From contig PBMO01000003.1 of assembly GCA_002722595.1 (NCBI GenBank), positions 11,588-75,587 of the forward strand: a stretch of DNA of 64,000 nt. Direction: 5' to 3'. This stretch comes from Methanobacteriota archaeon. Its GTDB lineage: Archaea > Thermoplasmatota > Poseidoniia > Poseidoniales > Thalassarchaeaceae. Numbering within the stretch: the first letter of the stretch is position 1; each line of letters opens with the position of its first letter. A program made the position numbers and the translations under genes. Below are positions 1 through 64,000 of the stretch, piece by piece. Below the pieces are notes generated by a model, which had not been told where the DNA came from, searched no databases, and saw nothing but the letters and a program-made list of their open reading frames with translations.

Positions 1-3000
1 ACACCTGGAACGTTGAATTCATACCTGACATTAACCTGCCAATCTCCTACAGTTACTGGGTCAAAAATAGCAGTAGTTCCCTGATCGGTTAACCAAGCAG
101 ATGCACTAGATTGATCCATTGACCATATGGCTGACACGCTCCACTCATTTCCATCTGCATCAGATGCATAGGCTGAGATTGTTGCGGTATCTTGGCCACT
201 GACAAGGGTCTGCACTGGCGTGCGTGCTTCAATTGATACCGCAATGCCATGGTTAATTGCCATTGGGACAATGACTTCAACACCCTCCAAGGTTGCTTTT
301 ACCCATGATGAACCTTGATTGGATGCCTCCCAAATTGCCGGTGAGCCTGCAACTAAATTACCATTCAACCAAGTCCACGATGTTATCGAAAGAGTCACCG
401 GTTCGCGGTTGCCTTGTACATCAATTCGTACGACACTTAGATTGACCGATTCATCCGCAGTCATGGTGATACTTTCCAACGTAGGGGAACTTGTAACAAT
501 GATAGTATTCCCTGGGCCAACTGCTGTGACCTCTAGGTCGGCAATATCTCCATATGTTACAGTCATAACATGTTCAGCATGTATCCCAAGGTCACTATCA
601 ACCCAGATATTCCAGACGCCGACATTATCGCCAGTATATTCTCCAGAGGAGTTATCGATGACACCATCTGAAGCACCCCAAGTGAGGACACCTGAGGTAC
701 TTCGATCCTTCAGATTACCGCGTTGATCATATACATCAACATCAAGCATTGTGTTGTTTCCAGCTTCGATAGTATTCGAGCCAGTTATGACAAAGTAATT
801 TGGAGCACCTGTTTCAACTGTGATTTCAATGTTCACTGCCGATATTGTTCCATCAGGGGCAACCCATGAAATGTTCATCCATTGGGTTCCTGCGGTCCAT
901 GGCTCCCAACTGACCTGATTAACAGGTGTTGATGTTGAGTATGCTTGGACCAAACCATCCCAAGTTGCACCTTGGAGGAAAGTGCCGTTGGTGATGTCAA
1001 TAGTAATCATCTCACCAGGGACTACATTTCCATTCACATCAATAACTTCTAGCACAGTTAAATCAAATATGTCATCTGCAGTCAGTGTAATGGATAATGG
1101 CACTACTACCAATTGTACAGGATTACCTGCTGTAACTGTGATGTTTACAGACTCTATGACTTGCCCATATGCTGCAGATACCGTAGTTATACCAGATTGA
1201 TCGGGGACAAAGTAACCATTAGAATCAATGGTTCCATCACTGCAAGACCAAATGACAGACCCCGGCAAATTATTGCCATTAGCATCTAGCAGGGAAGCGC
1301 TGAACTGCACCCCTGTGTCAGCATCTGTTGTCGAAGGTCCTGCCAAACTAATCGAATCAACTGATGTGTAATTAAAATCTAATACTGGACGATCAATTTG
1401 TGTTTCTTCCTCACTTGAATGAACTCCAATTTCCATGTGCCCAGTATTTGGCGAACCGATGATTACGATTGTAATCGTTCCATTCATAGAAGATAGGGCA
1501 CCGCTAACATCGAAATGCAACCAACCTCCCGTAAATGTCGAAGGGACACGTACTGTATCCAATGGACTTGTACTATAGTCTGTGCCAGCAAGGAGGCCGG
1601 GTGTTGACCAGTTGGCACTTGTTGATGCAGAATTCCAAGTTGCACCACTTTCAGCATAATTATTGTTCAAAACAGCATAAGCAGTCAAATCAAGGTGATT
1701 TGCCATCGAATATTCTGTAATTCCGCCACTGTAAAACGACAATTCTGCTGAATGTGGATTTACTGACAATTGGTCTAATGGCATCTGTCCCAAATCAATT
1801 TGGAAAAATGCAATTGACTGACCACTTGCAGATGTACCTAACTGCAATTCCTCATAGGAGCCATATGCAGAATTTGGATTTGAACTATCAATGAAAGTGT
1901 CCCAAATCGGCACATGTCCGAGGTCGTAAACATCAGAACCCTCTTGAATCTCTACTGTGTGAACGTGGTTTCCAAGAGGTGCTATGTCTGGATTACCTAT
2001 ACCAAATGTCCAAGGTACAGATCTCGCGCCTGGAACAGAACCATTCAGTGCTTGGACAGACCAAGTGTAAATTTCCCCTACTGCAAGATCAAAATTGGGT
2101 TGCCAACTGCAGTTGAATGCTGTTATTCCAGTAGAACACGGTATGAAACCGCTGCCAGTGTTCCAGTCTTGGAAAACCTGTGAACCACTACCATTACTCA
2201 ATGTGAGAACATATCCAGTTGCATCGCTTAGTCCATTCCAAGTTAAAATGGGTCTTGTTTCAGTTCCAAGAACATACTGCCCAACATCGTAAACAACCTC
2301 AAATTGTTCGGGTGATACAAGCGTTACTTGGGCTGGTGATGAAGCATTATTGGGATTATCAACATAATCAACTTCTAGTTCTGGCGCATAATCTGATGAA
2401 CCTTCAGCAGAATTGAAGTAAATAGTGCCAGACCAACCTGTTTTCAATGCCATATTGATGGCACCATTTGCGGCCCAAGAAGAGCGAGCTAAACTTGTGA
2501 CGTCCCACTCATACCAAACTCCTGCGTTTGTACTCGAAGATGTCATCGATGATATGGCTGTAGAATTGCACTGCGTACTTGGATTGAAGTTGTTCCAAGT
2601 TACAGCACTCTCACTAAATGAATTGCAATCATGGACAGAAATACTGTGTGCACCAGTCCCAGTAATACTTGCTACATACAAACGCAAAGTGACCGATGTT
2701 GGCAGCATAGTGCTTGGATAGGGGTACTCTGTTAAATCAATTGAAAGCAAGGAGACTGCTTCATGTGCAGATGAGTATGGATCTACCCCAACTGCAAGAG
2801 TTGTGTCTGTGCCGTGATTTTGATATTGCCCTATTACGTTAGAACCAATCCAAGTATCTGGCATTGTCGGAAGAAGGCCTGAATCTTCAAAGACGATTCC
2901 ACGTTGCATTGTTACTGAATAATTGCCAGCACCATCATCAGACCCTTGTTCTTCTGGAACACGGGAGCTGAATGGTTGAGACCAATTGCTGTAGATACCG

Positions 3001-6000
3001 TCTTGAACAGCCCTGACCCTCAAATTGTTCCAATGGTCACCCTGTCCAACACTTGCGGGTGTCCACAAAGTAAGATTGGCTAAATCAAATGTTGAGTTGC
3101 CCCAGGTTGATGAATTGCTTGATTCATAAATCCAAGTATCTGCTGTGAAGCGATCATTCAAGGAATGCTGAATCTGCCACGAATCAATCGAACCGGGACT
3201 CGGATGTGTCCATGTCGACCATAGCGGGTCAGTAGGCATTGGTCGCAATGAGTTCTCATCCCATGCAGTAAATGGGCCATTTGCCGTCAAATTACTGTCC
3301 CATATAGGTGCCACCGGCATGGTTTGAGAACCATTACGATATGTGATTTCAACATAGGGTCTGAATGCAGCATAGTTGCTTGATGCATGTTCCTGTATGA
3401 ATGAATGGCGCGCATACAAATTTGGATCCTCAGATGCAAACAGGAGTGAAAGTGTATCGTTGCCATAGATGTGGGCTTGTTGCATCAATTGAGTGACATT
3501 CCAAGTATACCATCCATTCCCACTAACATTAGTTGTTGCAAACGGTGTTTGTACATCATTGACACCATTAACACCAGATACTTGCCATGAATTGTTAGTT
3601 GCACAACTATTCCAAGTGACACTGGCTTCATCCCATCCACACAACACACCTGAGACGGAGATATCTGTATCGTAACTCGATGAACCACTGAGTCTATACA
3701 TCCACACTTGGGCATCAATTACTTGCCACTGTCCTCCATCCATTATAGGTACATTTGAAACATCAAATCGAACAAGTGAACGTGCTTCATGGCCGGCATT
3801 TGTGCATGCAGGGCCAGCAGCCGAAGACCCTACAGAAAGATAACTTGCTGAATTACCAAAAGCAGTATTTGCGTTACAAGAATCAATGTAGGCTCCTTCG
3901 GTAGTATCATATGCACCACTCGCAGTATGTGCATTACCATTTCGAAGATACACTGTGTTGTCAGTTGAATTGACTGGGACTGATATGTCATTGGGTATTC
4001 TGAAAATCTCATTCACAGAAGATGGGCCCACCATTAAGCCATTCATTGGAGCAACAAACCAACTCCAAGTAGTATCTTGGTCTGCTTGACCTCCTTCGAA
4101 TGTCAGATTCTGCAAATCCGTCTGGGACCATGACACCTCACTATTTGTGCATTCTACTCCATCCCAAATAACGCCATTTGCAATGGCACAAATAATCCAT
4201 CCATCGATATTGGTTATATCAGGGTGTGACCAATCAAATTCAATGACATCGTCAGATGTCATTGCAGGATATTCCCACACAATTTCATTGTTTACCGGAT
4301 AAACAAGTGTTGCAGGAGTAGAGGGGGTTGTTCTAGTTCCATTCATCCATGCCAAAGAAAGCACTGGTTCATTTGCTTCAAACTGTGTCTCAGTACTTGC
4401 TAGTACTATTCTATCTGAGGAATTTAGTTCGGCACTTAGAAGCAAATCTACCGAACTATTACCATTAGCGAGGGCATTCTGAGCAAGGCGAGTGAAGTCA
4501 AAAGAAATCCAATCACTAGCTGCTTGATCAAATTGGATATGTGTCCAATCACCTCTGTCCGTCGAACCTTGAGCTCCAATTGAGGACCAATTGTTTATCC
4601 CGTCGTAGGTCAATCCTGTTGCAGATTCATTCCAATCCTGAAGCGCATCAAAAGAGGCTACCGTGGGCGTACTCGAGTTGTTAGATAGAACATAAAACGA
4701 AATGGATGCTTCAACTAAACGCGCATTGGATGGCATTGGCAGTGCCCCAAGACCACTTATTGGAATCTCGACCAATGCACTGGATGTACCCGAAATGAAA
4801 AGTGTATCATCGGATTCATGCGAGTCATTTAAGTGGGCAGAATCCCATGAAATCCAGGTATCTGTAAACAGTGGCAGACTCCCATCAGACAACACATCTC
4901 CATGGCCCATTTCTACTACATAGGCCGTTGTGTTGTGGATGTTTTCTGAGGTCACATCTAGATCAGGAATCACAAATTCAGAGGACGTAGACCACAATCC
5001 AACTTGGCCAGTTTCTGAAATACCTCTTACCCGCCAATAGAAGGTTTCACCGCCAGTTAGATTATTTGAGAATGTGAAATTAGCATCACTAAATTCACTT
5101 GTATCAACCCAAGAAGAGTAGGTTGAAAGGGCACTGGACGAGAAACTCGGAGATTCATCAACCTGAACCTCCCAAGCATTAGCTACGGTAGAACCTGTTT
5201 CATTCCATGATAGAGTAGGGGTTTTGTCTACTGTGAAAGTGTAATCACCACTGAGAATCCAGTCTCCATTTGCTGGAGACATATCGATTGGAACGTCAGG
5301 TGCCGCATTTGAACCGTTGGTATATATCAGAACTAGTTCAGGCATTGAACCACTCCCTCGATCATAGAAAGTGACCGCATTCCAACTCTCAGACACCAAT
5401 ATGAAATCGAGACGCGAATCGGTGCGCATAGCACTCTGGGCTGCAGCCGTAACATTCCATTCATACCACGTATTGTCTGAACTGATGTCAATTGTGTCCA
5501 ACGTCTGCACTCTTTCTGAACCGCTAGCACCTACTGAATTCCAAGGAGTTACACCGTCTGTGGTATTCCAAGTAGCAGTACTTTCGACCCAATCATGCTC
5601 GCTACTTTCGTATGCAGTCATTGGAATATCAAAAGTCGATATGCCTGAGTTTTGCATAGTGCGTAGCCTCATCGTTGCAGAAACGATTGCGACGCCCTCG
5701 GGAAGTTGATGACTACGCAAATCACATCCAAAAAGTATGACCTGCGAATCAGATGCTGTCAAATCTTGACCATCCAGATTCATACCAGATGCGGGGCCAC
5801 CCTCAAGAGTTAAATCCGCACATTTCGGATATTCGAGATTGGAGTTCAGGTGTGTCCCATTACCATGACGGTAACGTAACTCATACTCATCATCCCCCAA
5901 ATCTGTTGAATTGATTTGGCTAATCAGCATAGTTTGCCCTATCCATGGACTCTGTTCATCATCCTCAACCATTAGCAACCGCCAATAGTACTCTTCAGCC

Positions 6001-7967
6001 CAGTCCAAATTCCACCCAGATGGAATCACAAACTCACCATTTGTGAGATCAAATCCATTGTTTGTCCGGCTATCTGCACTTAGTGGAAGGGATGCGCCTT
6101 GACCACTTGGCCACAGTTCAATGATAACATCACCAGGATTTCCGTTACTTTGAGTTGAAATGGATGGATCCCAAGACAATGTTGGAGTAGTGGTACCATC
6201 CAATTCCCAACCGTCTAAATCCCATGCAGCGCTGCCATCTGCGGGAGTGATATTTGTGGGACTAGGTGTAGCAGTAGAATCACCCCATGAATAAATCAAG
6301 TCTAGATGCGGACGATAACTCTCAGGCTCATCACTGGATGCGATTTCGACTTCTTCTCCTGCATCACCCATTCCTCTGATGATGAAATCCAAACTGCCAT
6401 TTTGTCCACTCCGCAAGTATTGTTGGACGAATGGAGTGGCATCGAATGTGAAAGTGGATGTCCCTGTTTGATCTCCTTCAACAACACCCAGTAATCCGTT
6501 TTCTGCAAGGTTGTCCAAGCCTCCGGAATTCCAAGAGCTACCATTACTGCGATTAGCATAATTCAACTCACTGAATACATGACCTGTGCCAGATTCCATA
6601 ACCCAGGCTGAAATCATAGGTGCACCTGTCCGACCGGTACGCCGGATATTTAGGGAAGCCTCGTGAATAGTTACGTTATCGTGGATTGGGACATTTTCCA
6701 TGTCAACTCGTATAAGTGAGTGCATGTCGCTCTCATTTGTCAAATTCGAATGCCCAACTCGCATGCGTAAGTCATCGTCACCAATGTAGGTGCTGTTTCC
6801 AGATAATACCCAAGTATCATGTATAATTTTGTAGAGACCAAGTGTACCTGTCCTTAGTTCAATCTCAGCCTGACTATTGAAGTTTAGAGACCCAGTTTCA
6901 GCAGGTAAACCAAAGTAACCCACTTCCCAAGGACCTGCGATTGAATTGTTCAAAGAACGCATCCTGAACCACACCCACATGCCTCCATCAATTGTCGAAT
7001 CGCAATTCGAAGAACACTGAAATTCATTTGTTGAAAATAAACTCGAATCATCCAAACTGTTCCAAGTCAAGTCATTATTGTGTAGTGAACGGAAATCATC
7101 GCTAGCAGAGAATTGAATTTCTAGGTCACCCGATGTCAGATTTGACCATGAGATTTTTGGACTCCGATCAGGAGCAATTACCAATTCAGTAGGGTCAGCG
7201 ATTATTGTACCATTTGTAGGGCCAGCAACAGCGATGCTGCCCTGGAGTGGGGCAGTCCCCAAAGTGTACTCAAACGAAATAGATGGCCGTTCCCCAGATG
7301 TAGGATGCTCACTAGAGGCACACCAAACAAGGGAACCGATACCTGAGATTACGATACTCAGATTAGAATCGCCATTTCGTAACGATTCCTGAACTAGAGA
7401 TGTTATATTCAAAGAAAATACACCTCTGCTAGCAGTGATATTATCCTGATAACCTGGCTGCCATAGGCCTCTGTCAGTATGGACGCCTTCTACACCACTT
7501 ACATTCCAAGGAGAGCCGGTATCGCTCAAATTATGTGTCGCATTGGCTTCATTGAAAGGTGTAAGTAGGCGGGCTGGATAGAGGGCGGTATCATTTCCTT
7601 CAAGCATCTGTGTAGAAAAACCACGACATGTCAAATCCAAAGTTGCTGCACTAACAACTGCAGTAGTTGGCAAAGAGCCACCTCCATTGAGGGTTAACGG
7701 TATTGTGGCAAGAATCCTCGCACTAGTCACAAGTGGATCATCTCCAACTAACAAATTCTGAGCACTGCCATAATTTGTTGATGGCTGGCTAGAATTAGTC
7801 TGTGTGTCCTGAGAAAGTGACGTACTTGCGGTTAGAAATCGCGGTTTCGGTTCCTCTTCAAGTGGGGTTTCATTACTCAATAATTGCCCCCATGTGCTGA
7901 ACAACATCAAGCAAACCATCAAAATGGCTGCAATTGTTGAACTCCTGTTTTTTACTCCGTACATCAT
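1..7967 (-). CDS. Giant secreted/surface glycoprotein. The 5' end is complete and the 3' end is cut by the window edge (at least 2655 codons in window). It has an N-terminal signal/anchor, seven DNRLRE-like modules alternating with FN3-like modules, then Ig-like (Big_2-like) repeats.
   Basis: I translated the minus strand by hand from ATG-ATG at 7967/7964 (MMYGVKNRSSTIAAILMVCLMLFSTWGQLL...). It reads to position 3 with no in-frame stop. The frame was spot-checked at about 6350, 4979, 2759 and 1259. The ORF track omits it because no stop lies inside the window. Every listed ORF in 1-8000 is at most 135 aa and in another frame. The protein has a hydrophobic N-terminus, dozens of N-x-S/T sequons and recurring motifs such as DTWI...SL(V/I)RFD...A-x-L...W-x-E-x-x-(V/A)TWN. 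Confidence 0.85.
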   Translation of the reverse strand, partial: MMYGVKNRSSTIAAILMVCLMLFSTWGQLLSNETPLEEEPKPRFLTASTSLSQDTQTNSSQPSTNYGSAQNLLVGDDPLVTSARILATIPLTLNGGGSLPTTAVVSAATLDLTCRGFSTQMLEGNDTALYPARLLTPFNEANATHNLSDTGSPWNVSGVEGVHTDRGLWQPGYQDNITASRGVFSLNITSLVQESLRNGDSNLSIVISGIGSLVWCASSEHPTSGERPSISFEYTLGTAPLQGSIAVAGPTNGTIIADPTELVIAPDRSPKISWSNLTSGDLEIQFSASDDFRSLHNNDLTWNSLDDSSLFSTNEFQCSSNCDSTIDGGMWVWFRMRSLNNSIAGPWEVGYFGLPAETGSLNFNSQAEIELRTGTLGLYKIIHDTWVLSGNSTYIGDDDLRMRVGHSNLTNESDMHSLIRVDMENVPIHDNVTIHEASLNIRRTGRTGAPMISAWVMESGTGHVFSELNYANRSNGSSWNSGGLDNLAENGLLGVVEGDQTGTSTFTFDATPFVQQYLRSGQNGSLDFIIRGMGDAGEEVEIASSDEPESYRPHLDLIYSWGDSTATPSPTNITPADGSAAWDLDGWELDGTTTPTLSWDPSISTQSNGNPGDVIIELWPSGQGASLPLSADSRTNNGFDLTNGEFVIPSGWNLDWAEEYYWRLLMVEDDEQSPWIGQTMLISQINSTDLGDDEYELRYRHGNGTHLNSNLEYPKCADLTLEGGPASGMNLDGQDLTASDSQVILFGCDLRSHQLPEGVAIVSATMRLRTMQNSGISTFDIPMTAYESSEHDWVESTATWNTTDGVTPWNSVGASGSERVQTLDTIDISSDNTWYEWNVTAAAQSAMRTDSRLDFILVSESWNAVTFYDRGSGSMPELVLIYTNGSNAAPDVPIDMSPANGDWILSGDYTFTVDKTPTLSWNETGSTVANAWEVQVDESPSFSSSALSTYSSWVDTSEFSDANFTFSNNLTGGETFYWRVRGISETGQVGLWSTSSEFVIPDLDVTSENIHNTTAYVVEMGHGDVLSDGSLPLFTDTWISWDSAHLNDSHESDDTLFISGTSSALVEIPISGLGALPMPSNARLVEASISFYVLSNNSSTPTVASFDALQDWNESATGLTYDGINNWSSIGAQGSTDRGDWTHIQFDQAASDWISFDFTRLAQNALANGNSSVDLLLSAELNSSDRIVLASTETQFEANEPVLSLAWMNGTRTTPSTPATLVYPVNNEIVWEYPAMTSDDVIEFDWSHPDITNIDGWIICAIANGVIWDGVECTNSEVSWSQTDLQNLTFEGGQADQDTTWSWFVAPMNGLMVGPSSVNEIFRIPNDISVPVNSTDNTVYLRNGNAHTASGAYDTTEGAYIDSCNANTAFGNSASYLSVGSSAAGPACTNAGHEARSLVRFDVSNVPIMDGGQWQVIDAQVWMYRLSGSSSYDTDISVSGVLCGWDEASVTWNSCATNNSWQVSGVNGVNDVQTPFATTNVSGNGWYTWNVTQLMQQAHIYGNDTLSLLFASEDPNLYARHSFIQEHASSNYAAFRPYVEITYRNGSQTMPVAPIWDSNLTANGPFTAWDENSLRPMPTDPLWSTWTHPSPGSIDSWQIQHSLNDRFTADTWIYESSNSSTWGNSTFDLANLTLWTPASVGQGDHWNNLRVRAVQDGIYSNWSQPFSSRVPEEQGSDDGAGNYSVTMQRGIVFEDSGLLPTMPDTWIGSNVIGQYQNHGTDTTLAVGVDPYSSAHEAVSLLSIDLTEYPYPSTMLPTSVTLRLYVASITGTGAHSISVHDCNSFSESAVTWNNFNPSTQCNSTAISSMTSSSTNAGVWYEWDVTSLARSSWAANGAINMALKTGWSGTIYFNSAEGSSDYAPELEVDYVDNPNNASSPAQVTLVSPEQFEVVYDVGQYVLGTETRPILTWNGLSDATGYVLTLSNGSGSQVFQDWNTGSGFIPCSTGITAFNCSWQPNFDLAVGEIYTWSVQALNGSVPGARSVPWTFGIGNPDIAPLGNHVHTVEIQEGSDVYDLGHVPIWDTFIDSSNPNSAYGSYEELQLGTSASGQSIAFFQIDLGQMPLDQLSVNPHSAELSFYSGGITEYSMANHLDLTAYAVLNNNYAESGATWNSASTSANWSTPGLLAGTDYSTSPLDTVRVPSTFTGGWLHFDVSGALSSMNGTITIVIIGSPNTGHMEIGVHSSEEETQIDRPVLDFNYTSVDSISLAGPSTTDADTGVQFSASLLDANGNNLPGSVIWSCSDGTIDSNGYFVPDQSGITTVSAAYGQVIESVNITVTAGNPVQLVVVPLSITLTADDIFDLTVLEVIDVNGNVVPGEMITIDITNGTFLQGATWDGLVQAYSTSTPVNQVSWEPWTAGTQWMNISWVAPDGTISAVNIEITVETGAPNYFVITGSNTIEAGNNTMLDVDVYDQRGNLKDRSTSGVLTWGASDGVIDNSSGEYTGDNVGVWNIWVDSDLGIHAEHVMTVTYGDIADLEVTAVGPGNTIIVTSSPTLESITMTADESVNLSVVRIDVQGNREPVTLSITSWTWLNGNLVAGSPAIWEASNQGSSWVKATLEGVEVIVPMAINHGIAVSIEARTPVQTLVSGQDTATISAYASDADGNEWSVSAIWSMDQSSASAWLTDQGTTAIFDPVTVGDWQVNVRYEFNVPG
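1400..7760 (-). repeat. Protein-level seven-fold super-repeat of about 0.94-1.02 kb per unit inside the giant ORF (DNRLRE-like beta-sandwich plus FN3-like module).
   Basis: The hallmark W-N codon pair of the (V/A)TWN-type motif recurs in frame. The W codons sit at 7506, 6531, 5568, 4632, 3612, 2595 and 1635, giving spacings of 975, 963, 936, 1020, 1017 and 960 nt. The units are diverged at DNA level, so this is not a recent tandem duplication. Confidence 0.7.
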
Positions 7968-8112
7968 GGCCCTCGGCTTCGCACAGAACAAACTACTGTT
8001 AATCACTTACGGTGCATGACCATACTACGTATGGTCTATGCAGGCCACTTTTTTCGCTGCATTGTCAGTGGATAGGTTCATTGACAACCGCTACAAACAG
8101 CAATTGGTTCCG

Positions 8113-9066
8113 ATGTCGAAAATGTGGGTTGAGAAGCATCGCCCAAGCACTGTACGCGATATTCGCGGGCAAGCTGCAACAGTCGAGCGGTTGGCTGCTT
8201 ATGCTGATTTAGGAACATTCCCACACCTGCTGTTTGCTGGACCACCGGGGACAGGGAAAACTACTGCAGCACTCGCATTATGTTTCGACATATTTGGTGA
8301 ACGTTCTAAGGATAATTTACTCGAGATGAATGCGAGTGATGAGAGAAAACTGGAAAATATTAGGACTAAAGTGAAACAATTCGCGAGAACTAGTCCGCTC
8401 GGTGTTGATTTCAAGGTGATTTTTCTTGATGAGGCCGATGCCTTGACTGCCGATGCACAGGGAGCATTAAGACGGATTATGGAGCAATATGCAGAAACCT
8501 GTCGCTTCATTCTATCTTGCAATTATTCATCGAAAATTATTGAGCCTATTCAATCGAGATGTGCTGTTTTTAGATTCCGCCCACTAGCAGATGATCAAGT
8601 CCGCATGCAAATTGAAACCGTTGCAAAGTCAGAAGGTATTGAATTAGATCAGGATGCTTGTGAAGCAATAATACATGTCAGTTTAGGCGACTTGCGTAGA
8701 GCCATAACTGCACTACAAGTTAGTGCAAGTCTGAGTAATCATGTAACGCGGTCTCTGATTTATGAAACGACTGCGACTGCGCCTCCAGAAGACTTGCATG
8801 GATACTTGCTTGCTTGTAAAGAGGATGGATTCCATCCTGCAAGAAGGCGTTTGCGGACAATATTGGATCAGTTTGGGTTAGCGGGGACTGATTTGGTGAA
8901 CCAACTACATAGGGCGCTATACGATGCAGATTTCTTCAGTGAAACACAGAAACTTGACATTACTGAAATGATGGCGACTATCGATTTTAGACTTGTTGAG
9001 GGAGGTGGGGAGTCCCTCCAACTAGATTCGATGACTGCAACAATATGCTCAATGTTTCGTGACTAA
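8113..9066 (+). CDS. rfcS: Replication factor C small subunit (clamp loader).
   Basis: It has MWVEKHRP at the N-terminus, Walker A GPPGTGKTT, Walker B FLDEADALT and the SRC motif IQSRCAVFRF. The listed ORF starts at 8038. The ATG at 8113 (MSKMWVEKHRP) matches the family N-terminus. Confidence 0.93.
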   Translation: MSKMWVEKHRPSTVRDIRGQAATVERLAAYADLGTFPHLLFAGPPGTGKTTAALALCFDIFGERSKDNLLEMNASDERKLENIRTKVKQFARTSPLGVDFKVIFLDEADALTADAQGALRRIMEQYAETCRFILSCNYSSKIIEPIQSRCAVFRFRPLADDQVRMQIETVAKSEGIELDQDACEAIIHVSLGDLRRAITALQVSASLSNHVTRSLIYETTATAPPEDLHGYLLACKEDGFHPARRRLRTILDQFGLAGTDLVNQLHRALYDADFFSETQKLDITEMMATIDFRLVEGGGESLQLDSMTATICSMFRD

Positions 9067-9314
9067 GACCAAGCCGGTGTCAGTAAGTCTGCATGATCGC
9101 GTATTGCTTCTTCACAGAGAATACTCGCTTTTTCCCTAAGCCGATTCGCGTGCATTTGATCTTCAATCCGAGTGCGACGCGATGCTCGGATTACTGGAGC
9201 AAGGGGGGTCCAGCAAAGCATATCTGCAGCTACACCCATATTTCCTCTAATCACCCTGTGTGCCAATTTTTCCATCATTTGTGTCAACTGTTCAATTGTA
9301 TCTTCGTTCAGCAT
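9063..9314 (-). CDS. Hypothetical small helical protein (83 aa).
   Basis: It has an ATG start preceded by GAGGT about 9 nt upstream. The charged, helical composition looks protein-like, while the two antisense plus-strand ORFs (9093..9380, 9172..9435) are Cys/His/Phe-rich and do not. I recognised no family. Confidence 0.5.
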   Translation of the reverse strand: MLNEDTIEQLTQMMEKLAHRVIRGNMGVAADMLCWTPLAPVIRASRRTRIEDQMHANRLREKASILCEEAIRDHADLLTPAWS

Positions 9315-9431
9315 TTTTCATACCTCGTCAAGATACACAGGCGGGGCATCCAGACTACCTTCGTTTTCATGGGAGAGTAATATGAAACAAAGCGAAAGTG
9401 ATTCAGTACCCCGAATATTCACGAAAGTGAA

Positions 9432-10298
9432 CTAAGGTTTAATTGTGAAATAGATTGTTTTCTTTTCTGTTAAATCCCATGGATTTCCATCTTGACTAAG
9501 AGTGATTTCAACAGTGTAGGTTACTCCAACAGAATAGTCAAAGTCATTTGGTAATTGGATGAGAATAGGCACATCTTCAGAATGAGGGGCAACCCCTGAT
9601 ACATTTTCCAGATTTCCCGAATGTGTCTGCCAATTTTCACTCAATGACTCTGCAGAACCACTCCACACCTCTGTACGGTTACTAGCTGCCATGAGTTTTA
9701 CCTCGACCATGACTGCCTCTGCATCGTCGTTGTCACGAACGCCGAAAACTAATGCAAGATTTCGATCCGACAGTGAATCGGAATCAGAAAAATCATCAAT
9801 TGGATAATGCCATTCAGGATTATCCATATCCACCAAGAGAGTTTTACTCGCGATTTCTGGAGGAGATATGTCGCCAAGTGGCGGGTTTACAACTATGAAA
9901 CAAACTGCGAGCCAAGTGAATGTGTACAAGAAACTGGCTCGAAACCAATTGCCAAATGTGTACCTATCTGAATAAATCTTAGGAATAATCATCCTATGTA
10001 GTGGTGGTAATGTGAATATCAAAAGTAGGGGTAAAGACCACAACACACTGGCTGGCGCCCCTAAAGCTGGCATAATCAGGTATCTCATTGTAAGTCCGAT
10101 TGCAATGGCATAGAGAATGACAAGCCACATAGAAAACGTATCTGCTTTTTCCTTAACCACGTGATCAACAGGGTCGAATGGTTCGACGCCTACTTTGCCA
10201 CCACCGCGCTTCTTTTCGCCATCCCGACCACTTCTTCGCTTATCGCTAGCCGCTGCTGCAGCCATTGCTGTGGACAAGTCAACCATCGTGCTCAGCAT
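9432..10298 (-). CDS. Hypothetical membrane protein with about 3 TM helices and a C-terminal extracellular beta-rich domain.
   Basis: It has hydrophobic segments (WLVILYAIAIGLTM, LWSLPLLLIFTLPPL, FLYTFTWLAVCFIVV) and a basic N-terminus. The listed ORF begins with TTG at 10313. The first ATG is at 10298, so the start is uncertain. Confidence 0.7.
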   Translation of the reverse strand: MLSTMVDLSTAMAAAAASDKRRSGRDGEKKRGGGKVGVEPFDPVDHVVKEKADTFSMWLVILYAIAIGLTMRYLIMPALGAPASVLWSLPLLLIFTLPPLHRMIIPKIYSDRYTFGNWFRASFLYTFTWLAVCFIVVNPPLGDISPPEIASKTLLVDMDNPEWHYPIDDFSDSDSLSDRNLALVFGVRDNDDAEAVMVEVKLMAASNRTEVWSGSAESLSENWQTHSGNLENVSGVAPHSEDVPILIQLPNDFDYSVGVTYTVEITLSQDGNPWDLTEKKTIYFTIKP

Positions 10299-10376
10299 GA
10301 GCGAAACCGACAACGTCTATGATGGGTTCGGAACAGCATGCTGATGAAACTGTAATGTTTCATGAACAATTGTTAG

Positions 10377-10502
10377 TGCCGGGAGCGGGGCTCGAACCCG
10401 CGACCTTCGGATGTCTCAGACATTTCTAGGGTTATCTCGCTCATTTCTCACCTTAATGGTAGTCCTATGAGTCCGACGCGCCACCAACTACGCCACCCCG
10501 GC
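10377..10502 (-). tRNA. tRNA with CAU anticodon (elongator Met, or Ile2 if C34 is modified) carrying a 53-nt intron at the canonical 37/38 position.
   Basis: The cloverleaf was folded by hand. The acceptor is GCCGGGG/TCCCGGC with discriminator A. The D arm is GCGT-AGTTGGTG-GCGC. The anticodon stem is TCGGA/TCCGA with loop CTCATAA once spliced. The T arm is GCGGG-TTCGAGC-CCCGC. The anticodon CAT lies at 10467-10469 on the minus strand. Confidence 0.88.
10413..10465 (-). other. tRNA intron with a canonical helix-bulge-helix-bulge-helix (BHB) splice motif.
   Basis: The central 4-bp helix pairs CUCA (nt 32-35) with UGAG near the intron 3' end. It is flanked by the 3-nt bulges UA^G and AC^A, which carry the two splice sites. 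The outer helix GAC/GUC lies within the intron. Confidence 0.8.
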
Positions 10503-10591
10503 AACGGAGTCTTCGACAAACCTCCCGAATATGAGCATATCCATTCGAGCCGACCGTACGATTGAAGGTATGTCGTCAATTTGACTCGGCC

Positions 10592-11920
10592 ATGGGTCAA
10601 CCCAATATGGGCGATAGAGTACGAATAACGGCATCTACCCCAGAGGGGGAAGTAACCCACGAGGGAATCTTATTGATGGCATCCAAGAGTGAGCATGTCA
10701 CCATTAAATTGGACAATGGTTACAATGTAACCTTCTCCAATAACAATGTTAGTCAACTAGAAATTATTGAGGGGAAAAGCAACTCAGTAGAAAAAAAGGA
10801 GACTATTCTGGAAGAGGATAGTGGGCTCCCATTAATCTGGATAATACATACAGGTGGTACAATAGCCTCGAAAGTTGACTACACAACTGGGGCAGTTGCG
10901 GCTAGCTTTGAACCAAAAGAACTACTCAATGCTGTGCCTGAATTAGCCCAACATGCAAGAATTCGAACCACTAAGATAGGGAATATGTGGTCAGATGATA
11001 TTCGTGCAAGGCATTGGAACTTGATGATATCTGCTACTAAGGATGCCTTCGAATCTGGTGCTACCGGGGTGGTCATTACACATGGAACTGATACCATGCA
11101 TTATTCTGCAGCTGCAGCGGCTTATTCATGGGCTGGATCAGGCCAAAGGCCACCTGGACGTATTGTATTCACAGGGTCCCAACGCAGCAGCGACAGAGGG
11201 TCAACAGATGGAACTGAAAATTTGATCGCAGCAGTATATTGGGCAGCATTTGGACCAGAAGTGACAGGGGAAAACGGGGATGCGAGTGTGATAGTAATGC
11301 ACGCAGGTAGTAATGACGGCGTATGCTCAGTTATACCTGGTTGTAACGCAAGAAAATTTCATTCAAGTCGGCGAGATACTTTCCAAGCGATTAATGCCCA
11401 ACCAATGGCGTCAATTGCAGTAGATCGAAGTGGAGGATGCGAAATTCTAGGCGACTTCCAGGTTCCCACGCGGGAAATTGGTAGATTACCTTGTCTCTTC
11501 GATGAAAATACCAAAATTATGCAATTAATTGCAGGGCCTCACTTGTTTGCCGACCAAATCAATCTAGCACAAAATTTCGATGCAATATTATTCCATGGAA
11601 CTGGCCTAGGTCACCTACCTATCGAAAATTCAAATGGTGATAGCCCCGAAAATGATGAGGTGAAAAAGGCGGTTTCAGAATATTGCAAGGAGGGGGGCAT
11701 TGCAGTTATGGCAACCCAGTGTATCAATGGCCCTGTCCACATGGACGTGTATAGTAAAGGGCGCATTCAGCAAGAGTTAGGCATAATAGGAAATCATTCC
11801 ACTACAGGCCCTGATTCAGCCTTGGTAAAATTGCACTTCTTACTCTCAAACAACATAGATGTTAGACAGGGTTGGGCTGCCAATTTGTGTGGCGAAAATC
11901 AATCGAAAATATCCAATTGA
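10592..11920 (+). CDS. gatD: Glutamyl-tRNA(Gln) amidotransferase subunit D (archaeal GatD, asparaginase-like).
   Basis: It has GDRVRI...KLDNGYNV at the N-terminus and the asparaginase motifs HTGGTIAS and GVVITHGTDTM. The listed ORF starts at TTG 10562. ATG candidates lie at 10592 and 10607. Confidence 0.88.
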   Translation: MGQPNMGDRVRITASTPEGEVTHEGILLMASKSEHVTIKLDNGYNVTFSNNNVSQLEIIEGKSNSVEKKETILEEDSGLPLIWIIHTGGTIASKVDYTTGAVAASFEPKELLNAVPELAQHARIRTTKIGNMWSDDIRARHWNLMISATKDAFESGATGVVITHGTDTMHYSAAAAAYSWAGSGQRPPGRIVFTGSQRSSDRGSTDGTENLIAAVYWAAFGPEVTGENGDASVIVMHAGSNDGVCSVIPGCNARKFHSSRRDTFQAINAQPMASIAVDRSGGCEILGDFQVPTREIGRLPCLFDENTKIMQLIAGPHLFADQINLAQNFDAILFHGTGLGHLPIENSNGDSPENDEVKKAVSEYCKEGGIAVMATQCINGPVHMDVYSKGRIQQELGIIGNHSTTGPDSALVKLHFLLSNNIDVRQGWAANLCGENQSKISN

Positions 11921-11987
11921 GAAAATAATTTTCCAATTGAAAAGTTTCGATAATTATTGAACACTCTTATTCAAAGACCGCTCTCCT

Positions 11988-13544
11988 ATGGAGAGCGATA
12001 TGGGCGGTAAAGGCGAAGAGTTGTCATGGCGCAGAAGTCAGGCATTATCAGGCGGCGGGATGAAACGCCTTGAGAACCTCCGTGAAACCGGTAGAGGCAC
12101 TGCTAGAGAACGACTGGATGCATTGTTAGATCCCGATAGTTTTGTCGAAACTGACGCATTAATCAACCACCGAAATCACCAAGGAAACATGCACGTGCAC
12201 CCACAATTTGGCGATGGAGTAGTTGCTGGCCACGGAAGTGTAGACGGGCGAAGAGTGTTCTGCTTCAGTCAGGACTTCACCGTTTTTGGTGGTTCAATGG
12301 GAGAAATGCATGCTAAGAAAATTACCAAAGTGATTGAAATGGCAGAAAGAGCACGTGTCCCACTAATCTGTATCTGGGATGGAGGCGGCCAACGGGCTCA
12401 CGATGGTGTCCACTCACTCGCAGCAACTGGGGAAATGCTAGACCGCTTGGTATCCTGCTCAGGGCGAATACCAATGGTCAGTTTGGTCCTCGGGCCAGTT
12501 GTAGGAGTATCTGCTCTTGCAGCTGCGATTGCTGATTTTGTAATCTTAGGTGAAGAACATGGGCAACTTTTTCTTTCAAGTCCGTTAGAAACTGCCGAAA
12601 CAGTCTCGGGTGAGATGAGTAATGAAGATTTAGGCGGTGCACAAATGCATGCATCCCGATCAGGAATTTGTTGCCTCACTGCAGATGATGAGAATGATGC
12701 CATGGACATTGCAATTGAATTGCTTTCCTTCTTTCCAGATTATTGTGGTGCGAGTCCTCCCCATCTAGATTCAGGAGATCCACATGACAGAGATTGCCCT
12801 ATACTCAAAGAGATTGTACCAAGTGATAGCAATCGTCCATATGACATTGTTAAAGTCATCCAAGGTACGGTTGACGACTCACATTTTGTTGAATTATTCC
12901 CCAATTATGCAGACAATATCGTTGTTGGTATGGCGCGATTAGCAGGCCACCCAATCGGCATAATTGCTAACCAACCAAAAGTCCTCGCCGGATGCTTAGA
13001 TATTGATGCTAGTATCAAAGCCGCACGTTTCATCCGTACATGTGACGCATTCAACATACCCCTCCTCTCTTTCGTCGATGTACCTGGTTTTTTACCAGGT
13101 ACTGTGCAAGAATGGGGTGGTATTATACGGCATGGTGCAAAAATGCTGTATGCATATGCTGAGGCAACTGTACCTATGCTTACTGTCGTCACACGCAAAG
13201 CGTATGGAGGTGCCTATTTGGCTATGGCATGTAAGCATCTGGAATCTGACTACAACGTGGCTTGGCCTACGGGAGAACTTGCAGTCATGGGAGCAGAGGG
13301 CGCCGTCAATATCATCCACAGGCGCGAATTGAAAGATGCCGAAAACTATCAAGAAAAACACGCAGAACTTGTTGAGGATTACCGAAATAAATTTGGAGAC
13401 CCTTATGTGGCAGCAAGAAATGGGTGGTTGGATGATGTTATTGAACCAAATGAAACACGGTTAAGGCTCATACGTGCACTGAAAAGCCTACTCTCAAAAA
13501 GAGTCTGGCAGCCCCCAAGAAAACACGGAAACATTCCACTCTAG
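11988..13544 (+). CDS. Acyl-CoA carboxylase carboxyltransferase (beta) subunit, propionyl-CoA carboxylase / methylmalonyl-CoA carboxyltransferase family.
   Basis: Its 518 aa include TARERLDALLDPDSFVE, two crotonase-like halves, FGGSMGE and GGAYLAM-type motifs. Confidence 0.88.
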   Translation: MESDMGGKGEELSWRRSQALSGGGMKRLENLRETGRGTARERLDALLDPDSFVETDALINHRNHQGNMHVHPQFGDGVVAGHGSVDGRRVFCFSQDFTVFGGSMGEMHAKKITKVIEMAERARVPLICIWDGGGQRAHDGVHSLAATGEMLDRLVSCSGRIPMVSLVLGPVVGVSALAAAIADFVILGEEHGQLFLSSPLETAETVSGEMSNEDLGGAQMHASRSGICCLTADDENDAMDIAIELLSFFPDYCGASPPHLDSGDPHDRDCPILKEIVPSDSNRPYDIVKVIQGTVDDSHFVELFPNYADNIVVGMARLAGHPIGIIANQPKVLAGCLDIDASIKAARFIRTCDAFNIPLLSFVDVPGFLPGTVQEWGGIIRHGAKMLYAYAEATVPMLTVVTRKAYGGAYLAMACKHLESDYNVAWPTGELAVMGAEGAVNIIHRRELKDAENYQEKHAELVEDYRNKFGDPYVAARNGWLDDVIEPNETRLRLIRALKSLLSKRVWQPPRKHGNIPL

Positions 13545-16285
13545 TCTAATTCGGCGAAATCTGCCTCCAAGGCATCTAGATCATATTCATCAGAATTCGA
13601 CTCCTTTTCATTGGCAAGTATTTTTTCCATATCTGAATTAGATATTGTTGCAATCATGTATAATCCAATTATGGCGATTACTGAAGCAACTACTATTGCA
13701 AGAACAACCCAAATTGAGAAGGGGCCATTTTGTGTATTGACTGGGATTTGCGGTAAATTTTGTTCGCCTAAATCGGCATCAGAAAGAGGGACTGTATGAT
13801 AATACACTTTCACAGAGGACCAATTCTGATTCTCCAATACTCGCACTTCAAGGCGATGGGCTCCAGCTAGAAGTTCACTTGTGCTAACCTTGACAGCGCA
13901 TTCCCACATATTCGTATTCGCTTCAATACAAACCGTTTCAGCATCATCCCATAGTTTCCCGTCCCATCGAGTTTCTATTGTCCAAGGAGAAGCATCATCT
14001 GGATCATAAATCACTACCGTGAATGAAACTTCTTCATCTCCACTAATGGAGCCCCATGTAAGTTGAGATGGATCGTTTACTTCTGATACTATCAATTCAA
14101 GATTTACAGTCGATTGCCCATCGATACTGGTTGCTGTGAGGTTCCACTCACTAGAAATTCCCGACCAGTCGGATGAAGGAACTATTCTCAATACACTGGT
14201 CAAAACATCCACCTGTATGTGTGGATGCCCTCCGGTTATTGAAAACGATAAGTCATCACCATCTTCATCCCACCCGATTTCAGATAGGGGAATTTCTATT
14301 GGGGTATCCTCAATTAATTCCACAGTGGTCAAATTTAGAAATGGAGGGTCAGCCACAGATGCAATATTGACTCGAATCAAAGATTGGATTGGTTGACTGG
14401 TTAAGTCTCCGACCCATAAGTCAACCGTCGCCACACCATTCCAATTTGTTGTGGGTGTGACTGTGAGATTAGATTCATCCCAAGAAACTGTCAATCCAGA
14501 ATCGCAGGTTGCATTAATGATGTGAACTGAATTACCTTCTGGATCCATGAAATATGGTCTAATGTCTATCGTATCCGAAGTTCCATCCTCTACCAACTGA
14601 AGTTCGGGAAGTGGATTCAATTGATTCACTGAGTCATCAACTGCGAAAACACTCGCATTGAGATTAAATTGTATTGAGAAATTGGTATCGTATCGATCGA
14701 ATGCTGTTAAATTCAGAATTTCAGTACCTGCCCATTCGGGCGACCCTGTATGTTCACACCTCAATGAGGTTTCTTTGAGGAAACAATGCATTTGATTAGT
14801 ACTTGGCAAATGGGCATCCATCTCAATGAACATTGAGGTGCCATCGGGGTCGGTGACTATTTCAGAAAATGGAATCTCAGCAAATCCGTGTTGTGGGACA
14901 CTCAAATTTGGAAGGGGGTTTGCCAGAACAGGTTCCTGATTTATCCGATAGAAATCAACGTCTATGAATGATGGCATCCCAAACCAATTCACATTCACAC
15001 GTACGGTTCTATTACCAGGAGGAACTCCCTCTGTAGGCACATCACAATCTGTTTTAGATAGTTCCCCTGGTACAGTTGATGATGTGAATACACCTGTGGA
15101 ATTGACCCCATAGGTTTCAAAATCTGCAGGATCCCACCAATCCCCGCCTTCCGTGATTGTACATGATACTGTGGTGCCAATTGGTGCACTACCATCACGA
15201 TGTAACAATTGGGTTGAGACAGAAACAACCCTTCCATTCATCCCATCCCATTCATTTGTGTCAGAAGAATTGTAGTCCATTGGCAAAAAACGAGCAGCGG
15301 TCAAGTCTTCATCAATATATGAATCCGAATCTGATGGACTTTCCCAATTTGTTTCTCGATTAGTAGCATTTAGCCACTGAGTATGATCTCCTTTCAGCAT
15401 CAAATCGAAATATGGTAGAATATGGTCTATGGCGTGTCCCTGCTGAACATCTCTAGTCATTGTTGCATCACCATCATTAAAGCCCTCAAAGAAGTCATTC
15501 TCATCTTGATATTGGATATGATTGGCACCTATTACTGACATATAGTGCCATGGAAATTCATGGTTTTCCAACCAGACCTCAACGTTCGACTCAGATGGTG
15601 CCATCTCGTCGAAACTTCCTGTTAGATAAAGCCCCATTCCGGGCCCTGGAGATGGGCCAAAACTAGAACTGGATACATCCGTATTTACATCTGAAAGGGC
15701 TAATCCCACTATTGCGTTGGGAAGTGATGTGTTTGCAAGATATTGCAACCAATCCCCTGACATTAGTAATTGACAAGTTGCTGCTTGTTTTGCACCAACT
15801 CCATGACCACCGAAGCCCCAATTTTTTGAATCCATAGTCACATTGCCAAAGTAACCTTGTAGTCCAAAATATAGGTTAATTGCCTCAACACATTGTACAG
15901 ACGTTTGTTCGGCAGTCCAATCGGGAGGCAGAACCACAACAAGATAACCCGCTGATGCTAAATTATTCCCAACCCAATCGTATTGATCAACCTCTTCTCC
16001 TTCATCACCAAACCACATTACAAGAGGGTATGGGCCCGAGGCATTGTCAACAGGAGTTGAGAAGCCATTCGATAATGCAGGATAATATGCTAAAGAATTG
16101 TGAGTTTCATTTTCACCATCCTCCCAAGACAAATATGACGTGCCAACAGGAAAAGTATCAACTTCAACTGAGGGCGAGAATGATTCACCACTAGCTTCCG
16201 CGACAGATATTAGTGAGAATAATATGAGAAGCGCCAATAGTGTAGCCACTCTATTTCCGGCCATCAAACCTCTGAGATTTAACAT
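13541..16285 (-). CDS. Large type-I surface protein: signal peptide, alpha/beta-hydrolase-like domain lacking the nucleophile Ser, cadherin/Ig-like repeats, C-terminal TM helix and an acidic tail.
   Basis: The signal peptide reads MLNLRGLMAGNRVATLLALLILFSLISVAEA. The PLVMWFGDEG...AGYLVVVLP...GFGGHGVGA layout resembles the dienelactone-hydrolase/cutinase fold. The C-terminal TM segment is FSIWVVLAIVVASVIAIIGLYMI. It has many N-x-S/T sequons. The ATG lies at 16285, with a GTG at 16288. Confidence 0.8.
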   Translation of the reverse strand: MLNLRGLMAGNRVATLLALLILFSLISVAEASGESFSPSVEVDTFPVGTSYLSWEDGENETHNSLAYYPALSNGFSTPVDNASGPYPLVMWFGDEGEEVDQYDWVGNNLASAGYLVVVLPPDWTAEQTSVQCVEAINLYFGLQGYFGNVTMDSKNWGFGGHGVGAKQAATCQLLMSGDWLQYLANTSLPNAIVGLALSDVNTDVSSSSFGPSPGPGMGLYLTGSFDEMAPSESNVEVWLENHEFPWHYMSVIGANHIQYQDENDFFEGFNDGDATMTRDVQQGHAIDHILPYFDLMLKGDHTQWLNATNRETNWESPSDSDSYIDEDLTAARFLPMDYNSSDTNEWDGMNGRVVSVSTQLLHRDGSAPIGTTVSCTITEGGDWWDPADFETYGVNSTGVFTSSTVPGELSKTDCDVPTEGVPPGNRTVRVNVNWFGMPSFIDVDFYRINQEPVLANPLPNLSVPQHGFAEIPFSEIVTDPDGTSMFIEMDAHLPSTNQMHCFLKETSLRCEHTGSPEWAGTEILNLTAFDRYDTNFSIQFNLNASVFAVDDSVNQLNPLPELQLVEDGTSDTIDIRPYFMDPEGNSVHIINATCDSGLTVSWDESNLTVTPTTNWNGVATVDLWVGDLTSQPIQSLIRVNIASVADPPFLNLTTVELIEDTPIEIPLSEIGWDEDGDDLSFSITGGHPHIQVDVLTSVLRIVPSSDWSGISSEWNLTATSIDGQSTVNLELIVSEVNDPSQLTWGSISGDEEVSFTVVIYDPDDASPWTIETRWDGKLWDDAETVCIEANTNMWECAVKVSTSELLAGAHRLEVRVLENQNWSSVKVYYHTVPLSDADLGEQNLPQIPVNTQNGPFSIWVVLAIVVASVIAIIGLYMIATISNSDMEKILANEKESNSDEYDLDALEADFAELD

Positions 16286-16311
16286 CACACTTCAAACCGA
16301 CGCAATTGAGT

Positions 16312-17340
16312 TTAACTGGAATTGATTAGTTTTTCAAGTGCAATTAAACGGGTCATAGTCAAACCTAGGCCAGGCAATAAATGTGCGAATTCAGGAGAAT
16401 ATATTCGCGACCAAGCCTGTAGATGCTGGGCAGCAAGAAGCCATCGCCCATCTAATTGGATACGAGCACCTTCATGTTCGACAACCCGCGCCACCTTTTC
16501 TGAACTGTAGGAGGCAGATATCTGAATATCGGCAATTGTATGCATGGATTTGGATGGTTTTCCAGCTTCTGTGTCGAAATCGACAAAAAGTCTCATGCCA
16601 AGATGTCCAACGACTTCTTCATCGGCAATAATTGCGTTTTTCCAAGAACCTCTTGTACCAAGATCTCTGCGGCCTTTGATTGGCCAGATTTTACCTCCTG
16701 ATTCTGCCCATGATGCTGCACATGAGCGTGCTGAACCACCGCCACCGACCATGCAAAGTAGTGGTGAATCGATACCATCTAAATCGAAATCAAAGCCAAA
16801 GTGTTGTGCTATTGAAACAAGGCCAAAACCATCAGTCCCTACAGCATACCAATTTATTCCATCCCAACGCAACTGATTAACAGCACCATTTTCTAGGCAC
16901 CCATCTAAAGCGTGTATACCTGACCTTGTATTCAGTAAATGTTTGAGGGGGCTAGTTATTGATATCCATGTTTCGATTTCGCCTCGACGCTTACGTAGAT
17001 GCTCACCTTCTTGGTTGAACAGTGTCTCAAGATGTGGGACATGATCTATATCGGCAGCCTCTACTTGCAAAATTGCTGAGCGTGCAAAGCCAATCAGTTT
17101 GGATATGGATTCACTTGAGAAGTCGCCATAGAGAGGATGCTCTTTTTTGTCACTAGGGATGCCTTTCTGCACCCAAGCCCAGGCCATTGGAGACATTACA
17201 TCTTTTGTGTCTATAAGATCTAACTCCTCAACCTTCATTTCCAATCCTGCTTTTTCTAAATGTGCCACGGTTAATGCAAACAATGCTGGGGAAAGGGAAT
17301 GCTCAACCGGTGAGCCCGCAACCGCATATCGGATTCGCAT
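16312..17340 (-). CDS. aroE: Shikimate dehydrogenase-like protein (AroE family), unusually long.
   Basis: It carries GSPVEHSLSPALF (G-x-P-I-x-H-S-x-SP), ITSPLKH (catalytic Lys), GTDGFG (NTD motif) and VGGGGSARS (NADP loop). It is 342 aa against about 270 aa typically, with an insertion of about 70 aa after the first motif. Confidence 0.7.
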   Translation of the reverse strand: MRIRYAVAGSPVEHSLSPALFALTVAHLEKAGLEMKVEELDLIDTKDVMSPMAWAWVQKGIPSDKKEHPLYGDFSSESISKLIGFARSAILQVEAADIDHVPHLETLFNQEGEHLRKRRGEIETWISITSPLKHLLNTRSGIHALDGCLENGAVNQLRWDGINWYAVGTDGFGLVSIAQHFGFDFDLDGIDSPLLCMVGGGGSARSCAASWAESGGKIWPIKGRRDLGTRGSWKNAIIADEEVVGHLGMRLFVDFDTEAGKPSKSMHTIADIQISASYSSEKVARVVEHEGARIQLDGRWLLAAQHLQAWSRIYSPEFAHLLPGLGLTMTRLIALEKLINSS

Positions 17341-17448
17341 CTTGCCTCGAGGGTCCGTGTGCCCGCTCCTTCACAAAGCAAACGGATACGCATCTTCGAG
17401 GTTCTAATTCCATGAATGCTTGAATACCGGAAGCGTTGCAGCAGCGTT

Positions 17449-19164
17449 ATGGCCACAGATCTTGAGATTGCCCGAGCTGCATCCCCAGCACCAATCGAGG
17501 AAATTGCTTGGAAACTTGGCATCGGTGTCGAAGAGCTGATACCAATGGGAAAGGGTATGGCGAAAATCACATGGGATGCCTTGAAAGAGCGATTTGACAA
17601 ACCCCGTGGTTCACTGATATTGGTAACTAGTGTAAATCCAACTCCATTTGGTGAAGGGAAGACTGTTACTACAATAGGTCTAACTCAAGCACTCAACCGA
17701 ATTGGCCAACAGGCTACTTGTACCATTCGTGAACCAAGCATGGGACCAGTATTTGGTATCAAAGGGGGGGCAGCAGGAGGAGGGCACAGCCAAGTGCTCC
17801 CAATGGAAGCCATCAACCTCCATTTCACAGGAGATTTACATGCTGTGACAAGTGCACACAACCTTTGTTCAGCAATGCTTGACAATCACATATTCTTTGG
17901 AAATGTTTCAGACATAGACACCAATCGAATCCTTTGGCCTCGTGTTATCGACATGAATGATCGTTCCCTAAGGAATGTTGCAGTGGGACTGGGGGGGCCG
18001 AAAAATGGTGTAGCCAGAGAAGAAAGATTCGATATAACTGCTGCATCGGAAGTCATGGCAATCTTAGCATTGGCTTCAGATTATGCTGATTTGCGACATA
18101 GATTAGGAGAAATTGTTGTGGCTGAAAGCCGTTCTGGTTCCCCTGTCAAGGCTGCCGACATTGGAGCTGCTGGACCTATGGCTCTTCTCCTTCGAGAAGC
18201 ATTCTTACCAAATCTCGTCCAAACTATCGAACAAGATCCTGCATTCATTCATGCAGGCCCATTTGCAAATATTGCACATGGAAATTCATCCATAATCGCT
18301 GATCGAATCGCCTTAGGACTGAATGCCTATGTCGTAACAGAGGCTGGCTTTGGTGCCGACATGGGTGCTGAGAAAATGATGCATATCAAGGCAGCATCAA
18401 GCGGTGTTGCACCTGATTGTGTGGTGATGAATGTGACTGTTCGTAGCATGAAAATGCACGGAGGTGGTTTTTCAACAGGTGGAGGGAAACGCCCGCAACC
18501 TGAAGAAATTGCTACTGAAAATGTAGAGGCTGTTCGTGCTGGAGCAAGTACCAATTTAGCAAGGCACATACGTAACATGTTGAGATTTGGAGTCCCAGTC
18601 ATTGCAAGTGTCAATGTGTTTCCAACCGATACCGAGAATGAAATCAACGCACTGATTGAAGAGGCAAAGGAGGCAGGTGCTGGTTATGCGGTCGTCACAA
18701 GGGTTCATTCAGGTGGTGGTGAAGGTGGTGCAGAACTTGCTCGAGCAGTTGTGTCGGCTTGCCAATCTCACATTGCAGATGGAAGACCGTTTCAACCACT
18801 ATTCGCACCCAACGCCCCAATTCAAGAAAAAATACTGAGAGTTGCAACTAATGTGTATGGAGCCGATAGTGTTGACTTTTCTCCAAAAGCCTTGAAGGAT
18901 CTAAAAACTTTGGAAAATTGGGGCTATGGCAACCTCGCTGTTTGTATGGCAAAGACACAATATTCATTCTCTCATGAAGCCAGTGAATTGGGTTCACCAA
19001 GTGGATTCACACTACCAATTCGAGAACTCAGATTAAACGCAGGGGCTGGATTTGTAGTGGCAGTGTGTGGTACTATGATGACGATGCCAGGATTACCAAG
19101 AGTACCCGCTGCAGAAAACATGGATATGGATGAAGATGGAAATCTACTAGGCATGTTTGGTTAG
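17449..19164 (+). CDS. fhs: Formate--tetrahydrofolate ligase.
   Basis: It has the DLEIARAA N-terminus, TPFGEGKTVTTIGL (P-loop) and family-wide collinearity. The listed ORF starts at 17416. The ATG at 17449 fits the family N-terminus. Confidence 0.93.
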   Translation: MATDLEIARAASPAPIEEIAWKLGIGVEELIPMGKGMAKITWDALKERFDKPRGSLILVTSVNPTPFGEGKTVTTIGLTQALNRIGQQATCTIREPSMGPVFGIKGGAAGGGHSQVLPMEAINLHFTGDLHAVTSAHNLCSAMLDNHIFFGNVSDIDTNRILWPRVIDMNDRSLRNVAVGLGGPKNGVAREERFDITAASEVMAILALASDYADLRHRLGEIVVAESRSGSPVKAADIGAAGPMALLLREAFLPNLVQTIEQDPAFIHAGPFANIAHGNSSIIADRIALGLNAYVVTEAGFGADMGAEKMMHIKAASSGVAPDCVVMNVTVRSMKMHGGGFSTGGGKRPQPEEIATENVEAVRAGASTNLARHIRNMLRFGVPVIASVNVFPTDTENEINALIEEAKEAGAGYAVVTRVHSGGGEGGAELARAVVSACQSHIADGRPFQPLFAPNAPIQEKILRVATNVYGADSVDFSPKALKDLKTLENWGYGNLAVCMAKTQYSFSHEASELGSPSGFTLPIRELRLNAGAGFVVAVCGTMMTMPGLPRVPAAENMDMDEDGNLLGMFG

Positions 19165-19172
19165 GTGAAAAT

Positions 19173-20690
19173 ATGAGAATCGCAATGGTACTTTCTCTTC
19201 TGATGCTTGGTGCAATGCTTTCTGGATGTTTAGGAGGTGAAGACCGTGAATATTCGGACTTTGAAGGGTGTACAACTGATGAAGAAATATCTTGTGAAAT
19301 TGTAGAACCTATTGAAAATCAGACTGCTAATGAATCAAACCCGCCGATGTATGACTTGATTTATGCACGACCAAATGGTGTTGCACTTAGATTGGCTGTG
19401 CATCTCCCCAATACCGATGGCCCACATCCAGTGATAATGTATATTCATGAAGGTGAATGGAAAAGTGGAACACGCGAATTGAGTGAAGACCATGCGGCAA
19501 GACAACTTGTCAAGAAGGAAGGTTGGGCTGTAATCAGTGTAGAATACAGATTATCCAATGAAGGTATTTGGCCTGCACAACTTGAGGATTTAGAAACCGC
19601 ATTATATTGGATAAATAATAACTCAGATACTTACAACTTAGACACAAACACAACTGTTGTCTGGGGTTCTGGTGCTGGTGGACATCTAGCCGCAATGTTG
19701 GCTGTAAATTCCAATCACAGTATATCTGCTGCAATTGACTGGTTTGGGCCAACAGATCTTGTCGAAATGGTAGAAATTTCCAACGCAACGGGGTCAGATT
19801 ATTCTTCAATCAGTGATTTAATTGGTTGTGACCCTATGAATGGGAGTGAGTGTACCAACCAAACAATGAGTGCATCTCCAGTCCACTTAACCACTGGTTC
19901 AACAGTACCAATGCTCATTATGCATGGTACTGATGACGAGAATGTACCACACAATCAGAGTTTGTCAATGAGCCAATCATTGTCTACCCCAAGATGGATG
20001 GTCACAATCGAGGGAGGGGGGCATGGTGCTATGAGTCACCCTTGGAAAGAGAATATGGTTGTGCAAATCGTTGCTGATTTCCTTGAAAACGTGACGTCAG
20101 AATCTGTTCAAAACCGACAAATTACTGTCGATGCTGGCCCTGAAACAGGGACTTGGGAAGGTCAGCGTGTCCACGATGTTCAGACCTTGGCAAGACCTCC
20201 AGGAGGATCTTGGCAGGATTGGAGATTATCCGATTACCTGGTTCCTAATTGGAATAATAACACAAACGACCCGTGGATCGTCATTCAATTTCTAAGTACA
20301 GATTGCAGCCATTGTTGGAATGCCGCAGATGATATTGAAGTTCTTCATAATCAATACAAAGATTCAATCATACTATTCTCATTCGCTGTTAATTTTAGCT
20401 CAAACAACAATTTCAACGCTAGTCTGAGTGAGATTGGAGCATTCCAAGATCGCACTCCATACCAAGGCTGCTATTATGCAACTCGTGATTGTGCAGACCG
20501 ACCCGGGCCAGCGCATAATTGGACTTATGTTGATGACAGGGATCAAACGCAGATGTATGCATTCCATTCGCAAGGGACACCCATGTATGTAATCATACAA
20601 CCCGATGGAATTATTTCTTGGCATCAATACCAAAATGATGGACAAAGTGTAGATGACGCCCTAGCTGAACTATTCCCAGGAGATGGCTAA
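19173..20690 (+). CDS. Predicted lipoprotein fusing an alpha/beta-hydrolase (esterase-like) domain to a C-terminal thioredoxin-like (TlpA/ResA-type, CxxC) domain.
   Basis: An AGGTGA Shine-Dalgarno-like box lies upstream. The lipobox is LSGC. It has ISVEYRL, GSGAGGHLAA, MHGTDDENVP and GGGHG hydrolase motifs. It then has VIQFLSTDCSHCWN and GTPMYVIIQPDG thioredoxin-fold motifs. Confidence 0.78.
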   Translation: MRIAMVLSLLMLGAMLSGCLGGEDREYSDFEGCTTDEEISCEIVEPIENQTANESNPPMYDLIYARPNGVALRLAVHLPNTDGPHPVIMYIHEGEWKSGTRELSEDHAARQLVKKEGWAVISVEYRLSNEGIWPAQLEDLETALYWINNNSDTYNLDTNTTVVWGSGAGGHLAAMLAVNSNHSISAAIDWFGPTDLVEMVEISNATGSDYSSISDLIGCDPMNGSECTNQTMSASPVHLTTGSTVPMLIMHGTDDENVPHNQSLSMSQSLSTPRWMVTIEGGGHGAMSHPWKENMVVQIVADFLENVTSESVQNRQITVDAGPETGTWEGQRVHDVQTLARPPGGSWQDWRLSDYLVPNWNNNTNDPWIVIQFLSTDCSHCWNAADDIEVLHNQYKDSIILFSFAVNFSSNNNFNASLSEIGAFQDRTPYQGCYYATRDCADRPGPAHNWTYVDDRDQTQMYAFHSQGTPMYVIIQPDGIISWHQYQNDGQSVDDALAELFPGDG

Positions 20691-21737
20691 TTGCAGAAAA
20701 TTAAGTCCATCGAAAATGGAGTGCGACTAAGAGTCCAGCACGAAGATGACCTCTGGACATTGGCACAAATTGTGACCTCAAAATGTCGAGTTGGAATGAT
20801 GGGTTATCGTCGAGATCAGAGTACTGGCACCCAAGAATCAGGAAGAGCAAAGTCTGCAGATCGGAAACCAATGTGGATTGTATTAGATGCTGAAAGTAAT
20901 GAATTCCAGCCATTCACAGATAACCTCAGAATTCATGGTATCATTTGGGAAGCACCTATCGACAAAGGAAGCCATCACACGCATTCAGTTCGCCCAAGAG
21001 ATGAAATAGAAATCTCATGGGAAGGAGGTATCGCTGATTCAGATCAACAATTGCTGGATGAATCGATTAACGATAGTGGGAAAGGCCGTGTTGCAATCGC
21101 TGTAGTCGAGAGTGATGAAATATTGCTCTTCGAAATTGCACAACATGGAATGAGACAAGTTGGAGATACATTCACGCTCAGAGGTGGAGGGAAAAGAGAG
21201 GCGAAATCATCAGAGGTTCGTAAGGCATTTCTCAATCAAGTGGCAGGACAAGTTTCGAAGGCAGTTAGTCATGAAATGCCAATTATCATTTGTGGCCCAG
21301 GGATGGCACGAGAACAATTTGAATCATTGCTAAAAAAGACCGGCTCCGAACATAAGGTATTGAATATTGCAACCAGCATAGGTGGTAGAGCCGCTGCCAA
21401 CGAAGTTATGCGTGAAGGAGGAGCAGACATGCTACTCGGTGAATTTGCTATGGCAAACCAAGTTCGACTGATTGAGGAAGCATTGGTTAGAATCTCGACC
21501 AATGGAGCAATTGCATATGGGAAAAGGAATCTTGAAGAGGCCCTCCAGCAAGGTGCAATCGAATCTCTTGTTATCGAGGCAGGGTTGCTTCGTAGTGACG
21601 CATTCTGGTCTGAAGCAGCAGCATTGGTTAGAGCCGCAGGTGGAGAGGTCATACAAGCCAGCGCAGACCACGATGCGGGTGAGCAACTCATGGGCCTAGG
21701 TGGCGCCATTGGCCTCCTTCGTTGGAACTTAGAGTAA
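20691..21737 (+). CDS. pelA: Pelota (Dom34 homologue), ribosome rescue / mRNA surveillance factor.
   Basis: HEDDLWTLAQIV and LRIHGII match the N-domain, and the central and C-terminal domains are eRF1-like. It has a TTG start immediately after the upstream stop, with no nearby ATG. Confidence 0.85.
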   Translation: MQKIKSIENGVRLRVQHEDDLWTLAQIVTSKCRVGMMGYRRDQSTGTQESGRAKSADRKPMWIVLDAESNEFQPFTDNLRIHGIIWEAPIDKGSHHTHSVRPRDEIEISWEGGIADSDQQLLDESINDSGKGRVAIAVVESDEILLFEIAQHGMRQVGDTFTLRGGGKREAKSSEVRKAFLNQVAGQVSKAVSHEMPIIICGPGMAREQFESLLKKTGSEHKVLNIATSIGGRAAANEVMREGGADMLLGEFAMANQVRLIEEALVRISTNGAIAYGKRNLEEALQQGAIESLVIEAGLLRSDAFWSEAAALVRAAGGEVIQASADHDAGEQLMGLGGAIGLLRWNLE

Positions 21738-21743
21738 TCCAAA

Positions 21744-22619
21744 TCAACCTTGGAAGCCAGGGTAATGCTGCGCAGTGTACTGTGAAGCACTTGCTGCATC
21801 ATAGCCCTGTGCAATTAGACCGTTGTAGTACTCTTGTGCTGGATCTGGTTGTGCAACGGGTGCGGCCACAACAGGTGCAGCTGCCATCGGTGCAGCTGCC
21901 ATAGGTGCAGCTGCAACTGGCGCGCCCATAACAGGCATTGCTGCACCAGGGGTTCCAACCATAGTAGCAGGAGCGCCGCCCTGTACAACTACAGTTTGTG
22001 ACTTGTCATTAATTGTCAAGCCAAGAATCAAACCAACTATGAGAAGGCAACCTCCTCCTGCAAAGAAGCAAGTGGAACCAAGGGCAGCAAGGAATCCTCC
22101 TGCAGCCTTACCAACATCGTCGAGTACATCGTCAAACGCCTTGTCATCGTACTGAACCCAACATGCGGATGCACAATTGACAGTTGCAGTGCCGTTTGTG
22201 TAGCCGCCTGCACTGTCTCCAATCTTAACGAGCATTTTGTCTCCCTCTTCACGAGTATCTTCCCAATTCCAATCAGTAGAGCACGCGTAGTAGAAGCTGT
22301 TGCTTTCATCACCTGTATGAGTGGTTGTAAAATCTTGTTGATCTTCACCTTGATTGAATCCTTCACAGAAATCCCATACTCCATCTTCATTGGCATCCTC
22401 ATATGTACCTTCGATGAAGATTGTAAAACCAATCTCACCTTCACCGTCATCATCTACGATTTCAACTGTACCTGTTGTTACTCCTTCCAATGCCCATTTG
22501 TTTTCTTCCAAAGAATCCCCAGCATCATCAATTGAATTTGCTCCCCAAGCGAACATACCGCCGCCAATCAATACTAAAACTAAGCCAATTCCCATGAATA
22601 TTTTACCACTTGCGTGCAT
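21744..22619 (-). CDS. Hypothetical bitopic membrane protein: N-terminal TM, acidic Cys-containing ectodomain, second TM, Ala/Pro-rich tail with an aromatic C-terminal motif.
   Basis: TM segments are IFMGIGLVLVLIGGGMFAW and GGCLLIVGLILGL. The tail reads AAPMAAAPMAAAPVVAAPVAQPDPAQEYYNGLIAQGYDAASASQYTAQHYPGF. Confidence 0.7.
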   Translation of the reverse strand: MHASGKIFMGIGLVLVLIGGGMFAWGANSIDDAGDSLEENKWALEGVTTGTVEIVDDDGEGEIGFTIFIEGTYEDANEDGVWDFCEGFNQGEDQQDFTTTHTGDESNSFYYACSTDWNWEDTREEGDKMLVKIGDSAGGYTNGTATVNCASACWVQYDDKAFDDVLDDVGKAAGGFLAALGSTCFFAGGGCLLIVGLILGLTINDKSQTVVVQGGAPATMVGTPGAAMPVMGAPVAAAPMAAAPMAAAPVVAAPVAQPDPAQEYYNGLIAQGYDAASASQYTAQHYPGFQG

Positions 22620-22686
22620 GTTGCTGGCTAGAAGCGATGCTTCTTAATGTAACCGCAACCACTTGTTGCCACGAAAATCGCGGTTT

Positions 22687-23181
22687 TCACTCAAGATTGC
22701 TTCCTGTAGCCATCAGAGGTATGGCAATCATTAGTGCGCAGAATGAGTTACAAATAACTGGACCAATTAGATACAGGCCACCAAGGAATTCACCAAGGGC
22801 ACCGCCTACTTCATCGCCTATTGCAAGAGCCACAATTACACCCATAGCGAGATTGAGGGCACACGCGCCAAGTCCGACCCATACGCCTATTTTTTTGCGC
22901 CGGAAAACCATAAATCCGGCACCACCAATGGCTAGTGTTGTTAATATTCCAACCAACTGATTAACTAAGTAAAGACCCTCGCCCATACCATCTTCAGCGA
23001 ATAATCCTGAGAGGCCAAGAAGTCCCATTCCAATACCCCAGAGAATCATAATTACCCCCATCCAAGTAGGTGCTGGGGACTGAACTGGTACTGTCAGTAC
23101 ATGCTGACCGCCCATCATTGTTGCTTGCATTGCTTGTGGTTCCGAAAAACCTTGTGCCATTTGTCCTTGTTGGGGCTGCAT
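22687..23181 (-). CDS. Hypothetical membrane protein (about 4 TM) with a Gln-rich N-terminus.
   Basis: It has an ATG start, four hydrophobic segments and a TATA-like element about 28 nt upstream. Confidence 0.65.
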   Translation of the reverse strand: MQPQQGQMAQGFSEPQAMQATMMGGQHVLTVPVQSPAPTWMGVIMILWGIGMGLLGLSGLFAEDGMGEGLYLVNQLVGILTTLAIGGAGFMVFRRKKIGVWVGLGACALNLAMGVIVALAIGDEVGGALGEFLGGLYLIGPVICNSFCALMIAIPLMATGSNLE

Positions 23182-23205
23182 GTGACTGTGTTGAAATTGA
23201 CCGTC

Positions 23206-23213
23206 TATAAATT
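23206..23213 (-). promoter_or_regulatory. Putative archaeal TATA box for the leaderless 22687..23181 gene.
   Basis: The minus strand reads AATTTATA(G), centred about 28 nt upstream of the ATG at 23181. Confidence 0.35.
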
Positions 23214-23260
23214 AGAAGCCCCTAAAGAAGTATTGACATTGTACAACTCTTCGGATTGAC

Positions 23261-24262
23261 ATGGTCGCACCAAGGGGACGTGTCGTTTGCTTTGGTGAAG
23301 CAATGTTTCGAACATGTCAGGAAAGAGTGACGCCCGGTGGTTCGGAATACAACGTAGCTTGTGCATTGGGCCAATTAGGTGTCACCACATCTTGGGTGAG
23401 CGCATTACCGATTATCGAATCAGACATCGATAACGTTGCTAGGAAATCCAATGTACACCTAGAGATTGTGCGTTCAGAAGGGGTAGTTGGTACGTACTTG
23501 GTCGACCAAAGTAAAGAAATTGTAGATTACGACCGAAAGAATTCTGTATTTGCAAATCTTGATCCTAAAGATTTTGACTGGAGGAAACTACTCACAGGAG
23601 CCAGATGGTTGGTTGTGAGTGGTATAACTCCTCTATTGGGTCATGGACCTAGGTCTTCTTGGGCTTCTGCACTCACCTTTGCCGAGCTAGATGGGACACT
23701 AATTGCATTAGATTTGAATCATCGTCCTGCTCTTGGAACTATTGATGAGCTGTGGAGTATAATTCGGCCTCGCATACGCATGTTCCACATCGTTGTATTG
23801 TCCTCCGAATCATTGTCAATTATTGCCGAAAGGGAGGGATTTGGGCGGCCTACAACATACGCAGAAAATATTCAGGCCCTTGCCGATTTACCAAGGAAAT
23901 TCCTGATTCCACATCTTTGCTGTACATTCAAACGCCCTGAGTCACAAGGGCGACAGATGCGTTGGTCAGTTGTAGCACATGCCTTTGGAATAGATACGAC
24001 AGAAAATGATGCTGTGAACCACTTACCGGTGGAGTATTTGGGTGGGGGTGATGCTTGGTTAGCCGGTTTTATTGATGCATTGAGTGAGCATGGACACGGG
24101 CCAGTCTCACCACTAATTGGGGCAATGAGGGGGGATTTACTTGCTGCATTGAGCCAAAATACGTTTGGAGATGTATCGATTGTAACTAGAGAAGAACTAG
24201 ATGAATATGAATCAAGAAGAGTGTGGGATTCGAATCAGAAACAGAGAAAATTATGCATTTGA
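23261..24262 (+). CDS. kdgK: PfkB-family sugar kinase, 2-keto-3-deoxygluconate kinase-like.
   Basis: It has VVCFGEAMFR at the N-terminus and GGGDAWLAGFIDAL (PfkB signature 2). It lies next to the KDPG aldolase gene. Confidence 0.8.
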   Translation: MVAPRGRVVCFGEAMFRTCQERVTPGGSEYNVACALGQLGVTTSWVSALPIIESDIDNVARKSNVHLEIVRSEGVVGTYLVDQSKEIVDYDRKNSVFANLDPKDFDWRKLLTGARWLVVSGITPLLGHGPRSSWASALTFAELDGTLIALDLNHRPALGTIDELWSIIRPRIRMFHIVVLSSESLSIIAEREGFGRPTTYAENIQALADLPRKFLIPHLCCTFKRPESQGRQMRWSVVAHAFGIDTTENDAVNHLPVEYLGGGDAWLAGFIDALSEHGHGPVSPLIGAMRGDLLAALSQNTFGDVSIVTREELDEYESRRVWDSNQKQRKLCI

Positions 24263-24272
24263 GGGACACTAT

Positions 24273-24914
24273 ATGCAGAAACTGATCAAAAGATTTCGTG
24301 AAGCAGGTGTTATTGCGATACTAAGAGGGAATAACCCAAAACGGTTGGAGGAGCGTGCATTTGAGCTGGTTGATTTAGGTTGCAAAGTAATCGAAGTGAC
24401 TCTTGACAGCCCATCTGCCTTAGACATCGTGCATAAACTGAGTACTCAATTGAATCCAGAGGAAGTTCTGGTAGGTGTTGGAACATTACTTGATGTCGAA
24501 ATGATTGATGATTGTATCGAAGCAGGTGCTAAATTTGCTCTTTCTCCTGTATCGCCACCACTTATGATTGAGAAATGCCATGAAAAAGGACTTCTTGCAA
24601 TACCGGGAGTATCTACACCTGATGAAATGAATGATGCAATAAACCGTGGAGCGAAATTAATCAAATTGTATCCAGCCTCTAGTTGGGAATCACAAATGTT
24701 AATTGGAGTTAAAACTCCATGGATTCCAGTTGGTGGTATTGACCAGAACACTATCACTGAATGGCTCGACAAGGGTGCATTTTGCGTAGGGATGGGAACG
24801 CATCTTTGTGGTTCGGACTTGAGCAGAGATGACGACAATGGTTGGGATGTAAAAGAAGCACAAGTAGCACGGGACATATTCAAGGAACTCCAACGAAGAG
24901 GAGGGGTTGCGTGA
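24273..24914 (+). CDS. eda: 2-dehydro-3-deoxy-phosphogluconate (KDPG/KHG) aldolase.
   Basis: AGVIAILRG, IEVTLDSP, VGVGTLL and KLYPA match the Eda family. The listed ORF starts at 24201, inside kdgK. The ATG at 24273 follows the kdgK stop at 24262. Confidence 0.85.
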   Translation: MQKLIKRFREAGVIAILRGNNPKRLEERAFELVDLGCKVIEVTLDSPSALDIVHKLSTQLNPEEVLVGVGTLLDVEMIDDCIEAGAKFALSPVSPPLMIEKCHEKGLLAIPGVSTPDEMNDAINRGAKLIKLYPASSWESQMLIGVKTPWIPVGGIDQNTITEWLDKGAFCVGMGTHLCGSDLSRDDDNGWDVKEAQVARDIFKELQRRGGVA

Positions 24915-26092
24915 CTAGTATTCGTTCGGCTGTTTGTGTGAGGTGCCCTCCAAGGTGGCTCCTCTTCCGCGTTGAAACGGCTGATGGAAGTGTTGGCTGG
25001 GGTGAAGCAATTGGCGATTTACATGAAGAACTAGAAAATGCCCTTAATGCACTCGGTGAAAGAGTACAGGGCGAGGATATACATGATATTTCTAGACTTA
25101 TTGAAACACATCGAAAATCACGATTCTGGAGAGATGGACCAATACTAGATTCAGCCTTATCTGCACTTGAGATTGCTCTCTGGGATCTCAAAGGCAAAGA
25201 GTTTGGTGCACCAATATACGAACTTCTTGGAGGAAAAGTGCGAGACAAAGTAAGAGTGTACAGAAACCTTTGGGGCCGTGACCCTGAGGAATTTGCGGCA
25301 TCAGCATCTGAAGCAATATCTCAATCGATGACAGCAGTCAAGGTAAGTCCAGCAGGACCCACTCCCAGTGTTGTATCCAGAGAAAGTCTCCGTGGGATGG
25401 TTGCTATTGTTGACAAGATTCGCGACTCCGTAGGCCCTGAAATCGATATCGCTGTCGACCTGCATGGTCGACTTACTCCTGCTGCCTCGAGACAAGCAGT
25501 GCACGCATTGTCGAAGTTTGATTTGTTCTTCATAGAAGAACCATGTTTACCTGATGGTGGTGCTGTACATATTGCTGACCTAAGGGCTCTACGTACTGCC
25601 CAACCAGTAGCCATTGCAACAGGTGAAAGACTGCGTAGTCCGTACGCTTTTTCGCAACACCTTTTTCCTAATCCAGTTGTAGACATTATTCAACCAGATC
25701 TGAGCATGGTGGGAGGAATACAAGCGGCGCTGAATATCGGAGCGATGGCAAGCGCAGCCCAAATCGCCTTGGCACCTCATTGTCCGTATGGCCCTGTTCA
25801 ATTAGCCGCTTCATTACAACTTGCCGCATCTTGTCCATCTCACTTGATTCAAGAGTTCCAGTCATTAGGAGGAGCCGGGTCAGGAGGCGGTATACCTGGG
25901 GGCGGGCAAAATTGGGCATTTGATCTTCTTGAGCAGTCGTTTGAAATCGAGAATGGACATGTCGATGTTCCCCCGAAACCAGGACTGGGAATTTCAGTAT
26001 TGGAGGAAGAAATTGGTGAGTATATGGCAATGTGGAATCCACATCCGCCAACTGTTTGGTCTCATCCTGATGGAAGCTACGCAGAGTGGTAA
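24911..26092 (+). CDS. Enolase-superfamily sugar-acid dehydratase (gluconate/galactonate/mannonate dehydratase-like).
   Basis: It has LLFRVETADGSVGWGEA, ALWDLKGKEFGAPIYELLGG, DLHGRL and FIEEP metal-ligand motifs. The GTG at 24911 overlaps the eda stop (GTGA), which suggests translational coupling. The listed ORF start at 24842 lies inside eda. Confidence 0.85.
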   Translation: MTSIRSAVCVRCPPRWLLFRVETADGSVGWGEAIGDLHEELENALNALGERVQGEDIHDISRLIETHRKSRFWRDGPILDSALSALEIALWDLKGKEFGAPIYELLGGKVRDKVRVYRNLWGRDPEEFAASASEAISQSMTAVKVSPAGPTPSVVSRESLRGMVAIVDKIRDSVGPEIDIAVDLHGRLTPAASRQAVHALSKFDLFFIEEPCLPDGGAVHIADLRALRTAQPVAIATGERLRSPYAFSQHLFPNPVVDIIQPDLSMVGGIQAALNIGAMASAAQIALAPHCPYGPVQLAASLQLAASCPSHLIQEFQSLGGAGSGGGIPGGGQNWAFDLLEQSFEIENGHVDVPPKPGLGISVLEEEIGEYMAMWNPHPPTVWSHPDGSYAEW

Positions 26093-28339
26093 TCAAACAA
26101 GAATCGAATCAGGATCCCGCCCACCAATCCATGCCAAAACCGGGGTTGCAACCAGTATTGGGAAACCTAGCAAGACACCAATTGCCCCCCCGAAATTGTA
26201 TGAAGATGTATCTGTGGTTGAAAGAACCGAAACCATGCCATCATCTGGATTTGTAGACGGGATAATCAGATGATATGCTGTTACATTAATTCTGAATGAT
26301 GCTTGATGTACAAGTTGAAATCCTGCATTACAATTAGTATCAGTCATCTCAACTTTCAATGTCCATGTTCCCCGGCCATGACCCCACCAAATTTCTCTTG
26401 TGATTTGATCTAACTGAACTAGAAGCGCTTCCTCTGATTCGAATCCAGTTAGATTTGCTGCTTTTGAATCAAAGGAGATATCCATACTCCCTTCCCAATC
26501 TTCTGCGATGAAACCCGATTCATTGGTTCCATCTGAAAAATTACCCCGGTCAGGCATTGAGAATGTGGTAGTCCAAACAGGCTCTCCAATTCCAAGGCAA
26601 TCATGATTTTCTAATTCAACACTAAAGAATCCAAGGAAAACTCCCCCTTCCGTAGTCGGAATATCAATTGTGGCGAGAACATTGCCACCGGTGGTGATGG
26701 TGTTGGCTGTTTCAAAGGTAATCGAGGTCTCATTCCAGCCGAGAAGGTCCCAACTCTCTTGAGTCTCTTCTGTCTCCCATTTCAACAAAACCATTGGACC
26801 CGCAAATAGCGCTGCTGAAAGCAAAATGCCTACGACACCTGTGCTGATTGCCAATCGCCGACGCGATGAATTGTCTACAGGGTCAACACCCCATGGAAGT
26901 CTAGACAACTTGTTCTGCAATTCTCGAATTTTATCAGCCAAATCAATTCGATCTTCGACTTCCTCGCCTGCTTCGAGTTTGAACTTTGAAAAATAGCGCA
27001 AACCGATTAGTGGACCAATTGCTGCAGCTGCGAACAACAATGCATAGGAATCATCCGTAACGAAAAGTAGAATCCCGCCTAAACCTACCATGATGAAAGT
27101 TGCAGAAACAGCATGGGTTGTTTGGTATAGCGACATGTGCGTGGGACCCAAACGCGGATCACTGACCTCTGCCCATACGGTGATGAATGTGTACATCATC
27201 CAGTCAGTTAGGAACAGCGTTGGCATCCAAAGAATCAGAATAGGAAGGGCTGGTGCACCTATTGCCATCAATACCGCTAGGCCAAGATAGCATACTATCG
27301 AACCAATCGCATACAAACGAAGCATCCTTGAACGCCCATAGATATCAGATAACCAAGGACCAAGGACACCAAGATACTTCGATATGATGAATACATTGGA
27401 CCAAAGTGTAATATCTGCTGCTGAGAAACCAAGAATTTCCTTCTGATAATTGATGAACCAAGTTTCAAATCCGTCTCCTAATGGTAATAAGAAACAGCAA
27501 AGGAGAACAAGCCAAGATGTTTGCGAACGCATCGCTGCAAGAATCTTTTGACTGATGGATGTGTTTTCCGGAAATTGGAGATTTACATCATCTATGGCTG
27601 ATTTCAAATCCTTTGCCACACGCATTTTCTTACCAGAATTTGGGCCCCTAAGACTTTGACCTTCTTTCATCAGAAATGTCATCGCAATACCGCTAATTGC
27701 AGCAATTAAGGCAATACATACCGCGATAATTTGTATCATGCCAAAATCAAGTTCACCATCTTTGTAGAAGGGACTCTTGGTTTCTGCAGCAACGAACCAA
27801 CCCATCAGCATAATCAGGATTGTTCCTCCTCCCCTCCACGCAAAATTGATCATAGAATTGAAGCGGCCAAGATCGGGTATACTTTCAGCCATCATACCGG
27901 CAACTGCCTGTTCTGCAAACAATCGAGGAATCATGCAAACAACAATTACACCAATGAATAACCAAGGTTGAGCTTCTAAATCGATGAATGCCAATGGAAC
28001 AAACAATATTGCATGCCCTATTGAACCGAATAACATCCAAGATCTCCTTCTGCCAAATGAAAAAGATTGCATTCTCTCCACTGGTTGTGCCCAAACAGGA
28101 CGAAGGAAAAACGGGATTTGTGCAACCATCCACATTGTGGCAACCAAATACTTGTCCATATTGTATTCGCCAATTGCTATTGTGTGAGTCCAATAGGACA
28201 TGAACCCAAAAGGAAGAATGAAACCCATGTAAAAAAACAGGCACCAGATGTATCGGAAACGGCTGTTTTCACCGACATCGATCCAACCAGACCTCAGGCT
28301 ACCCTGAGATGCCAATTCGGCCTCAAGAACGTCGGTCAT
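26093..28339 (-). CDS. AmpG/PAT-type MFS permease fused to a C-terminal extracytoplasmic domain of about 270 aa.
   Basis: About 12 TM segments are followed by one more TM and a beta-rich, sequon-containing domain. IPFFLRPVWAQPVERM...GRRRSWMLF parallels LPWTFKFLWGPVIDRF...GRRRPWILF in 40714..43323. The ATG lies at 28339, with a GTG at 28342. Confidence 0.8.
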   Translation of the reverse strand: MTDVLEAELASQGSLRSGWIDVGENSRFRYIWCLFFYMGFILPFGFMSYWTHTIAIGEYNMDKYLVATMWMVAQIPFFLRPVWAQPVERMQSFSFGRRRSWMLFGSIGHAILFVPLAFIDLEAQPWLFIGVIVVCMIPRLFAEQAVAGMMAESIPDLGRFNSMINFAWRGGGTILIMLMGWFVAAETKSPFYKDGELDFGMIQIIAVCIALIAAISGIAMTFLMKEGQSLRGPNSGKKMRVAKDLKSAIDDVNLQFPENTSISQKILAAMRSQTSWLVLLCCFLLPLGDGFETWFINYQKEILGFSAADITLWSNVFIISKYLGVLGPWLSDIYGRSRMLRLYAIGSIVCYLGLAVLMAIGAPALPILILWMPTLFLTDWMMYTFITVWAEVSDPRLGPTHMSLYQTTHAVSATFIMVGLGGILLFVTDDSYALLFAAAAIGPLIGLRYFSKFKLEAGEEVEDRIDLADKIRELQNKLSRLPWGVDPVDNSSRRRLAISTGVVGILLSAALFAGPMVLLKWETEETQESWDLLGWNETSITFETANTITTGGNVLATIDIPTTEGGVFLGFFSVELENHDCLGIGEPVWTTTFSMPDRGNFSDGTNESGFIAEDWEGSMDISFDSKAANLTGFESEEALLVQLDQITREIWWGHGRGTWTLKVEMTDTNCNAGFQLVHQASFRINVTAYHLIIPSTNPDDGMVSVLSTTDTSSYNFGGAIGVLLGFPILVATPVLAWIGGRDPDSILV

Positions 28340-28404
28340 CACGCAGCCTACGACAGCAACTCAGTCAAGAGTGTGACGGTTGAATGTGGAACAGGCTCTT
28401 GACC

Positions 28405-29214
28405 ATGAACCCTATCCCTAGTAACATGCGAGTTGTCATAACTGGCTCTGCTGGCCTCATAGGAGGCATTGTCTATGACCATCTATCTGCAATGGGTCAT
28501 CAAGTGATAGGGATTGATCGCCCACTACAGGAATGGTTAGCAGCAGGCAGAAATGTAGAGGATGAAATGGCGCGTAAGAGGGTGGACTGTGAAATCGATT
28601 TGTCAAAAATTTCCGACTCTGAATTGTGCGCAATCCTAGAGGGAGCTGATTGTTTAATTCATCTTGCAGCGGATGCAAATCCCTCTAATTCGGATTCGTC
28701 GATGATTCGAAACAATATCGAGTTGACTACAACGATATTCAGGTGTGCAAGAGACATACAAATTAGGAGGATTATTGTTGCTTCAAGTGGACTTTCGCAA
28801 GTAGGGCTTGAACCTTTGTTTGAGAAAGGAGGGCCAATGCATGGAAAATTAATCCAGATTGAGGATGGAATTGCACCAACTTCAACGTATGGTGCTTCGA
28901 AAATATATGCAGAGATAATGGCAGAAATGCATTCGAGAACTCATGGCATAGAAACTATTGCTGTTAGAATTGGAACTGTTATACCAGATGAAACAGAACA
29001 TTGGCGCAGAGGAGGTCGACTACAGGCCACCGCATTTTTGGCAGAAGATGTTCGCAGATTCTTTGAAGCAGCTTTACAAAATCCAATAGATGGATACTTG
29101 CTAACGTCTGCTCAATCAGACTCACCAGGTAGGTTTCTTGACCTTGAACCTGGGCTTTCGGTACTCAATTGGTCACCAATAACTTGGCCAATTGGCCCAG
29201 AGAATCTGAAATGA
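28405..29214 (+). CDS. NAD-dependent SDR of the epimerase/dehydratase family, uronate-dehydrogenase-like.
   Basis: It has VVITGSAGLIGG (Rossmann fold) and YGASKIYAE (YxxxK). The AVRIGT...FLAEDV tail resembles Udh. An alternative ATG lies at 28426. Confidence 0.72.
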   Translation: MNPIPSNMRVVITGSAGLIGGIVYDHLSAMGHQVIGIDRPLQEWLAAGRNVEDEMARKRVDCEIDLSKISDSELCAILEGADCLIHLAADANPSNSDSSMIRNNIELTTTIFRCARDIQIRRIIVASSGLSQVGLEPLFEKGGPMHGKLIQIEDGIAPTSTYGASKIYAEIMAEMHSRTHGIETIAVRIGTVIPDETEHWRRGGRLQATAFLAEDVRRFFEAALQNPIDGYLLTSAQSDSPGRFLDLEPGLSVLNWSPITWPIGPENLK

Positions 29215-31220
29215 ACCTGTTCGTACCCCCGCCGTCCATGAGTGGTAAAGTCACCCTGGGTATTGATGTAGGGACTACTGCCACAAAGGCACTATTACTT
29301 TCAGAAGATTCCAGTTGGGAATTGCATTCATGGCCATCAGATGAAAGCCTATGGGGAAATCTTCGAAATTGGTTGGCTGAGAAAAAATGCCAAATCGAAC
29401 GTGTAGGTATTACAACTCATGGCCCATCGGTAGTTGTGATTAACGAAAGAGGAATACAAGGTAAACCGATATATTGGTTTGATGAAATACCCGAGAGTTG
29501 TATTCGAGAAAATGAAGGTGAACATATACTCCCGCAAACTAGGGCTTGGGTTCCGTCCAGAATTGCACAATGGATAGTTGAAAATGGTCCATTAAATGAT
29601 GGCATTGCTGTTCAACTTAAGGACATGTACAACTGGGAACTTACCGGCAATATTGCAAGAGATTCTCGATCGATGCGAGGTTTTTCTAGTGAAGAATACA
29701 TGCATCTCCCAGAGAATGTGATCGGTAAAGTGACAAAGAAAGGATCTGAATTATCAGGAATTGATGAAGGTGCTGAAGTCATATGTGGTTGCGATGATTT
29801 AACTGCAGGAGTCCTTGGTATCGGCGCCCATGAAGGTGTATTATTCAATCTAGCAAATACCTCTGAACATGTTGGCCAAGTTGGGGGGAGATATATCGAT
29901 GGCATGAGTTGGTTACCACCACTAGGCCGCTTGCCATCAATAAGTTACAATGCCACTCCTGGAAGAAAACAAAATCAACCACTGGACCAAAACTCTGAAT
30001 CTGTTGACCTGATTCGTGAAAAATTTCCTGAACTTGAAATGTGGATGGGGGGTGGTCTTACTAATGTCCAGTCAATCGTTGATTCAAGACACGCAAAAGT
30101 CTGTGCAGGGGCAGAAGTTAGTGCATTGGGTGTAGCAAAGTTGGCAAGGAAACAAAAACAGGCAGTCATATTTGGTGCCGGAAAGGTAGGAAGAGGTTTT
30201 CTTGCACAATTGCTGGTAAGATCGGGTTGGAAGATCATCATCTCTGATACACATTTACCTACGATCCAAGAATTGAAAAAATCTGGGCAATGGACAATAT
30301 TCAATCTGTACACTGGAGAAGAGGATTTGATTACTGCAGATGGGATTTTCCTCAATGAAAATATTACTGAAAGTGTGTTGAGGGATACGTCACTAATTAT
30401 GACTTCAATGGGGGCGAACCATCTAGAAAAATGGGCACACGATATCCGTGAAATTTTGTGTGATAGGCTCGAACAAGGTTGCATCGATTTGATTCTTGCC
30501 GAAAATCATCCAAGACCTGCAGAGGCAGTACGTTTGGCTCTCCTAGAAAATGCAACCGAATATCAAGAAAAATTGATTGAACAAAATCTTGGAATATCTC
30601 AAGCACAGGTATTGCGTTCATGTATAGAACCTGATTTGTCTCAAAAACCGACGACTGTGCAAATCCAAAACCACTGGACTTTGCCAATGGATGGTGATGC
30701 TCTACTTACGAAACTAGATGTTTTGGGGTTCAATCCACTACCGAATTTTGAGAAGGAGTTGACGCGTAAACTTTTCACGTACAATTGTGTAAATGCAATG
30801 ATATGCTATATTGGATATCTGAAGGGGTATGAATGGCTATCAGAAGCAGCTAATGATGAATATATCTCTAATCTTGCTCTAAAGGCCGGAATGGAATCTT
30901 CAGCAGCACTGGTATCTGCATATAAATTCGAAAAACACGAACAAGAACATTGGTGCAATGAGGCATTGAAAAAATATCAAGACAGGAGTATTAGAGACCC
31001 AATCGAACGCAATGCAAGGGATCCTATCAGGAAATTAGGCCCCTATGAGCGTTTACTCGGACCAATTAATCTTTGCAAAAAAGAGGGTTTGCCCTTTGAT
31101 ACACTACTAATTGGTGTTGCAGCAGCACTCAGATACCCTGGAGCCAAAATACATCATGAACTCAATCTTGAGGGGGCATCAATACAACTTGATTCTCTAC
31201 TTGCCACAGAATCAATTTGA
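29211..31220 (+). CDS. Fusion protein: compact FGGY-family carbohydrate kinase (N-terminal about 325 aa) joined to a mannitol-dehydrogenase-family oxidoreductase (MtlD/UxuB-like, C-terminal about 345 aa).
   Basis: The kinase half has VTLGIDVGTTATKALLL and MGGGLTN...SALGVAKLA (FGGY N and C motifs). The dehydrogenase half has AVIFGAGKVGRGFLAQLL, KLFTYNCVNAMICYIGYLKGY and DPIRKLGPYERLLGP (MtlD family). The ATG at 29211 overlaps the upstream stop (ATGA). Confidence 0.75.
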   Translation: MNLFVPPPSMSGKVTLGIDVGTTATKALLLSEDSSWELHSWPSDESLWGNLRNWLAEKKCQIERVGITTHGPSVVVINERGIQGKPIYWFDEIPESCIRENEGEHILPQTRAWVPSRIAQWIVENGPLNDGIAVQLKDMYNWELTGNIARDSRSMRGFSSEEYMHLPENVIGKVTKKGSELSGIDEGAEVICGCDDLTAGVLGIGAHEGVLFNLANTSEHVGQVGGRYIDGMSWLPPLGRLPSISYNATPGRKQNQPLDQNSESVDLIREKFPELEMWMGGGLTNVQSIVDSRHAKVCAGAEVSALGVAKLARKQKQAVIFGAGKVGRGFLAQLLVRSGWKIIISDTHLPTIQELKKSGQWTIFNLYTGEEDLITADGIFLNENITESVLRDTSLIMTSMGANHLEKWAHDIREILCDRLEQGCIDLILAENHPRPAEAVRLALLENATEYQEKLIEQNLGISQAQVLRSCIEPDLSQKPTTVQIQNHWTLPMDGDALLTKLDVLGFNPLPNFEKELTRKLFTYNCVNAMICYIGYLKGYEWLSEAANDEYISNLALKAGMESSAALVSAYKFEKHEQEHWCNEALKKYQDRSIRDPIERNARDPIRKLGPYERLLGPINLCKKEGLPFDTLLIGVAAALRYPGAKIHHELNLEGASIQLDSLLATESI

Positions 31221-31246
31221 TAGGCATTAGTTGACCTTGAGGTGAC

Positions 31247-34200
31247 ATGGCACCACCTGACACCACCGATGAAGAAGATGAGGGTGTGGAGAATCAGCCA
31301 AGAGGACCACCATCCCGTGGCCCACCACCAAGAGGACCGCCCAATAGTGGGCCACCTGCCCGCAGCCCCCCATCCGGGCCGCCATCTGGGCCACCATCCG
31401 GGCCGCCATCTGGGCCACCATCCGGGCCGCCATCTCGGCCACCATCTCGGCCACCATCCGGGCCGCCGAGAAAAGCACCTCCAAGTGAAAAATTCCAACC
31501 ACCTGTTTCTGAACCTGAACCTGAACCACTGGAAACACCTGAACCAGAATCTGAAGGAATAGAAGAACCTGAAATCGAGAATACTCCAGATAAGCCTGTA
31601 AAGCGTGGTCCGCCCAACAGAGGACCGCCTGTACGGAGAGGACCACCATCAAGAGGTCCGCCTGTAAACAAGTCACCACCCTCGGATGTAGAATTAGAGC
31701 TCACCTCAGGAGCCCCGACCACATTTGATTCAGCATTAGCCAAAATGACTGGAGGTGAGCCCGAGGTTATTGTCGATGCTGAAGAATTGGCTGCACAAGA
31801 AATGGCTGAAGCCAAGACAATAGCTGAGGAAACTGCTGCTGCTGTTGAAGAAGAAAGTGGAAAATGGGAAGAAATTGAAGAGGAAGAGGAAGAACCACTT
31901 CCTGATATTGAGCCACTCCCAAGTGAACCCGCTGAAGGAAGTCGATATCCTAAATTGAAGAAAGCAGCAACTGGACGTCTCAAAGATGCGCCATTGACAG
32001 GACACATTGTCCCACACACTCATTGGGATCGGGCTTGGTATCTCCCATTTCAAAAATATCGCTACAAACTAGTTGAGTTGGTTGATGACCTATTGGATTT
32101 GCTTGAAAATAATCCAAAGGCTTACCCAACGTTTGAACTCGATGGGCAAACTGTAGTGTTAGAGGATTATCTTGAAGTTAAGCCGGAAAATGCTGCACGC
32201 ATTACTAAATTAGTGCAGAAAGGGCGATTGAATATTGGCCCATGGTATGTCCTTCCTGATGAATATATTGTGGGTGGAGAAGCTCTAGTACGTAACCTAC
32301 TGATGGGGCATAGAACTGCACAGCGCTGGGGAGGGAGATCTGAGGTTGGATATGTCCCGGACCCATTTGGGCATGTATCCCAATTACCGGCAATTCTGAA
32401 AGGAGCTGGTTTGGATTCGTTCATTTTTACTCGAGGAGCAGGTCCTTGGATTCAAGAAGCTGGCGGTATTTTCAACTGGTATGCCAGTGATGGGAAAACG
32501 AAGGTCCTAGCAGTACAACAAGTTCCTGATTACCCCTCGTTGATGGCTTGGGGCTTTGAAGAGCGGCCACTTGACCGTAAGGATTCTACAGATGTTAACG
32601 TTGATACTGCGATGGAAAGAATGCAGCGATTAATGGATAAGCATGAAGCAATGGGTTGGAAGCCCGATGTACTCTTGTTTGGCCAAGGAAGCGATCACAC
32701 CCACCCCCAACCAACACTCCCAATGTTAATTGGAAAAGCAAGTCAGAAGTTTAACGGGAAAATTCGATTTGAGCATTCATCATTCCCTGCCTATATCGAG
32801 GCACTGAAAAGTTGGTTAGGGAAAAAGAAGGTCTTCAAGTATCAAGGTGAACTGCATTCTGGATGGGATCGAAATATCCTTTCAGGAGTATTTAGTGCAC
32901 GGTTGTATCTCAAGAGAAGCAATGACCAAACAATGCGATTGCTAAGTGACCGAATTGAGCAATTGAGCGCGATTTCATGTGCACAAGGAGGACGATTCAG
33001 AGGTGGGCGGCTTGACTTGGCTTGGCGAGAGGTACTCCGAAACCATCCCCATGATGATATCTGTGGATGTAGTGTTGATGAGACCCATGATGACATGGAT
33101 GTTCGATTTAAACACGCGCAACAAATCTGTGCAATGCTCGAAGATGACCTCAGACTTGAGTTGCGTGAACAGATGGATTTGAGTCATGAGGACAGAGATG
33201 CCGTTCCCGTATTGCTGCACAACCCATTGGCTAAGGCTTGGTCAGGTACACTGACTATTGATCTCGCAGTACCTAAGTTCAGGTGTTGGTTGGATCATGG
33301 ACTTCCTGTGAAAATCGAATTAGCATCACCAGCTGGAGACTTCAAGGTACACACGTCTGGCCTACAAATAACTCCAAAATCATGGGACTTGCATGTACAT
33401 CATGATCGTGTTGCAAATGTAGAACTACCGCGTGTAATCGGTAGAATCCATGTCCATCGCTTACCTCCGGGCCTATCCGTTGCACATATTCTTCCAGGTC
33501 GAGGTTCATACAACATGCCTGCTGAACCTGTCAATTTAGGAGGTGAATTTGGCAGAACAGATTGGATGGATAATGGCCTTGTACGCGTGCTATTCAGAGC
33601 AGATGGGAGATTCGACGTACTAGATCATTCAACTGGACGGCATATTGTTGGCGCAGGTCGATTGGAGGATTCCGAGGATGCAGGAGATTCCTACGATTGG
33701 TCAGCTGGAGGGCATCCTGTACCACAAGCAGCGGGACGTGGAGATAAAATGAGCGAGAGAGTATCAGCATTGGATTCTAGATTTGCAGATGCTGAAGAAG
33801 GTAATCGGCAAGTTTACCTCACTATCGAAAATCATGATGATTGGACTGCTACTGTTAGACTTCACATTGCTTGGGCACTACCCGCAAGATTCGATGACAT
33901 CACTCAGAAACGAAGTGAAGAAATGGAATGGAATACCATTGACCACTACATCACAATGCGGAGTGGGCACTCAATGGTTGAAGTGGAAACATGGGTCAAC
34001 AATACCTGCGAAGACCACCGTTTGCGTTTACACGTACCAACTGGTGTAAATTGCAAGAGTGTTTTTGCAGGTGGAGCATTTGATGTGATAGAAAGACCTG
34101 CTAATTGGCCACACCATGCGGATTGGGAACAGCCACATGTACCTACTCAGCATTTCAGCGACATGGTAATGGCGCAAGACAAGGGTGGTGGAGTTGCAAT

Positions 34201-34804
34201 ATTCTGCCCTGGTTCTAATGAATACGAAGCCATAACTGGTGAAGATGGGACCACATTAGCAATCACATTGCTGCGATCAACTGGATATCTTAGCCGAGAT
34301 GGATTCGCGAGTCGGAGAAATAGGGCTGGACCTGTTTTTGCAGCACCAGGTGCACAGTGCAAAGGTGCATCTTGGACTAGATGGGGAATTATGGCGTATG
34401 AAGACAGTTGGGCTGATGCAAATGTACACCAAATTGCCGAGACATATGCATGCCAAGTGAGCATTCTTTCTGCACTTCCACGCCCACAACTAGATGGAGA
34501 ATTTGATGAAGTTTGTACTCCCGGTTCAAAGGGTAAACGTATGCAATCAATACGGTTGGTTGGAACTGGTCCAATGCCAATAATTTCCTGCATGAAACCC
34601 GCTGCTGATGGTAATGGGAGTGTTGTTCGCCTTTACAACCCGACTGATGAAACATGGGAAGGAAGAATTGAAACAGATCTACCCTTGTTCAATGTGCGAG
34701 GTTGTGATTTATTAGAAAATGAAACCACTAAACCTCGTATTTCGAAATCGGGATGGCCTGCAAAGTTAGGCCCAAAGTCGATTGGAACATGGCGATTCAA
34801 CTGA
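31247..34804 (+). CDS. GH38 alpha-mannosidase-family glycoside hydrolase with a disordered Pro-rich/acidic N-terminal extension of about 250 aa and no signal peptide.
   Basis: GHIVPHTHWDRAWYLPF is the GH38 N-terminal signature. The remaining 930 aa or so are collinear with cytosolic GH38 enzymes. A GAGGTGA box lies upstream of the ATG. Confidence 0.85.
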   Translation: MAPPDTTDEEDEGVENQPRGPPSRGPPPRGPPNSGPPARSPPSGPPSGPPSGPPSGPPSGPPSRPPSRPPSGPPRKAPPSEKFQPPVSEPEPEPLETPEPESEGIEEPEIENTPDKPVKRGPPNRGPPVRRGPPSRGPPVNKSPPSDVELELTSGAPTTFDSALAKMTGGEPEVIVDAEELAAQEMAEAKTIAEETAAAVEEESGKWEEIEEEEEEPLPDIEPLPSEPAEGSRYPKLKKAATGRLKDAPLTGHIVPHTHWDRAWYLPFQKYRYKLVELVDDLLDLLENNPKAYPTFELDGQTVVLEDYLEVKPENAARITKLVQKGRLNIGPWYVLPDEYIVGGEALVRNLLMGHRTAQRWGGRSEVGYVPDPFGHVSQLPAILKGAGLDSFIFTRGAGPWIQEAGGIFNWYASDGKTKVLAVQQVPDYPSLMAWGFEERPLDRKDSTDVNVDTAMERMQRLMDKHEAMGWKPDVLLFGQGSDHTHPQPTLPMLIGKASQKFNGKIRFEHSSFPAYIEALKSWLGKKKVFKYQGELHSGWDRNILSGVFSARLYLKRSNDQTMRLLSDRIEQLSAISCAQGGRFRGGRLDLAWREVLRNHPHDDICGCSVDETHDDMDVRFKHAQQICAMLEDDLRLELREQMDLSHEDRDAVPVLLHNPLAKAWSGTLTIDLAVPKFRCWLDHGLPVKIELASPAGDFKVHTSGLQITPKSWDLHVHHDRVANVELPRVIGRIHVHRLPPGLSVAHILPGRGSYNMPAEPVNLGGEFGRTDWMDNGLVRVLFRADGRFDVLDHSTGRHIVGAGRLEDSEDAGDSYDWSAGGHPVPQAAGRGDKMSERVSALDSRFADAEEGNRQVYLTIENHDDWTATVRLHIAWALPARFDDITQKRSEEMEWNTIDHYITMRSGHSMVEVETWVNNTCEDHRLRLHVPTGVNCKSVFAGGAFDVIERPANWPHHADWEQPHVPTQHFSDMVMAQDKGGGVAIFCPGSNEYEAITGEDGTTLAITLLRSTGYLSRDGFASRRNRAGPVFAAPGAQCKGASWTRWGIMAYEDSWADANVHQIAETYACQVSILSALPRPQLDGEFDEVCTPGSKGKRMQSIRLVGTGPMPIISCMKPAADGNGSVVRLYNPTDETWEGRIETDLPLFNVRGCDLLENETTKPRISKSGWPAKLGPKSIGTWRFN
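31371..31467 (+). repeat. In-frame tandem repeat, 12-bp period (24-bp perfect unit catccgggccgccatctgggccac x2, then variants), encoding (GPPS)n.
   Basis: This was read directly. The 24-mer at 31371-31394 equals that at 31395-31418, and 31419-31442 differs by one base. The peptide is PPSGPPSGPPSGPPSGPPSGPPSRPPSRPPSGPP. Confidence 0.9.
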
Positions 34805-35680
34805 ATGGAGGTTATACTGGTGAAACGCATAGATGCACATGCACCTGTGAGAATTGATTTGGCAGGAGGTTGGACGGATGTCCCACCCTATACACATGAT
34901 GTAGGTGGTGAAGTCGTAAATGTTGCAATTAACATATATGCACATGCTAACCTAGAAGTTGATAGTGATGGAATTCTAACGGTGAGTTACCGATGCGATG
35001 CACCTGTTGGGTCGGGGCTTGGAACAACGGGGGCAATAAATGTCGCATTAATGGCAGCAATTTCCAATTCGGAAGATGCTGAAGAGAAGGCGTATCAATT
35101 TGAGGCACTGCTAGGAAACACAGGTGGAAGACAAGATCAATGGGCAGCAAAATGTGGTGGCTTTAATCACCTCATGTTCATCGGTGATGCTGTAGAAGAA
35201 CTACCATTTGACCCACCTAGAAGTGCAAAATTCTGGCTGCACAAACATCTCATAGTTGCCAATACTGGAATCCCTCACGTAAGTGGAGATCTACACAAAA
35301 ATATATGGAAAAAATATGTCGAAAAAGACCCTGGAGTAATTGATGGTTTGATGAAAATACGTATGGCTGCAAGGAAAATGGCACAGGGTTTGGACCAAGA
35401 TCGTAGGGATTTAGTTGTCGAAGCATTCAGTGAAGTTTGTGAAGGTGTTGATGCCCTTGATCCTGCTTTACACGACCCCTTTAGGAGCGTAGTTGAACCG
35501 ATGCTCCAAAGCCGTGATATAATGGGTTGGAAAGCACTTGGAGCCGGTGGTGGCGGTTGTGTTGCGATGTTGTGTGCACCAAATCGGCAAGATTCTGTTA
35601 AAGCAATATGCGAAGATGCTGGCTGGTCAATTTTGGACTGGGACTATGACGAGATAGGATTAGTTGTCAATGCCAACTAA
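34805..35680 (+). CDS. GHMP-family sugar kinase, fucokinase-type.
   Basis: APVRIDLAGGWTDVPPY is the fucokinase-type N-terminal motif. PVGSGLGTTGA is GHMP motif II. GAGGGG lies near the C-terminus. The start abuts the GH38 stop. Confidence 0.8.
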   Translation: MEVILVKRIDAHAPVRIDLAGGWTDVPPYTHDVGGEVVNVAINIYAHANLEVDSDGILTVSYRCDAPVGSGLGTTGAINVALMAAISNSEDAEEKAYQFEALLGNTGGRQDQWAAKCGGFNHLMFIGDAVEELPFDPPRSAKFWLHKHLIVANTGIPHVSGDLHKNIWKKYVEKDPGVIDGLMKIRMAARKMAQGLDQDRRDLVVEAFSEVCEGVDALDPALHDPFRSVVEPMLQSRDIMGWKALGAGGGGCVAMLCAPNRQDSVKAICEDAGWSILDWDYDEIGLVVNAN

Positions 35681-36542
35681 TCCCATCGATTTTTGTTGAA
35701 AGTGTCGAAATTGCGGGGATTAATCTCTCAATGATATCCGCGTGCCAATCGGGAATCCCATCCATGGATTCTGAACGCGCAAAAAGAAGTGGCCATCGCC
35801 CCATAGAGGGTGGCCATAACTCAACTTTACCGGGTAAATTGAGTGAGAATGGTTTGGGATTATTCGCCCATTCCATATCTTCTGCTAGGTGTGAAAGTGC
35901 ACCTCTTGAAGAATTGCAAAGTGCCACTGTTCTCAAACCATCCAAACGATTTGCCTCTTTTTCATCTGGCCGATCTAATTCTCCAGGTGGGGCTCGCTCG
36001 AAAAGAAGGAAGCCACGCGGTGAGAAATGTTGATTCCAACCAACTCCCAGAAATAGGGTGAACAAAGAGCACCATTCAGCTGGAGCACGAACGTACCAAC
36101 CCCACCTATCGGCCTTGTTGTCAACCTCAAGATGCCACGTCCACTCCGGAAGTAAGGACTCAACCCGCCTGCGAATTTCAGACAATAATGCCCGATTTTC
36201 CACCACTGATTCCCCATAATTTTCAGAAGGTTGCCCGATTCTATTGGAAATCCATTCAGCCAAATCGGAATCCATGCAGGCAGGAGAAAGTGACCATCGA
36301 TGGACCCCCAATCTCTCAGGGCCCTCATTCATCTTTACACTCTGTTTAGTCCATCTATGAATCGAATCGGCATCATTTCCTGCACCGATAATAAATGAAA
36401 TTCTATCATCTTCTAAGTGTATTTGTTGAGGCGTTGCTTTGACTCGTAACTCGCCTTCAGGTTGTGGTTCATGACCCCCTTCAAGTGGATGGTCGTCGAA
36501 ATCAATCTCTTCCCATAACCTTGCGAAAAGTCGGCCCTCCAT
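35667..36542 (-). CDS. Hypothetical protein (291 aa), last gene of the minus-strand glycan operon.
   Basis: It has an ATG start 24 nt downstream of the preceding gene and is Trp-rich and soluble. I recognised no family. Its 3' end overlaps the convergent kinase gene by 14 nt. Confidence 0.6.
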   Translation of the reverse strand: MEGRLFARLWEEIDFDDHPLEGGHEPQPEGELRVKATPQQIHLEDDRISFIIGAGNDADSIHRWTKQSVKMNEGPERLGVHRWSLSPACMDSDLAEWISNRIGQPSENYGESVVENRALLSEIRRRVESLLPEWTWHLEVDNKADRWGWYVRAPAEWCSLFTLFLGVGWNQHFSPRGFLLFERAPPGELDRPDEKEANRLDGLRTVALCNSSRGALSHLAEDMEWANNPKPFSLNLPGKVELWPPSMGRWPLLFARSESMDGIPDWHADIIERLIPAISTLSTKIDGISWH

Positions 36543-36566
36543 GGTTGGCGGAAACAGTGATGAGAC

Positions 36567-38000
36567 TTAATCCATCACAGAAAGGGGTGGGATAGGATTA
36601 TCGGATAATCTCTGAAGCAGAATCTCCTTGCATGTTGATCGATTTAGAGGTGCATTTGATAGTAAAATCGACCAAATTTCCTCCGTCCACTCTGCAAAAT
36701 CAACTGCCCATTGATACGAACCGATGATGAATTCTGTGTGTTCACAAACAGGAAGGGATTCAGCCTCTGCTAAATGGCTACGAGCCATAGCAGAAGCCAA
36801 TGCGCGTTCTGATTTTAGCAAATCTTCCATACCATTCTCCGCCACTGTGTTTGCGATATGTGCACATGCTCCAGGTACAAAGTTGTCGTCTCGAAACCAA
36901 TTCTCAGCAGGCATCCAATATTGATTATTGAGTAATCGCCAAACATCAAGATATCTAAGACGTAGGATTAATTCAGGACTTTTCTCGAAAAGTCCCTGCG
37001 CTTCTTTTGGTATGCCGTTGTCTGATAGCCAATCACTGAGGACATCGGAAACATCACAATGTGGATCTTTAGTTAAGGCAATAGCTGCATGCAAATTCAT
37101 ATCTGCCCATAATTCACTCTTGGCATGACGTTTTGACCAACCACCCCCTAGTGGAAGAACCCAACTTCCAACCCAATCTAATGGCTGTTTATTTGCGAGA
37201 CCTGTTCTCCCTCTTTCACCACATTCTACTGGGCCCTGGCTCCATTCAATACCCTGCCAATTCGGCAATATACCGATAAATTCATACTCACGTTCGCATT
37301 GAAATTCAATCAGCCTAGGAGGTCCTTCGTTCTGTATGGTCGGATTCCAAGGTTGATGGCGCCAATAATCAGTCATTGTGTGCTTAACTGATACGAAAAA
37401 TCGAGGATCTCCTGCCCATTTTTTTAGAACCTTAGCTTGTAAATTACGATTTGCATGGATCCCATCCTCGCCTAAATCCCAAAGCCTTAGAATACAGCGT
37501 TTACCCATCTCACGACAAACAACTGTTTCAAGGAATTCTATCACTTTCCTCCTTCGCGTAATTTCATCGATTGATGAACAATCAATACACTGACACTTCA
37601 ATAAATCAATGCGTTTGTAATTAGAATCTGGACTGCTAAAAGTTTCACCATAACGGAAAACCATGCCGCGAATACTTGGAACTTTTTCGATAACATCTCT
37701 GATTGCCTTTGCAGTAGCCTCCCAACTACTCTCTTTCCCAGGGCAACCTGCTTCAGAATCCACAGGTAGTGTGAATAGGTCGTCCATTAGCCATACTCCT
37801 AAACCTGCATCACCGGCAGCATTTATTCGCGAAATCAGAGATTCATTCATTCCATACAAACATCCACTCATTTGGTCTGCAATGACCACGTCAGTGAATC
37901 CCAATCTCAACAAACGCTCAGGCGAACGATAATCGGTTTCCAGACTCTCATGTAAAGGTGAATCGTGGACGTATGAGATAATCATCCGCTTTTCGGACAT
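36567..38000 (-). CDS. Hypothetical cytosolic protein, possibly a divergent TIM-barrel glycoside hydrolase (GH67/GH115 alpha-glucuronidase-like).
   Basis: SVKHTMTDYWRHQPWNP and LIEFQCEREYEFIG resemble the GH67 K-x-G-P-x-DFQ-x-REP and EFQITQEYxG motifs. IRGMVFRYGETFSSPDS resembles FGGFLVKADSEGxPGP. The ATG at 38000 (MSEKRM) lies 2 nt after the upstream stop. The listed start at 38030 overlaps the upstream gene. Confidence 0.6.
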   Translation of the reverse strand: MSEKRMIISYVHDSPLHESLETDYRSPERLLRLGFTDVVIADQMSGCLYGMNESLISRINAAGDAGLGVWLMDDLFTLPVDSEAGCPGKESSWEATAKAIRDVIEKVPSIRGMVFRYGETFSSPDSNYKRIDLLKCQCIDCSSIDEITRRRKVIEFLETVVCREMGKRCILRLWDLGEDGIHANRNLQAKVLKKWAGDPRFFVSVKHTMTDYWRHQPWNPTIQNEGPPRLIEFQCEREYEFIGILPNWQGIEWSQGPVECGERGRTGLANKQPLDWVGSWVLPLGGGWSKRHAKSELWADMNLHAAIALTKDPHCDVSDVLSDWLSDNGIPKEAQGLFEKSPELILRLRYLDVWRLLNNQYWMPAENWFRDDNFVPGACAHIANTVAENGMEDLLKSERALASAMARSHLAEAESLPVCEHTEFIIGSYQWAVDFAEWTEEIWSILLSNAPLNRSTCKEILLQRLSDNPIPPLSVMD

Positions 38001-38002
38001 CC

Positions 38003-39031
38003 CTACAGCTCCAGAGCAACTAATTCCCAATCGTGCTCAGCAAATGCTGGAGTTGCTCGCTCCATGAACTCGTCGTCTGGAATAATGCCAATAATAGCAC
38101 CTCCAGACCCTGGTTGCTTCGCACAGGAGCCAAGGCTCCTAGCCAATTTGACCATTTCCAAGTTTTTACCGAGGGCTTCTTCCCCAAATAACTCAGTGCG
38201 GAGATCAAAATTACGATCTATTTCTCTGGATAAAGCTGCCATATCTCCTGCAACGAGGGCTTCTTTACCTCGATGAGCGCACCAAGCTAATTCGTTTACA
38301 ACACGTACCATGACCGGTTCCTGCTCCGCCCACCTTTGAGGAAGGTCTGCGTGTACCTTACCTGATTCGATTCCAGTACCCCCGTGTGCCATCCACATTG
38401 TAGGGAGTAATGACTCTTCCAAATGGGAATAAGCCCCCCAACCGCGTCCAATCATCAGTTCTTCACGGAAATCCATGTGCAACATTTTGTTGTAGGCTTG
38501 TGGCAATCGATCTTGGAGACCTGCATGAATACCCAACCTATCAGTTTCTACCTTTAGCACCATATCAGCAACGGCATGAGGTTGTAATGCAGTTCCCAAA
38601 CCGTGATGTGTGAGAAGGCAACGAATCACAGATGTTACAATCGCAGATGACCCGGCTAATCCAACCTGACGAGGGATATTTGTATCGAGTTTAAGTTTGA
38701 ATCCACTCGACTCCATAGCAAGTCCACTAGATACACATTCATCTTGGAAATGGATGATTGAGGCCAGCACCAAACGATAGAGGCCGTCCTCACTCAAATC
38801 AGGTGGATTTGCTGACAAATCCGACATGGATTTGTATTCCCGTTCATCACCTCCACAATCAAGTTGTAGTGAAAAATCCCAACGATTCTCATGAGGAGTA
38901 AGCACACATCGTGCGCGCCAATTATTTGCTAGGGCGGAGATGCATTGGCCATTGTATCCATCAGAGGGGTTCCCAAGAAGTCCAATCCTAGCTGGAATTG
39001 AGCAATAAACGGCCTCGGCGCCTCTGCGCAT
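38003..39031 (-). CDS. GHMP-family sugar-1-kinase, glucuronokinase-like.
   Basis: ARIGLLGNPSDGYNGQCISALANNW resembles the plant glucuronokinase N-terminus as I remember it. GLAGSSAIVTSV is GHMP motif II. PGSGGA is motif III. Confidence 0.75.
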   Translation of the reverse strand: MRRGAEAVYCSIPARIGLLGNPSDGYNGQCISALANNWRARCVLTPHENRWDFSLQLDCGGDEREYKSMSDLSANPPDLSEDGLYRLVLASIIHFQDECVSSGLAMESSGFKLKLDTNIPRQVGLAGSSAIVTSVIRCLLTHHGLGTALQPHAVADMVLKVETDRLGIHAGLQDRLPQAYNKMLHMDFREELMIGRGWGAYSHLEESLLPTMWMAHGGTGIESGKVHADLPQRWAEQEPVMVRVVNELAWCAHRGKEALVAGDMAALSREIDRNFDLRTELFGEEALGKNLEMVKLARSLGSCAKQPGSGGAIIGIIPDDEFMERATPAFAEHDWELVALEL

Positions 39032-39086
39032 AACCTCTCGACGAAGTTCACGGGTATCTTATTTCCTCTAACACCTCGCCACACAC

Positions 39087-39794
39087 ATGGCGGGGCCAAA
39101 TCAAGTCAATTGGGCTGTTATCCCAGCAGCAGGACTTGGAACAAGAATGTCTGAAAACGCAGTACTGGGGTGCAAAGAACTGATAGAGATCAAAGGAAAA
39201 ACGATGCTTGAGCACACCATTGAAGAACTGGAAATCGCTGGATTTGAACAAATTGTAGTTGTTTCTTCGCCCAACAAGCCAGCCATCGATGAAGTACTCT
39301 CAGAAAGAGGAGTAGAAATTGTTCATCAGGACGAACCAAATGGGTTAGTTGATGCCGTTAATTGTGCACGAAACATTACAGGTAGGGGGCCTTGTATGAT
39401 TGCTCTTCCTGATGTCATGTTCCCAGATACAAATCCTTCCGCTAGACTGCTCGCAGACTATTCTGGTGAAACGCTACTTGCAGTAGTTCGAGTGGAAAAA
39501 CCCTGGGGTTTACAACTCAAAGATACAGGAAGGATTACCAAGATGGAAGGTCGTAAAATTCTCGAGATTTCAGACAAGCACCCTGAGAAGGATTTTCCAA
39601 TCGGAGAATTACGAATTACTGGCCGTGCTATTTGGACTGAAGCATTCTGGGAATTCAATGATGATAACGAAATTTCGACATTACGCAAGTTGGCTTCGGA
39701 GCAAAAATTATTGTATTCTCATGTAGAAACAGAATACATAGATGTAGGTAACCCTAAAGGTTACCAGTATGCACAATCTATTTTCAATCGATGA
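39087..39794 (+). CDS. Sugar-1-phosphate nucleotidyltransferase (GalU/RmlA-like NDP-sugar pyrophosphorylase).
   Basis: It has the AVIPAAGLGTRM signature, KELIEIKGKTML and a 235-aa GT-A-like fold length. Confidence 0.8.
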   Translation: MAGPNQVNWAVIPAAGLGTRMSENAVLGCKELIEIKGKTMLEHTIEELEIAGFEQIVVVSSPNKPAIDEVLSERGVEIVHQDEPNGLVDAVNCARNITGRGPCMIALPDVMFPDTNPSARLLADYSGETLLAVVRVEKPWGLQLKDTGRITKMEGRKILEISDKHPEKDFPIGELRITGRAIWTEAFWEFNDDNEISTLRKLASEQKLLYSHVETEYIDVGNPKGYQYAQSIFNR

Positions 39795-40617
39795 GGATTC
39801 GGCCTCCAACCTCTGGAACGACAAAGGCTTGTTCTGGAGCTCTTTGAACTATTTCATCAACAAAAATTTGTGGGTTGACTGTGTTGCCTGGATCCATCCC
39901 ATAGTGCATAGGGACTATCAATTTCGGATTCAAAGCCAAAGCCAAATCTACAGCCTCATCGTGGCGTAGGTTGTCATTGCCATTTATGCATGCGAAGACT
40001 AGGTCGTAGTGCTTCGAAGCATTTTGCAATGCCTCATGCCAGCCGGGATACGGTCGACTATCGCCCATGTGTAGCACGGTAGAGTCTCCAAACTTTACCA
40101 CATAACCAAGGTACCAAGCCCCATCCTCATTGACGTCGAGTTCTTCATGTGCGGCTGGAATCGCATGGATTTGGATATCTCCAATCATCTTGGAATCCGA
40201 ACCAAGCATGGAAATAATACGGCTCTGTTCAATTCCCCATCCTGTAAGCAAATCGACGGAACGATTAGGCACGACGAAACGCAGGTTAGGGAAATGTGTG
40301 GCTAGTCGAGGAATCGATTCCGGGCAGATATGATCATCATGCCAGTGGGTACAGAGTACCAAATCAGGTTCTGGATGCTCTTCGGGTTTCAGTGGGAACT
40401 CACCAAGTAACTTCCCCCATCGATCACCTGCAAACAAATCTCTCCACCATGGATCAATAAGGATAAGGGGTCCGTTCTGGAAACGTACCATCCATGATGC
40501 TTGTGTTAACCACCACGCTGCAATGGGGGACTCTATGGAAGATTCCATCTGTGCTTTCAGTTCTGCTCCTCTGCATATCGGTTGAGTACGGTGTTCGGGA
40601 ACTGCCCATTCTGCCAT
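39784..40617 (-). CDS. Metallo-beta-lactamase-fold hydrolase (UlaG-like; possible lactonase).
   Basis: It has LILIDPW and CTHWHDDH (HxHxDH), with later His/Asp ligands (AAHE, HMGDS, PMHYG). The listed ORF begins at GTG 40635. The first ATG is at 40617. Confidence 0.8.
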   Translation of the reverse strand: MAEWAVPEHRTQPICRGAELKAQMESSIESPIAAWWLTQASWMVRFQNGPLILIDPWWRDLFAGDRWGKLLGEFPLKPEEHPEPDLVLCTHWHDDHICPESIPRLATHFPNLRFVVPNRSVDLLTGWGIEQSRIISMLGSDSKMIGDIQIHAIPAAHEELDVNEDGAWYLGYVVKFGDSTVLHMGDSRPYPGWHEALQNASKHYDLVFACINGNDNLRHDEAVDLALALNPKLIVPMHYGMDPGNTVNPQIFVDEIVQRAPEQAFVVPEVGGRILID

Positions 40618-40654
40618 GACGTTGCGAACCCTCACAGGACCTTCAGGTTACCCT

Positions 40655-40689
40655 CGCGTGAGCGCACGCGCTTGAGGCGAAGCCTCAAG
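40655..40689 (+). promoter_or_regulatory. Two adjacent perfect GC-rich hairpins in the divergent intergenic region, 25 nt upstream of the M28-MFS start codon.
   Basis: The first hairpin is cgcgtg-agcg-cacgcg (40655-40670). It is followed directly by cttgagg-cgaag-cctcaag (40671-40689). Confidence 0.4.
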
Positions 40690-40713
40690 ATGACTACCTG
40701 AGTCGGAAAAGCG

Positions 40714-43323
40714 ATGTCTCGCAGTAGGAAGCACTCCGTGCTACTCATACTCACCCTACTGCTGACCGCGTTATTGCCAGGAGAAATCGTGCCTGTTGAG
40801 TTGCAGCAAGAAACACCACCGGCTTGGCCAGAAGGAAGCAATGCATACGATAATATGGTCTCAATGGCGGATTTTGGTTATCGGCAAATCGACTCGACTG
40901 CAAACATCAATGCTCGAAATTGGATTGCGAGTGAACTTGAGTCCATGGGTTACGAAGTTGAACGGCAACCATTCACTTCAGAAGTCTGCAACAATTGCGA
41001 AAACATCGTCGTCACCATCAATGGGACATTAGAGGATGACTGGCGAGTTGTTGGAGCACATCACGATGCTATATGTTACACCACGATACCTGTTGGATTG
41101 ACTTATCCTGGTTGCACGAATACTGGTGCTTACGATGATGGAACGGGTTCAGGTGCCCTTCTAGAATTGGCAAGAACGTTTGCGGAATGGGATGGTACAC
41201 CATTGCATACCTGGAAATTAGGTTGGTGGGATTACGAAGAATGGCAGGGTGCCAATAGCCCCGAAGGAGGTGGTAAAGGTAGTCTTCACTTTGTTGAAAA
41301 CATTCCAGACGATGTCAATGTCACGTATCTCAATCTCGATATGTTTGCACTAAATTGGCCAGTCCCCACACCCTTGGCCAGTCAACTCTCAGGATGTGAT
41401 GAGGAATTCTGGACGCTGTACATGTTTACCTCGCCCGTCGATGATTGGTCCTATTACGAAAATGAAGGACTTGATGTCACTGATGAGATGATCACAAATG
41501 CAGAATGGTTCCAAGGCCATCTCAAAGAAATCAATGCCAACCTATCCCATCCAGAAGAATGGGTAAGGGTTATTGATGATACGAAGGGTAATTCGGATCA
41601 TTACAACTTCATCATGCACAACCATACCGCGACTTGGCTCCGTGGTCAACATCAGTATATCCATGAGGAAGGAGATACATGCGAACAAACTCCGAAGCAT
41701 TCTCAGACAGATTCTGTGACCACAGTCAACACATTGGCTGGTGGAAGAGCCAATGTCGAAGCTGGGCTTCAAACTGGACTTGACGTGGTTGCAACGATGG
41801 CTTGGTGGGACTGGAACTCGACGGCCTCAGAAACTGATGGAGAGGGTGGCGAAAAAGCGGTAGAAGGAATGGGTCAAATATCGATGTTTTTCTTCCTTCC
41901 TTGGCTCATTGGCCTGCTCTGCTTAGTAGGATTTATCACAGTACGCAGAGACCAATTCCAACTTGGATTTATCATCGAAGAGGAGGCGATTGATCATAAA
42001 CCTGAAACTGTGACTTTGACGTCTGGAAACTCATTGGTTGAGAGTTATCGCTCTAGAGTAATCACATTGTGTGTATTGTACATCGCTCAAGGAATTCCGT
42101 GGGGATTCATCACAGTGACCTTTGTCACATTCCTCGCTGTCGAAGGAGTCTCAGCAGGCATGATTGCAGACCTTCTTCTGGTGGGGACCTTACCTTGGAC
42201 ATTCAAGTTCTTGTGGGGGCCAGTAATTGATAGATTCCAATATCGACCCATGGGGAGACGTCGTCCTTGGATTTTGTTTGCCGAAGCGGGAATGATACTC
42301 ACTCTATCTCTAATCCTATTCATCCCTGATCCCAGTTCAAACTTCACTGCAGTAGTTGGTGTGTTTCTAGTGTACAATATTTTCACTTCTCTGCAAGATG
42401 TCAGCACCGATGCCTTGGCTGTTGATATCCTTCGTTCTGATGAATTTGAAAAAGTCAACAGTTACATGTTTAGTTCGAAACTGGTTGGTGGTATGATTGG
42501 CGGAGCAGGCCTTGGTACAATCATTGGTTTCGTTGGCATAAAAGGCGCGATTTTACTCCAAATTCCAATACTCTTGCTGATTATGATGGCGCCTTTATTG
42601 ATGACGGAGCGACCCGGAGATATTCGATTTCCTTGGAGTAAATCAAAGCGTGAAATATGGTCTGAAGAGAAGGAAGAAGAGCGCAACTTCTTCCAAATTC
42701 TCTCAAACATTCGCACCGCATTTTCACTACGCTCAGCTCAACTTGGAATTGTATTGAGTTTGTCGAAATCACTGTCGTTCTTTTTGATTCCCATTTTGCC
42801 GATTCTATTTGTACAAGAGTTAGGTTGGAGCGAGGAAGGTTTCAACGCCACAAAGGGTGGTTTGTTGGTGCTTATTTTGATGTCAGGTTACATTGTAGGT
42901 GGGCAATTGGGCAAGATCTTCGGAGGAAAAGCCATCATCATTTACTCCACTTTAGCAATGGCGATGATTAGCATTTTTTGGGCATCCACCGAATCACTAT
43001 GGGAAAATCGAATCTTCTTGGTTTCAATTTGGTCAATCCACACATTCTGTCAGGGCATGGCTTACATCAATATCTTCTCACTAATGATGAAAATCACTTG
43101 GCCCGAAGTGGGTGGGACACAGTTTACCGCCTATATGGCGATGATGAATCTTTCAGCCGTAATTGGTTACAGCCTAACTGAACCCTTTGCAAAACGATTC
43201 GATTATTCATCAATGATTCTACTCGGTGCAGTCCTTGAATCAATCATCATCCTCTGTGTAATGTTCATCGACCCCGATGAAACACGCCGGGTTCTTGGTA
43301 CAGGGACAACTGAAAAATCTTGA
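40714..43323 (+). CDS. Fusion protein: signal peptide plus extracytoplasmic M28-family metallo-aminopeptidase domain (about 380 aa), joined to an AmpG/PAT-type MFS permease (about 12 TM).
   Basis: The peptidase half has VVGAHHDA, GAYDDGTGSGALLELART and WWDYEEWQG (M28 metal ligands). The permease half has LYIAQGIPWGF, LPWTFKFLWGPVIDRF and GRRRPWILF (AmpG family). Confidence 0.8.
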   Translation: MSRSRKHSVLLILTLLLTALLPGEIVPVELQQETPPAWPEGSNAYDNMVSMADFGYRQIDSTANINARNWIASELESMGYEVERQPFTSEVCNNCENIVVTINGTLEDDWRVVGAHHDAICYTTIPVGLTYPGCTNTGAYDDGTGSGALLELARTFAEWDGTPLHTWKLGWWDYEEWQGANSPEGGGKGSLHFVENIPDDVNVTYLNLDMFALNWPVPTPLASQLSGCDEEFWTLYMFTSPVDDWSYYENEGLDVTDEMITNAEWFQGHLKEINANLSHPEEWVRVIDDTKGNSDHYNFIMHNHTATWLRGQHQYIHEEGDTCEQTPKHSQTDSVTTVNTLAGGRANVEAGLQTGLDVVATMAWWDWNSTASETDGEGGEKAVEGMGQISMFFFLPWLIGLLCLVGFITVRRDQFQLGFIIEEEAIDHKPETVTLTSGNSLVESYRSRVITLCVLYIAQGIPWGFITVTFVTFLAVEGVSAGMIADLLLVGTLPWTFKFLWGPVIDRFQYRPMGRRRPWILFAEAGMILTLSLILFIPDPSSNFTAVVGVFLVYNIFTSLQDVSTDALAVDILRSDEFEKVNSYMFSSKLVGGMIGGAGLGTIIGFVGIKGAILLQIPILLLIMMAPLLMTERPGDIRFPWSKSKREIWSEEKEEERNFFQILSNIRTAFSLRSAQLGIVLSLSKSLSFFLIPILPILFVQELGWSEEGFNATKGGLLVLILMSGYIVGGQLGKIFGGKAIIIYSTLAMAMISIFWASTESLWENRIFLVSIWSIHTFCQGMAYINIFSLMMKITWPEVGGTQFTAYMAMMNLSAVIGYSLTEPFAKRFDYSSMILLGAVLESIIILCVMFIDPDETRRVLGTGTTEKS

Positions 43324-43593
43324 TTACAGATATTCCTCAAGATGATCAGAACCACCGACAAAAATGGGTTTTTCGCCACGTATATCGAATACAACTGGGA
43401 CTGTGCGGTGGCCGGTCATCGCTACAAATTCCATCCTCAATTCTGCGTCGTGCTGTACATTGACCTCGGTCCAAGACAATTTGTGTCCGTCAAGAAAGCG
43501 CTTGGCCTTGAAACAGTAGGGGCAGACATTTGTGCTGACGATGAAGAAATCTGCATCCGCACGGTTCAGCATTGCCATTGCTCGCTCGGCCAT
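43324..43593 (-). CDS. grx: Glutaredoxin / NrdH-like redoxin.
   Basis: It is 89 aa with a CPYC active site, TVPVVF and GGSD motifs. Confidence 0.8.
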   Translation of the reverse strand: MAERAMAMLNRADADFFIVSTNVCPYCFKAKRFLDGHKLSWTEVNVQHDAELRMEFVAMTGHRTVPVVFDIRGEKPIFVGGSDHLEEYL

Positions 43594-43618
43594 GGACGTC
43601 GTAACACGTTGCCCTTCA

Positions 43619-44212
43619 TCAATCGTTGTTTGCGATTCCGGCAGTTATTCGTATCCAATCAATCAATGCTTGTTGTTGAGAAAGATTCACCATGTGACCC
43701 TTTTGATGGCGAAGAGTTGTAACATTCCATCCGGCATCTTGGAAAATACTGACTGTTTCATCAGCCTGCCACATAGGGACGATGTGATCGGATTCACCAT
43801 GCATCGATATCATTCGTTTTGGTTCGATTCCTTGAAGGGCTATGCGTAAATCCATTGGCCTAGCTGTTTTCCCGGCGATAACAATGATTCCAAGGATATT
43901 ATCCCGATTTGGTGTTAACAACAATTCTTGAGCCAAGGCACTTCCTTGACTAAAACCACCAACAATCAAAGGGCCCTCTGGGATTTGATTCTCCAATGAT
44001 GCCAGACTCAAATCCACTTGACTACAGGCATCTGAATCTAAGGGTGTGTCGGGGGGAGCATTGCGTATCCACCAACCAAAACCTCTTTCCGGATGTGAAA
44101 AAGGGCCTTGGGGTAGCAATATATCCCAACCCGGAGGGCATAGGGTTTCTGCTAATGGATGAATCATATCAGGAGTTCCAGTTAGGCCATGGAGCAGGAC
44201 CAGTGTGCCCAT
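43619..44212 (-). CDS. Phospholipase/carboxylesterase-family alpha/beta hydrolase.
   Basis: It has LVLLHGLTG, a GFSQGSALA nucleophile elbow, MHGESDHIVP and GH near the C-terminus. Confidence 0.8.
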   Translation of the reverse strand: MGTLVLLHGLTGTPDMIHPLAETLCPPGWDILLPQGPFSHPERGFGWWIRNAPPDTPLDSDACSQVDLSLASLENQIPEGPLIVGGFSQGSALAQELLLTPNRDNILGIIVIAGKTARPMDLRIALQGIEPKRMISMHGESDHIVPMWQADETVSIFQDAGWNVTTLRHQKGHMVNLSQQQALIDWIRITAGIANND

Positions 44213-44221
44213 ATCAAAACC

Positions 44222-45184
44222 TCACAAATCCCACGACTGTGTCAGGCCACCTGCTACAATTAGACGGATATATGAATTGCCTGTTTGAGTTACTGTTAGA
44301 GTATAATCTCCACTAGGATATGGGATAGTCCCCATATTCCCATTCTCTTTTGCATTCTGGCCCCATTGACGTCCTAGAACTGATGTAGATTGATGATCAC
44401 GCAGAGTTAGCGAACCACTACTTGGACCTCCGCCCATCTCTGCATCCAACCAGTAAATCATTTCATCATAAGGTCCCTGACTAGGATGGTCACTAACAAA
44501 GAAAGAATCTGTTATTTCTACATCGGGTGCGCCGGATTCGTGATTCCATACTTCTGAGAATATATCTCCAGCCCGTATGAACCATACTTGTCCTGAATGC
44601 TCGGAGCCTGTTCCTGAGAGGACCATTCGTAGTAATTGATTCCCTGTTGAATCATACCATGTCAATGAACCTATGAAACCAGACCAACCATCGTAGGTGT
44701 ATGACATCGTATGCCCATTTGTAGATGTGGCAGAAAATGTGGCTTTCCCATTACTCACGCCAATAATTTCAGTTGACCAGTCAATGCCGAATAGTGTGAA
44801 GGACCAGGATTTCCCAGAAACAAGTGGGAAATTCAAAACTGATTGTGGTTGCCCATTTTCATAGGCTGAAAGGTTGTCATGAGTTATCCTACCCAAGAAT
44901 GGATTATGATTGAGAACTGCGTGTCTACGAGCCTCTCTTTCGCTAGAAATCCCCAACATGTATGCTGTGTTCTCCTCTGCATCATCCTCAGCCACAACAA
45001 GTCTAGCAGAGTCATCTTCCCATTCAGGAGTTGAGAATGTGTAAAGCCACCATTGTCCAATCTCCCATTCGGCAGGTTCCGAGAGATCTGGAACATCTTG
45101 GCCTTGCTGAGTAGAATCACCGCTGTTAAGGCAACCGGCAAAACAGATGCTGAGCATCAGCAAAGCCATCAGAGGTGCACGCAT
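44222..45184 (-). CDS. Hypothetical secreted lipoprotein.
   Basis: MRAPLMALLMLSICFAGC carries a lipobox (FAGC), and the mature part is beta-rich. The listed ORF begins at TTG 45223. The ATG lies at 45184. Confidence 0.7.
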   Translation of the reverse strand: MRAPLMALLMLSICFAGCLNSGDSTQQGQDVPDLSEPAEWEIGQWWLYTFSTPEWEDDSARLVVAEDDAEENTAYMLGISSEREARRHAVLNHNPFLGRITHDNLSAYENGQPQSVLNFPLVSGKSWSFTLFGIDWSTEIIGVSNGKATFSATSTNGHTMSYTYDGWSGFIGSLTWYDSTGNQLLRMVLSGTGSEHSGQVWFIRAGDIFSEVWNHESGAPDVEITDSFFVSDHPSQGPYDEMIYWLDAEMGGGPSSGSLTLRDHQSTSVLGRQWGQNAKENGNMGTIPYPSGDYTLTVTQTGNSYIRLIVAGGLTQSWDL

Positions 45185-45219
45185 ATGGGCCCCTCGTAGT
45201 GATTCAAACTTGAAAGTTC

Positions 45220-47349
45220 TCAAAGTGAACCGAGTTTACCATTGACACTGAGCATACCAGCAATAACTACGCTCACAATGCTCATCAACTTGATCAGAAT
45301 ATTCAGTGATGGACCACTTGTATCCTTGAAAGGATCACCAATTGTATCTCCCACTACTGCGGCACCATGGGCTGAATCGCCCTTTTCAGCACCTTCAATC
45401 TCACCCTGCTCAATTGCTTTCTTTGCATTATCCCAAGCACCACCGGCATTTGCCATAAACAAAGCCATGAGTACGCCTGTTGCAGTTGCGCCGGCAAGCG
45501 TACCACCTAATGCTGCACTACCTAGAAGTATGCCAATAGCAACTGGTGCGCATACTGCGACTACTCCAGGCATTATCATTTCTCGTAGTGCTGCTTTGGT
45601 TGAAATATCTACACAGGTTGCACTGTCTGGTTCGACACCTTCGCGCCCTTCTAAAAGACCATCTATTTCTCGGAATTGGCGACGGATTTCGGTAATCATA
45701 TCTTCCGCTGCACGCCCGACTGATTTCATCGTCATTGCAGCAACTACGAATGGTAGTGCAGCACCAATGAATAGACCAATGACAACCATTGGTTCTGTTA
45801 GACTCAGATCTGCTGCCTCTAGGCCTGCACTGGTCTTGAAAGCCGCAAATAGTGCAAGAGCAGTCAATGCCGCACTACCAATTGCGAAACCCTTTCCGAT
45901 TGCAGCAGTTGTGTTCCCAATCGAATCTAGACCATCTGTGATATCCCGGACTTCCTTTCCAAGACCCGACATTTCTGCAATTCCACCAGCGTTATCTGCA
46001 ACGGGTCCATATGCATCAACTGTCATAGTGACTCCAACTGTACCTAGCATACCCATTGCAGCCATTGCAATTCCATAGAGGCCTGCGTCTCCACCACCCA
46101 TCACTTGATTGGCACCAAAGATACCCGCGGCCATTAGCAATACTGGGAGTAAAACAGACTGCATCCCTACTGCAAGTCCTGCAATTGCATTTGTTGCGCT
46201 ACCAGTTTTACTAGCTTCGCCAATATATGGAATTGCTTTGACTTTGATTCCGAATACGTCTTCAATACCTGTGTAATATTCGGTTACAAGACCAATTAGG
46301 ATACCAACGATTGAACCTATTGCGACGGCTTGAATCACTGTTGTATCAAGGCCGAGTTCTTGGAGAGCAAAATACCCACCTGCAATAAATAATCCAGCCC
46401 CAATGAATGTTGTATTACGTAATGCGGCTCCAGCATCCATATTCTTCATTGCTGAAATCGAGAATACACCAATTATTGAAGCAAGGTAACCAACGATTGC
46501 CAATACAATTGGTATCATTAGGTAATCATCACCCAAGGTATCAGTATTTGCTGCTGCAATAACCATAGCTGCAATTATGCTTCCAACAAATGATTCGAAT
46601 ATATCCGCACCCATTCCAGCAACATCACCAACATTGTCTCCTACATTGTCCGCAATAACTCCTGGGTTGCGTGGGTCGTCCTCAGGAATCCCCGCTTCGA
46701 CCTTGCCGACAAGATCAGCGCCGACATCCGCAGCCTTGGTGTATATCCCTCCACCCACACGTGCAAATAGTGCAATTGAAGATGCGCCCATTCCAAATCC
46801 AGCGATATTTGACACTGTCAAGAAATCTGTTTCAGTGAAATAGTACATCAATGATATACCTGCAAGACCCAATCCTCCAACTGCAAGACCCATGACAGCG
46901 CCCCCGTTGTAGGAAGTTTCGAGTGCCATTGCTTGGCCTCTCTTTTGGTGCTCCCCTTTGGGTTGAGAACCCTCGGATGGTAGAGCGAGGCCATCTGCGG
47001 CGGCCTGAGCAGTTCTACCATTTGCACTAGTTGCCGAACGCATGCCAGAATATCCAGCAGCAACACTACATAGCGCACCAATGATGAATGCAATCATTGT
47101 GTGCAAACCAAGACCATTATCCTCGCCACCAACGAACAAAACCGCTGCCACAGCGATGATAAACATGCTTAGCATTCTGTACTCAGCGTACAGGAATGCC
47201 ATTGCACCATCTTGAATTCGCTGAGTGATTTTAGCCACCGTTTCATCCTTTATTTCAATCGAGTCTACTTTTTTGTATAGAGTGAAGGCAATAATAAGTC
47301 CGAAAAGACCTGCCCCCATTCCAATCATTCCAATCTGTTCTCCGTCCAT
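45220..47349 (-). CDS. hppA: Membrane-bound ion-translocating pyrophosphatase (K+-dependent type; H+ or Na+ pump).
   Basis: It has [19 protein letters not shown] and [25 protein letters not shown] carries Ala rather than Lys in GNTT(A/K)A, which marks the K+-dependent clade. The ATG lies at 47349, with a GTG at 47355. Confidence 0.95.
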
Positions 47350-47410
47350 GGACACACCTCTGGTTGGCCGCCCGACCGACGCCTCCCATATAATCTCAAG
47401 GGAAGCGAAT

Positions 47411-47428
47411 ATGGCCCTATAGGGCCAT
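47411..47428. promoter_or_regulatory. Perfect 18-bp palindrome atggccctatagggccat between the GATase 3' end and the hppA 5' end.
   Basis: Read directly, and the reverse complement is identical. It lies 56-79 nt upstream of the hppA start and 31 nt downstream of the preceding stop. Confidence 0.4.
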
Positions 47429-47458
47429 TAGAAAGGCTATGATTGGCCGCCGCCAAGG

Positions 47459-48280
47459 TCAATTTTTGCCGGGGGGCACTTGATTGGCAAATGCGGCTAG
47501 TAGAGCGTCACCATCGTGATCTCGTTGAAACGCGAGTAATTCCTCCTCATTGATATGTCCTAGCCGGAATGAGCGCTCTATCCTGGCTCGTGAGGCTTCG
47601 GGATGAAATTGAACTCCCCAAACCTGCTTTCCTTCTAGTCTGAAAGCAGCATACCCGCAATGACCAGCACTAGAAATATGCATGGCTCCACTAGGCAACT
47701 CTGTGACATGATCTTGATGGGTAAATAACCCGACTTGACAAACGCCCACAACTGGATCAGTAGAATGGTGGAGTAAATCGGAGACTATGTCTGTGTAATT
47801 CTCAGCTCGAGTGACATCGCCCCCTAGTGCTTTAGCAAGTAGTTGGTGGCCGAAACAAATTCCTAGGGTCGGGATATTTTCAACTACAGCCCACCTAAGT
47901 AGCTCAGCGCATCCATCCATCCAAGGTTCCCACATGGATACATTTCTTCGACTCCCTGAGCAAACTATAGCATCTGGTCGTAATTCTTGAAACGTATCTT
48001 TCGATGGCATCTTAATTCTCCGCAGATGGATTTTACCTGCATCAAATATCTCAGTATGCTCGGTCCAAAACGGATATTCATCATCCCATCGCGGGACATC
48101 ACTTTCTTTTAGAGGAAAGCAGCCTTCTGCACGAGAATCTTCAGCCTCCATTTGTGGTGTTAAAAGAAGGCATTCGACTACGTCAGAATTGTTCAAAAAT
48201 GGCCTAAGCACCTCAATATTTCCACCATGGCCAAATTCGGCTCTTTCGACCAGCAAATCGAATAGAACAATTCGGACCAT
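47459..48280 (-). CDS. Class I glutamine amidotransferase-like protein.
   Basis: It has GICFGHQLLAKALGG (nucleophile Cys) and VWGVQFHPE (His/Glu). The ATG at 48280 gives MVRIVLFD. The listed start at 48319 adds an unlikely extension. Confidence 0.8.
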   Translation of the reverse strand: MVRIVLFDLLVERAEFGHGGNIEVLRPFLNNSDVVECLLLTPQMEAEDSRAEGCFPLKESDVPRWDDEYPFWTEHTEIFDAGKIHLRRIKMPSKDTFQELRPDAIVCSGSRRNVSMWEPWMDGCAELLRWAVVENIPTLGICFGHQLLAKALGGDVTRAENYTDIVSDLLHHSTDPVVGVCQVGLFTHQDHVTELPSGAMHISSAGHCGYAAFRLEGKQVWGVQFHPEASRARIERSFRLGHINEEELLAFQRDHDGDALLAAFANQVPPGKN

Positions 48281-48333
48281 GTGGCATGGAAATAGGCGTG
48301 GGTTCAAATCCCTTCGCATATACCGCTATTGCC

Positions 48334-48618
48334 ATGGGTGAGGTTGATCGCCAACTAATTCTTGAGAATGTTGGGCCTGTACAAGCCGTTCTTGACGCAC
48401 ATGACGGGGTCGTGAATGTAATCGATACAACTGATGGAATAATCATGATTGGATTGGAGGGAGGATGTACTGGCTGTAGCAGTACACCAATGACTGCGAT
48501 GCAAATATACTACGCATTGATGAAGTTAGATGATGTGAATGATGTGGTCTTTGTCAATGGTGAATTACCAGAATATATGCGGTCATTCATTGATGATAAA
48601 CTCAAATCTGAGGAGTGA
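48334..48618 (+). CDS. NifU C-terminal-domain (Nfu-type) Fe-S cluster scaffold/carrier.
   Basis: HDGVVNVIDTTDGIIMIGLEGGCTGCSSTPMT matches DGGDV...v.l.GaCxGC. The start could be 48286 or 48334. The later one leaves room for the divergent promoter. Confidence 0.7.
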   Translation: MGEVDRQLILENVGPVQAVLDAHDGVVNVIDTTDGIIMIGLEGGCTGCSSTPMTAMQIYYALMKLDDVNDVVFVNGELPEYMRSFIDDKLKSEE

Positions 48619-49436
48619 AGTTCTTGCGAAGTACAGCGTATGCTGTAATCTTGTTACTCCTGCTTTCACCAGTGGTGAATGCGGAAGATAGTGATGGAGA
48701 CGGCTTTGCTGATCCAACATCTGAATACTCCGTATGGGATGGTGCGGATGCTTTTCCAAACAATCCCGATATTCACGAACCCGTCTTTTCAAGTGGTTGT
48801 GACCCTCCTGTCGCAACATTAGATTTAGATGAACCAATTACTTTCACATGCACGGTTGGGAATGAGGGACCAGTTGGCCTTCGAGTGATGATTGATGTCC
48901 AGGACGATATTCATCTATCGAATGAATTTGATGCAGAATATTTTGATATCCCTCCATCGCAATCACTTGAATTAAGTGTGACAATGATTGGCCTATCAGA
49001 AGGAATTGCAACTGCACATCTTCGAGTTTTTGCACGTTCTAATGCCTCGGCGAGTCACATGGTTGATCTGCCTATTGAGGTCACTGGAGAACAATGGACG
49101 AGTGTAAATACAGAAGGCAATTCAAATTCTCCACCTGATGTGTCTTTCATCGGTAAATCCCTTGACTTGATGGCGAATTGGTTAACAGAAAAAACTGGAT
49201 TTACCATCGAAAGGACGCATGCTGGTGGGCTGATTCTATTGGCAACTATTGCAATAGTTGGGGTGGTTCGAATAACTAGGGCAAGGCGTATCTGGGCACA
49301 GAATATGTTGCTCAAATCCAAAAGTGACCAATTGTCTGAAGCGCGATTTGATGAACTAAGAAAAGTTAAGCAGCATGAACATCATGTGGACGATACTATT
49401 CCAGATAGCCCAAATTTCGTCATTCGAAAGAGGTGA
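48615..49436 (+). CDS. Hypothetical secreted protein with a C-terminal TM anchor and a thrombospondin-type-3-like DxDxDG calcium motif.
   Basis: The GTG start overlaps the upstream stop (GTGA). The signal peptide is MKFLRSTAYAVILLLLLSPVVNA. It has DSDGDGFAD and the TM segment GGLILLATIAIVGVV, followed by a basic tail. Confidence 0.7.
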   Translation: MKFLRSTAYAVILLLLLSPVVNAEDSDGDGFADPTSEYSVWDGADAFPNNPDIHEPVFSSGCDPPVATLDLDEPITFTCTVGNEGPVGLRVMIDVQDDIHLSNEFDAEYFDIPPSQSLELSVTMIGLSEGIATAHLRVFARSNASASHMVDLPIEVTGEQWTSVNTEGNSNSPPDVSFIGKSLDLMANWLTEKTGFTIERTHAGGLILLATIAIVGVVRITRARRIWAQNMLLKSKSDQLSEARFDELRKVKQHEHHVDDTIPDSPNFVIRKR

Positions 49437-49438
49437 AA

Positions 49439-49762
49439 CTAATCACCATCTTGACTTTTTTTTCTTACTTGATGAGGATTCATACCTTGTGATATATTTC
49501 GGCCTTTGATATTCAATCTAGCCAATAATGCGAAAGCTATACACAAAACTGCTAGAGGTTTTGGAAGATACGTGGAACCCCAGATACTACCACCACTCAA
49601 ATCTAGATAAATCAGGGACGCAGTTGCACAAATCGCTAGAATTGTCATCGCCCACTGGGCTCTATTTTCAGATTCGTCAGTTCGAGAGAAACTGGCTATT
49701 AGAATCCACACCATGAGCATTGAACCACAAAGAATCTGACTCAACGTTTCTGCGATTGGCAT
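49439..49762 (-). CDS. Hypothetical small membrane protein (about 3 TM).
   Basis: It has hydrophobic segments. The listed ORF starts at TTG 49801. The first ATG is at 49762. Confidence 0.5.
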   Translation of the reverse strand: MPIAETLSQILCGSMLMVWILIASFSRTDESENRAQWAMTILAICATASLIYLDLSGGSIWGSTYLPKPLAVLCIAFALLARLNIKGRNISQGMNPHQVRKKSQDGD

Positions 49763-49833
49763 GTATTGCCGAGTAGGCGGGGGCTCTTCAGCCTGTGCCA
49801 AGAGTCAAGAACGTCCGATTACTCAAGGTCAGT

Positions 49834-51771
49834 ATGGTGAAGGTCGCAGGCTGGAGTCTACCGAGGCCACGACGTAGTGGACCACCATATTACTCAAAGT
49901 CAAATGTTGTTTCAGTAATCGAACAAATTGCGGTCTTACTTGAGCTGAAAGGTGCCAACCCATTTCGATTCAGATCATATCAGAATGCTGCAAGGACTCT
50001 TGGCAGTCTAGAGGAAGACCTCTGGGCCGTAACTAGTGAAGGGCGATTAACTGATATCAAGGGCATCGGAAAAGGCATGGCCAGCCTGATTACTGAAGCA
50101 ATGGAAATGGGAACATGGGGCGACATGGGTGAACTGTATACGAGTGTCCCGCCAGGACTAATTGAGATGCTCGCAATCCCCGGGCTTGGTCCAAAAAGAA
50201 TCAAACAATTCTATGACGAACTCGGTATCGAATCAGTTCAACAATTGAAGGTTGCAGCGGAAAATGGCGAGTTGCAGGATTTGGATAGGATGGGTGAGAA
50301 GTCTGAGCGCAAAGTTCTCGACGGCATAGAATTGCTAAGTAGATTCGCTGGGCGAAGGCGATTGGATGTTGGAATCCTATACGGCCAAGCCCTTGAAACA
50401 AGAGTTTCCGAAATGGAGGGTGTACAAAGGGCTCAATTGGCAGGTTCTGCTCGCCGTAGGAAGGAAACAATCGGAGATTTGGATATTGTTGCAGCTGTAG
50501 AACCCGAAGATGTGAAAGCTGTTTCCGAGCAGATTCTGGGCCTACAGGGGATAGCAGATGTGAAAGGTGCTGGCTCTTCCAAAATAAGCATAATATTGGA
50601 TACTGAATTTTTCTCAGAGGAAATCATTGACCAGGGCATGGATGGTGGAGTTTTGGAAGCCCTCGGAGGCGAAGCATATGAGAAAATGGCATCAAGCACA
50701 ACCATTGATGCACAAATCCGTTTGGTACCACCACATGTATTCGCATTTACATTGGCCTATTTTACTGGTTCAAAAGAACACAATGTGAGAATGCGGCAAC
50801 GGGCACTTGATCGAGGCTTACGCCTCAATGAGTTTGGTCTATTTCCTGTTGATAAAGTGGGAGATTTGAAAGGACTAGAAGCAGCTAAATTTTCTTTACC
50901 GGCCCAGGATGAAAATGACATTTATTCACATCTTGGTTTGCAATGGGTACCACCGGAATTGCGCGAAGATTCTGGAGAAATGGAACAAGCCGATAACGGA
51001 AAATTGCCAGAACTAATTATTCCATCAATGCTCAAAGGAGCATTCCACAACCACACCACTTCTTCAGATGGAACGGCCAGTTTACGGCAGATGGCCGAAG
51101 CAGCACAAGAAATGGGATGGGAGTATCTTGGTATTTCAGACCACAGCCAAATTCTTCAGGTAGCAAATGGGTTAAGTCCAGAACAACTTTTTGCACAATC
51201 GCAGGATGTGAAAGCACTGAATGAAGAGTGGGCTGATGCAGGTATTGATTTCAGATTATTCCATGGTAATGAATGTGATATCCTACCAGATGGAAGTTTA
51301 GATTTCACAAGCGAGGTACGGAGTGTACTTGACCACGTAGTAGGAAGTGTCCACCAAATTTCAACGTGGATGAAGCGTGATGAAAATGAAAATACTGAAA
51401 TTTTAATCCGCGCAATTGAAGATCCTACATTCACTATTCTAGGACACCCGACCGGTAGAATACTTGGTGGCCGCGATGGGTTCGAAGTCGATATGCACGC
51501 CGTGCTAAGAAGAATGGGTGAACTGAATGCCGAGGGGGCACTCAAAGTTGTCGAGATTAATGCCAGTCCTTACCGCTTAGATCTGGACTGGAGGTTCTGC
51601 AAATATGCAAAGGAACAAGGGGTTCCTGTTGCAATTAATCCAGATGCACATAGTACACAAGGACTGAAAGATGTATGGTATGGGACCCAAATTGCGAGGA
51701 AGGGTTGGCTCGAGAAAGACGATGTTTTGAATTGTCGAAGTGGGGAAGAAATAGAAAATTTACTTTGGTGA
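49834..51771 (+). CDS. polX: Family X DNA polymerase with a C-terminal PHP domain.
   Basis: It has LLELKGANPFRFRSYQNAAR (8-kDa domain), HhH GIGKGMA / GLGPKR, GSARRRKETIGDLDIV (catalytic Asp pair) and HNHTTSSDG (PHP motif I). The ATG is at 49834. The listed GTG at 49795 overlaps the divergent gene. Confidence 0.9.
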   Translation: MVKVAGWSLPRPRRSGPPYYSKSNVVSVIEQIAVLLELKGANPFRFRSYQNAARTLGSLEEDLWAVTSEGRLTDIKGIGKGMASLITEAMEMGTWGDMGELYTSVPPGLIEMLAIPGLGPKRIKQFYDELGIESVQQLKVAAENGELQDLDRMGEKSERKVLDGIELLSRFAGRRRLDVGILYGQALETRVSEMEGVQRAQLAGSARRRKETIGDLDIVAAVEPEDVKAVSEQILGLQGIADVKGAGSSKISIILDTEFFSEEIIDQGMDGGVLEALGGEAYEKMASSTTIDAQIRLVPPHVFAFTLAYFTGSKEHNVRMRQRALDRGLRLNEFGLFPVDKVGDLKGLEAAKFSLPAQDENDIYSHLGLQWVPPELREDSGEMEQADNGKLPELIIPSMLKGAFHNHTTSSDGTASLRQMAEAAQEMGWEYLGISDHSQILQVANGLSPEQLFAQSQDVKALNEEWADAGIDFRLFHGNECDILPDGSLDFTSEVRSVLDHVVGSVHQISTWMKRDENENTEILIRAIEDPTFTILGHPTGRILGGRDGFEVDMHAVLRRMGELNAEGALKVVEINASPYRLDLDWRFCKYAKEQGVPVAINPDAHSTQGLKDVWYGTQIARKGWLEKDDVLNCRSGEEIENLLW

Positions 51772-51775
51772 TTTT

Positions 51776-51979
51776 ATGCGCGCACTAGTTATAGCCATGG
51801 CTCTGAGAATATTCTTACTCTTCATAGCATCATTCTTGCTCTTGATTCTATGGTTTGGAACCGGCGCAGAACGCTCTCCAATCGGATTACTAATCGGGAT
51901 GACCATCGCAGGTCTTGCTGGTCTTTGGTGGTTTGAATTACAAATCCAGAAAGCACTCAAATTGGCAGCAGGTGAATGA
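51776..51979 (+). CDS. Small membrane protein (67 aa, 2 TM).
   Basis: The ATG lies 4 nt after the polX stop. It has two hydrophobic helices and sits tightly packed in the operon. Confidence 0.5.
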   Translation: MRALVIAMALRIFLLFIASFLLLILWFGTGAERSPIGLLIGMTIAGLAGLWWFELQIQKALKLAAGE

Positions 51980-51980
51980 C

Positions 51981-52184
51981 ATGGGATTGGGTAGAGCGTT
52001 ATTCTTTGGTTTTGTTGCAATGTTTCCAGGTGCAATACTTGCGCTATTTGGATGGCTCATAATTGGCAGCCCAGATACTTGGGAAAGTAGTCAATACCTG
52101 GTTTGTTATGGCCCCTTTTTCGGCTCTATATTTGTTGGTTTTTGGTTAGGGAATAAGAACCAAACCGATGTGGAGTTGGAATAA
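51981..52184 (+). CDS. Small membrane protein (67 aa, 2 TM).
   Basis: The ATG at 51981 lies 1 nt after the preceding stop. Its stop overlaps the nth ATG (TAATG). It has two hydrophobic helices. Confidence 0.5.
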   Translation: MGLGRALFFGFVAMFPGAILALFGWLIIGSPDTWESSQYLVCYGPFFGSIFVGFWLGNKNQTDVELE

Positions 52185-52828
52185 TGAAACGTGCTGAAAA
52201 AGCAGAAAAAATTGGACAAATTCTTGACCAATTGTATCCCACTACACCAATTCCTTTGGATCATTCGGATGCATATACACTGCTAGTTGCGGTAATGCTC
52301 TCTGCCCAAACCACAGACAAGAAAGTCAACCAAGTAACGCCATTCCTTTTTGAGCAAGCAAGTACGCCTGAAGAAATGGCTAACCTGGAAGTTGCACAAA
52401 TTCAGAACCTGATTCGAGAAATTGGACTCGCACCAACCAAGGCGAAGAATTTGAAAAAGATGGCACTGCAATTGATAGAAGGGGGAGGCGTAAAACCGGA
52501 TTGGGATTACTTGGAAAGTTTAGCTGGTGTAGGTCACAAAACGGCAAGTGTTGTAATGGCACAATGGTATGGGATCCCTGCTTTTCCTGTAGACACTCAC
52601 ATACATCGGCTTGCTGCAAGGTGGGGCTTGTCAAAAGCGCGTAATGTTGAGATGACGGAACGTGATTTGAAGTCATTGTGGCCAGAGGATACATGGAACA
52701 AAAGACATCTGCAGATTATATTCTTTGGACGTGAATACTGCCCTGCACGTAATCATGACCTTGAACAATGCTTAATCTGCTCGTGGGCTGCATCAAAGAA
52801 AAGAATCCATGAGGAGATGAGGGGCTAA
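52184..52828 (+). CDS. nth: Endonuclease III (HhH-GPD DNA glycosylase / AP lyase with a 4Fe-4S cluster).
   Basis: It has LLVAVMLSAQTTD, LAGVGHKTASVV (HhH), VDTHIHR and a C-terminal Cys cluster CPARNHDLEQCLIC. Confidence 0.9.
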   Translation: MKRAEKAEKIGQILDQLYPTTPIPLDHSDAYTLLVAVMLSAQTTDKKVNQVTPFLFEQASTPEEMANLEVAQIQNLIREIGLAPTKAKNLKKMALQLIEGGGVKPDWDYLESLAGVGHKTASVVMAQWYGIPAFPVDTHIHRLAARWGLSKARNVEMTERDLKSLWPEDTWNKRHLQIIFFGREYCPARNHDLEQCLICSWAASKKRIHEEMRG

Positions 52829-52829
52829 A

Positions 52830-53414
52830 ATGGATGTTTTCGTTGGCCGTATATCCTCATCTGGATTCGATAGTGGAGATCGAATTGTTATTGGTGACTG
52901 GACGAAATCTCCTATGGGGTCATTTACAAACATCATGTGGGCAAAACCAAATGGGGCAAGGGTACTTCTGAGCCCATCGGAAAAGCATGCTGAATATGTG
53001 TCTTCATTATATGAATTTGAAGAAGTACATGTGGTCCCAATCCAAGTAAAAAGAGGGAAGCGAACTATCCTTGTTGAAGCTGGTGACCTGATTGTTGAAA
53101 TGAAATGGAAAAGGGGTTTCTATTTGCCTATACGAAGACCATTGTGGTTTATTTCAACAGTAGAACAATCGTTTGCGAAATTGTTTTTCGGAACGAAGAC
53201 TCATGGCAAAACAAAGAATGGTCTGAAAGAATGGTATTGTATCCAAAGTTTAGCTAAAATCAGTTATTCTTCTGCAGAAAAGAGTGGCATGAATTTTGGA
53301 GACTCTGCACGCTTTGAAACAACAGCATGTTTTGGATTCAGTGAACCACCAAAACGGCCCTCTTCGGTACAAGTTCGTTCAATTATAGAGAACCCTGACC
53401 AACGGGGGGTTTGA
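52830..53414 (+). CDS. Hypothetical protein (194 aa).
   Basis: It sits between nth and bcp with gaps of 1 nt and 0 nt. I recognised no family. Confidence 0.65.
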   Translation: MDVFVGRISSSGFDSGDRIVIGDWTKSPMGSFTNIMWAKPNGARVLLSPSEKHAEYVSSLYEFEEVHVVPIQVKRGKRTILVEAGDLIVEMKWKRGFYLPIRRPLWFISTVEQSFAKLFFGTKTHGKTKNGLKEWYCIQSLAKISYSSAEKSGMNFGDSARFETTACFGFSEPPKRPSSVQVRSIIENPDQRGV

Positions 53415-53921
53415 ATGCAGGAGACCCCTCCTAGTGTCATGGACGAAACTGTCACACTGATTGTTGGAGATGAGGCGCCGCATTTTTCGGCAGAAGATGG
53501 AAGTGGGAAAATCTGGGATCTTAACTCACTTTTGAGCGATGGCAAACGCGTAGTCTTGTACTTCTATCCAAAAGATTCAACGCCAGGTTGCACAACACAG
53601 GCATGTGATTTCAGAGACAATATGGGCCAGCTAAATTCTGAAGACGTTGTGGTATTGGGTGTTTCGAAAGACAGCGCGAAATCCCATGAAAAATTTTCTT
53701 CAAAAAACGATTTGAATTTCCCTCTTCTTGTCGATACCGAGGGTGAAATATTAGAGAAATATGGAGTTTGGAGGGAGAAGAAGAATTACGGAAAAGTGTA
53801 CATGGGAATTGCTCGATCAACTTTTGTTATCGAATCTAATGGGACTCTTTCACTTGCGAAGTACGGTGTGAAAGCCAAAGGTCATGTTGGCCGAATCATG
53901 CTTCATCTCGGTTTGGAGTGA
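53415..53921 (+). CDS. bcp: Peroxiredoxin, Bcp type (thiol peroxidase).
   Basis: VVLYFYPKDSTPGCTTQACDFRD carries the peroxidatic and resolving Cys in PxxxTxxC...C. Confidence 0.9.
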   Translation: MQETPPSVMDETVTLIVGDEAPHFSAEDGSGKIWDLNSLLSDGKRVVLYFYPKDSTPGCTTQACDFRDNMGQLNSEDVVVLGVSKDSAKSHEKFSSKNDLNFPLLVDTEGEILEKYGVWREKKNYGKVYMGIARSTFVIESNGTLSLAKYGVKAKGHVGRIMLHLGLE

Positions 53922-53925
53922 TGAA

Positions 53926-54384
53926 ATGAAAAGCCAGCGAATGGAACTCTCCGGGGATTCTGTCGCTTGGGATCCATGCTATATCGGCGAAGGAGCGAAT
54001 ATAGGATTGCGGGTGAGCATCGGTTGCTTGGCCCATATAGGCAGAGATGTGACGATTGGAACAGGTACTAGGGTACAGGGTGGCGCATATGTTGCCGATA
54101 ATACTCAAATTGGGGAGAGATGTTTCATTGGCCCTAATGCCACCATACTCAATGATAGATACCCTCCCTCTGGTGATTCAACCAAATGGGAGAAGGTGAG
54201 TATTGAAGACGGTGCAGTGATTGGTGGAGGTGCAACGATTCTACCAGGTATCAACGTTGGTCAGAATGCAGTGGTTGCAGCAGGTGCAGTCCTCACAAAG
54301 GACATACCTGCTGATGAAGTGTGGGTTGGTAACCCTGCAAGGTACCATATGACACGAAATGCATACGAGGAGGCAAGAAAATGA
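53926..54384 (+). CDS. Left-handed beta-helix (hexapeptide-repeat) acyl/acetyltransferase.
   Basis: It has repeated [LIV]-G-x-x-x-x hexapeptides (IGEGANIGLRVSIGCLAHIGRDVTIGTGTRV...). The ATG at 53926 follows the bcp stop. Confidence 0.8.
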   Translation: MKSQRMELSGDSVAWDPCYIGEGANIGLRVSIGCLAHIGRDVTIGTGTRVQGGAYVADNTQIGERCFIGPNATILNDRYPPSGDSTKWEKVSIEDGAVIGGGATILPGINVGQNAVVAAGAVLTKDIPADEVWVGNPARYHMTRNAYEEARK

Positions 54385-55250
54385 GCAAAGATGCCATCTG
54401 TGATTTTCTCCGCCGTTGTGTTCTTTATGCAGATTCTAGCATCAATCGAAAAAAGGATCGCGGAGTCGATAATTCTGAAATCAAACGTTGGGAAGCTTAC
54501 CGTGATTTTACTGCCTATGCTCTATCTGAAGTAGAGAGAGGAGAATTGGATGACTGGTTCGAGGTTGATGGGGAAGCCGAACGTATGCGTACAACATTCA
54601 TTGGGAAGCCGATGAATGAGCAAAGGAAGAATATTGATATCGATTCACTCGAGCATGCTGAAAGAGCGGCCTGGCTATCTACACTAATTGCACCGAGGCC
54701 TGTTCTGCTATTGTCCACGACAAATTCCGAGGGGGTAGCAAACCTTTGTCCTGTATCAAGTGTTTCGGTTTTGGCGAATACACCGCCTTTGCTTGGAATA
54801 TCACTAAGCCAAGATCGCAATGGTCGGCCAAGGGACACACTGAACAATATTCAACAGGGTTCCAAAGTAAGTGCAATGGTTCTACCTGGAACTTGGGATT
54901 CAGCATCACTGGTTAATGAAACAGCAACGCCGCTGCCGCCTGAGAGAAGTGAATGGAAGGGGTTAGAAGATCCTGTTGATTCTCCAAATGATTATCCACC
55001 ACATCATCCAATATCTGCTGCAGTCTTAGAGTGTGAATCCGTTGAGTTGCATCCATTGCCGGAATCAGTAGCAACTCTGGTCATTCTGAGAGTTAAGAAC
55101 ATTCTTCGCCCAGATATTGGAGATACATGGGCTATGCCACCTGATGCAGAAACATGGAGGCCGTTGTTGACACAATTTGGATGGGATAGATTGACCAGTG
55201 GACCAGATGGAGCCGCTTGGGCATTTGAAGTTCGTAGTCACAAGGACTAA
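54381..55250 (+). CDS. Flavin-reductase-like (FMN-binding split-barrel) domain protein with an N-terminal extension of about 100 aa.
   Basis: PRPVLLLSTTNSEGVANLCPVSSVSVLANTPPLLGISL matches the flavin_reduct domain core. An ATGA overlap links it to the upstream gene. Confidence 0.65.
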   Translation: MSKDAICDFLRRCVLYADSSINRKKDRGVDNSEIKRWEAYRDFTAYALSEVERGELDDWFEVDGEAERMRTTFIGKPMNEQRKNIDIDSLEHAERAAWLSTLIAPRPVLLLSTTNSEGVANLCPVSSVSVLANTPPLLGISLSQDRNGRPRDTLNNIQQGSKVSAMVLPGTWDSASLVNETATPLPPERSEWKGLEDPVDSPNDYPPHHPISAAVLECESVELHPLPESVATLVILRVKNILRPDIGDTWAMPPDAETWRPLLTQFGWDRLTSGPDGAAWAFEVRSHKD

Positions 55251-55759
55251 TCAAGAATCGAATTCCCACCTAAATCATGAGTTTCAGTATCCACGCGTGA
55301 GCCTCTACCTGGAACCAACAATAATCGGTTATTGTCCTCCAAGGAAAAAACAGGTAAACCATTGTAATTAGCCATCTCTTGAACTTGCCGGGACAGAGCG
55401 CTACGTTGGCTATCCATATGTGCCAAACTACTCAAATCAATAATACAGATGTCTCCCTGCAAAAGGCGCATGGACATTGGTTCTAATGGTAACCGATGCA
55501 TTTCATCTGGCCGGATATAGCGAAGGCCACGGTTGGGTAAACCGTGCATTCTTGCAGACCATTCAAGCCAACGTTTTGAACCAAGGTCGTGGAATGTTAA
55601 GTCTCGAACAGGCTTGCGATTAACCTTGCGTATTGGAGGAGGTATGTGGATAGGTTCTCCTTCAATAATTTCAGCATCTGGTGTATCTTCAGGCAATTCT
55701 GATTGCTTTGCACCGGGTAATTTGGGCAGGCCGAACAGATCGTATATTCGCCGCCGCAT
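55247..55759 (-). CDS. Hypothetical protein, possibly a SepF-like cell-division protein with a long N-terminal linker.
   Basis: The C-terminal 80 aa or so (LLQGDICIIDLSSL...LSRQVQEMANYNGLPVFSLEDNNRLLLVPGRG) follow the SepF pattern. The N-terminal IYDLFGLPKLPG could be an amphipathic membrane-targeting helix. Confidence 0.6.
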   Translation of the reverse strand: MRRRIYDLFGLPKLPGAKQSELPEDTPDAEIIEGEPIHIPPPIRKVNRKPVRDLTFHDLGSKRWLEWSARMHGLPNRGLRYIRPDEMHRLPLEPMSMRLLQGDICIIDLSSLAHMDSQRSALSRQVQEMANYNGLPVFSLEDNNRLLLVPGRGSRVDTETHDLGGNSILD

Positions 55760-55768
55760 GTGATGTGC

Positions 55769-58700
55769 TCAGAAGTCAAGGTCCAAGTCATCTTCGGCTG
55801 GATTTATCGGTAAAGTGTCATTAGTGATATTTGGTAATGAAGCGGTTTCCTGCACAGTAGTTGGCTGGGGCTGTTGACTGGCTTGCTGTTCCAGCCATTG
55901 TGCACCATAGTGATTCCACTGTTCCATTGTCCAGCCAGGAGGTAGGCCCTCTACAGGTACAGGTGGTGCACCGGGGGCAACCGTCTGTACTGGAGCCGCT
56001 GCTGGAGCTTCGAACATATTTGACGCAGGAGCAGCCATCGGCAATTCAGGTTCTGTAGCCATCTCCATTGAAGGCAACTGATCCCAACTATCTCCATCAT
56101 CATCCCTTCCACGAATTGACGTCAGAGCAAGTACGCCCAGTAAACCAGCTAGTACAAGTCCCAGAATTATTACAACTGTCGAAACAAGTCCACCTCCGCC
56201 AATGAATCCAAAGAAACCACCCTCTTCTTCCATGACTACAATTGTATAATCCTTAGTGGAAGTTTCAGATTCATCCGAGACCATTAGGCGAATTCCTCTT
56301 TCACCCGGTTCATCGAATACTACCCAGATTTCCATTCCCACCTCATCGATGTCATTCATAGGGTCGGTGTCGCCGTCAGAATCAACACTGGTATCTAGGT
56401 CCCATCGATACACTAGATTCGGTTTGTCTGTTGCATCATCTGTCGAGAGATTTCCTGAAAGGCCAACATTTTCTCCGGCACTTGGCCCAACTTTGCTAAC
56501 CCAAATCTCTGCATTCGGTGCTTGATTGCGTACCGTGAATTCAACTACTTGTGAAGCGCGTTCTCCATCATCATCAGTTACATGGAAAATGGTCTGGTAA
56601 TTTCCTGCCTCTGACCACCTATGGTTGATAGTTGGTCCAGTAACATCACAGTCATCGTCTGAACTTCCATCTTGATCAAGATTGATGAATGGATCTAAAT
56701 CCCAACAAGCGACCAATGTATCCATATCACTAGATGTGTCGCTGTATTCTGCTGTGAACAAAGTTCGTTGATCTTCCCGTAGAGGCAATGGGTCTTCAGA
56801 GATTTCAATAATTGGAGCCACATTGTGAACCCATACCCAACCACTAACTGTCCCACTGCTTTCGCCATCATCATCGAATGCTTGCATTGCTATGACATGG
56901 GGTCCATTAGTATCCCAACTAACTGGTACAACTGATTCAGGTCCATCGGTGGTTTCAAACCAAGTTGGGTCGACATCCAAATCTGGTTGCCATTCATAAC
57001 GGAGTGTGGGCATATCATTGGGTGAATCATCTACAAAACCAAGTAACTCAAGTTCTTGATCTTCATCTACATGCCATACTTGCATGTTGTTTGGTGGAAG
57101 TATTTCTCCAGTCTGTACATCACGTAATGACATTGACCCATTGTATGGTGCGATATTTGTAACTGTAATACTGAGTGTTTCTGTTGTAACCTCAAAATCG
57201 TCATCTACTGCTCTGAAAGACATTGTAAAAATTCCTTCAACCTCAGGGACCACAGTACATGCTTGTGTAATCAGACCTTGGGAACAAGTGTATGGTTGCC
57301 CATTGGGTGCGTCAGGAGGCATCCATAACATATCGATAGGAGCCTCGGGAGTCATCGTGTCAATATCACTACTATCTTGAGCATTGAAAGTTACTGCTTC
57401 TCCAACTTCTACACTAGTTTCACTGACTGCTAGATTAACTGAAGGAGCCCTGTTATTGATTACAACAAGAATTGAATTTCTTGAAACATCTCCTTCGTCA
57501 TCTAGCACAGTTAAATCAACTACGTATTCACCATCATTGTGCCATTCTGTTTCAATCATACAGGTATTCGTCGGGTATGTTTGAGTGCTTCCATTAGAGA
57601 GTTCTACTTCGAATATACAAGTTATCGAACCTCCATCTTCATCTTCTGATTCAGAAGCGTCAATAACAACATTGTCGAACGTCATCTTTGGAATAATATT
57701 GGCAATTTCTGCACTGGGCAATCTTCCAACGAACATTGAGAAGGAACCTTGGTTATTACTTCGATTCAAATCTGCTGTTACTGTTTGAGATGGGTCTACC
57801 ATGAACTGAATAGCAACATTTCCAATTGCCTGTGTTGTAGGAACTGTCCAAGATACGTCTACAGCAAATACACCGAGTGCTGACAAGGATGGGACGTTGA
57901 CTTGGCTGGTAGAACCGTCTGGAGCTTGTATCTCAAGAGTGGTTGCTGGTGCTGTAAGGATGCCCTTATTCTGTACAGGCACACTGAACAATAGTTCATC
58001 ACCAGGGATCGCATTGTAACCCGTCAGAGAATTCAGAATCATGGTATCGTCACCACGTGTTCTTGAAACAGATACTGCATTGGAAAGAGCAGCCAAATCC
58101 ACTTCTACGAGGTTCTCATCTAGAGTTATGGTCGATACTCCTATTTCTTCAGTGGAGGGGATCCAAGCGATAACCCCGTGGCTTGCATATTCGAAATTGG
58201 TTGGAGATGCGTCCAATTCATGACCTGTGTCGAACATGACATAGGCACTCCCATTTGCTGCAGTTGTAACTGTGCGTATATCCTCTTCAATTTCATATCT
58301 AAATTCGATGGGTTGATTGGCCACTGGTTGTCCATTGGCAGTTGAGGCGTTCAGCCAAACCCCTAAACTTGCATCCAAAGGCCATGCTGGGAAGGATAAA
58401 TCAACATCAATAACATGTACTCGCGAAACCGGATTATATTGTCTAAGACGGAAATCGATATCTGCTCCAAGGTCAATGGTCTGATGCCACCATGCATCGT
58501 TATTTCCATTTGGACACCACCATCGATATCCTGAAATTTCTCCTGAAGATGCATTGTAAGAAGTGACATTGTATGCACTTGAGCATCCCGAATAGGCAAC
58601 ACTAGGATTGCCTACACTAACCACTTCAAATCTTTCAGTTGCTTGCTCTTGTGTGTCATCAGGAATTGGGAATAGATCTTGGAATACTTCGCCGCTCCAA

Positions 58701-59338
58701 GTTGTTGTTGTGGTCGTTTCAGTATCCCATACCTCACCCACACCAAGTGGGAAGTCATAGATTTCCTTGGGTGGAGAATAAGCAGTTAGGATTGTTAGGG
58801 TGGCCAAATCAATTCGTGGATAAATTAAGCCTGCTAATCCACCAATATTCTCCATATCTACATCCAATGTCATTTCGAGTGATATGGTTCCTAAATCTGA
58901 GGCTCTAATTATTTCATTCAATTCAAAATCTACTTCTAAATCCCCGGCGATATTGAACCCCTCGTAAGGAATTGAGGCGCCACCTGTAAATTGGCCTGAA
59001 GACTCTCTTTCATAGACCAAAGTAGACACATTATCTATTGTTTCAAGGTCTATATCTGTCACTTCCATCTGTAATTGCCCAGTGAGGATATCTACGCTCG
59101 CACCAGTGATTCCACCGCTTGCCAGTAAACCAGCAACGTCGAATTCTGAGTCGTAAATCCATTCATCTCCGACCCTCCAATCGACTACGTCGACTAAATT
59201 TGTACTACGTGATGAAAGTAATTCAATACTTGAATCTTGTAACTCCTCGGTATTGTTTACATGAAAAATCGGCAATAAAATCGAACCGATTAGAATCAAA
59301 ATCAGGCTGGTCGGAAGAAGGCGCTTATGGTCACCCAT
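55769..59338 (-). CDS. Large type-I surface protein: N-terminal signal/anchor, beta-rich region, CARDB-like domain, at least 4 PKD-like domains, TM helix, and an Ala/Pro-rich cytoplasmic tail with an aromatic motif and acidic C-terminus.
   Basis: MGDHKRLLPTSLILILIGSILLP starts at ATG 59338. The listed start at 59458 would overlap the upstream gene by 94 nt. ADLNRSNNQG is a CARDB-type ending. Repeats have the N-x-AP-x...FxA..S.D form. The TM segment is LVSTVVIILGLVLAGLLGVLAL. Confidence 0.8.
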   Translation of the reverse strand: MGDHKRLLPTSLILILIGSILLPIFHVNNTEELQDSSIELLSSRSTNLVDVVDWRVGDEWIYDSEFDVAGLLASGGITGASVDILTGQLQMEVTDIDLETIDNVSTLVYERESSGQFTGGASIPYEGFNIAGDLEVDFELNEIIRASDLGTISLEMTLDVDMENIGGLAGLIYPRIDLATLTILTAYSPPKEIYDFPLGVGEVWDTETTTTTTWSGEVFQDLFPIPDDTQEQATERFEVVSVGNPSVAYSGCSSAYNVTSYNASSGEISGYRWWCPNGNNDAWWHQTIDLGADIDFRLRQYNPVSRVHVIDVDLSFPAWPLDASLGVWLNASTANGQPVANQPIEFRYEIEEDIRTVTTAANGSAYVMFDTGHELDASPTNFEYASHGVIAWIPSTEEIGVSTITLDENLVEVDLAALSNAVSVSRTRGDDTMILNSLTGYNAIPGDELLFSVPVQNKGILTAPATTLEIQAPDGSTSQVNVPSLSALGVFAVDVSWTVPTTQAIGNVAIQFMVDPSQTVTADLNRSNNQGSFSMFVGRLPSAEIANIIPKMTFDNVVIDASESEDEDGGSITCIFEVELSNGSTQTYPTNTCMIETEWHNDGEYVVDLTVLDDEGDVSRNSILVVINNRAPSVNLAVSETSVEVGEAVTFNAQDSSDIDTMTPEAPIDMLWMPPDAPNGQPYTCSQGLITQACTVVPEVEGIFTMSFRAVDDDFEVTTETLSITVTNIAPYNGSMSLRDVQTGEILPPNNMQVWHVDEDQELELLGFVDDSPNDMPTLRYEWQPDLDVDPTWFETTDGPESVVPVSWDTNGPHVIAMQAFDDDGESSGTVSGWVWVHNVAPIIEISEDPLPLREDQRTLFTAEYSDTSSDMDTLVACWDLDPFINLDQDGSSDDDCDVTGPTINHRWSEAGNYQTIFHVTDDDGERASQVVEFTVRNQAPNAEIWVSKVGPSAGENVGLSGNLSTDDATDKPNLVYRWDLDTSVDSDGDTDPMNDIDEVGMEIWVVFDEPGERGIRLMVSDESETSTKDYTIVVMEEEGGFFGFIGGGGLVSTVVIILGLVLAGLLGVLALTSIRGRDDDGDSWDQLPSMEMATEPELPMAAPASNMFEAPAAAPVQTVAPGAPPVPVEGLPPGWTMEQWNHYGAQWLEQQASQQPQPTTVQETASLPNITNDTLPINPAEDDLDLDF

Positions 59339-59364
59339 AGGGTGACCAGAAAGAACACCCCTAT

Positions 59365-59718
59365 TCAATTGAGCGCTATACGGGATATGGAAATTAGTGT
59401 TGTTATCCACATCCAATAGAACATCACTTGTCTTGTCAAATGGGTCGATGGCCTCCAACCAATTAGAGCCTCAGTCATTTCTTTGACAAACCACCCTTCT
59501 TCATGTTCCTCAATATGTTCGTTTCCTAAAATCAGGTGCTCCCAAGTGGTGAAAATACATGTTCGATTATTGAGGCGCCAGTGCAAACGAGTCAATGGAG
59601 TTAATATCGCATGAGTAACCCATGCAGTCAACCAAGGAAGTGACCATCCAAACATCAGAAAAAGCATCACTAGTAAATGGGAAAAACGTACCAATTTCGC
59701 ACAGAAGAAACGCCACAT
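59365..59718 (-). CDS. Small membrane protein, DUF2784-like; paralogue of 59723..60103.
   Basis: Both share the pattern G(W)xLPW...W...H...(T/R)xC(I)(F/L)TT(W/I)E...L with the neighbouring gene, followed by GWF/GGF and ALIGW. It has 2-3 TM segments. Confidence 0.6.
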   Translation of the reverse strand: MWRFFCAKLVRFSHLLVMLFLMFGWSLPWLTAWVTHAILTPLTRLHWRLNNRTCIFTTWEHLILGNEHIEEHEEGWFVKEMTEALIGWRPSTHLTRQVMFYWMWITTLISISRIALN

Positions 59719-59722
59719 TTTT

Positions 59723-60103
59723 TCACCAAGGTAGATGATCGCCTAGGTATAGTCGAAGGAAACACAGAGCCAAACCCATGTAGGATAGACCCCACCCCAT
59801 ATTGGCAGCTGTTCGATCACTCATGTGCCAGCCAATAAGGGCACCCATTCGCTGAATGAAACCACCTTGCTCCCTCGTGCCGGCTTGGGGGTGACCTCGT
59901 AGTTTCATTTCGATTGTCGTAAGTATACAAACATCTGCAGTCATCCAGTGCACAAGCATTGTTGGAATAAAGAATAATCCAAACCACCATGCCTCTGGCC
60001 AAGGAAGCAACCAACCCCAAGGAACGAAGAAAGTCACTCCTACGTGTACAAAGTACACCACTTTGGCTAACGCCAGTCTGATTTGACCGACGTCGTCGGT
60101 CAC
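59723..60103 (-). CDS. Small membrane protein, DUF2784-like; paralogue of 59365..59718.
   Basis: It has WGWLLPWPEAWW, DVCILTTIEMKLRG, GGFIQRMGALIGW and a GTG start. Confidence 0.6.
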   Translation of the reverse strand: MTDDVGQIRLALAKVVYFVHVGVTFFVPWGWLLPWPEAWWFGLFFIPTMLVHWMTADVCILTTIEMKLRGHPQAGTREQGGFIQRMGALIGWHMSDRTAANMGWGLSYMGLALCFLRLYLGDHLPW

Positions 60104-60112
60104 ATCACCACC

Positions 60113-60730
60113 TCAGAGTAAGTCAGCGAGTTCGTCTTGGATAATCTCAACAGCTTCTAGAATCTCATCCTTGTGTCTCGCACCTGTGATAACCATCTTT
60201 CCACTACCGAATATCAGACAAACAACCTTTGGATAATCAAGGCGGTAAATCAATCCAGGGAACTGCTCTGGCTCGTATTCTACCTTATCGAATGGCAGAT
60301 GGAAAGTAAGGTGATTGAGATTCAATTTCCTTGGTTCTCCAGCTTGAGGCTCTCCTGTCCACTTGTCTTTCCCATCATAGTCTTCAGGATAGTGCAAAGC
60401 ATATGTTGCAACCATATTCTGAACTTCAATTTGAACGTCACTTAATTCCCAAGTTTCGATGCCTGCTGCACGGAGATCTGCAATCATTCTCTCGATACCT
60501 GTGTGGATGTTATCTTCGTTCTTTCCACCAGTACAAACTGCACGGCCAGAGCGGAACATGAGGATTGCCAATTTAGGATCTACTACCCGGTAAACTACAC
60601 CCGGGAATTGTTCGGGCTCATACTCGCAATTCAACTGGATTGCGATATCTGGAAGATTCAACTCTTCTGCCACTCGGGTCGATGCTACTACATTCACTAC
60701 TGTAAGGCGGTCTTCGTCACTTGTTGCCAT
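60113..60730 (-). CDS. tbp: TATA-box binding protein, with an insertion of about 23 aa in the second repeat.
   Basis: It has two repeats: VVNVVAS...EYEPEQFPGVVYR...MFRSGRAVCTGGK and VQNMVAT...EYEPEQFPGLIYR...IFGSGKMVITGAR. Confidence 0.93.
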   Translation of the reverse strand: MATSDEDRLTVVNVVASTRVAEELNLPDIAIQLNCEYEPEQFPGVVYRVVDPKLAILMFRSGRAVCTGGKNEDNIHTGIERMIADLRAAGIETWELSDVQIEVQNMVATYALHYPEDYDGKDKWTGEPQAGEPRKLNLNHLTFHLPFDKVEYEPEQFPGLIYRLDYPKVVCLIFGSGKMVITGARHKDEILEAVEIIQDELADLL

Positions 60731-60752
60731 AGTGCGCCGTCCTTAAACCCCT

Positions 60753-60760
60753 ATATAAAC
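60753..60760 (-). promoter_or_regulatory. TATA box of the tbp promoter (leaderless transcript predicted).
   Basis: The minus strand reads TTTATATA, centred about 26 nt upstream of the tbp ATG (60730). Confidence 0.55.
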
Positions 60761-60804
60761 CAGTAGTCGGGACCATTTATAATTGGAATTTCCTTTGAAG
60801 GGCC

Positions 60805-61794
60805 TCAGTCGCTCGTTTTTACATCAACGCCAGGGGCACCTAATCTAGAGGTCATAGTATGCCCTCCTACCATTTCGATGGCCTCTGCAGTTCTTCGTGG
60901 TTCTTGGGTTAATGCAATCATGCAACCTCCCCCTCCTGCACCAGTCATTTTAGCACCCAAACTGGTTGGTAATGCGGCCTCCACCATCCTGTCTAAATCT
61001 GAATCAGATACACCGATTCCCTGCAATAGTCGGTGACATTCATTCATTGCGATTCCAACTGCCTGCAGATTGCCAAGAGATAGTGCTGTTGCTCCGGCTC
61101 GAGTTACATTTCCAATACGTTCGATGTCCTCCATCTTCTCAGGCTGTCTCTTTAGAAGATCTGCTACCTTTGCAACCATTTGAGAAGTGGGACCGGGGCG
61201 TCCTGTAAAACCAATCACTAGACTGGCTTCTTGGAGCGATTGAGGCAAAGAAACACTGTGAATTTCCCATGTTCTTTGAACACCATCTATTCGTAAATCA
61301 CGAGTGTATTTCCATTCTGCCAAACTTTCCCTCTTATCTGAAACAAATACAGCACCACCAAGTGTAGATGTACTGGTATCGATTGGACTTGCCCTCCCTC
61401 CTTGAGCCTCCGCTTCAGCCAAATGGGCAGTCGTTGCAATACCTCTAAGTGGCAATTCATCTACCGGGGTGCCTCGAATATGCAGGATACCTGCTGCAGT
61501 TGCCGCACAAATTGCTGCGCTGGAACCAAGACCTGCGGCGCCAAACAAATCACTCTCAATTTGAACCGAAAGAGGAGCACCGCCATCTCCTGTCCACATA
61601 CGCTTGAGAATTGCATCCAAGTGAGGATGGCGGGATTTGTCAAATTTCATGCCATCAATCTGCCAACCAGATTCTGATTTCTCAATTTTAACCCGGATTC
61701 TGGCATCAATTGCCACAGCTACAGCCGGTTGGCCATAAACAACTGCATGCTCGCCAAAAAGGATGCATTTCCCCGGGGCGCTGGCAAGGACCAT
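60805..61794 (-). CDS. mvk: Mevalonate kinase (GHMP family).
   Basis: It has APGKCILFGEHAVVYGQPAVAVAI, GLGSSAA and KMTGAGGGG. The ATG is at 61794 (MVLASAPGK). The listed start at 61851 adds 19 aa. Confidence 0.88.
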   Translation of the reverse strand: MVLASAPGKCILFGEHAVVYGQPAVAVAIDARIRVKIEKSESGWQIDGMKFDKSRHPHLDAILKRMWTGDGGAPLSVQIESDLFGAAGLGSSAAICAATAAGILHIRGTPVDELPLRGIATTAHLAEAEAQGGRASPIDTSTSTLGGAVFVSDKRESLAEWKYTRDLRIDGVQRTWEIHSVSLPQSLQEASLVIGFTGRPGPTSQMVAKVADLLKRQPEKMEDIERIGNVTRAGATALSLGNLQAVGIAMNECHRLLQGIGVSDSDLDRMVEAALPTSLGAKMTGAGGGGCMIALTQEPRRTAEAIEMVGGHTMTSRLGAPGVDVKTSD

Positions 61795-61897
61795 GTTGGG
61801 GCGTATGGTATACACCTCATATCGGTTCTGCCTATCAAGCGAGTGAACCAAAGTTCAAGGGAGGGGCGCCTGTAGGGATAGTTAGTGAGGCTACACT

Positions 61898-63463
61898 ATG
61901 GATGACGAAACAGACTTTGACGTGATTGTCATCGGTGCTGGATTCGCAGGTGCAGCCACTGCATTTCAACTTCTAAAGGAAGGCATTGAAGGCGATAGAA
62001 TACTTGTTGTCGATCGTGGAGAACCTATTGGCAGTAAGAATCTGACCGGAGGTATACTATGGGGCCGGGAGTTAGATGACTTTGAGGAATTTCTAGGCAA
62101 TTGGGAGATGGATTGCCCTGGAATTGAGAGGGCTATTAATCACAAGAAAGTTGGATTCCTTAGTAGTGAAGATGCACTCTTCGTTGAAGGTAGATTTGCT
62201 TCTTGGGATGGCACTGGGGGCACCGATGAGCCCAGCCAACGATCATCGTGGTCTGTTCTTCGCGCCAAAGCCGACGCTTGGATGGCAGAGAAGATGGAGG
62301 AAGCTGGAATCTTTGTCATGCCTGGAATGAAAATCGACCAACTGCACATCGATGGTTTAGATCACGAATCATATACTGCTAGAGATTTAACTGATCCAGC
62401 AGAAGATAGTGGAAAGGGTGCTGCTCAAAAATGGAAAATTGATAATTTCCCAAAAGAACTTGTTGACAAAATTCGAAATGGCAAGATACGAGGAATCGTT
62501 CAAGATGGGGAAGTCATGACCAGTAATGTTGTGGTCATCGCAGAAGGAAGCAACTCTATCCTAACCAGAACTTATCATTTTGATTCAATGCTGAATGCTC
62601 AATCTAAAGAAGACTTATTGCTCGGTGTGAAAGAAGTTATCCATTTGGGTAAAGAACGAATTGATGAGAGATTCAATTGCTTCCCAGGTGATGATGAGAG
62701 GCCACCAAGTGGAATGGCCATGGAATTGGCACTCTCATTGTATCGAGACATGGCACATGAAGCATGGAAAGAATATCCCGTCACAGATGGACTTTATCCA
62801 CGATGTGGAGGGTTCTTCTACACGAACCGCGAAACTGTTTCCTGCGGAATTATTGTCCAGTTGAGTTCATTGCCATCAGGAATACATACTTATGATCTAT
62901 ATCAGGCATTCAAGGAACAGCCAGCAATTGCTGCGCTAATTGAGGGCGGAGAGGCCATAGAATATGGGGCACACCTTTGCCCAGAATACGGCCTACACCG
63001 TATGCCACACCGGTTTACTCGGGATGGTGCGCTAGTTGTGGGTGATGCAGCTGGCTTGGTCTTCGCCAACGGGATGCAAATCCAAGGGATGAACAATGCT
63101 CTCCATTCTGGAAAGTTGGCTGGAAAAGCAATTGCGACTTGTATTTCCAATGGCGATGTCAGTGCCAAGGCTCTCGATGCGACCTATACGAAATCACTCA
63201 AAGCCAGTTACATTTATCGAGACTTGAAACGGTTTGAACCTGCAACAAAATTCCTCAACAATCCTGCTAACTTTACTTGGGTTCCTGAACTAGTGGGCAA
63301 AACGGCAAATCGTGTTTTCCGTGAGATTGGCGAAGAAAAGGTCCCGGCAGAGAAGGTTTTGCGACAAGTTCGCAAGGAAATGCGTGCAAAGAGCAAAGCA
63401 AACAAGAAGGGGATGGGGCTCATCAGTATGCTGAAGTTGGCGTTGACTGGAAGAAAACTCTGA
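61898..63463 (+). CDS. fixC: FixC-like FAD-dependent oxidoreductase (ETF-quinone oxidoreductase / geranylgeranyl reductase superfamily).
   Basis: It has DVIVIGAGFAGAATA (the FAD dinucleotide-binding fold) and GDAAG, and is followed by a FixX-type ferredoxin. It is 521 aa, with insertions relative to typical FixC of about 430 aa. Confidence 0.78.
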   Translation: MDDETDFDVIVIGAGFAGAATAFQLLKEGIEGDRILVVDRGEPIGSKNLTGGILWGRELDDFEEFLGNWEMDCPGIERAINHKKVGFLSSEDALFVEGRFASWDGTGGTDEPSQRSSWSVLRAKADAWMAEKMEEAGIFVMPGMKIDQLHIDGLDHESYTARDLTDPAEDSGKGAAQKWKIDNFPKELVDKIRNGKIRGIVQDGEVMTSNVVVIAEGSNSILTRTYHFDSMLNAQSKEDLLLGVKEVIHLGKERIDERFNCFPGDDERPPSGMAMELALSLYRDMAHEAWKEYPVTDGLYPRCGGFFYTNRETVSCGIIVQLSSLPSGIHTYDLYQAFKEQPAIAALIEGGEAIEYGAHLCPEYGLHRMPHRFTRDGALVVGDAAGLVFANGMQIQGMNNALHSGKLAGKAIATCISNGDVSAKALDATYTKSLKASYIYRDLKRFEPATKFLNNPANFTWVPELVGKTANRVFREIGEEKVPAEKVLRQVRKEMRAKSKANKKGMGLISMLKLALTGRKL

Positions 63464-63472
63464 GGTGAAAAC

Positions 63473-63790
63473 ATGACTGAAACAACAAAACTTGGATTGT
63501 TTACATATGATGTGAAAAATGGGCTTGGACTAATTGGATACAATGTGGATGAACATGAGCATGCCCACATAATTGTAGATACCAAAAAATGTGGAGACTG
63601 TGATTCGATGATGTGTGTTTGGGGTTGCCCTGCACAATGTTACATGTTCCGAGATGTGGGTCTCGAAGAAATGAAATTTCAGTACGAAGACTGTGTTGAA
63701 TGTGGAACCTGCTTTCTCATGTGCACAGATGGGGCATTAAGTTGGAATCACCCCCGCGGGGGCTTCGGAATCACATACAGTCAAGGTTGA
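63473..63790 (+). CDS. fixX: FixX-type ferredoxin-like protein.
   Basis: CGDCDSMMCVWGCPAQCY...YEDCVECGTC...WNHPRGGFGITYSQG matches the FixX family. An AGGTGA box lies upstream. Confidence 0.8.
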   Translation: MTETTKLGLFTYDVKNGLGLIGYNVDEHEHAHIIVDTKKCGDCDSMMCVWGCPAQCYMFRDVGLEEMKFQYEDCVECGTCFLMCTDGALSWNHPRGGFGITYSQG

Positions 63791-64000
63791 ATGGGCATGG
63801 CTCTACACGTCTATGATACACGTACTCGTGAGAAACGTCTGTTTGAAACCGCTCGAACTGGCGAAGTCGACATGTATGTCTGTGGGATCACGCCCTATTC
63901 CCCATCACATTTAGGACACGCTCGATGTTACATCGCCTTTGACCTAATCCACCGCTGGTTGGAAGCTAGTGGTTGGACTGTAAATTATGTCCAAAACTTT
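63791..64000 (+). CDS. cysS: Cysteinyl-tRNA synthetase, N-terminal 70 codons (3' end cut by the window edge).
   Basis: I translated it by hand as MGMALHVYDTRTREKRLFETARTGEVDMYVCGITPYSPSHLGHARCYIAFDLIHRWLEASGWTVNYVQNF. MYVCGITPY plus HLGH (the HIGH motif) match the CysRS N-terminus. It is not in the ORF track because it has no in-window stop. Confidence 0.85.
   Translation, partial: MGMALHVYDTRTREKRLFETARTGEVDMYVCGITPYSPSHLGHARCYIAFDLIHRWLEASGWTVNYVQNF

Follow-up and report, generated by a model that had tools for sequence, protein, structure and literature searches.

A giant open frame at the edge of the window

The window, by which we mean the whole stretch of 64,000 nucleotides analysed here, comes from a Thalassarchaeaceae (MGIIb) genome. 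Its first 8 kb (positions 1-8000) seem nearly devoid of genes, the ORF lister returning only ORFs of 60-135 aa there. Machine translation of the minus strand, complement(3..7967), gives 2,655 codons, and the in-frame stop that the preliminary description had named as the finding to count against its single giant ORF is absent from them (0 stops); the random expectation for a stop-free run of this length at 44% GC is ~1e-67. The translation starts MMYGVKNRSS, with an ATGATG at 7967, just as that description had it, and the closest upstream in-frame stop lies at 8009, 14 codons away. Independent support for coding status comes from the 19 homologues returned by the first search, and from a pN/pS of 0.30 relative to a near-identical copy, indicative of purifying selection. 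The gene is missing from the ORF list because its frame exits the window and the lister leaves out ORFs that run off either end, which is the explanation originally offered.

A second contig (L001), 99.8% identical at the DNA level, supplies the rest of the gene, and a protein of 3,103 aa (P0001) is 100% identical to the window translation over the query. With the second ATG (7964) as its start, the full gene comprises 3,103 codons and 9,312 nt (~9.3 kb), in agreement with the earlier statement that its true size was over 8 kb; the stop lies ~1.35 kb past window position 1. The window holds 85.5% of the gene (the first 2,655 codons), and the portion outside encodes three and a half Ig-like domains, one transmembrane helix and a cytoplasmic tail. 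It is also the largest gene in the window, as had been claimed, the runners-up being ORFs of 1,229 and 1,185 aa, and these small genomes probably contain none larger. The full-length protein has a mass of 335 kDa and a pI of 4.05, and contains almost no lysine (0.3%).

On its 5' side the gene shares a divergent intergenic region of ~145 bp (7968..8112, from reading the sequence) with the gene for the RFC small subunit, and this region presumably holds the promoter of the giant gene. The RFC family match begins at residue 26 of the 8038 ORF. At the other end of the window, the 3'-truncated cysS noted previously at 63791..64000 could be verified: its 70 aa correspond to positions 1-66 of the TIGR00435 cysS model (E = 1.3e-22). 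ARAGORN finds no tRNA in the window, and Rfam finds one, which bears an intron.

Domain plan, termini and topology

The protein consists of seven DNRLRE/CBM96 domains (D) alternating with six FN3-like domains (L), followed by eight Ig-like domains. The D domains are recognised by the DNRLRE model NF033679 of NCBIfam, with 275.5 bits in 7 stretches (cut-off 34), and by the CBM96 model PF24517 of Pfam, with 188 bits (cut-off 26). No internal repeats are detected by self-BLASTP of the giant protein; the repeats are too diverged for this, identity among the seven D domains being only 18-24%, and iterative HMMs of our own were required to place the D, L and Ig domains. The resulting 7 D + 6 L + 8 Ig domains cover residues 53-2990 with gaps of at most ~25 aa, and all are of an extracellular β-sandwich type. 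Neither Pfam nor NCBIfam gives a match to any catalytic family, and since the domains tile residues 53-2990 there is no space for a catalytic module. The D domains are therefore not carbohydrate-binding modules (CBMs) in the CAZy sense, which denotes a module appended to a carbohydrate-active enzyme.

All domains are encoded on the minus strand, and the D-FN3 super-repeat of ~325 aa occurs seven times. Unless stated otherwise the E values are those of our own HMMs. The N-terminal part of the head contains D1 (7269..7808; E = 2.5e-42), L1 (6819..7268; E = 1.7e-35), D2 (6294..6818; E = 1.5e-48) and L2 (5826..6293; E = 3.4e-41). D3 (5325..5816) was placed by our HMM and has in addition a weak match to the Pfam TGFb_propeptide model, while the spacer that follows it, L3 (4863..5324), was found by our HMM and also just passes the cut-off of Pfam Ig_Rha78A_N (27.8 bits against 27.4). 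After D4 (4350..4862; E = 4.7e-43) and L4 (3900..4349; E = 2.2e-36) comes D5 (3342..3896), again from our HMM, with a match to Pfam Disaggr_repeat at 34.3 bits (cut-off 33.9), and then L5 (2862..3341; E = 2.6e-43). D6 (2367..2858) is the best Pfam/NCBIfam stretch and was modelled together with L6 (1902..2363), itself placed by our HMM; the head ends with D7 (1371..1901; E = 4.4e-46). Our HMMs place the stalk domains at 1116..1328, 798..1085, 540..770, 237..464 and 3..203, the fifth being cut through by the window edge. The first of them is Big_1-like (E = 2.9e-5), at 24.5 bits, which is below the Big_1 cut-off of 34.9. The window ends before Ig domains 6-8, the transmembrane helix and the cytoplasmic tail.

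An AF2 model of D6-L6 has a pLDDT of 79.8, with ~85-90 for the D6 part; the alignments behind our AF2 models are shallow (17 and 15 rows). Structural comparison pairs the modelled D6 with the chondroitinase CBM 8wab at a TM score of 0.70 and with the CBM96 structure 7vbo at 0.67, giving it the β-sandwich fold of the solved members, while the modelled L6 resembles the FnIII domains of titin and integrin β4 (TM score ~0.6).

The preliminary description had called the protein signal- or anchor-bearing and very rich in N-x-S/T sequons, and our analysis upholds both points. A putative signal peptide or signal-anchor is encoded at 7884..7967 (minus strand), where the basic n-region MMYGVKNRSS precedes a hydrophobic core, TIAAILMVCLMLFSTW; the motif is kept in the orthologues, and the Kyte-Doolittle 19-mer maximum (2.03) falls at residues 10-30. 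The only other strong hydrophobic segment in the full protein is found at residues 2996-3030, the single C-terminal transmembrane helix of the giant protein, whose predicted topology is type I. Sequons number 65, compared with 38.2 ± 5.3 in 20,000 shuffles, none of which reached 65 (z = 5.0); the reversed motif, used as a control, showed no enrichment (z = 0.7). All 66 sequons of the full protein lie in the ectodomain and 0 in the tail. Every orthologue has 50-71 of them, and in the orthologues the conservation of sequon Asn residues is 0.72, compared with 0.54 for other Asn.

The tail, which is acidic and predicted to be cytoplasmic, ends in a Trp-rich mini-domain of 35 residues. It is the most conserved segment of the protein, with 56% identity to the most divergent group compared with 25-48% for the ectodomains. 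The AF2 model of the tail, again from a shallow alignment, has four strands at a pLDDT > 90. A WW domain was considered and rejected: Pfam gives no hit at E <= 10, and four strands are modelled, not three. A search for the fold in the PDB gave no match better than E = 1.5, and an apparent likeness to the designed "Pizza" propellers was discarded on finding that the PDB profile score was the sum of short-hairpin matches, each insignificant. Nor is the domain common to the two downstream paralogues described below or to the 1,229-aa PKD protein, as an HMM of the tail hits giant orthologues only; its matches include fragmentary copies of these orthologues.

Orthologues and genomic setting

We found orthologues at 58 loci among the GTDB species representatives, in both Poseidoniales families, with an identity of 43-76% in Thalassarchaeaceae and 35-37% in Poseidoniaceae. 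The GTDB scan used a single peptide pattern, with an alignment of orthologues only, so this distribution is a lower bound. When only ORFs closed at both ends are considered (n=35), 32 are 3,003-3,199 aa long and the remaining 3 are cut short. All 32 orthologues of normal length have exactly 7 D + 6 L, with 7 or 8 Ig domains, and every D domain aligns with its same-position counterpart in all orthologues. Similarly, ~14 clusters at 50% identity (from 1.84 billion representatives) have the layout of 7 stretches in ~3,000 aa. The low identity among the D domains (18-24%) indicates that the repeats are ancient and do not recombine.

The setting of the gene is equally constant. At all loci with enough flanking sequence the upstream order is GatD, two small ORFs and the RFC small subunit, the last divergent to the giant gene. 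Downstream, one or two Ig-stalk paralogues follow directly in 23/23 loci inspected. The next gene encodes a collinear paralogue of D7, the Ig stalk and the transmembrane segment (24.6% identity, E = 2e-44), and the third gene encodes an Ig stalk plus a transmembrane segment. At the three Thalassarchaeaceae-type loci where genes have been called, these paralogues are followed by panB, an amino-acid permease and LigB. The giant protein is ~63% identical to that of other species, a divergence similar to that of its housekeeping neighbour GatD (67-70%), while RFC is at 84-91%. The combination of one chromosomal site and one domain plan points to a core part of the cell surface rather than a strain-variable adhesin.

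Members of the family are annotated only as "DNRLRE domain-containing protein". Our literature searches on giant or surface proteins of MGII, S-layers and metaproteomes gave no description of it, nor did the papers on MGII genomics, transcriptomics and viruses that we read, the transcriptome study making no mention of the gene; the family is uncharacterised.

Possible roles at the cell surface

On balance, we consider it probable, if by no means certain, that the giant gene encodes a core, order-wide, N-glycosylated type I membrane protein of the surface, acting as a structural envelope fibre or outer coat that displays lectin-like modules to the exterior, as opposed to an adhesin that varies between strains and can be dispensed with. 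Export would be directed by the N-terminal Sec-type signal, and the one C-terminal transmembrane helix seen in the sequence keeps the protein in the membrane. The ectodomain of ~2,990 residues, a string of 21 β-sandwich domains with no catalytic module, is likely to be N-glycosylated at some of its 66 sequons, given their excess and conservation. Its membrane-proximal part would be a stalk of eight Ig-like domains, and beyond this would extend a head in which six FN3 spacers separate seven diverged lectin-fold domains of the DNRLRE/CBM96 family; from typical domain sizes, the fully extended fibre might measure ~80 nm. Inside the cell, the 35-residue Trp-rich C-terminus is predicted to form a small four-stranded β mini-domain, which probably links the fibre to a partner in the cytoplasm or to further copies of the protein. 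The downstream Ig-stalk paralogues, also predicted to be type I membrane proteins, probably assemble with the giant protein, as their conserved adjacency suggests. A more elaborate version of this model is speculative and, in our estimation, rather unlikely: the giant protein and its paralogues would constitute the envelope scaffold of the Poseidoniales, a fixed-length "ruler" of 21 domains making up an outer coat or S-layer equivalent, with the four-stranded tail, resembling a propeller blade, oligomerising and so organising the fibres from inside.

Marine group II (MGII) are the most abundant planktonic archaea of surface waters and are still uncultured (PMC6461757). The comparative-genomics papers that we examined contain no description of the MGII cell envelope, and treat adhesion only via flagella, thrombospondin and flotillin genes. 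The size of the giant gene, its presence in both families and the constancy of its 21-domain plan, neighbours and mini-domain all mark its product as a strong candidate for the principal structure on the surface of MGII cells. If correct, this bears on how these cells meet polymers, particles, grazers and viruses.

A possible, though doubtful, alternative is that the protein is first of all a multivalent adhesin, whose seven CBM96-fold domains bind the glycans of algae or particles (e.g. acidic exopolymers) and tether the cell to phytoplankton-derived polymers; this keeps the function proposed in the preliminary description and drops its hypervariability. Links of Poseidoniales to particles and to blooms of phytoplankton have been reported repeatedly, with adhesion held to be important for them (PMC6461757), in agreement with such a role. 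HMM matches put the D domains in DNRLRE/CBM96, the D6 model overlays both the chondroitin-sulfate-binding CBM (8wab, 25% identity) and the alginate-binding CBM96 (7vbo), and adhesins are usually built as long fibres with FN3 and Ig domains as spacers. Since the fold of the head domains is that of two characterised CBMs, their primary role may be binding. However, the details of the ligand groove argue against it. Mutagenesis of the CBM96 module TM6-N4 has identified K10, K22, K25, K27, K31, R36 and Y159 as alginate-binding residues (PMC9971899), and all seven are replaced in the 126 D domains compared, the first three by G/S, T/Q/D and mixed residues, respectively, and the other four by G/S, gap/G/D, A/S/Q and mixed residues. 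At the columns equivalent to the groove, conservation is 0.39-0.51, lower than the 0.52-0.59 of the remainder of each domain, so that these positions evolve faster than the rest of the D domain, and none of them has a conserved basic residue. Alginate binding thus cannot be transferred from CBM96 to the giant protein, and the CBM96 label does not imply it. Furthermore, every D domain is acidic, with a net charge of -4 to -21, making direct binding of polyanions unfavourable; the domains may bind through another face or by Ca2+ or Mg2+ bridges despite the loss of the TM6-N4 groove. No CAZyme module is found in the giant protein or, at most loci, in the adjacent genes, and the number and position of its domains are frozen across the order, which is unusual for adhesins. 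An adhesin role is no more than plausible, since the residues through which the one characterised CBM96 binds alginate are missing here.

It is also conceivable, but to our minds improbable, that the giant protein forms an S-layer or S-layer-equivalent lattice of the Poseidoniales, with the Ig-stalk paralogues as further parts of a regular outer envelope. The DNRLRE domain was originally described from surface proteins and S-layer proteins of archaea and from disaggregatase (PMC2447325, PMC9971899), which would be in keeping with this proposal. The order-wide presence and fixed architecture, the stalk-like paralogues conserved alongside, the pI of 4.05 and the sequon excess all fit, and the features of an S-layer glycoprotein (a secreted, anchored, acidic and sequon-rich ectodomain, with a C-terminal transmembrane anchor) can be read from the sequence itself. 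Against this, Pfam and NCBIfam give no match to a described S-layer family at E <= 0.1, and the PDB holds no sequence relatives of the giant protein beyond the two CBMs. Typical S-layer subunits are several times smaller than 335 kDa, and 21 domains strung like beads would make a fibre more readily than a tile of a lattice.

Finally, the suggestion in the preliminary description that the gene is a strain-variable giant adhesin of varying repeat number in a hypervariable island, for which one may cite the frequent location of giant surface proteins in variable islands generally and the faster divergence of this protein than of RFC (~63% against 84-91% identity), is highly improbable and did not hold up, because synteny is identical in both families, all 32 normal-length orthologues have the same 7 D + 6 L, the internal repeats are 18-24% rather than nearly identical, the gene matches the second contig at 99.8% identity compared with 99.4% for its flank, and the GC of the gene region equals that of the rest of the window.

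The structural fibre that we favour can be compared with several known systems. Closest to its head domains are the CBM96 module TM6-N4 of the alginate lyase Dp0100 (7vbo) and the chondroitinase CBM (8wab), with both of which they align at E ~1e-5. Each of the seven clears the cut-offs of the family HMMs by a wide margin, and the modelled D6 has the same β-sandwich fold; even the weak resemblance to the TGF-β propeptide that the authors of the CBM96 study reported (PMC9971899) is present in the giant protein. In contrast to these modules, however, its domains have no catalytic module and occur in seven copies per membrane-anchored fibre, lack the basic Lys/Arg groove that binds alginate in 7vbo, and are strongly acidic, with hardly any lysine. 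Cell-surface and S-layer-related proteins of Methanosarcina, and disaggregatase, also carry DNRLRE domains (Adindla et al. 2004, PMC2447325). Like them, the giant protein is archaeal and predicted to be at the cell surface, and its D5 matches the disaggregatase-related repeat. It differs in coming from Poseidoniales, in its much larger size and regular D-FN3 super-repeat, in its Ig stalk, transmembrane anchor and conserved cytoplasmic mini-domain, and, from disaggregatase, in having no disaggregatase catalytic region.

The S-layer glycoproteins of Haloferax and Halobacterium and the SlaA/SlaB proteins of the Sulfolobales are membrane-anchored, acidic, N-glycosylated S-layer comparators from the archaea. 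Judged by its sequence features, the giant protein shares with them a signal, a C-terminal anchor, an acidic and lysine-poor ectodomain and many sequons, is lineage-wide, and has a stalk-like partner encoded next door. However, it matches none of their families in Pfam or NCBIfam and is three to four times larger, it has a proteinaceous transmembrane helix and a folded cytoplasmic tail in place of a lipid-modified or short anchor, and its domain plan favours a fibre over their lattice. Giant bacterial adhesins of the Bap, LapA, SiiE and MpIBP type, which are Ig-repeat fibres, are built from near-identical repeats of variable copy number and have a patchy distribution; they are secreted through a T1SS or have their anchor in the outer membrane or the cell wall. 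The giant protein resembles them as a tandem β-sandwich fibre of several thousand residues that would hold putative ligand-binding modules far from the cell. Its repeats, in contrast, are ancient (18-24% identity) and fixed in copy number, and it is syntenic, universal in its order and predicted to be anchored by a transmembrane helix of its own.

The apparently empty 8 kb is a real gene

The preliminary description held that the first 8 kb of the window, although they look empty, are a single giant ORF missed by the ORF track, and translation bears this out. The minus strand reads from 7967 to 3 through 2,655 stop-free codons, with the N-terminus MMYGVKNRSSTIAAILMVCLMLFSTWGQ. The frame begins at ATGATG, and a script placed the closest in-frame stop upstream at 8009; at 44% GC such an open frame would arise by chance with a probability of ~1e-67. 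The ORF listing gives only ORFs of 60-135 aa in 1-8000 and, by its own statement, omits those running off an end. The description was likewise right about cysS, cut at the right-hand window end (63791-64000, plus strand), whose 70 N-terminal codons match TIGR00435 positions 1-66 (E = 1.3e-22). In GC content (0.44-0.45) the giant region does not differ from the remaining window.

The full-length protein, P0001 (3,103 aa), was found in the protein database with 100% identity along the entire query. Its contig, L001, shares 7,962 bases with the window at 99.8% identity, and the 2.6-kb flank is 99.4% identical. Since P0001 and L001 give the full length, the window holds 85.5% of a 9.3-kb gene, the product of which has a mass of 335 kDa and a pI of 4.05. 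Codon differences between L001 and the window comprise 8 synonymous and 8 non-synonymous changes (pN/pS 0.30). We conclude that the giant is a real gene under purifying selection.

The RFC small-subunit ORF on the opposite strand (8038-9066, plus strand) is listed as 342 aa and as such probably starts too early. Residue 26 is where the family match sets in, and orthologues have 314-318 aa, which points to ATG 8113 as the start; the RFC gene and the giant would then diverge from a common intergenic region of ~145 bp. Elsewhere in the window, a minus-strand tRNA (10377-10502; Rfam 52.7 bits) has the anticodon loop CUCAU (CAU), making it Met or Ile2, and an intron of ~55 nt at the canonical site after position 37/38; ARAGORN, which reported no tRNA anywhere in the window, missed it. 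An 869-aa ORF (40714-43323, plus strand) has a signal-like N-terminus and a Peptidase_M28 domain (97-330) fused to a full MFS_1 transporter (452-818). One possibility is an extracellular aminopeptidase fused to a permease, an arrangement that would couple peptide trimming to uptake.

A type I membrane protein of beta-sandwich domains only

The top family matches of the giant were NCBIfam DNRLRE (275.5 bits, seven stretches) and Pfam CBM96 (188 bits), accompanied by weak overlapping matches to Disaggregatase-related repeat and TGF-beta propeptide, and by sub-threshold matches to Big_1 and Ig_Rha78A_N. Self-BLAST of the giant revealed no repeats, and iterative HMMs were therefore built from the orthologue alignment. 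These resolved seven DNRLRE (D) domains, starting at residues 53, 383, 717, 1035, 1357, 1703 and 2022 (period ~325 aa), with six mutually homologous spacers of 150 aa between them, and eight Ig-like domains from residues 2213 to 2990. As the unassigned stretches are all of ~25 aa or less, the protein has no catalytic module. Hydropathy identified two hydrophobic segments only (residues 10-30 and 2996-3030). An AF2 model of D6 and its spacer (pLDDT 79.8, pTM 0.69) comprises a beta-sandwich and then an FN3 fold, with a low-confidence linker of ~30 aa. In Foldseek comparisons the D6 model resembled a chondroitin-sulfate-binding CBM (8wab, TM 0.70) and the alginate-binding CBM96 7vbo (TM 0.67), and the spacer model matched titin and integrin FnIII domains. 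Taken together, these results show that the giant is a type I membrane protein made up of beta-sandwich domains only. Its seven D domains have a pairwise identity of 18-24%, yet across the order each one lines up with the D domain in the corresponding position, indicating that the repeats are ancient and individually maintained.

Ser, Thr and Asn account for 29% of the residues, there are 308 acidic versus 77 basic residues, and lysine occurs 8 times only (0.3%). Strong lysine depletion extends to all signal-bearing proteins of the window (0.7-1.2% versus 3.3% pooled), including the ORFs at 13541-16288 (minus), 19173-20690 (plus), 44222-45223 (minus) and 55769-59458 (minus), so that the giant represents the extreme of a proteome-wide trend in exported proteins. 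It contains 65 sequons, compared with 38.2 +/- 5.3 in shuffles (z = 5.0), and control motifs showed no comparable enrichment. All orthologues keep 50-71 sequons, the Asn of which are more conserved than other Asn. Most signal-bearing proteins of the window also have an N-x-S/T excess (e.g. 17 versus 9.4, 14 versus 5), the exception being ORF 44222-45223 (1 observed versus 2.7 expected).

The last 63 residues are acidic, ending VDEDGTEWWQDDDGTWWYRDPEMEDWEEWTE, and the C-terminal 35 codons lie outside the window at about 11836-11940 of L001 (plus strand). The tail carries a Trp-rich motif (VDEDGTEWWqDDdGtWWYRdPxMeDWxEWtE), and no other segment of the protein is as conserved as its final 35 residues, which have 56% identity to the 23 most divergent orthologues versus 25-48% for ectodomains. 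AF2 predicts a four-stranded antiparallel sheet (pLDDT above 90). The tail had no Pfam match and its fold nothing significant in the PDB; the best, non-significant, likeness was a loose one to single beta-propeller blades, which raises the idea that the tails might oligomerise. A tail HMM matched only orthologues of the giant, fragmentary copies included. A 1,229-aa PKD/CARDB surface protein (55769-59458, minus strand; K 0.7%) also has a Trp-rich C-terminal stretch, LPPGWTMEQWNHYGAQWLEQQ, which this HMM rejected as a tail homologue.

A core syntenic block across Poseidoniales

An initial search with the giant returned 19 homologues of 30-100% identity, 18 of which had 3,045-3,140 aa and one of which was truncated (2,459 aa). 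When 1.84 billion representatives were searched exhaustively with a profile, ~14 clusters (50% identity) shared the layout of seven stretches in ~3,000 aa; taken separately, both the D and the FN3 parts were widespread. Scanning GTDB species representatives gave 58 Poseidoniales-type loci, the nearest of them in Thalassarchaeaceae or "Marine Group II" MAGs, and those in Poseidoniaceae (MGIIa)-labelled genomes at 35-37% identity to the full 331-aa probe. From the nearest loci, together with the tRNA and the adjacent RFC and GatD genes, we assign the window to a marine group IIb archaeon. ORFs closed at both ends numbered 35, and 32 of these had 3,003-3,199 aa and seven D, six FN3-like spacer and seven or eight Ig domains; the remaining three, of 1,807, 2,459 and 2,651 aa, were probably truncated by frameshifts or assembly errors. 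The archaeal giant gene, in the archaeal arrangement, also turned up on two GTDB contigs filed as bacterial: L043, under the label Salipiger bermudensis MAG, and L050, under Rhodobiaceae MAG. On L050 an archaeal RFC small subunit lies upstream as well (68.5% identity), and both contigs probably belong to Poseidoniaceae and were mis-binned.

The archaeal RFC small subunit and GatD, the giant's neighbours in the window, recur wherever the flank reaches, RFC divergently upstream and GatD further out. Loci with called genes read GatD, ~284-aa ORF, ~83-aa ORF, RFC, giant, one or two large ORFs, panB, amino-acid permease, LigB. The next gene 3' of the giant, beyond the window edge, encodes a type I membrane protein with a D domain, eight Ig domains and a TM (L001 11885-15337, plus strand); it is paralogous to, and collinear with, the D7, Ig and TM portion of the giant (24.6% identity over 950 columns, E = 2e-44). 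A second paralogue, again type I, has a stalk of six Ig domains and a TM (15339-17810, plus strand). One paralogue follows the giant in Poseidoniaceae-type loci and two in Thalassarchaeaceae-type loci (23/23 loci inspected). In L001 the first paralogue is called from a start 59 nt inside the 3' end of the giant; a Met further on, just ahead of a signal-like segment, is probably its true start. The giant's architecture, length and position, together with its paralogous neighbours, are conserved across Poseidoniales, and the locus is a core syntenic block, not an island.

A probable envelope fibre or a possible adhesin

On balance we lean towards a core envelope role for the giant, as a fibre or outer coat exposing lectin-like modules. 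Such a protein would be exported by Sec and N-glycosylated, would extend as a fibre of ~80 nm and might assemble with its paralogues, with the tail providing cytoplasmic docking.

The main rival, a primarily glycan-binding adhesin, is possible but carries less weight with us. Just one CBM96 has been characterised: TM6-N4 of Dp0100, whose positively charged groove binds alginate via K10, K22, K25, K27, K31, R36 and Y159 (PMC9971899). When 7vbo was aligned to 126 D domains of the giant family, these positions were, in order, G/S; T/Q/D; mixed; G/S; gap/G/D; A/S/Q; and mixed. Conservation in the columns equivalent to the groove was 0.39-0.51 over 33 orthologues, lower than the 0.52-0.59 for the rest of each domain, and none of these columns was conserved as basic; the D domains are all net negative, with charges from -4 to -21. 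The D domains and TM6-N4 thus have a fold in common, but the known binding site is absent from the giant. Carbohydrate binding via another surface or divalent cations is possible. That the giant is a true S-layer lattice protein is a special case that we regard as unlikely. The adhesin of a hypervariable island suggested in the preliminary description is contradicted by the same neighbours and domain plan throughout Poseidoniales, and we give it very little credence.

The family is already public under a generic domain name and is uncharacterised, and we found no mention of it in the accessible MGII literature. What distinguishes the giant is its frozen 21-domain plan, its fixed locus, its partner genes and its conserved cytoplasmic mini-domain. 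Since giant beta-sandwich surface fibres are already a known kind, the giant, as a core envelope fibre, would be a new, uncharacterised member of that kind.

Follow-up and report, generated by a model that had tools for sequence, protein, structure and literature searches.

Architecture of the locus

At the start of the window, by which we mean the whole 64,000-nucleotide stretch that was analysed, the minus strand carries a single stop-free frame running from position 8006 to position 3. Its 3' end leaves the window, and the probable start codon is an ATG at 7967 or 7964 (Table 1). The C-terminal 448 residues of the encoded protein fall past the window start; a full-length counterpart (P0001), 100% identical across the window part, gives a chain of 3,103 residues with a size of about 335 kDa and a pI of 4.05. 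From its N-terminus this protein comprises a signal peptide, a seven-fold modular array, an Ig-like stalk of about 800 residues, a single transmembrane helix (residues 2996-3022) and an acidic, Trp-rich cytoplasmic tail of 80 residues. The Trp-rich tail motif has no match in Pfam, and a regular expression written for it gave no strict match, and one looser look-alike, among the other open reading frames of the window. N-x-S/T sequons are abundant, with 67 in the giant protein where 43 would be expected, and 14 of the 65 that lie in the window part are kept in at least 14 of 17 orthologues. No catalytic family was found in the 3,103 residues with Pfam or NCBIfam.

The sequence here codes for the outer portion of a giant and very acidic protein on the cell surface of a Marine Group II archaeon (MGII; Poseidoniales, Thalassarchaeaceae). 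Secreted, C-terminally anchored, acidic and carrying many N-glycosylation sequons, the protein has the traits of an envelope glycoprotein, traits that are necessary for such a role yet unspecific.

Table 1. Features of the giant open reading frame in window coordinates (D, DNRLRE/CBM96 modules; F, FN3-like modules).
Feature	Position	Strand	Evidence and remarks
Giant ORF	3..7967	minus	Stop-free frame; codes for N-terminal 2,655 aa of the 3,103-aa protein
Signal-peptide-like N-terminus (MMYGVKNRSSTIAAILMVCLMLFSTWGQL)	7881..7967	minus	Basic n-region, then hydrophobic stretch; hydropathy scan flags residues 8-12 onward
DNRLRE/CBM96 module 1	7257..7880	minus	NF033679 41.6 bits; hhalign at least 96.6% to other D modules; most divergent copy
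FN3-like module 1	6906..7256	minus	hhalign 92.8-98.0% to F2-F6
DNRLRE/CBM96 module 2	6282..6905	minus	NF033679 37.9 bits
FN3-like module 2	5919..6281	minus	hhalign 94.8-98.6% to other F modules
DNRLRE/CBM96 module 3	5313..5918	minus	NF033679 44.9 bits
FN3-like module 3	4968..5312	minus	Pfam PF25788 Ig_Rha78A_N 28.3 bits (cut-off 27.4); hhalign
DNRLRE/CBM96 module 4	4338..4967	minus	NF033679 36.9 bits
FN3-like module 4	3996..4337	minus	hhalign 92.8-98.6% to other F modules
DNRLRE/CBM96 module 5	3330..3995	minus	NF033679 70.7 bits
FN3-like module 5	2958..3329	minus	hhalign 94.9-98.5% to F1-F4; direct F5-F6 comparison not significant
Linker motif Q-G-S-D-D-G-A-G-N, start of unit 6	2922..2948	minus	Invariant columns in alignment A1
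DNRLRE/CBM96 module 6	2355..2957	minus	NF033679 71.6 bits; most conserved copy
FN3-like module 6	1995..2354	minus	Foldseek to FN3 domains; weak profile match to FN3con
DNRLRE/CBM96 module 7	1359..1994	minus	NF033679 52.7 bits; no FN3-like module after it
Ig-like beta-sandwich domains, first five or so of the membrane-proximal stalk	3..1358	minus	AF2 pLDDT 89.2, pTM 0.56; stalk continues past window

The DNRLRE/CBM96 modules

An earlier note, made from the nucleotide letters and their translations, had described a seven-fold repeat within the giant frame. That repeat is real. The NCBIfam model NF033679 (DNRLRE_dom) matches the whole protein in seven stretches (E = 1.5e-82, 275.5 bits) and Pfam PF24517 (CBM96) matches it in six (E = 1.4e-55, 188 bits), and both BLAST and hhalign detect the internal signal. 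Scored singly, all seven units exceed the curated NF033679 cut-off of 34 bits, so that the membership of the DNRLRE family proposed in the note holds for each. Module 5 also just reaches the Pfam Disaggr_repeat cut-off of 33.9 bits, with a score of 34.3.

The details of the repeat given in the note needed some correction. The spacing of 936-1020 nt agrees with the unit lengths of 317-346 residues (325, 329, 317, 324, 346 and 321 for units 1 to 6), and the span of 1400-7760 was slightly too short, the array extending over 1359-7880. Tryptophan codons do lie at the seven coordinates listed, but only those of units 3, 5, 6 and 7 occupy the true T-W-N column; the codon quoted for unit 4 belongs to an upstream W-x-E-S column, and those for units 1 and 2 to a downstream W-N-S column. 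The consensus written for the repeat is likewise approximate, since its elements occur in three to six units each, and unit 1 has D-T-Q-T in place of D-T-W-I.

Structural modelling of one unit, as the note had suggested, gave the expected result. The AF2 model of unit 6 (pLDDT 83.9, pTM 0.81) resembles a CBM-type beta-sandwich followed by an FN3 fold, and Foldseek matches it to the carbohydrate-binding modules 8WAB (E 1.6e-8, TM 0.74, 21% identity) and 7VBO (TM 0.66). A profile built from the seven paralogous modules finds the same two PDB entries, at 2e-7 and 6e-7 respectively; module 5 as a single-sequence query gave no match in the PDB, and a profile dominated by unit 6 (A2) missed both. 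For the units other than 6, the beta-sandwich fold is assigned through hhalign homology. Profile scores and model together support the identification of the first module of each unit as a DNRLRE/CBM96 domain. Module 3, with 41% identity in MGIIa orthologues, is second in conservation among the modules, and the linker at the start of unit 6 is the most conserved peptide of the whole protein, with low pLDDT in the unit 6 model.

The FN3-like modules and the Ig-like stalk

The composite nature of the repeat, seven units each of a DNRLRE and an FN3 module according to the note, stands for the first component; the second occurs only six times, and unit 7 runs straight into Ig-like (Big-type) domains. 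None of the six second modules matches Pfam fn3 (PF00041), and only F3 reaches PF25788, so that of the profile searches proposed in the note the one with NF033679 was positive and the one with Pfam fn3 negative. Matches of the second modules to the PDB profiles of FN3con and DCC are marginal (E 0.45-0.92). Because Pfam gave no fn3 match, the FN3 assignment rests on fold: the second half of the unit 6 model resembles titin Fn3, irisin (4lsd), tissue factor and DCC FN3, with single-domain TM-scores of about 0.54-0.63, and F1 to F5 are tied to the fold of F6 through hhalign. An FN3-type fold for the second module is thus supported by modelling.

Foldseek matches for the Ig region include the tandem Ig extender of an RTX adhesin (6xi1), the S-layer proteins SbsB, Sap, EA1 and SbsC, and cadherins. 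With Pfam Big_1, this region scores below the family cut-off.

Origin of the repeat and its genomic setting

When the whole protein is compared with itself by BLAST, the identity match alone is returned. The repeats appear on cutting the chain into 350-residue pieces, which give 17 off-diagonal alignments between units, at 19-28% identity and with E-values down to 7e-13; most extend over about 250-350 residues and three are shorter (117-192). In hhalign the DNRLRE modules are related with at least 95.5% probability in 21 of 21 pairs, and the second modules with at least 92.8% in 14 of 15, F5 and F6 being joined only via the other modules. No similarity was found by hhalign between the two module types, and there is no nucleotide-level repeat in the array.

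Among species-representative genomes, 93 relatives of the protein were found. Of these, 80 loci are listed, all from Poseidoniales or unclassified-archaeon MAGs save two bacterial-titled bins, and covering both MGIIa and MGIIb. Clustering at 50% identity gives about 13 clusters with lengths near 3,000 residues, every one with seven composite stretches, and the length of the orthologues is constant at about 3,000-3,140 residues. Each unit pairs with the unit of the same number in the orthologues, down to 30% overall identity, and the bit-score matrices are diagonal, implying that the duplications are older than the split of the two Poseidoniales families. We conclude that the seven units stem from ancient duplication and that each has since been kept distinct and non-interchangeable throughout the order. 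The view in the note that these are old, selectively maintained copies is upheld by this unit-by-unit correspondence and by the lack of nucleotide repeats. The chance that the repeat is a fortuitous resemblance, or an artefact of a collapsed or duplicated repeat in assembly, is practically negligible, given copies that share 19-28% protein identity and no repeated nucleotide sequence; an artefact is further contradicted by the recurrence of the seven-unit architecture in many samples and species, on contigs independent of one another.

The neighbourhood is conserved and consists of archaeal housekeeping genes (carboxyltransferase, GatD, a tRNA and RFC), with the giant gene adjoining that for the RFC small subunit at a fixed chromosomal position in both MGIIa and MGIIb. 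These neighbours, together with orthologues named Thalassarchaeaceae or Poseidoniales, confirm that the protein is archaeal, as the note had it. Directly downstream lie one or two more type-I surface proteins with related cytoplasmic tail motifs, and no polysaccharide-utilisation genes are found immediately beside the giant gene. The protein evolves much faster than its neighbours, with 30% identity where RFC has 68%, a rate that would fit glycan-binding and structural roles alike. The orthologues already bear the NCBI name "DNRLRE domain-containing protein", and no account of the giant protein came up when the literature was searched for a Poseidoniales S-layer or a giant adhesin.

Possible function

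What might such an array bind? Characterised relatives of the DNRLRE domain bind acidic polysaccharides. Both members of the domain family with solved structures are described as polysaccharide-binding, 7VBO from measured binding (PMC9971899) and 8WAB from the title of its PDB entry. The "multivalent glycan-binding array" of the earlier note is thereby a reasonable hypothesis, favoured by the domain family and weakened by the absence both of the alginate-binding residues of 7VBO and of a catalytic domain. In TM6-N4, the module of 7VBO, mutagenesis has shown seven residues to bind alginate (K10, K22, K25, K27, K31, R36 and Y159; PMC9971899). Not one of these residues is kept in any module of the array, each module being compared over 15-16 orthologues; the position of K27 is a conserved Gly and K31 falls in a gap. 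To judge from these alignments, the ligand is probably not alginate held in the way known from TM6-N4, the founding CBM96 member. Each DNRLRE module contains at most one Lys and is negatively charged overall (net -11 to -25), a composition that would argue against direct binding of acidic polymers unless divalent cations form a bridge. Low lysine content is a general trait of the secreted proteins of this organism, and acidity and low lysine were given less weight as evidence against polyanion binding, the other secreted proteins of the window being alike in composition.

CBM96/DNRLRE relatives are found in alginate, hyaluronate, pectate and PL8 lyases, which would suit an array that serves a polysaccharide lyase or hydrolase as its carbohydrate-binding accessory, the protein then being a true CAZyme with CBM96 modules. 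This is very improbable, however, since all 3,103 residues are accounted for, with no leftover stretch big enough for a catalytic domain, and it was rejected when neither Pfam nor NCBIfam revealed a catalytic family. The strict CAZy definition of CBM96 places the module within a carbohydrate-active enzyme; as the protein has no catalytic domain, its modules are not CBMs in that strict sense.

The explanation we prefer, and to which we give about an even chance, is that of a membrane-anchored giant surface protein whose putative lectin-type array binds a polymeric, probably carbohydrate, ligand multivalently. The C-terminal helix would anchor the protein in the membrane and the string of Ig-like domains would act as a flexible stalk, from which the N-glycosylated CBM96-FN3 array could point outward as the distal, ligand-facing part. 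The FN3 modules may be spacers between the seven lectin-type modules, which together would bind the polymer multivalently, algal or particle exopolysaccharide being candidate ligands. With putative binding modules placed distally and an extender placed proximally, the topology would be like that of fibrillar adhesins.

A structural role in the cell envelope is a serious rival to a glycan-binding array, and we regard it as possible, if somewhat doubtful. The protein would then form an S-layer-like or fibrillar coat in which the modules contact each other, neighbouring envelope proteins or glycans of the cell itself without capturing external ligands. Its order-wide presence, fixed core-genome position, constant length and seven invariant, position-specific units all point this way; indeed, the fixed repeat number, housekeeping position and distribution are what one would sooner expect of a core envelope component than of a niche-specific adhesin. 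Acidity, conserved N-glycosylation sequons in abundance and a C-terminal transmembrane anchor fit as well, being common to many archaeal S-layer glycoproteins. The DNRLRE domain was first defined in cell-surface proteins of Methanosarcina (Adindla et al. 2004, PMC2447325), and S-layer proteins and disaggregatase are also reported to contain it. Also consistent with a coat are the matches of the Ig region to the bacterial S-layer proteins SbsB, SbsC, Sap and EA1 besides adhesins, the type-I surface protein or proteins encoded directly downstream, and a literature search that gave no S-layer protein for Poseidoniales. On the other hand, 335 kDa is unusually large for a lattice-forming subunit, and the S-layer matches in Foldseek are generic tandem Ig-like domains with low whole-chain TM-scores.

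The DNRLRE fold also serves contacts between proteins, as it does in TGF-beta prodomains and in BamH, whose 8WAB-like fold lies within a protein complex. The modules might accordingly recognise protein partners or substrates, capturing extracellular proteins or peptides or docking envelope proteins or viruses. In favour of this are a weak match of the module profile to the inhibin beta-A prodomain (E 0.08), a score of 29.1 bits with Pfam TGFb_propeptide and the lack of conservation of the carbohydrate-binding residues, and MGII are described as heterotrophs that degrade extracellular protein (PMC6336850). Nevertheless, the prodomain similarity exists only at the level of fold and the nearest relatives in both sequence and structure, 8WAB and 7VBO, are polysaccharide binders, making a protein-binding array quite improbable.

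A broader proposal would see in the protein Marine Group II's principal outer coat or "antenna", passed down vertically from the time the order arose, each module having its own specificity, and either tethering cells to phytoplankton exopolymers and particles or organising the cell's own glycan envelope. We consider this unlikely. Poseidoniales are the most abundant archaea of ocean surface waters, and their association with algal blooms has long been noted; to our knowledge they have no cultured member, so that their cell surface is essentially undescribed. If the coat or antenna proposal were true, the protein would give molecular access to the association of MGII with blooms, and the order would have a candidate envelope protein. 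More generally, a conserved, single-locus surface protein of 335 kDa is a candidate for contact with particles, algal polymers or viruses, or could alternatively serve as an envelope scaffold, and it provides a defined target for antibodies, recombinant glycan-binding tests and metaproteomic tracking. It introduces no new domain or principle, as the family is known, the orthologues are named and multi-copy arrays occur in other phyla.

Comparison with known systems

One functionally characterised relative is TM6-N4 of the alginate lyase Dp0100 from Defluviitalea phaphyphila (7VBO; PMC9971899), which belongs to the same family by HMM (PF24517, NF033679) and by profile (E 6e-7) and has the beta-sandwich fold in common (TM 0.66). 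Dp0100, too, joins a CBM96 module with several FN3 modules. TM6-N4 is, however, one module within an enzyme and holds internal alginate chains in a groove lined by Lys and Arg, whereas the giant protein has seven modules and no enzyme; in addition, the Ca2+ ligand D82 and the position of D140 in TM6-N4 are not conserved in the modules of the giant protein. The best match in both structure and sequence profile is 8WAB, a chondroitin-sulfate-binding chondroitinase CBM deposited under the name "DNRLRE domain-containing protein", which unlike the giant protein belongs to a glycosaminoglycan lyase with a sulfated polyanion as its ligand.

The DNRLRE cell-surface and disaggregatase-related proteins of Methanosarcina (PMC2447325; PF06848) are likewise located on an archaeal cell surface and carry the domain once or more per protein. 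They come from another class of archaea, and a composite DNRLRE-FN3 unit is not reported for them (PMC2447325). Large secreted proteins with several copies are also found in metagenomes, for example MEM7475839.1 of Planctomycetota (nine matched stretches) and MBX7235145.1 of Caldilineales (five), showing that arrays of this domain are not unique to Poseidoniales. In the metagenome proteins inspected, the best-scoring match is confined to the part of the composite profile that represents DNRLRE, at about positions 13-250. Repetition of the complete DNRLRE plus FN3 unit with exactly seven DNRLRE copies was seen, among the proteins inspected, only in the Poseidoniales proteins of about 3,000 residues and in fragments of these.

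Finally, the overall plan invites comparison with fibrillar and RTX-type adhesins (6xi1). The giant protein differs from these in its C-terminal transmembrane anchor, its lack of RTX repeats and a repeat number that is fixed rather than variable, and the proteins are not homologous as wholes. The similarity is one of topology: in both, a long series of Ig-like domains separates the cell anchor from distal modules that putatively bind a ligand.

Organisation of the giant protein

The giant gene lies on the minus strand in one stop-free frame, which opens at window position 8006 and is still open at position 3, leaving the window at its 3' end. Its start is probably the ATG at 7967 or 7964 (MMYGVKNRSS...), directly followed by a hydrophobic signal-peptide-like stretch, and the N-terminal 2,655 residues are encoded inside the window. 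The full-length database copy, P0001 (3,103 aa), is 100% identical to this part and continues with further Ig-like sequence, a transmembrane helix at residues ~2996-3022 and an acidic cytoplasmic tail of 80 residues ending in a Trp-rich motif. The predicted topology is type I, with the N-terminal array outermost and the stalk beside the membrane. The protein has a pI of 4.05 and only 0.3% Lys. It carries 67 N-x-S/T sequons, compared with 43 expected from composition, and of the 65 in the window part 14 are shared by 14 or more of 17 orthologues; this conservation and excess fit an N-glycosylated extracellular protein.

Coordinates of the features discussed (window positions unless stated)
Feature	Position	Strand	Remarks
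Giant protein, window part	3-7967	-	predicted secreted/surface; in Lys/pI comparison
Seven-unit array	1359-7880	-	
Ig-like stretch after unit 7	3-1358	-	
Linker Q-G-S-D-D-G-A-G-N	2922-2948	-	between FN3-like module 5 and DNRLRE module 6
Cysteine pair, DNRLRE module 6	2571-2630	-	...HDC-NSFSESAVTWNNFNPSTQ-C...
tRNA	10377-10502	-	
Surface protein	13541-16288	-	predicted secreted/surface; in Lys/pI comparison
Surface protein	19173-20690	+	predicted secreted/surface; in Lys/pI comparison
Mannitol-dehydrogenase-like gene adjoining GH38 alpha-mannosidase gene	29169-34804	+	
M28 peptidase-Major Facilitator Superfamily ORF	40714-43323	+	residues 97-330 and 452-818
Second large surface protein	55769-59458	-	predicted secreted/surface; in Lys/pI comparison
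Cytoplasmic tail	P0001 residues 3023-3103		beyond window; terminal motif DGTEWWQDDDGTWWYRDPEMEDWEEW
Downstream type-I surface protein genes	L001 19441-25142; L035 19138-21777		loci of relatives; beyond window

The seven-fold repeat

The NCBIfam model NF033679 (DNRLRE_dom) matches the giant protein in seven separate stretches (E = 1.5e-82) and Pfam PF24517 (CBM96) in six (1.4e-55). Taken singly, units 1-7 score 41.6, 37.9, 44.9, 36.9, 70.7, 71.6 and 52.7 bits with NF033679, all above its curated cut-off of 34 bits, so that the DNRLRE identity proposed in the earlier note is upheld. Compared by BLAST with the full sequence, 350-aa pieces of the protein gave 17 off-diagonal alignments between units, mostly of ~250-350 residues at 19-28% identity (lowest E-value 7e-13). 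When module profiles excised from A1, the alignment of 19 orthologues, were compared by hhalign, all 21 pairs of DNRLRE modules proved related (probability at least 95.5%), as did 14 of the 15 FN3-like pairs (at least 92.8%), with no relation between the two kinds of profile. The translated protein thus gives a clear repeat signal, confirming the proposed periodicity and its coordinates. Run over all six translated frames of the window, an HMM of the seven modules detects seven copies and no more, each within the giant ORF. The copies are diverged at the DNA level, as had been noted; no direct or tandem nucleotide repeats were found, which excludes an artefact.

Some details need revision. The array extends beyond the limits first proposed (1400-7760), and the seven DNRLRE modules are accompanied by six FN3-like modules, not seven, with Ig-like domains after unit 7. 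The tryptophan taken as the hallmark of the T-W-N column lies there in units 3, 5, 6 and 7; the residue chosen is ~ten residues downstream in units 1 and 2 and eight upstream in unit 4. The consensus as written fits only loosely, unit 1 being the most divergent of the seven.

Structural models, for unit 6 and the Ig region, agree with this assignment. Unit 6 was modelled with AlphaFold2 on aligned orthologous sequences and paralogous units, with a mean pLDDT of 83.9 and a pTM of 0.81. In Foldseek against the PDB the first half of the model matches 8WAB, a chondroitinase module that binds chondroitin sulfate (E 1.6e-8, TM 0.74), and also 7VBO (TM 0.66), the alginate-binding founding CBM96 member; its second half aligns with FN3 domains, among them titin Fn3, irisin, tissue factor and DCC. 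Independently of the model, a profile built on the seven module sequences reaches 8WAB at 2e-7, 7VBO at 6e-7 and, weakly, an inhibin prodomain. Both HMM and fold thus place the modules in the DNRLRE/CBM96 sequence family. Pfam fn3 matches none of the second modules, and only F3 reaches the related Ig_Rha78A_N; the FN3 label of the earlier note, as 'FN3-like', therefore holds at the level of fold. The stretch after unit 7 is modelled as about five Ig-like sandwiches (pLDDT 89.2, pTM 0.56) and has its likenesses in RTX adhesins, with their tandem extenders, and in bacterial S-layer proteins and cadherins.

The linker before module 6 is the most conserved peptide of the protein, near-invariant across the order and of low confidence in the model; it might bind a metal, serve as a hinge or mark a site of processing. 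The cysteine pair of module 6, invariant in 19 of 19 aligned orthologues, suggests that this module alone has a conserved disulfide.

Distribution and age

Relatives, close and distant, are ~3,000-3,140 aa long at 30-65% identity. Scanning one genome for each GTDB species yielded 93; the 80 whose loci are listed represent both Thalassarchaeaceae (MGIIb) and Poseidoniaceae (MGIIa) and come from Poseidoniales or unclassified-archaeon MAGs, save two bins (L036, L046) titled Salipiger bermudensis and Rhodobiaceae bacterium. These carry a Poseidoniales giant gene of usual length (31-32% identity), most likely through binning contamination. MAG SP314 has the gene twice (L061, L076), once complete and once cut short by the end of a contig, which could mean a paralogue or strain mixing.

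Both families keep the neighbourhood of carboxyltransferase, GatD, intron-containing tRNA and RFC small subunit, the last transcribed divergently from the giant gene. The Rfam match to the tRNA spans 126 nt against a 71-position model, implying an intron; no tRNA was called by ARAGORN anywhere in the window. Between MGIIa and MGIIb, identity is 68% for RFC, 47% for GatD and 30% for the giant protein, which is fast-evolving, as surface proteins are, yet retains its architecture. Each unit of the window protein always scores highest against its same-numbered counterpart in an orthologue, even where the proteins as wholes are 30% identical, implying that the duplications predate the split of the two families and that the copies have not been homogenised.

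Directly downstream, both families encode one or two more type-I surface proteins, 812-1,093 aa long and outside any Pfam family, with a related terminal motif, GWY...(Y/H)W...G(Q/E/S)W. The Trp-rich tail motif has no Pfam match and may serve these proteins in common as a signal for docking or sorting in the cytoplasm. Elsewhere in the window, a 1,229-aa protein with PKD and CARDB domains (pI 4.05, 0.7% Lys) has PPGWTMEQWNHYGAQW in its C-terminal region, loosely like the giant-protein tail motif, and the M28 peptidase-transporter fusion fits peptide scavenging.

Ligand and role

What might the array bind? Both solved relatives, 7VBO and 8WAB, are described as binders of acidic polysaccharides, and others lie within alginate, hyaluronate, pectate and PL8 lyases; these relatives are the basis for reading the array as a lectin. 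Mutagenesis of TM6-N4, the module of 7VBO, identified K10, K22, K25, K27, K31, R36 and Y159 as alginate-binding residues (PMC9971899). When they are mapped onto the aligned modules of every orthologue, none of the seven proves conserved in any module: a conserved Gly stands at K27, K31 lies in a deleted stretch, and the R36 position reads A/M/Q/S/S/A/C. The DNRLRE modules contain 0-1 Lys apiece, and their net charges lie between -11 and -25. The window's other secreted proteins are equally acidic and Lys-poor (~0.3-1.1% Lys, pI 4.05-4.33 for predicted secreted or surface proteins, against 2.5-5% and ~5-6 for most cytoplasmic ones), so composition alone is not decisive. The same fold serves protein-protein contacts in TGF-beta prodomains and BamH. 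Unconserved binding residues, module charge and these protein-binding uses argue against direct transfer of function. Two tests of a functional CBM fail, since the residues are not conserved and the protein contains no enzyme: Pfam and NCBIfam models find no catalytic family, and signal peptide, modules, Ig-like stretch, transmembrane helix and tail account for every residue, which excludes a CAZyme accessory role. The sole carbohydrate-related enzymes seen in the window, the mannitol dehydrogenase-like protein and GH38, are encoded >20 kb from the giant gene.

Our best explanation, to which we give an even chance, is a membrane-anchored, glycosylated, fibrillar surface protein in which the CBM96-type modules, at the distal end, would take part in multivalent binding of a polymeric ligand, probably a carbohydrate; the FN3-like modules would be spacers and the Ig-like domains a stalk. 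The main rival, a structural envelope or S-layer-like component, seems to us less likely; the fixed repeat number, core-genome position, order-wide presence and adjacent genes for type-I surface proteins with related tail motifs suit it at least as well as they suit multivalent ligand binding. Binding of protein, to which the fold's use in TGF-beta prodomains and BamH points, is a minor alternative.

Comparison with known proteins

The DNRLRE domain was described in 2004 from Methanosarcina surface proteins (PMC2447325) and became CBM96 in 2022 (PMC9971899). Orthologues are already labelled by NCBI's pipeline, one as 'DNRLRE domain-containing protein [Candidatus Thalassarchaeaceae archaeon]'; our literature search found no paper on the giant protein or any Poseidoniales envelope protein. 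We consider it of moderate interest, mainly to marine microbiologists. Among 1.8 billion cluster representatives, ~13 clusters of ~3,000-aa proteins have seven full composite-unit matches. Many other proteins, for example from Planctomycetota and Caldilineales, have 2-10 DNRLRE copies, and in those inspected the best match spans only the DNRLRE half of the composite profile. Arrays of DNRLRE domains are thus common. A fixed 7 x (DNRLRE-FN3) array is apparently confined to Poseidoniales.

What the first reader, a model, noticed from the sequence alone, without database searches (positions are those of the whole stretch)
23261..40635. Glycan / sugar-acid utilisation island of about 17 kb combining an Entner-Doudoroff branch with uronate-type enzymes and cytosolic glycosidases
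The contiguous genes are:
- KDG kinase, KDPG aldolase and an enolase-superfamily acid-sugar dehydratase (GTGA-coupled to the aldolase).
- A divergent AmpG-type permease.
- A uronate-dehydrogenase-like SDR.
- An FGGY::MtlD/UxuB-family fusion.
- GH38 alpha-mannosidase and a fucokinase-like kinase.
- On the convergent strand, a glucuronokinase-like kinase, a GH67/115-like protein and an unknown protein.
- A sugar-1-P nucleotidyltransferase and an MBL-fold (lactonase-like) hydrolase.

Together these could take imported oligosaccharides or uronates to pyruvate plus GAP through KDG/KDPG, and at the same time recycle released monosaccharides into NDP-sugars. None of the glycosidases has a signal peptide, so whole oligosaccharides would have to be imported.

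I do not know this gene combination as a described archaeal pathway. It could be a self-contained polysaccharide/N-glycan utilisation locus.
Basis: partly seen in the sequence, partly recalled or inferred. Interest (0 to 1): 0.68.

Follow-up and report, generated by a model that had tools for sequence, protein, structure and literature searches.

The report
Archaeal glycan salvage and breakdown island
A roughly 20 kb gene cluster conserved in uncultured Marine Group II archaea appears to import mannose- and glucuronate-containing glycans or glycopeptides, strip their sugars in the cytoplasm, then re-activate or burn them; it includes two protein families with no annotation.

Summary
All 13 genes are present at the stated coordinates, and nearly every family guess survives testing. 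That includes the two made without database support: the "glucuronokinase-like" kinase is 41% identical to fish glucuronokinase, and the "GH67/115-like" protein has no Pfam or PDB sequence match, but its AlphaFold model matches GH67 alpha-glucuronidases best.

The organism is a Poseidoniales (Marine Group II) archaeon, probably Thalassarchaeaceae. Most of these genes are deposited as "hypothetical protein".

Synteny holds in seven lineages, with proteins down to 43-60% identical. The conserved core is M28 peptidase, MBL hydrolase, nucleotidyltransferase, glucuronokinase, GH67-like protein, an unknown 291-aa protein and a second anomeric kinase. GH38, the FGGY::MtlD fusion and an SDR usually accompany it. 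The island should therefore extend to 43323.

The KDG-kinase/aldolase/galactonate-dehydratase trio is catalytically intact but only variably linked.

Best reading: a cytoplasmic exo-deglycosylation and sugar-salvage island for imported glycans or glycopeptides, with an optional oxidative branch to pyruvate plus GAP. All functions are inferred and no substrate is established.

The 291-aa protein models confidently but matches no fold in the PDB or BFVD. The fusion is undescribed and lacks a conserved catalytic His. I rate it a new variant of a known kind, of moderate interest.

The parts
23261..24262 (+). KDG-kinase-like PfkB sugar kinase
   Evidence: - Pfam PfkB scores 30.2 bits against a cutoff of 25.8.
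- The best NCBIfam matches are the kinase part of the KHG/KDPG aldolase-kinase fusion and the haloarchaeal KDG/KDGal kinase.
- The best PDB matches are KDG kinases 2afb (E 4.7e-21) and 1v19.
- The GGGD anion-hole motif aligns with AAGD of E. coli KdgK.
24273..24914 (+). Class I KDPG/KDPGal aldolase (Eda/DgoA family); the ORF is open from 24201
   Evidence: - PF01081 scores 97.8 bits.
- The best NCBIfam match is KDPGal aldolase, at 130.7 bits and below its cutoff of 207.
- Identity is 28-30% to both E. coli DgoA and Eda.
- The Schiff-base Lys (KLYPA) and the Glu (IEVTL) are conserved.
24911..26092 (+). DgoD-type galactonate dehydratase (enolase superfamily); its GTG start overlaps the aldolase TGA stop
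   Evidence: - NF010624 scores 328 bits against a cutoff of 311.
- The best PDB match is 3rr1, at E 2e-62.
- Identity to E. coli DgoD is 31.6% over the full length.
- D183/H185, E209, E235, D258, H285 and E310 are all conserved.
- The GTGA junction is visible.
- NCBI names cluster members 'galactonate dehydratase'.
26093..28342 (-). MFS permease of 748-749 aa with a C-terminal extracytoplasmic domain of about 200 aa flanked by TM segments
   Evidence: - MFS_1 gives E 3.9e-15 on the N-terminal 464 aa.
- The AmpG family match is weak, at 40 bits against a cutoff of 350.
- TM segments include residues 496-522 and 717-741.
- The gene is conserved in L003. In L010 a paralogous MFS is fused to M28.
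28405..29214 (+). Short extended SDR, Udh/Azf-like; predicted sugar or uronate 1-dehydrogenase producing a lactone. The ORF is open from 28384
   Evidence: - PF01370 scores 70.8 bits.
- Azf gives E 6e-18 over the full length.
- Uronate dehydrogenase 3rft gives E 3.5e-9 over the full length, whereas epimerases align only over the N-terminal half.
- The GxxGxxG and YxxxK motifs are present in the sequence.
- The gene is syntenic in L003, L010 and L012.
29211..31220 (+). Fusion of a divergent, truncated FGGY-like kinase domain (about 315 aa) with an MtlD-like dehydrogenase domain
   Evidence: - Both mannitol dehydrogenase Pfam domains score above threshold. MtlD equivalogs reach E 1e-45 but fall below their cutoffs. 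Identity to E. coli MtlD is 27%.
- In the N-terminal domain, Pfam matches only the phosphate-1 motif. Its distant stand-alone relatives are XylB-like FGGY kinases.
- The catalytic triad K-x4-N-x2-H reads K-x4-N-x2-N in all nine fused proteins aligned.
- The gene is syntenic in L003, L010, L012 and L013.
31247..34804 (+). Cytoplasmic GH38 alpha-mannosidase with an N-terminal Pro-rich low-complexity extension of about 250 aa
   Evidence: - All four GH38 Pfam domains are present.
- It aligns over nearly the full length with the MngB model, but at 388 bits against a cutoff of 1138.
- The HTHWDRAW metal motif and the VPDPFGH nucleophile motif are in the sequence.
- It has no TM segment or signal peptide.
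- A 12-nt tandem repeat lies at 31370-31464.
34805..35680 (+). GHMP anomeric sugar kinase (HddA/WcbL/fucokinase-like); it abuts the GH38 stop codon
   Evidence: - PDB matches are 3k85 (E 2.5e-23), WcbL 4usk/4usm and the Fkp fucokinase domain.
- NCBIfam matches Fkp and HddA.
- JGI names a cluster member 'D-glycero-alpha-D-manno-heptose-7-phosphate kinase'.
- The TGAATG junction is visible.
- The gene is syntenic in all relatives.
35667..36542 (-). Unknown 291-aa protein restricted to Poseidoniales; confidently modelled, with no fold match in the PDB or BFVD
   Evidence: - It has no Pfam, NCBIfam or PDB sequence match. None of 31 family members has a credible Pfam match (one chance-level hit, E 0.025).
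- All 96 homologues that carry a name come from Poseidoniales or Thermoplasmatota.
- The AF2 model has pLDDT 91.5 and pTM 0.89.
- The best Foldseek match is E 0.74 in the PDB and E 0.13 in BFVD.
- There are 46 invariant columns, rich in D, E, H and R.
- It always lies directly downstream of the GH67-like gene.
36567..38000 (-). Uncharacterised 477-aa family: a TIM-barrel plus helical-bundle protein with a GH67-like fold; predicted glycosidase, probably a glucuronidase
   Evidence: - It has no Pfam or NCBIfam match, in it or in 24 relatives. It has no PDB match as a single sequence or as a profile.
- The AF2 model has pLDDT 91.6.
- Foldseek's top matches are GH67 alpha-glucuronidases at E 4e-12 to 3e-11 and TMq 0.56-0.61. 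GH84 and GH20 follow.
- Invariant acidic residues include E119 just after strand 4.
- A 2-nt gap or a 4-nt overlap separates it from the glucuronokinase gene in the lineages where the junction was read (window, L010, L012, L013). The gap is 26 nt in L031, and the kinase call in L030 is truncated.
38003..39031 (-). Glucuronokinase-family GHMP kinase
   Evidence: - GHMP_kinases_N gives E 9.5e-11.
- It is 38-41% identical over about 96% of its length to eukaryotic 'glucuronokinase with putative uridyl pyrophosphorylase', at E about 1e-62.
- The pairwise comparison gives 41% identity and E 4e-76.
- JGI names Poseidoniales homologues 'glucuronokinase'.
- The zebrafish enzyme is characterised in PMC3938481.
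39087..39794 (+). Sugar-1-phosphate nucleotidyltransferase, divergently transcribed from the glucuronokinase gene
   Evidence: - Pfam matches NTP_transf_3 and NTP_transferase.
- NCBIfam matches are GalU, archaeal GlmU and RmlA-like, all below their cutoffs.
- The GxGTR motif is in the sequence.
- It is present in L010, L012, L030 and L031 and absent in L013.
39784..40617 (-). MBL-fold hydrolase, UlaG/UPF0173-like; predicted lactonase. The ORF is open to 40635
   Evidence: - Lactamase_B_3 scores 70.2 bits.
- The best PDB match is the L-ascorbate-6-phosphate lactonase UlaG 2wyl, at E 3.9e-8.
- The HWHDDH motif is in the sequence.
- The gene is syntenic in all relatives.
40714..43323 (+). Membrane-anchored extracytoplasmic M28 aminopeptidase fused to an AmpG/RhtX-like MFS permease.
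   Evidence: - Pfam matches Peptidase_M28 and MFS_1.
- The AmpG family gives E 9e-31 and RhtX/FptX gives E 3e-32, both below their cutoffs.
- There is an N-terminal TM segment at residues 7-30, then the M28 domain, then the MFS helices.
- An M28 gene sits next to the MBL gene in every relative. It is fused to MFS in the window and L010. It is alone in L012, L013 and L031. In L030 it is 901 aa, with no MFS hit on record.

Best explanation
This is a conserved Poseidoniales (Marine Group II) island for using glycans or glycopeptides that contain mannose and glucuronate. The proposed mechanism follows; every step is inferred from family, fold or gene context.

1. A membrane-anchored M28 aminopeptidase trims glycopeptides outside the cell. 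In relatives, M60-like, M14-like or reprolysin-like peptidases would contribute too.
2. The MFS permease fused to M28, and the second 749-aa MFS, import the products.
3. In the cytoplasm a GH38 exo-alpha-mannosidase releases mannose. A previously unannotated TIM-barrel enzyme with a GH67-like fold releases a uronic acid, most likely glucuronate.
4. Two GHMP anomeric kinases make sugar-1-phosphates. One belongs to the glucuronokinase family and is translationally coupled to the GH67-like gene. The other is HddA/fucokinase-like.
5. A nucleotidyltransferase converts the sugar-1-phosphates to NDP-sugars for re-use.
6. Sugar that is not salvaged can be oxidised and cleaved:
   - The Udh/Azf-like SDR oxidises it to a lactone.
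   - The MBL lactonase opens the lactone.
   - The DgoD-type dehydratase dehydrates the sugar acid.
   - The KdgK-like kinase phosphorylates the product.
   - The Eda/DgoA aldolase cleaves it to pyruvate plus glyceraldehyde-3-phosphate.
7. The FGGY-like::MtlD-like fusion probably channels a polyol or ketose (mannitol-type) to a sugar phosphate.
8. The role of the 291-aa protein is unknown.

Shown here: gene presence, family or fold membership, intact catalytic motifs and conserved gene order. Inferred: all substrates, the direction of flux and the cooperation between the genes.
For: **Family and fold**
- GHMP342 is 41% identical (E 4e-76) to fish glucuronokinase, which is fused to a nucleotidyltransferase domain in that lineage. 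The enzyme is characterised in PMC3938481.
- The unannotated protein models at pLDDT 91.6 and matches GH67 alpha-glucuronidases best.

**Gene arrangement**
- The GH67-like gene starts 2 nt after, or overlaps by 4 nt, the glucuronokinase gene wherever the junction was read (window, L010, L012, L013). The gap is 26 nt in L031.
- The gene order M28, MBL, NTP transferase, GHMP, GH67-like, unk291, GHMP is kept in seven lineages (window, L003 in part, L010, L012, L013, L030, L031). Protein identities fall to 43-60%. The exception is L013, which lacks the NTP transferase.
- GH38, the fusion and the SDR accompany this core in most lineages.

**Catalytic integrity and location**
- Catalytic residues of DgoD, Eda and PfkB are intact.
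- GH38, GHMP, NTP-transferase, MBL and SDR motifs are present in the sequence.
- The glycosidases lack signal peptides, whereas the M28 domain is membrane-anchored outside the cell.

**Context**
- Peptidases recur next to the island.
- Poseidoniia are known to be CAZyme-poor and peptidase-rich (PMC10710508 and PMC6864105).
- GH38 transcripts of MGII have been seen in situ (PMC4660358).
- Diatom glucuronomannan, an alpha-1,3-mannan carrying glucuronic acid, is an abundant candidate substrate (PMC9723552).
Against: - No activity or substrate has been tested.
- The GH67-like protein shares only about 11% identity with GH67, and its catalytic residues could not be superposed. Diatom glucuronomannan carries beta-glucuronate, whereas GH67 enzymes are alpha-specific.
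- The ED trio lies outside the stretches examined in L012, L013 and L031. That was 10 kb on each side, except about 6.9 kb to the contig end on one side of L031. The oxidative branch may therefore not belong to the unit.
- The dehydratase is DgoD-type, not ManD-type. Mannose to KDG is therefore not the obvious route, and no galactose-releasing enzyme is present.
- The SDR and MBL assignments rest on weak matches (E 1e-8 to 1e-18).
- L013 lacks the nucleotidyltransferase.
- The fusion gene occurs alone in two other MAGs, so it need not be functionally tied to the rest.
- Bacterial glucuronokinase homologues sit in exopolysaccharide biosynthesis clusters. That fits NDP-sugar supply but not necessarily catabolism.
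Confidence: 0.55

Rival explanations
1. The island recycles the cell's own envelope. It would re-import and dismantle glycopeptides shed from the archaeon's own S-layer or N-glycoproteins and return the sugars to the NDP-sugar pool. This would be an archaeal counterpart of AmpG-dependent muropeptide recycling in bacteria, not a system for foreign food.
For: - The permeases are AmpG-like, though weakly.
- One permease is fused to an extracytoplasmic aminopeptidase.
- The invariant core is kinase, nucleotidyltransferase and glycosidase, which is salvage rather than catabolism.
- Glucuronokinase homologues in bacteria serve polysaccharide biosynthesis.
- From general knowledge, archaeal N-glycans such as those of haloarchaea contain both hexuronic acids and mannose.
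Against: - No glycosyltransferase, AglB or flippase gene is linked to the island.
- Large secreted peptidases accompany it in relatives: M60-like of about 1350 aa and a reprolysin-like protein. A giant CBM96 surface protein lies nearby. These fit foraging better.
- The ED trio is adjacent in three lineages.
- The island is limited to some MGII clades (PMC6336850), whereas envelope turnover should be universal.
Confidence: 0.17
2. The island metabolises compatible solutes, as earlier genome surveys implied. In that reading the GH38 is a mannosylglycerate hydrolase (MngB), and the MtlD-like protein handles mannitol as an osmolyte or as an algal storage compound.
For: - The best NCBIfam match of the GH38 is MngB, at E 6e-116.
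- The fusion carries an MtlD-type domain.
- Tully 2019 (PMC6336850) and Liu 2023 (PMC10480650) read these genes this way.
- The fusion's architecture, a kinase with a mannitol-1-P-dehydrogenase-like domain, mirrors the phosphatase::MtlD biosynthetic fusion 7ocn.
Against: - The GH38 scores 388 bits against the MngB cutoff of 1138.
- E. coli MngB acts on a substrate phosphorylated by the PTS, and no PTS is encoded here.
- This reading does not explain the glucuronokinase, the GH67-like enzyme, the second anomeric kinase, the nucleotidyltransferase or the peptidases, which are the most conserved genes.
- The MtlD-like domain lacks the family's conserved His.
Confidence: 0.1
3. There is no functional unit. 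In this reading, several small and unrelated sugar-metabolism operons happen to lie side by side in a compact genome.
For: - The ED trio moves relative to the rest.
- The fusion occurs alone elsewhere.
- Genes are inserted or replaced between lineages: DUF2817, a NERD-domain gene, a reprolysin-like gene, and M60-like in place of MFS749.
- The genes lie in at least six transcription units on both strands.
Against: - The order and orientation of seven to ten genes are retained while protein identity drops to 43-60%.
- The flanking housekeeping genes differ between L010 and the other lineages.
- The predicted functions chain into one another: glycosidase, then anomeric kinase, then nucleotidyltransferase; and dehydrogenase, then lactonase, then dehydratase, kinase and aldolase.
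Confidence: 0.08

Closest known systems
Cytoplasmic N-glycan / alpha-mannoside utilisation loci of Gram-positive bacteria built around a GH38 (e.g. Streptococcus pyogenes SpGH38; PMC2815779)
   Same: - A signal-peptide-less GH38 acts on imported oligosaccharides.
- It is clustered with a transporter and with sugar-processing enzymes.
   Different: - Import here is by MFS rather than ABC or PTS, and one permease is fused to a peptidase.
- The released sugars appear to be phosphorylated at C1 and nucleotide-activated.
- The host is archaeal.
- Two unannotated protein families are part of the island.
UDP-glucuronic acid salvage pathway of plants and zebrafish (glucuronokinase plus UDP-sugar pyrophosphorylase; PMC3938481)
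   Same: - The kinase is a clear homologue (41% identity).
- A nucleotidyltransferase is its partner. It is fused to the kinase in fish and is the adjacent gene here.
   Different: - The nucleotidyltransferase here is not detectably similar by BLAST to the fish N-terminal domain.
- The source of glucuronate here would be a linked glycosidase, not myo-inositol oxygenase.
- No such pathway has been described in archaea, as far as I could find.
GH67 alpha-glucuronidases (e.g. 1h41, 1k9d, 1mqq)
   Same: The best structural match is to these enzymes: a (beta/alpha)8 barrel followed by a helical bundle (TMq 0.56-0.61, E about 1e-11).
   Different: - Identity is about 11%, with no Pfam or profile match.
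- The GH67 N-terminal domain is missing (477 aa against about 670-700 aa).
- GH84 and GH20 enzymes are the next-best matches, so specificity cannot be read from the fold.
DeLey-Doudoroff pathway (E. coli dgoKAD) and the archaeal semi-phosphorylative Entner-Doudoroff branch
   Same: - The dehydratase is DgoD-type with all catalytic residues.
- The aldolase is of the Eda/DgoA type.
- Dehydratase, aldolase and a kinase form one operon, with a translationally coupled junction.
   Different: - The kinase is a PfkB (KdgK-like) protein, not the DgoK family. It gave no BLAST hit to E. coli DgoK or KdgK.
- The dehydratase is closer to the bacterial DgoD than to the archaeal gluconate/galactonate dehydratase model (254 bits against a cutoff of 750).
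- The upstream oxidation would use an extended SDR and an MBL lactonase rather than the usual enzymes.
Bifunctional MtlD of Acinetobacter (HAD phosphatase::mannitol-1-P dehydrogenase; 7ocn)
   Same: An MtlD-type dehydrogenase is fused to the enzyme of the neighbouring pathway step.
   Different: - The partner here is a divergent FGGY-like kinase domain, which implies catabolism rather than synthesis.
- The conserved His of the K-x4-N-x2-H motif is Asn.
- No paper on such a fusion was found.
Bacteroidetes polysaccharide utilisation loci for diatom glucuronomannan / alpha-mannan (GH92-rich PULs; PMC9723552)
   Same: They would act on the same candidate substrate class, and they cluster glycosidases with a transporter.
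   Different: - The island has no SusC/SusD, no GH92 and no sulfatases.
- Its glycosidases are cytoplasmic rather than on the surface or in a periplasm.
- It has far fewer enzymes.

Membership tests
GH38 alpha-mannosidase | Pfam GH38 N-terminal, middle and C-terminal domains above their gathering scores | tested here: met
   PF01074 scores 134.7 bits, PF09261 40.2, PF07748 41.0 and PF17677 33.9. All exceed their cutoffs.
GH38 alpha-mannosidase | Metal-binding His/Asp motif and nucleophile Asp motif | tested here: met
   HTHWDRAW and VPDPFGH are present in the translation. The assignment of these motifs rests on general knowledge of GH38, not on a structural superposition.
Mannosylglycerate hydrolase MngB (NCBIfam equivalog NF007331) | Score at or above the curated cutoff of 1138 bits | tested here: not met
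   The score is 388.3 bits.
D-galactonate dehydratase DgoD (enolase superfamily) | NCBIfam equivalog NF010624 at or above its cutoff of 311 bits | tested here: met
   The score is 328.1 bits. It was measured on the ORF that includes 23 extra N-terminal residues.
D-galactonate dehydratase DgoD (enolase superfamily) | Mg ligands and acid/base residues of E. coli DgoD (D183, H185, E209, E235, D258, H285, E310) | tested here: met
   All are conserved in the pairwise alignment with E. coli DgoD.
D-galactonate dehydratase DgoD (enolase superfamily) | Activity on D-galactonate rather than on gluconate or mannonate | not testable with these tools
   This needs an enzyme assay.
KDPG/KDPGal aldolase (Eda/DgoA, class I) | PF01081 above its cutoff, with the Schiff-base Lys and catalytic Glu | tested here: met
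   PF01081 scores 97.8 bits. The Lys in KLYPA and the Glu in IEVTL align with E. coli Eda and DgoA. The NCBIfam subfamily cutoffs are not reached (130.7 against 207), so the KDPG versus KDPGal preference is open.
2-keto-3-deoxygluconate kinase (PfkB family) | PfkB fold and motifs, and closest relatives that are KDG kinases | tested here: met
   PfkB scores 30.2 bits against 25.8. The top PDB matches are KDG kinases 2afb and 1v19. The GGGD motif aligns with the corresponding motif of E. coli KdgK.
2-keto-3-deoxygluconate kinase (PfkB family) | Equivalog-level match | tested here: not met
   NF041332 scores 74.5 bits against a cutoff of 440. There was no BLAST hit to E. coli KdgK at E below 0.01.
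Glucuronokinase (GHMP family, EC 2.7.1.43) | Full-length homology to characterised glucuronokinases and the GHMP ATP-binding motif | tested here: met
   Identity is 41% over 308 aa, at E 4e-76, to a fish 'glucuronokinase with putative uridyl pyrophosphorylase'. Identity to many others is 38-41%. The PRQVGLAGSSA motif is present.
Glucuronokinase (GHMP family, EC 2.7.1.43) | Phosphorylation of D-glucuronate at C1 | not testable with these tools
   This needs an enzyme assay.
GH67 alpha-glucuronidase | Sequence membership (Pfam Glyco_hydro_67 N, M and C domains, or a profile match to GH67 structures) | tested here: not met
   None of 25 family members has a Pfam match. There is no PDB match as a single sequence or as a profile, even at E of 10 or less.
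GH67 alpha-glucuronidase | Catalytic (beta/alpha)8 barrel plus C-terminal helical domain | tested here: met
   The top five Foldseek matches are GH67 structures, at E 4e-12 to 3e-11 and TMq 0.56-0.61. The model has pLDDT 91.6.
GH67 alpha-glucuronidase | N-terminal beta-sandwich domain | tested here: not met
   The protein has 477 aa and the barrel starts at residue 6. GH67 chains have 670-701 aa.
GH67 alpha-glucuronidase | Catalytic Glu acid and Asp/Glu base in equivalent positions | not testable with these tools
   The tools return no residue-level superposition. The invariant E119 after strand 4 is a candidate acid by analogy only.
Uronate dehydrogenase (Udh) / Azf-type short extended SDR | Full-length similarity to Udh or Azf, with the SDR motifs | tested here: inconclusive
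   The best PDB match is Udh 3rft, at E 3.5e-9 over residues 16-265. Azf NF041293 scores 65 bits against a cutoff of 400. The motifs are present. The similarity is too weak to assign a substrate.
FGGY carbohydrate kinase | Pfam FGGY_N and FGGY_C above their gathering scores | tested here: not met
   FGGY_N scores 22.5 bits against 28.8, and only over the phosphate-1 motif. FGGY_C gives no hit. Part of domain II is deleted relative to the longer fused relatives.
FGGY carbohydrate kinase | Homology to FGGY kinases through intermediate sequences, with the catalytic Asp and GGG motifs | tested here: met
   An exhaustive phmmer search reaches stand-alone proteins of 450-500 aa, which NCBIfam assigns to XylB-like FGGY kinases. 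DVGTTATK, GCDDLTAG and MGGGL are conserved across the fused family.
[quoted passage not shown] | Both mannitol dehydrogenase Pfam domains above their cutoffs | tested here: met
   PF01232 scores 51.3 bits and PF08125 scores 80.1 bits. Identity to E. coli MtlD is 27% over the full length, at E 1.6e-33.
[quoted passage not shown] | Equivalog score and the conserved K-x4-N-x2-H active-site motif | tested here: not met
   The best equivalog scores 155 bits against a cutoff of 356. The His is Asn in the window and in all eight other fused proteins aligned.
AmpG muropeptide permease family (TIGR00901) | Score at or above the cutoff of 350 bits | tested here: not met
   MFS749 scores 40 bits and M28::MFS scores 106.9 bits. 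Both are MFS proteins.
MBL-fold lactonase (UlaG-like) | MBL fold with the HxHxDH motif | tested here: met
   Lactamase_B_3 scores 70.2 bits. HWHDDH is present. The best PDB match is UlaG, at E 3.9e-8.
MBL-fold lactonase (UlaG-like) | Lactone hydrolysis | not testable with these tools
   The NCBIfam UlaG equivalog scores 38 bits against a cutoff of 306. An assay is needed.

The most novel reading that the evidence does not exclude
- The 477-aa protein would found a new glycoside hydrolase family: a minimal, GH67-like glucuronidase.
- The 291-aa protein would be an enzyme with a previously unseen fold that acts on the same substrate.
- With the glucuronokinase and the peptidase::permease fusion, they would form an archaeal glycopeptide import-and-recycling system. 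It would be analogous in logic to AmpG-dependent cell-wall recycling.
- Such a system would let the ocean's most abundant heterotrophic archaea exploit diatom glucuronomannan or glycoproteins, although they are scored as almost free of CAZymes.
Probability: 0.3. Interest if true: 0.78.

Novelty: new variant of a known kind. Interest (0 to 1): 0.55.

Why it matters
Marine Group II archaea are among the most abundant heterotrophs in the surface ocean, and none has been cultured. Genome surveys describe them as protein specialists with almost no glycoside hydrolases. Some surveys report none at all in MGIIb (PMC6864105, PMC10710508).

This island shows that part of that picture is an annotation gap:
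- One probable glycosidase is invisible to Pfam- and PDB-based annotation.
- A KdgK-like kinase barely passes its Pfam threshold.
- Most of the island is deposited as "hypothetical protein".

If the reading is right, these archaea can strip and re-use the sugars of glycopeptides or of diatom cell-wall fragments. That would change how their role in carbon turnover is modelled.

The island also supplies concrete targets for biochemistry:
- a candidate new glycoside hydrolase family;
- a confidently modelled protein with no fold match in the PDB or BFVD;
- an undescribed kinase::dehydrogenase fusion.

Tried and rejected
**Searches that found nothing**
- Single-sequence and profile searches of unk487 and unk291 against the PDB found nothing.
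- Pfam scans of every member of both family alignments found nothing credible.
- Foldseek of unk291 against the PDB and BFVD gave no significant match.
- Literature searches for a FGGY::mannitol-1-P dehydrogenase fusion or a 'mannitol kinase' partner found nothing relevant.

**Contexts that did not help**
- Distant bacterial homologues of unk487 (about 25% identity) lie in loosely carbohydrate-related but uninformative neighbourhoods: a GH5, a lactonase, a GDSL esterase and a DUF3826 protein.
- The genome-collection scan with the fusion protein returned only three loci. Two are 'Candidatus Poribacteria' MAG contigs that carry the fusion alone among unrelated genes. The fusion's context therefore does not fix its substrate.

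**Ideas tested and rejected**
- I tested whether the island's nucleotidyltransferase is the homologue of the N-terminal domain of the fish glucuronokinase fusion. BLAST shows no similarity, so the link is one of analogous architecture only.
- I considered a classical Ashwell uronate route (UxaC, UxuB, UxuA, KdgK, Eda). I rejected it because no isomerase is present. In addition, the dehydrogenase domain matches MtlD far better than UxuB.
- I considered GDP-heptose biosynthesis (HddA, HddC). I rejected it because no GmhA or GmhB equivalents are linked.

**Not run**
I did not repeat it, because the organism is an archaeon (TBP, RFC and eRF1-family/pelota-like genes).

Full report
**1. What is there**

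The interval 23261-40635 holds 13 tightly packed genes on both strands.

- **KDG kinase.** A PfkB kinase whose best solved relatives are KDG kinases (2afb, E 4.7e-21).
- **Aldolase.** An Eda/DgoA class I aldolase (PF01081, 97.8 bits).
- **Dehydratase.** An enolase-superfamily dehydratase that passes NCBI's equivalog threshold for galactonate dehydratase (328 bits against 311). Its GTG start overlaps the aldolase TGA stop.
- **Permease.** A divergently oriented 749-aa MFS permease.
- **SDR.** A short extended SDR whose full-length matches are uronate dehydrogenase (3rft) and the Azf glucose-6-P dehydrogenase.
- **Fusion.** A 669-aa fusion ending in an MtlD-type dehydrogenase.
- **GH38.** An 1185-aa GH38 alpha-mannosidase.
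- **Two GHMP kinases.**
- **Two proteins with no match to any Pfam or NCBIfam family.**
- **Nucleotidyltransferase.** A sugar-1-phosphate nucleotidyltransferase.
- **MBL hydrolase.** Its best solved relative is the lactonase UlaG.

Alignment with the E. coli enzymes shows the active sites are intact. Every catalytic residue of DgoD is conserved. So are the Schiff-base Lys and the Glu of the aldolase, and the anion-hole motif of the PfkB kinase. Neither glycosidase has a signal peptide or a transmembrane segment.

**2.

- **The kinase at 38003-39031.** It is 38-41% identical over about 96% of its length to eukaryotic "glucuronokinase with putative uridyl pyrophosphorylase" (E about 1e-62). The pairwise comparison gives 41% identity and E 4e-76. 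JGI's pipeline names the Poseidoniales homologues glucuronokinase. The zebrafish enzyme has been characterised (PMC3938481).
- **The protein at 36567-38000.**
  - It has a true length of 477 aa.
  - It has no Pfam, NCBIfam or PDB sequence match, even as a 25-sequence profile.
  - With that alignment AlphaFold2 gives pLDDT 91.6.
  - The five best Foldseek matches in the PDB are GH67 alpha-glucuronidases (E 4e-12 to 3e-11, TMq 0.56-0.61). GH84 and GH20 enzymes follow.
  - It is therefore a TIM-barrel plus helical-bundle protein of the GH67/GH84/GH20 structural type. It lacks the GH67 N-terminal domain.
  - At about 11% identity it is not a sequence member of GH67.
- **Their coupling.** The GH67-like gene starts 2 nt after the glucuronokinase stop in the window, and 2 nt after or 4 nt overlapping it in L010, L012 and L013. 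In L031 the gap is 26 nt. This coupling is the main argument that the enzyme releases a uronic acid.

**3. The third minus-strand gene (35667-36542)**

- It defines a family found only in Poseidoniales/Thermoplasmatota metagenomic sequences. None of 31 members has a credible Pfam match; one has a chance-level hit at E 0.025.
- Its model is equally confident (pLDDT 91.5, pTM 0.89).
- The model matches nothing in the PDB (best E 0.74, TMq 0.18) or in BFVD.
- Forty-six columns are invariant, many of them Asp, Glu, His or Arg. That pattern looks enzymatic.
- Its function is open.

**4. The fusion**

- **The C-terminal half.** It carries both mannitol dehydrogenase domains. It is 27% identical to E. 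coli MtlD over the full length. It resembles MtlD far more than UxuB.
- **The N-terminal domain.** This domain of about 315 aa matches Pfam FGGY_N only at the phosphate-1 motif. An exhaustive search of 1.84 billion representatives finds only 46 relatives. The nearest are other fusions of 720-800 aa. Beyond them lie stand-alone proteins of 450-500 aa that NCBIfam assigns to XylB-like FGGY kinases.
- **What the alignment shows.** The window's lineage has lost part of FGGY domain II. It keeps the DxGTT, GCDDLxAG and GGG motifs. The K-x4-N-x2-H motif of the dehydrogenase family reads K-x4-N-x2-N in all nine fused proteins.
- **Conclusion.** This is a non-canonical and undescribed enzyme. A polyol or ketose kinase plus dehydrogenase pair is the most economical guess.

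**5. Organism and annotation status**

- Homologues are named Thalassarchaeaceae, Poseidoniales or Thermoplasmatota.
- TBP, RFC and eRF1-family (pelota-like) genes in the window confirm an archaeon.
- The exact proteins come from an NCBI MAG ("Euryarchaeota archaeon", locus tags CMB37_00315 to CMB37_00385). Apart from "galactonate dehydratase", that MAG's own entries for the looked-up island proteins are labelled "hypothetical protein".

**6. Synteny**

- **The reference scan.** It found one relative that shares the left half of the island (L003).
- **Contig look-ups.** Progressively more distant homologues of the GH67-like protein (65%, 52% and 44% identity) recover the same arrangement in L012, L013, L010, L030 and L031.
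- **The core order.** It reads: M28 peptidase, MBL hydrolase, nucleotidyltransferase (absent in L013), glucuronokinase, GH67-like, unk291, second GHMP kinase.
- **Further along.** GH38, the fusion and the SDR usually follow. A DUF2817 (M14-like) or NERD gene is sometimes inserted.
- **Extra peptidases.** An M60-like peptidase of about 1350 aa replaces the 749-aa MFS in L010 and L012. L030 carries a reprolysin-like protease.
- **The M28 gene (40714-43323).** In the window it is fused to an AmpG/RhtX-like MFS. Its peptidase domain lies outside the membrane.
- **The ED trio.** It is adjacent in the window and in L003. It lies on the other flank in L010. It is absent from the stretches examined in L012, L013 and L031.
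- **The flanks.** The flanking genes in the window are housekeeping genes.

**7. Interpretation**

- **The best-supported module.** It runs from glycosidase to anomeric kinase to nucleotidyltransferase. Glucuronate released by the GH67-like enzyme would be phosphorylated by the glucuronokinase. Mannose from GH38 would possibly be phosphorylated by the HddA/fucokinase-like kinase. Both products would then be nucleotide-activated.
- **The oxidative branch.** The SDR, the MBL lactonase and the DgoD/KdgK/Eda trio together make up a complete oxidative, semi-phosphorylative route to pyruvate plus GAP. This link is weaker, because the trio is only variably adjacent and its sugar is undetermined.
- **The imported material.**
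  - Peptidases are constantly present, and one is fused to a permease. This suggests glycopeptides or glycoprotein fragments, which fits the known peptidase-rich, CAZyme-poor profile of these archaea (PMC10710508, PMC6864105).
  - Diatom glucuronomannan, an alpha-1,3-mannan with glucuronic acid (PMC9723552), is an attractive alternative substrate.
  - Neither was tested.

**8. Prior knowledge**

- Earlier surveys noted a GH38 in some MGII clades and read it as a mannosylglycerate hydrolase (PMC6336850).
- One survey tied mngB and mtlD to osmolytes and reported kdgK as missing from MGIIa and MGIIb (PMC10480650).
- GH38 transcripts have been seen in deep-sea MGII (PMC4660358).
- I found no description of the island, the glucuronokinase link, the GH67-like family or the fusion.

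**9. Verdict**

- This is a new variant of a known kind: a glycan-utilisation and sugar-salvage locus with an unusual architecture.
- It is of moderate interest. That interest is raised by two unannotated families that could be tested directly, and limited by the absence of any functional data.

Noticed in passing
window 3-7967 (-), runs off the window start: A giant ORF of at least 2655 aa with a hydrophobic N-terminus. It carries four CBM96 carbohydrate-binding modules (E 1.4e-55), a disaggregatase repeat and Ig-like domains. It is a glycan-binding surface protein about 15 kb from the island and may take part in capturing the substrate.
   Followed up: partly
window 10377-10502 (-): Rfam finds a tRNA of 126 nt (52.7 bits), whereas ARAGORN reports no tRNA in the window. 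This is probably an intron-containing archaeal tRNA.
   Followed up: no
window 31247-32000 (+), with an antisense ORF at 31294-32019 (-): The first 250 or so residues of the GH38 are a Pro/Ser/Gly-rich low-complexity region (PSGPPSGPP...). It is encoded partly by a 12-nt tandem repeat at 31370-31464. Relatives have GH38 proteins of 1020-1211 aa, and BLAST aligns them only from about residue 150-250 onward, so the extension varies. The 241-aa antisense ORF is a by-product of the repeat.
   Followed up: partly
L001 10001-12043 and L002 10001-12043 (contigs JAYZAL010000019.1 and PAYP01000039.1): Two MAGs labelled 'Candidatus Poribacteria' encode the FGGY-like::MtlD-like fusion at 63-64% identity to the archaeal protein. 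No other island gene is nearby. This reflects either recent inter-domain transfer or mis-binned or mislabelled contigs.
   Followed up: partly
window 29211-31220 (+), in the motif RKLFTYNCVNA: The conserved His of the mannitol dehydrogenase family motif K-x4-N-x2-H is Asn in all nine fused proteins aligned. E. coli MtlD has His. The significance of that His is recalled from general knowledge of the family.
   Followed up: partly
window 23261-24262 (+): PMC10480650 states that kdgK is missing from MGIIa and MGIIb. This Thalassarchaeaceae-like contig nevertheless carries a KdgK-like PfkB next to an aldolase and a dehydratase. Its Pfam score is only 30.2 bits against a cutoff of 25.8, so automated annotation probably misses it.
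   Followed up: partly
window 40714-43323 (+); also L010 4598-7234, L012 6082-7305, L013 6317-7708, L030 665-3370, L031 5655-7070: The M28 peptidase next to the island is fused to an MFS permease in some lineages: 869 aa in the window and 878 aa in L010. In L030 it is 901 aa, a size that suggests a fusion, but no MFS hit is on record. It stands alone in others, at 407-471 aa. In L010 the fused MFS is closer to the window's separate 749-aa permease than to the window's own fused one.
   Followed up: partly
window 13541-16288 (-) and 55769-59458 (-): Two more large predicted surface proteins. One has 915 aa, a signal-like N-terminus, a C-terminal TM segment and a Big_9 domain. The other has 1229 aa with PKD and CARDB domains.
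   Followed up: no
L019 7001-8089 (an Armatimonadetes-like contig): A bacterial glucuronokinase homologue (about 40% identity) sits inside an exopolysaccharide biosynthesis cluster. The cluster holds GT4 glycosyltransferases, an exosortase, EpsI and an NTP transferase. In bacteria the family therefore appears to feed polysaccharide synthesis.
   Followed up: no
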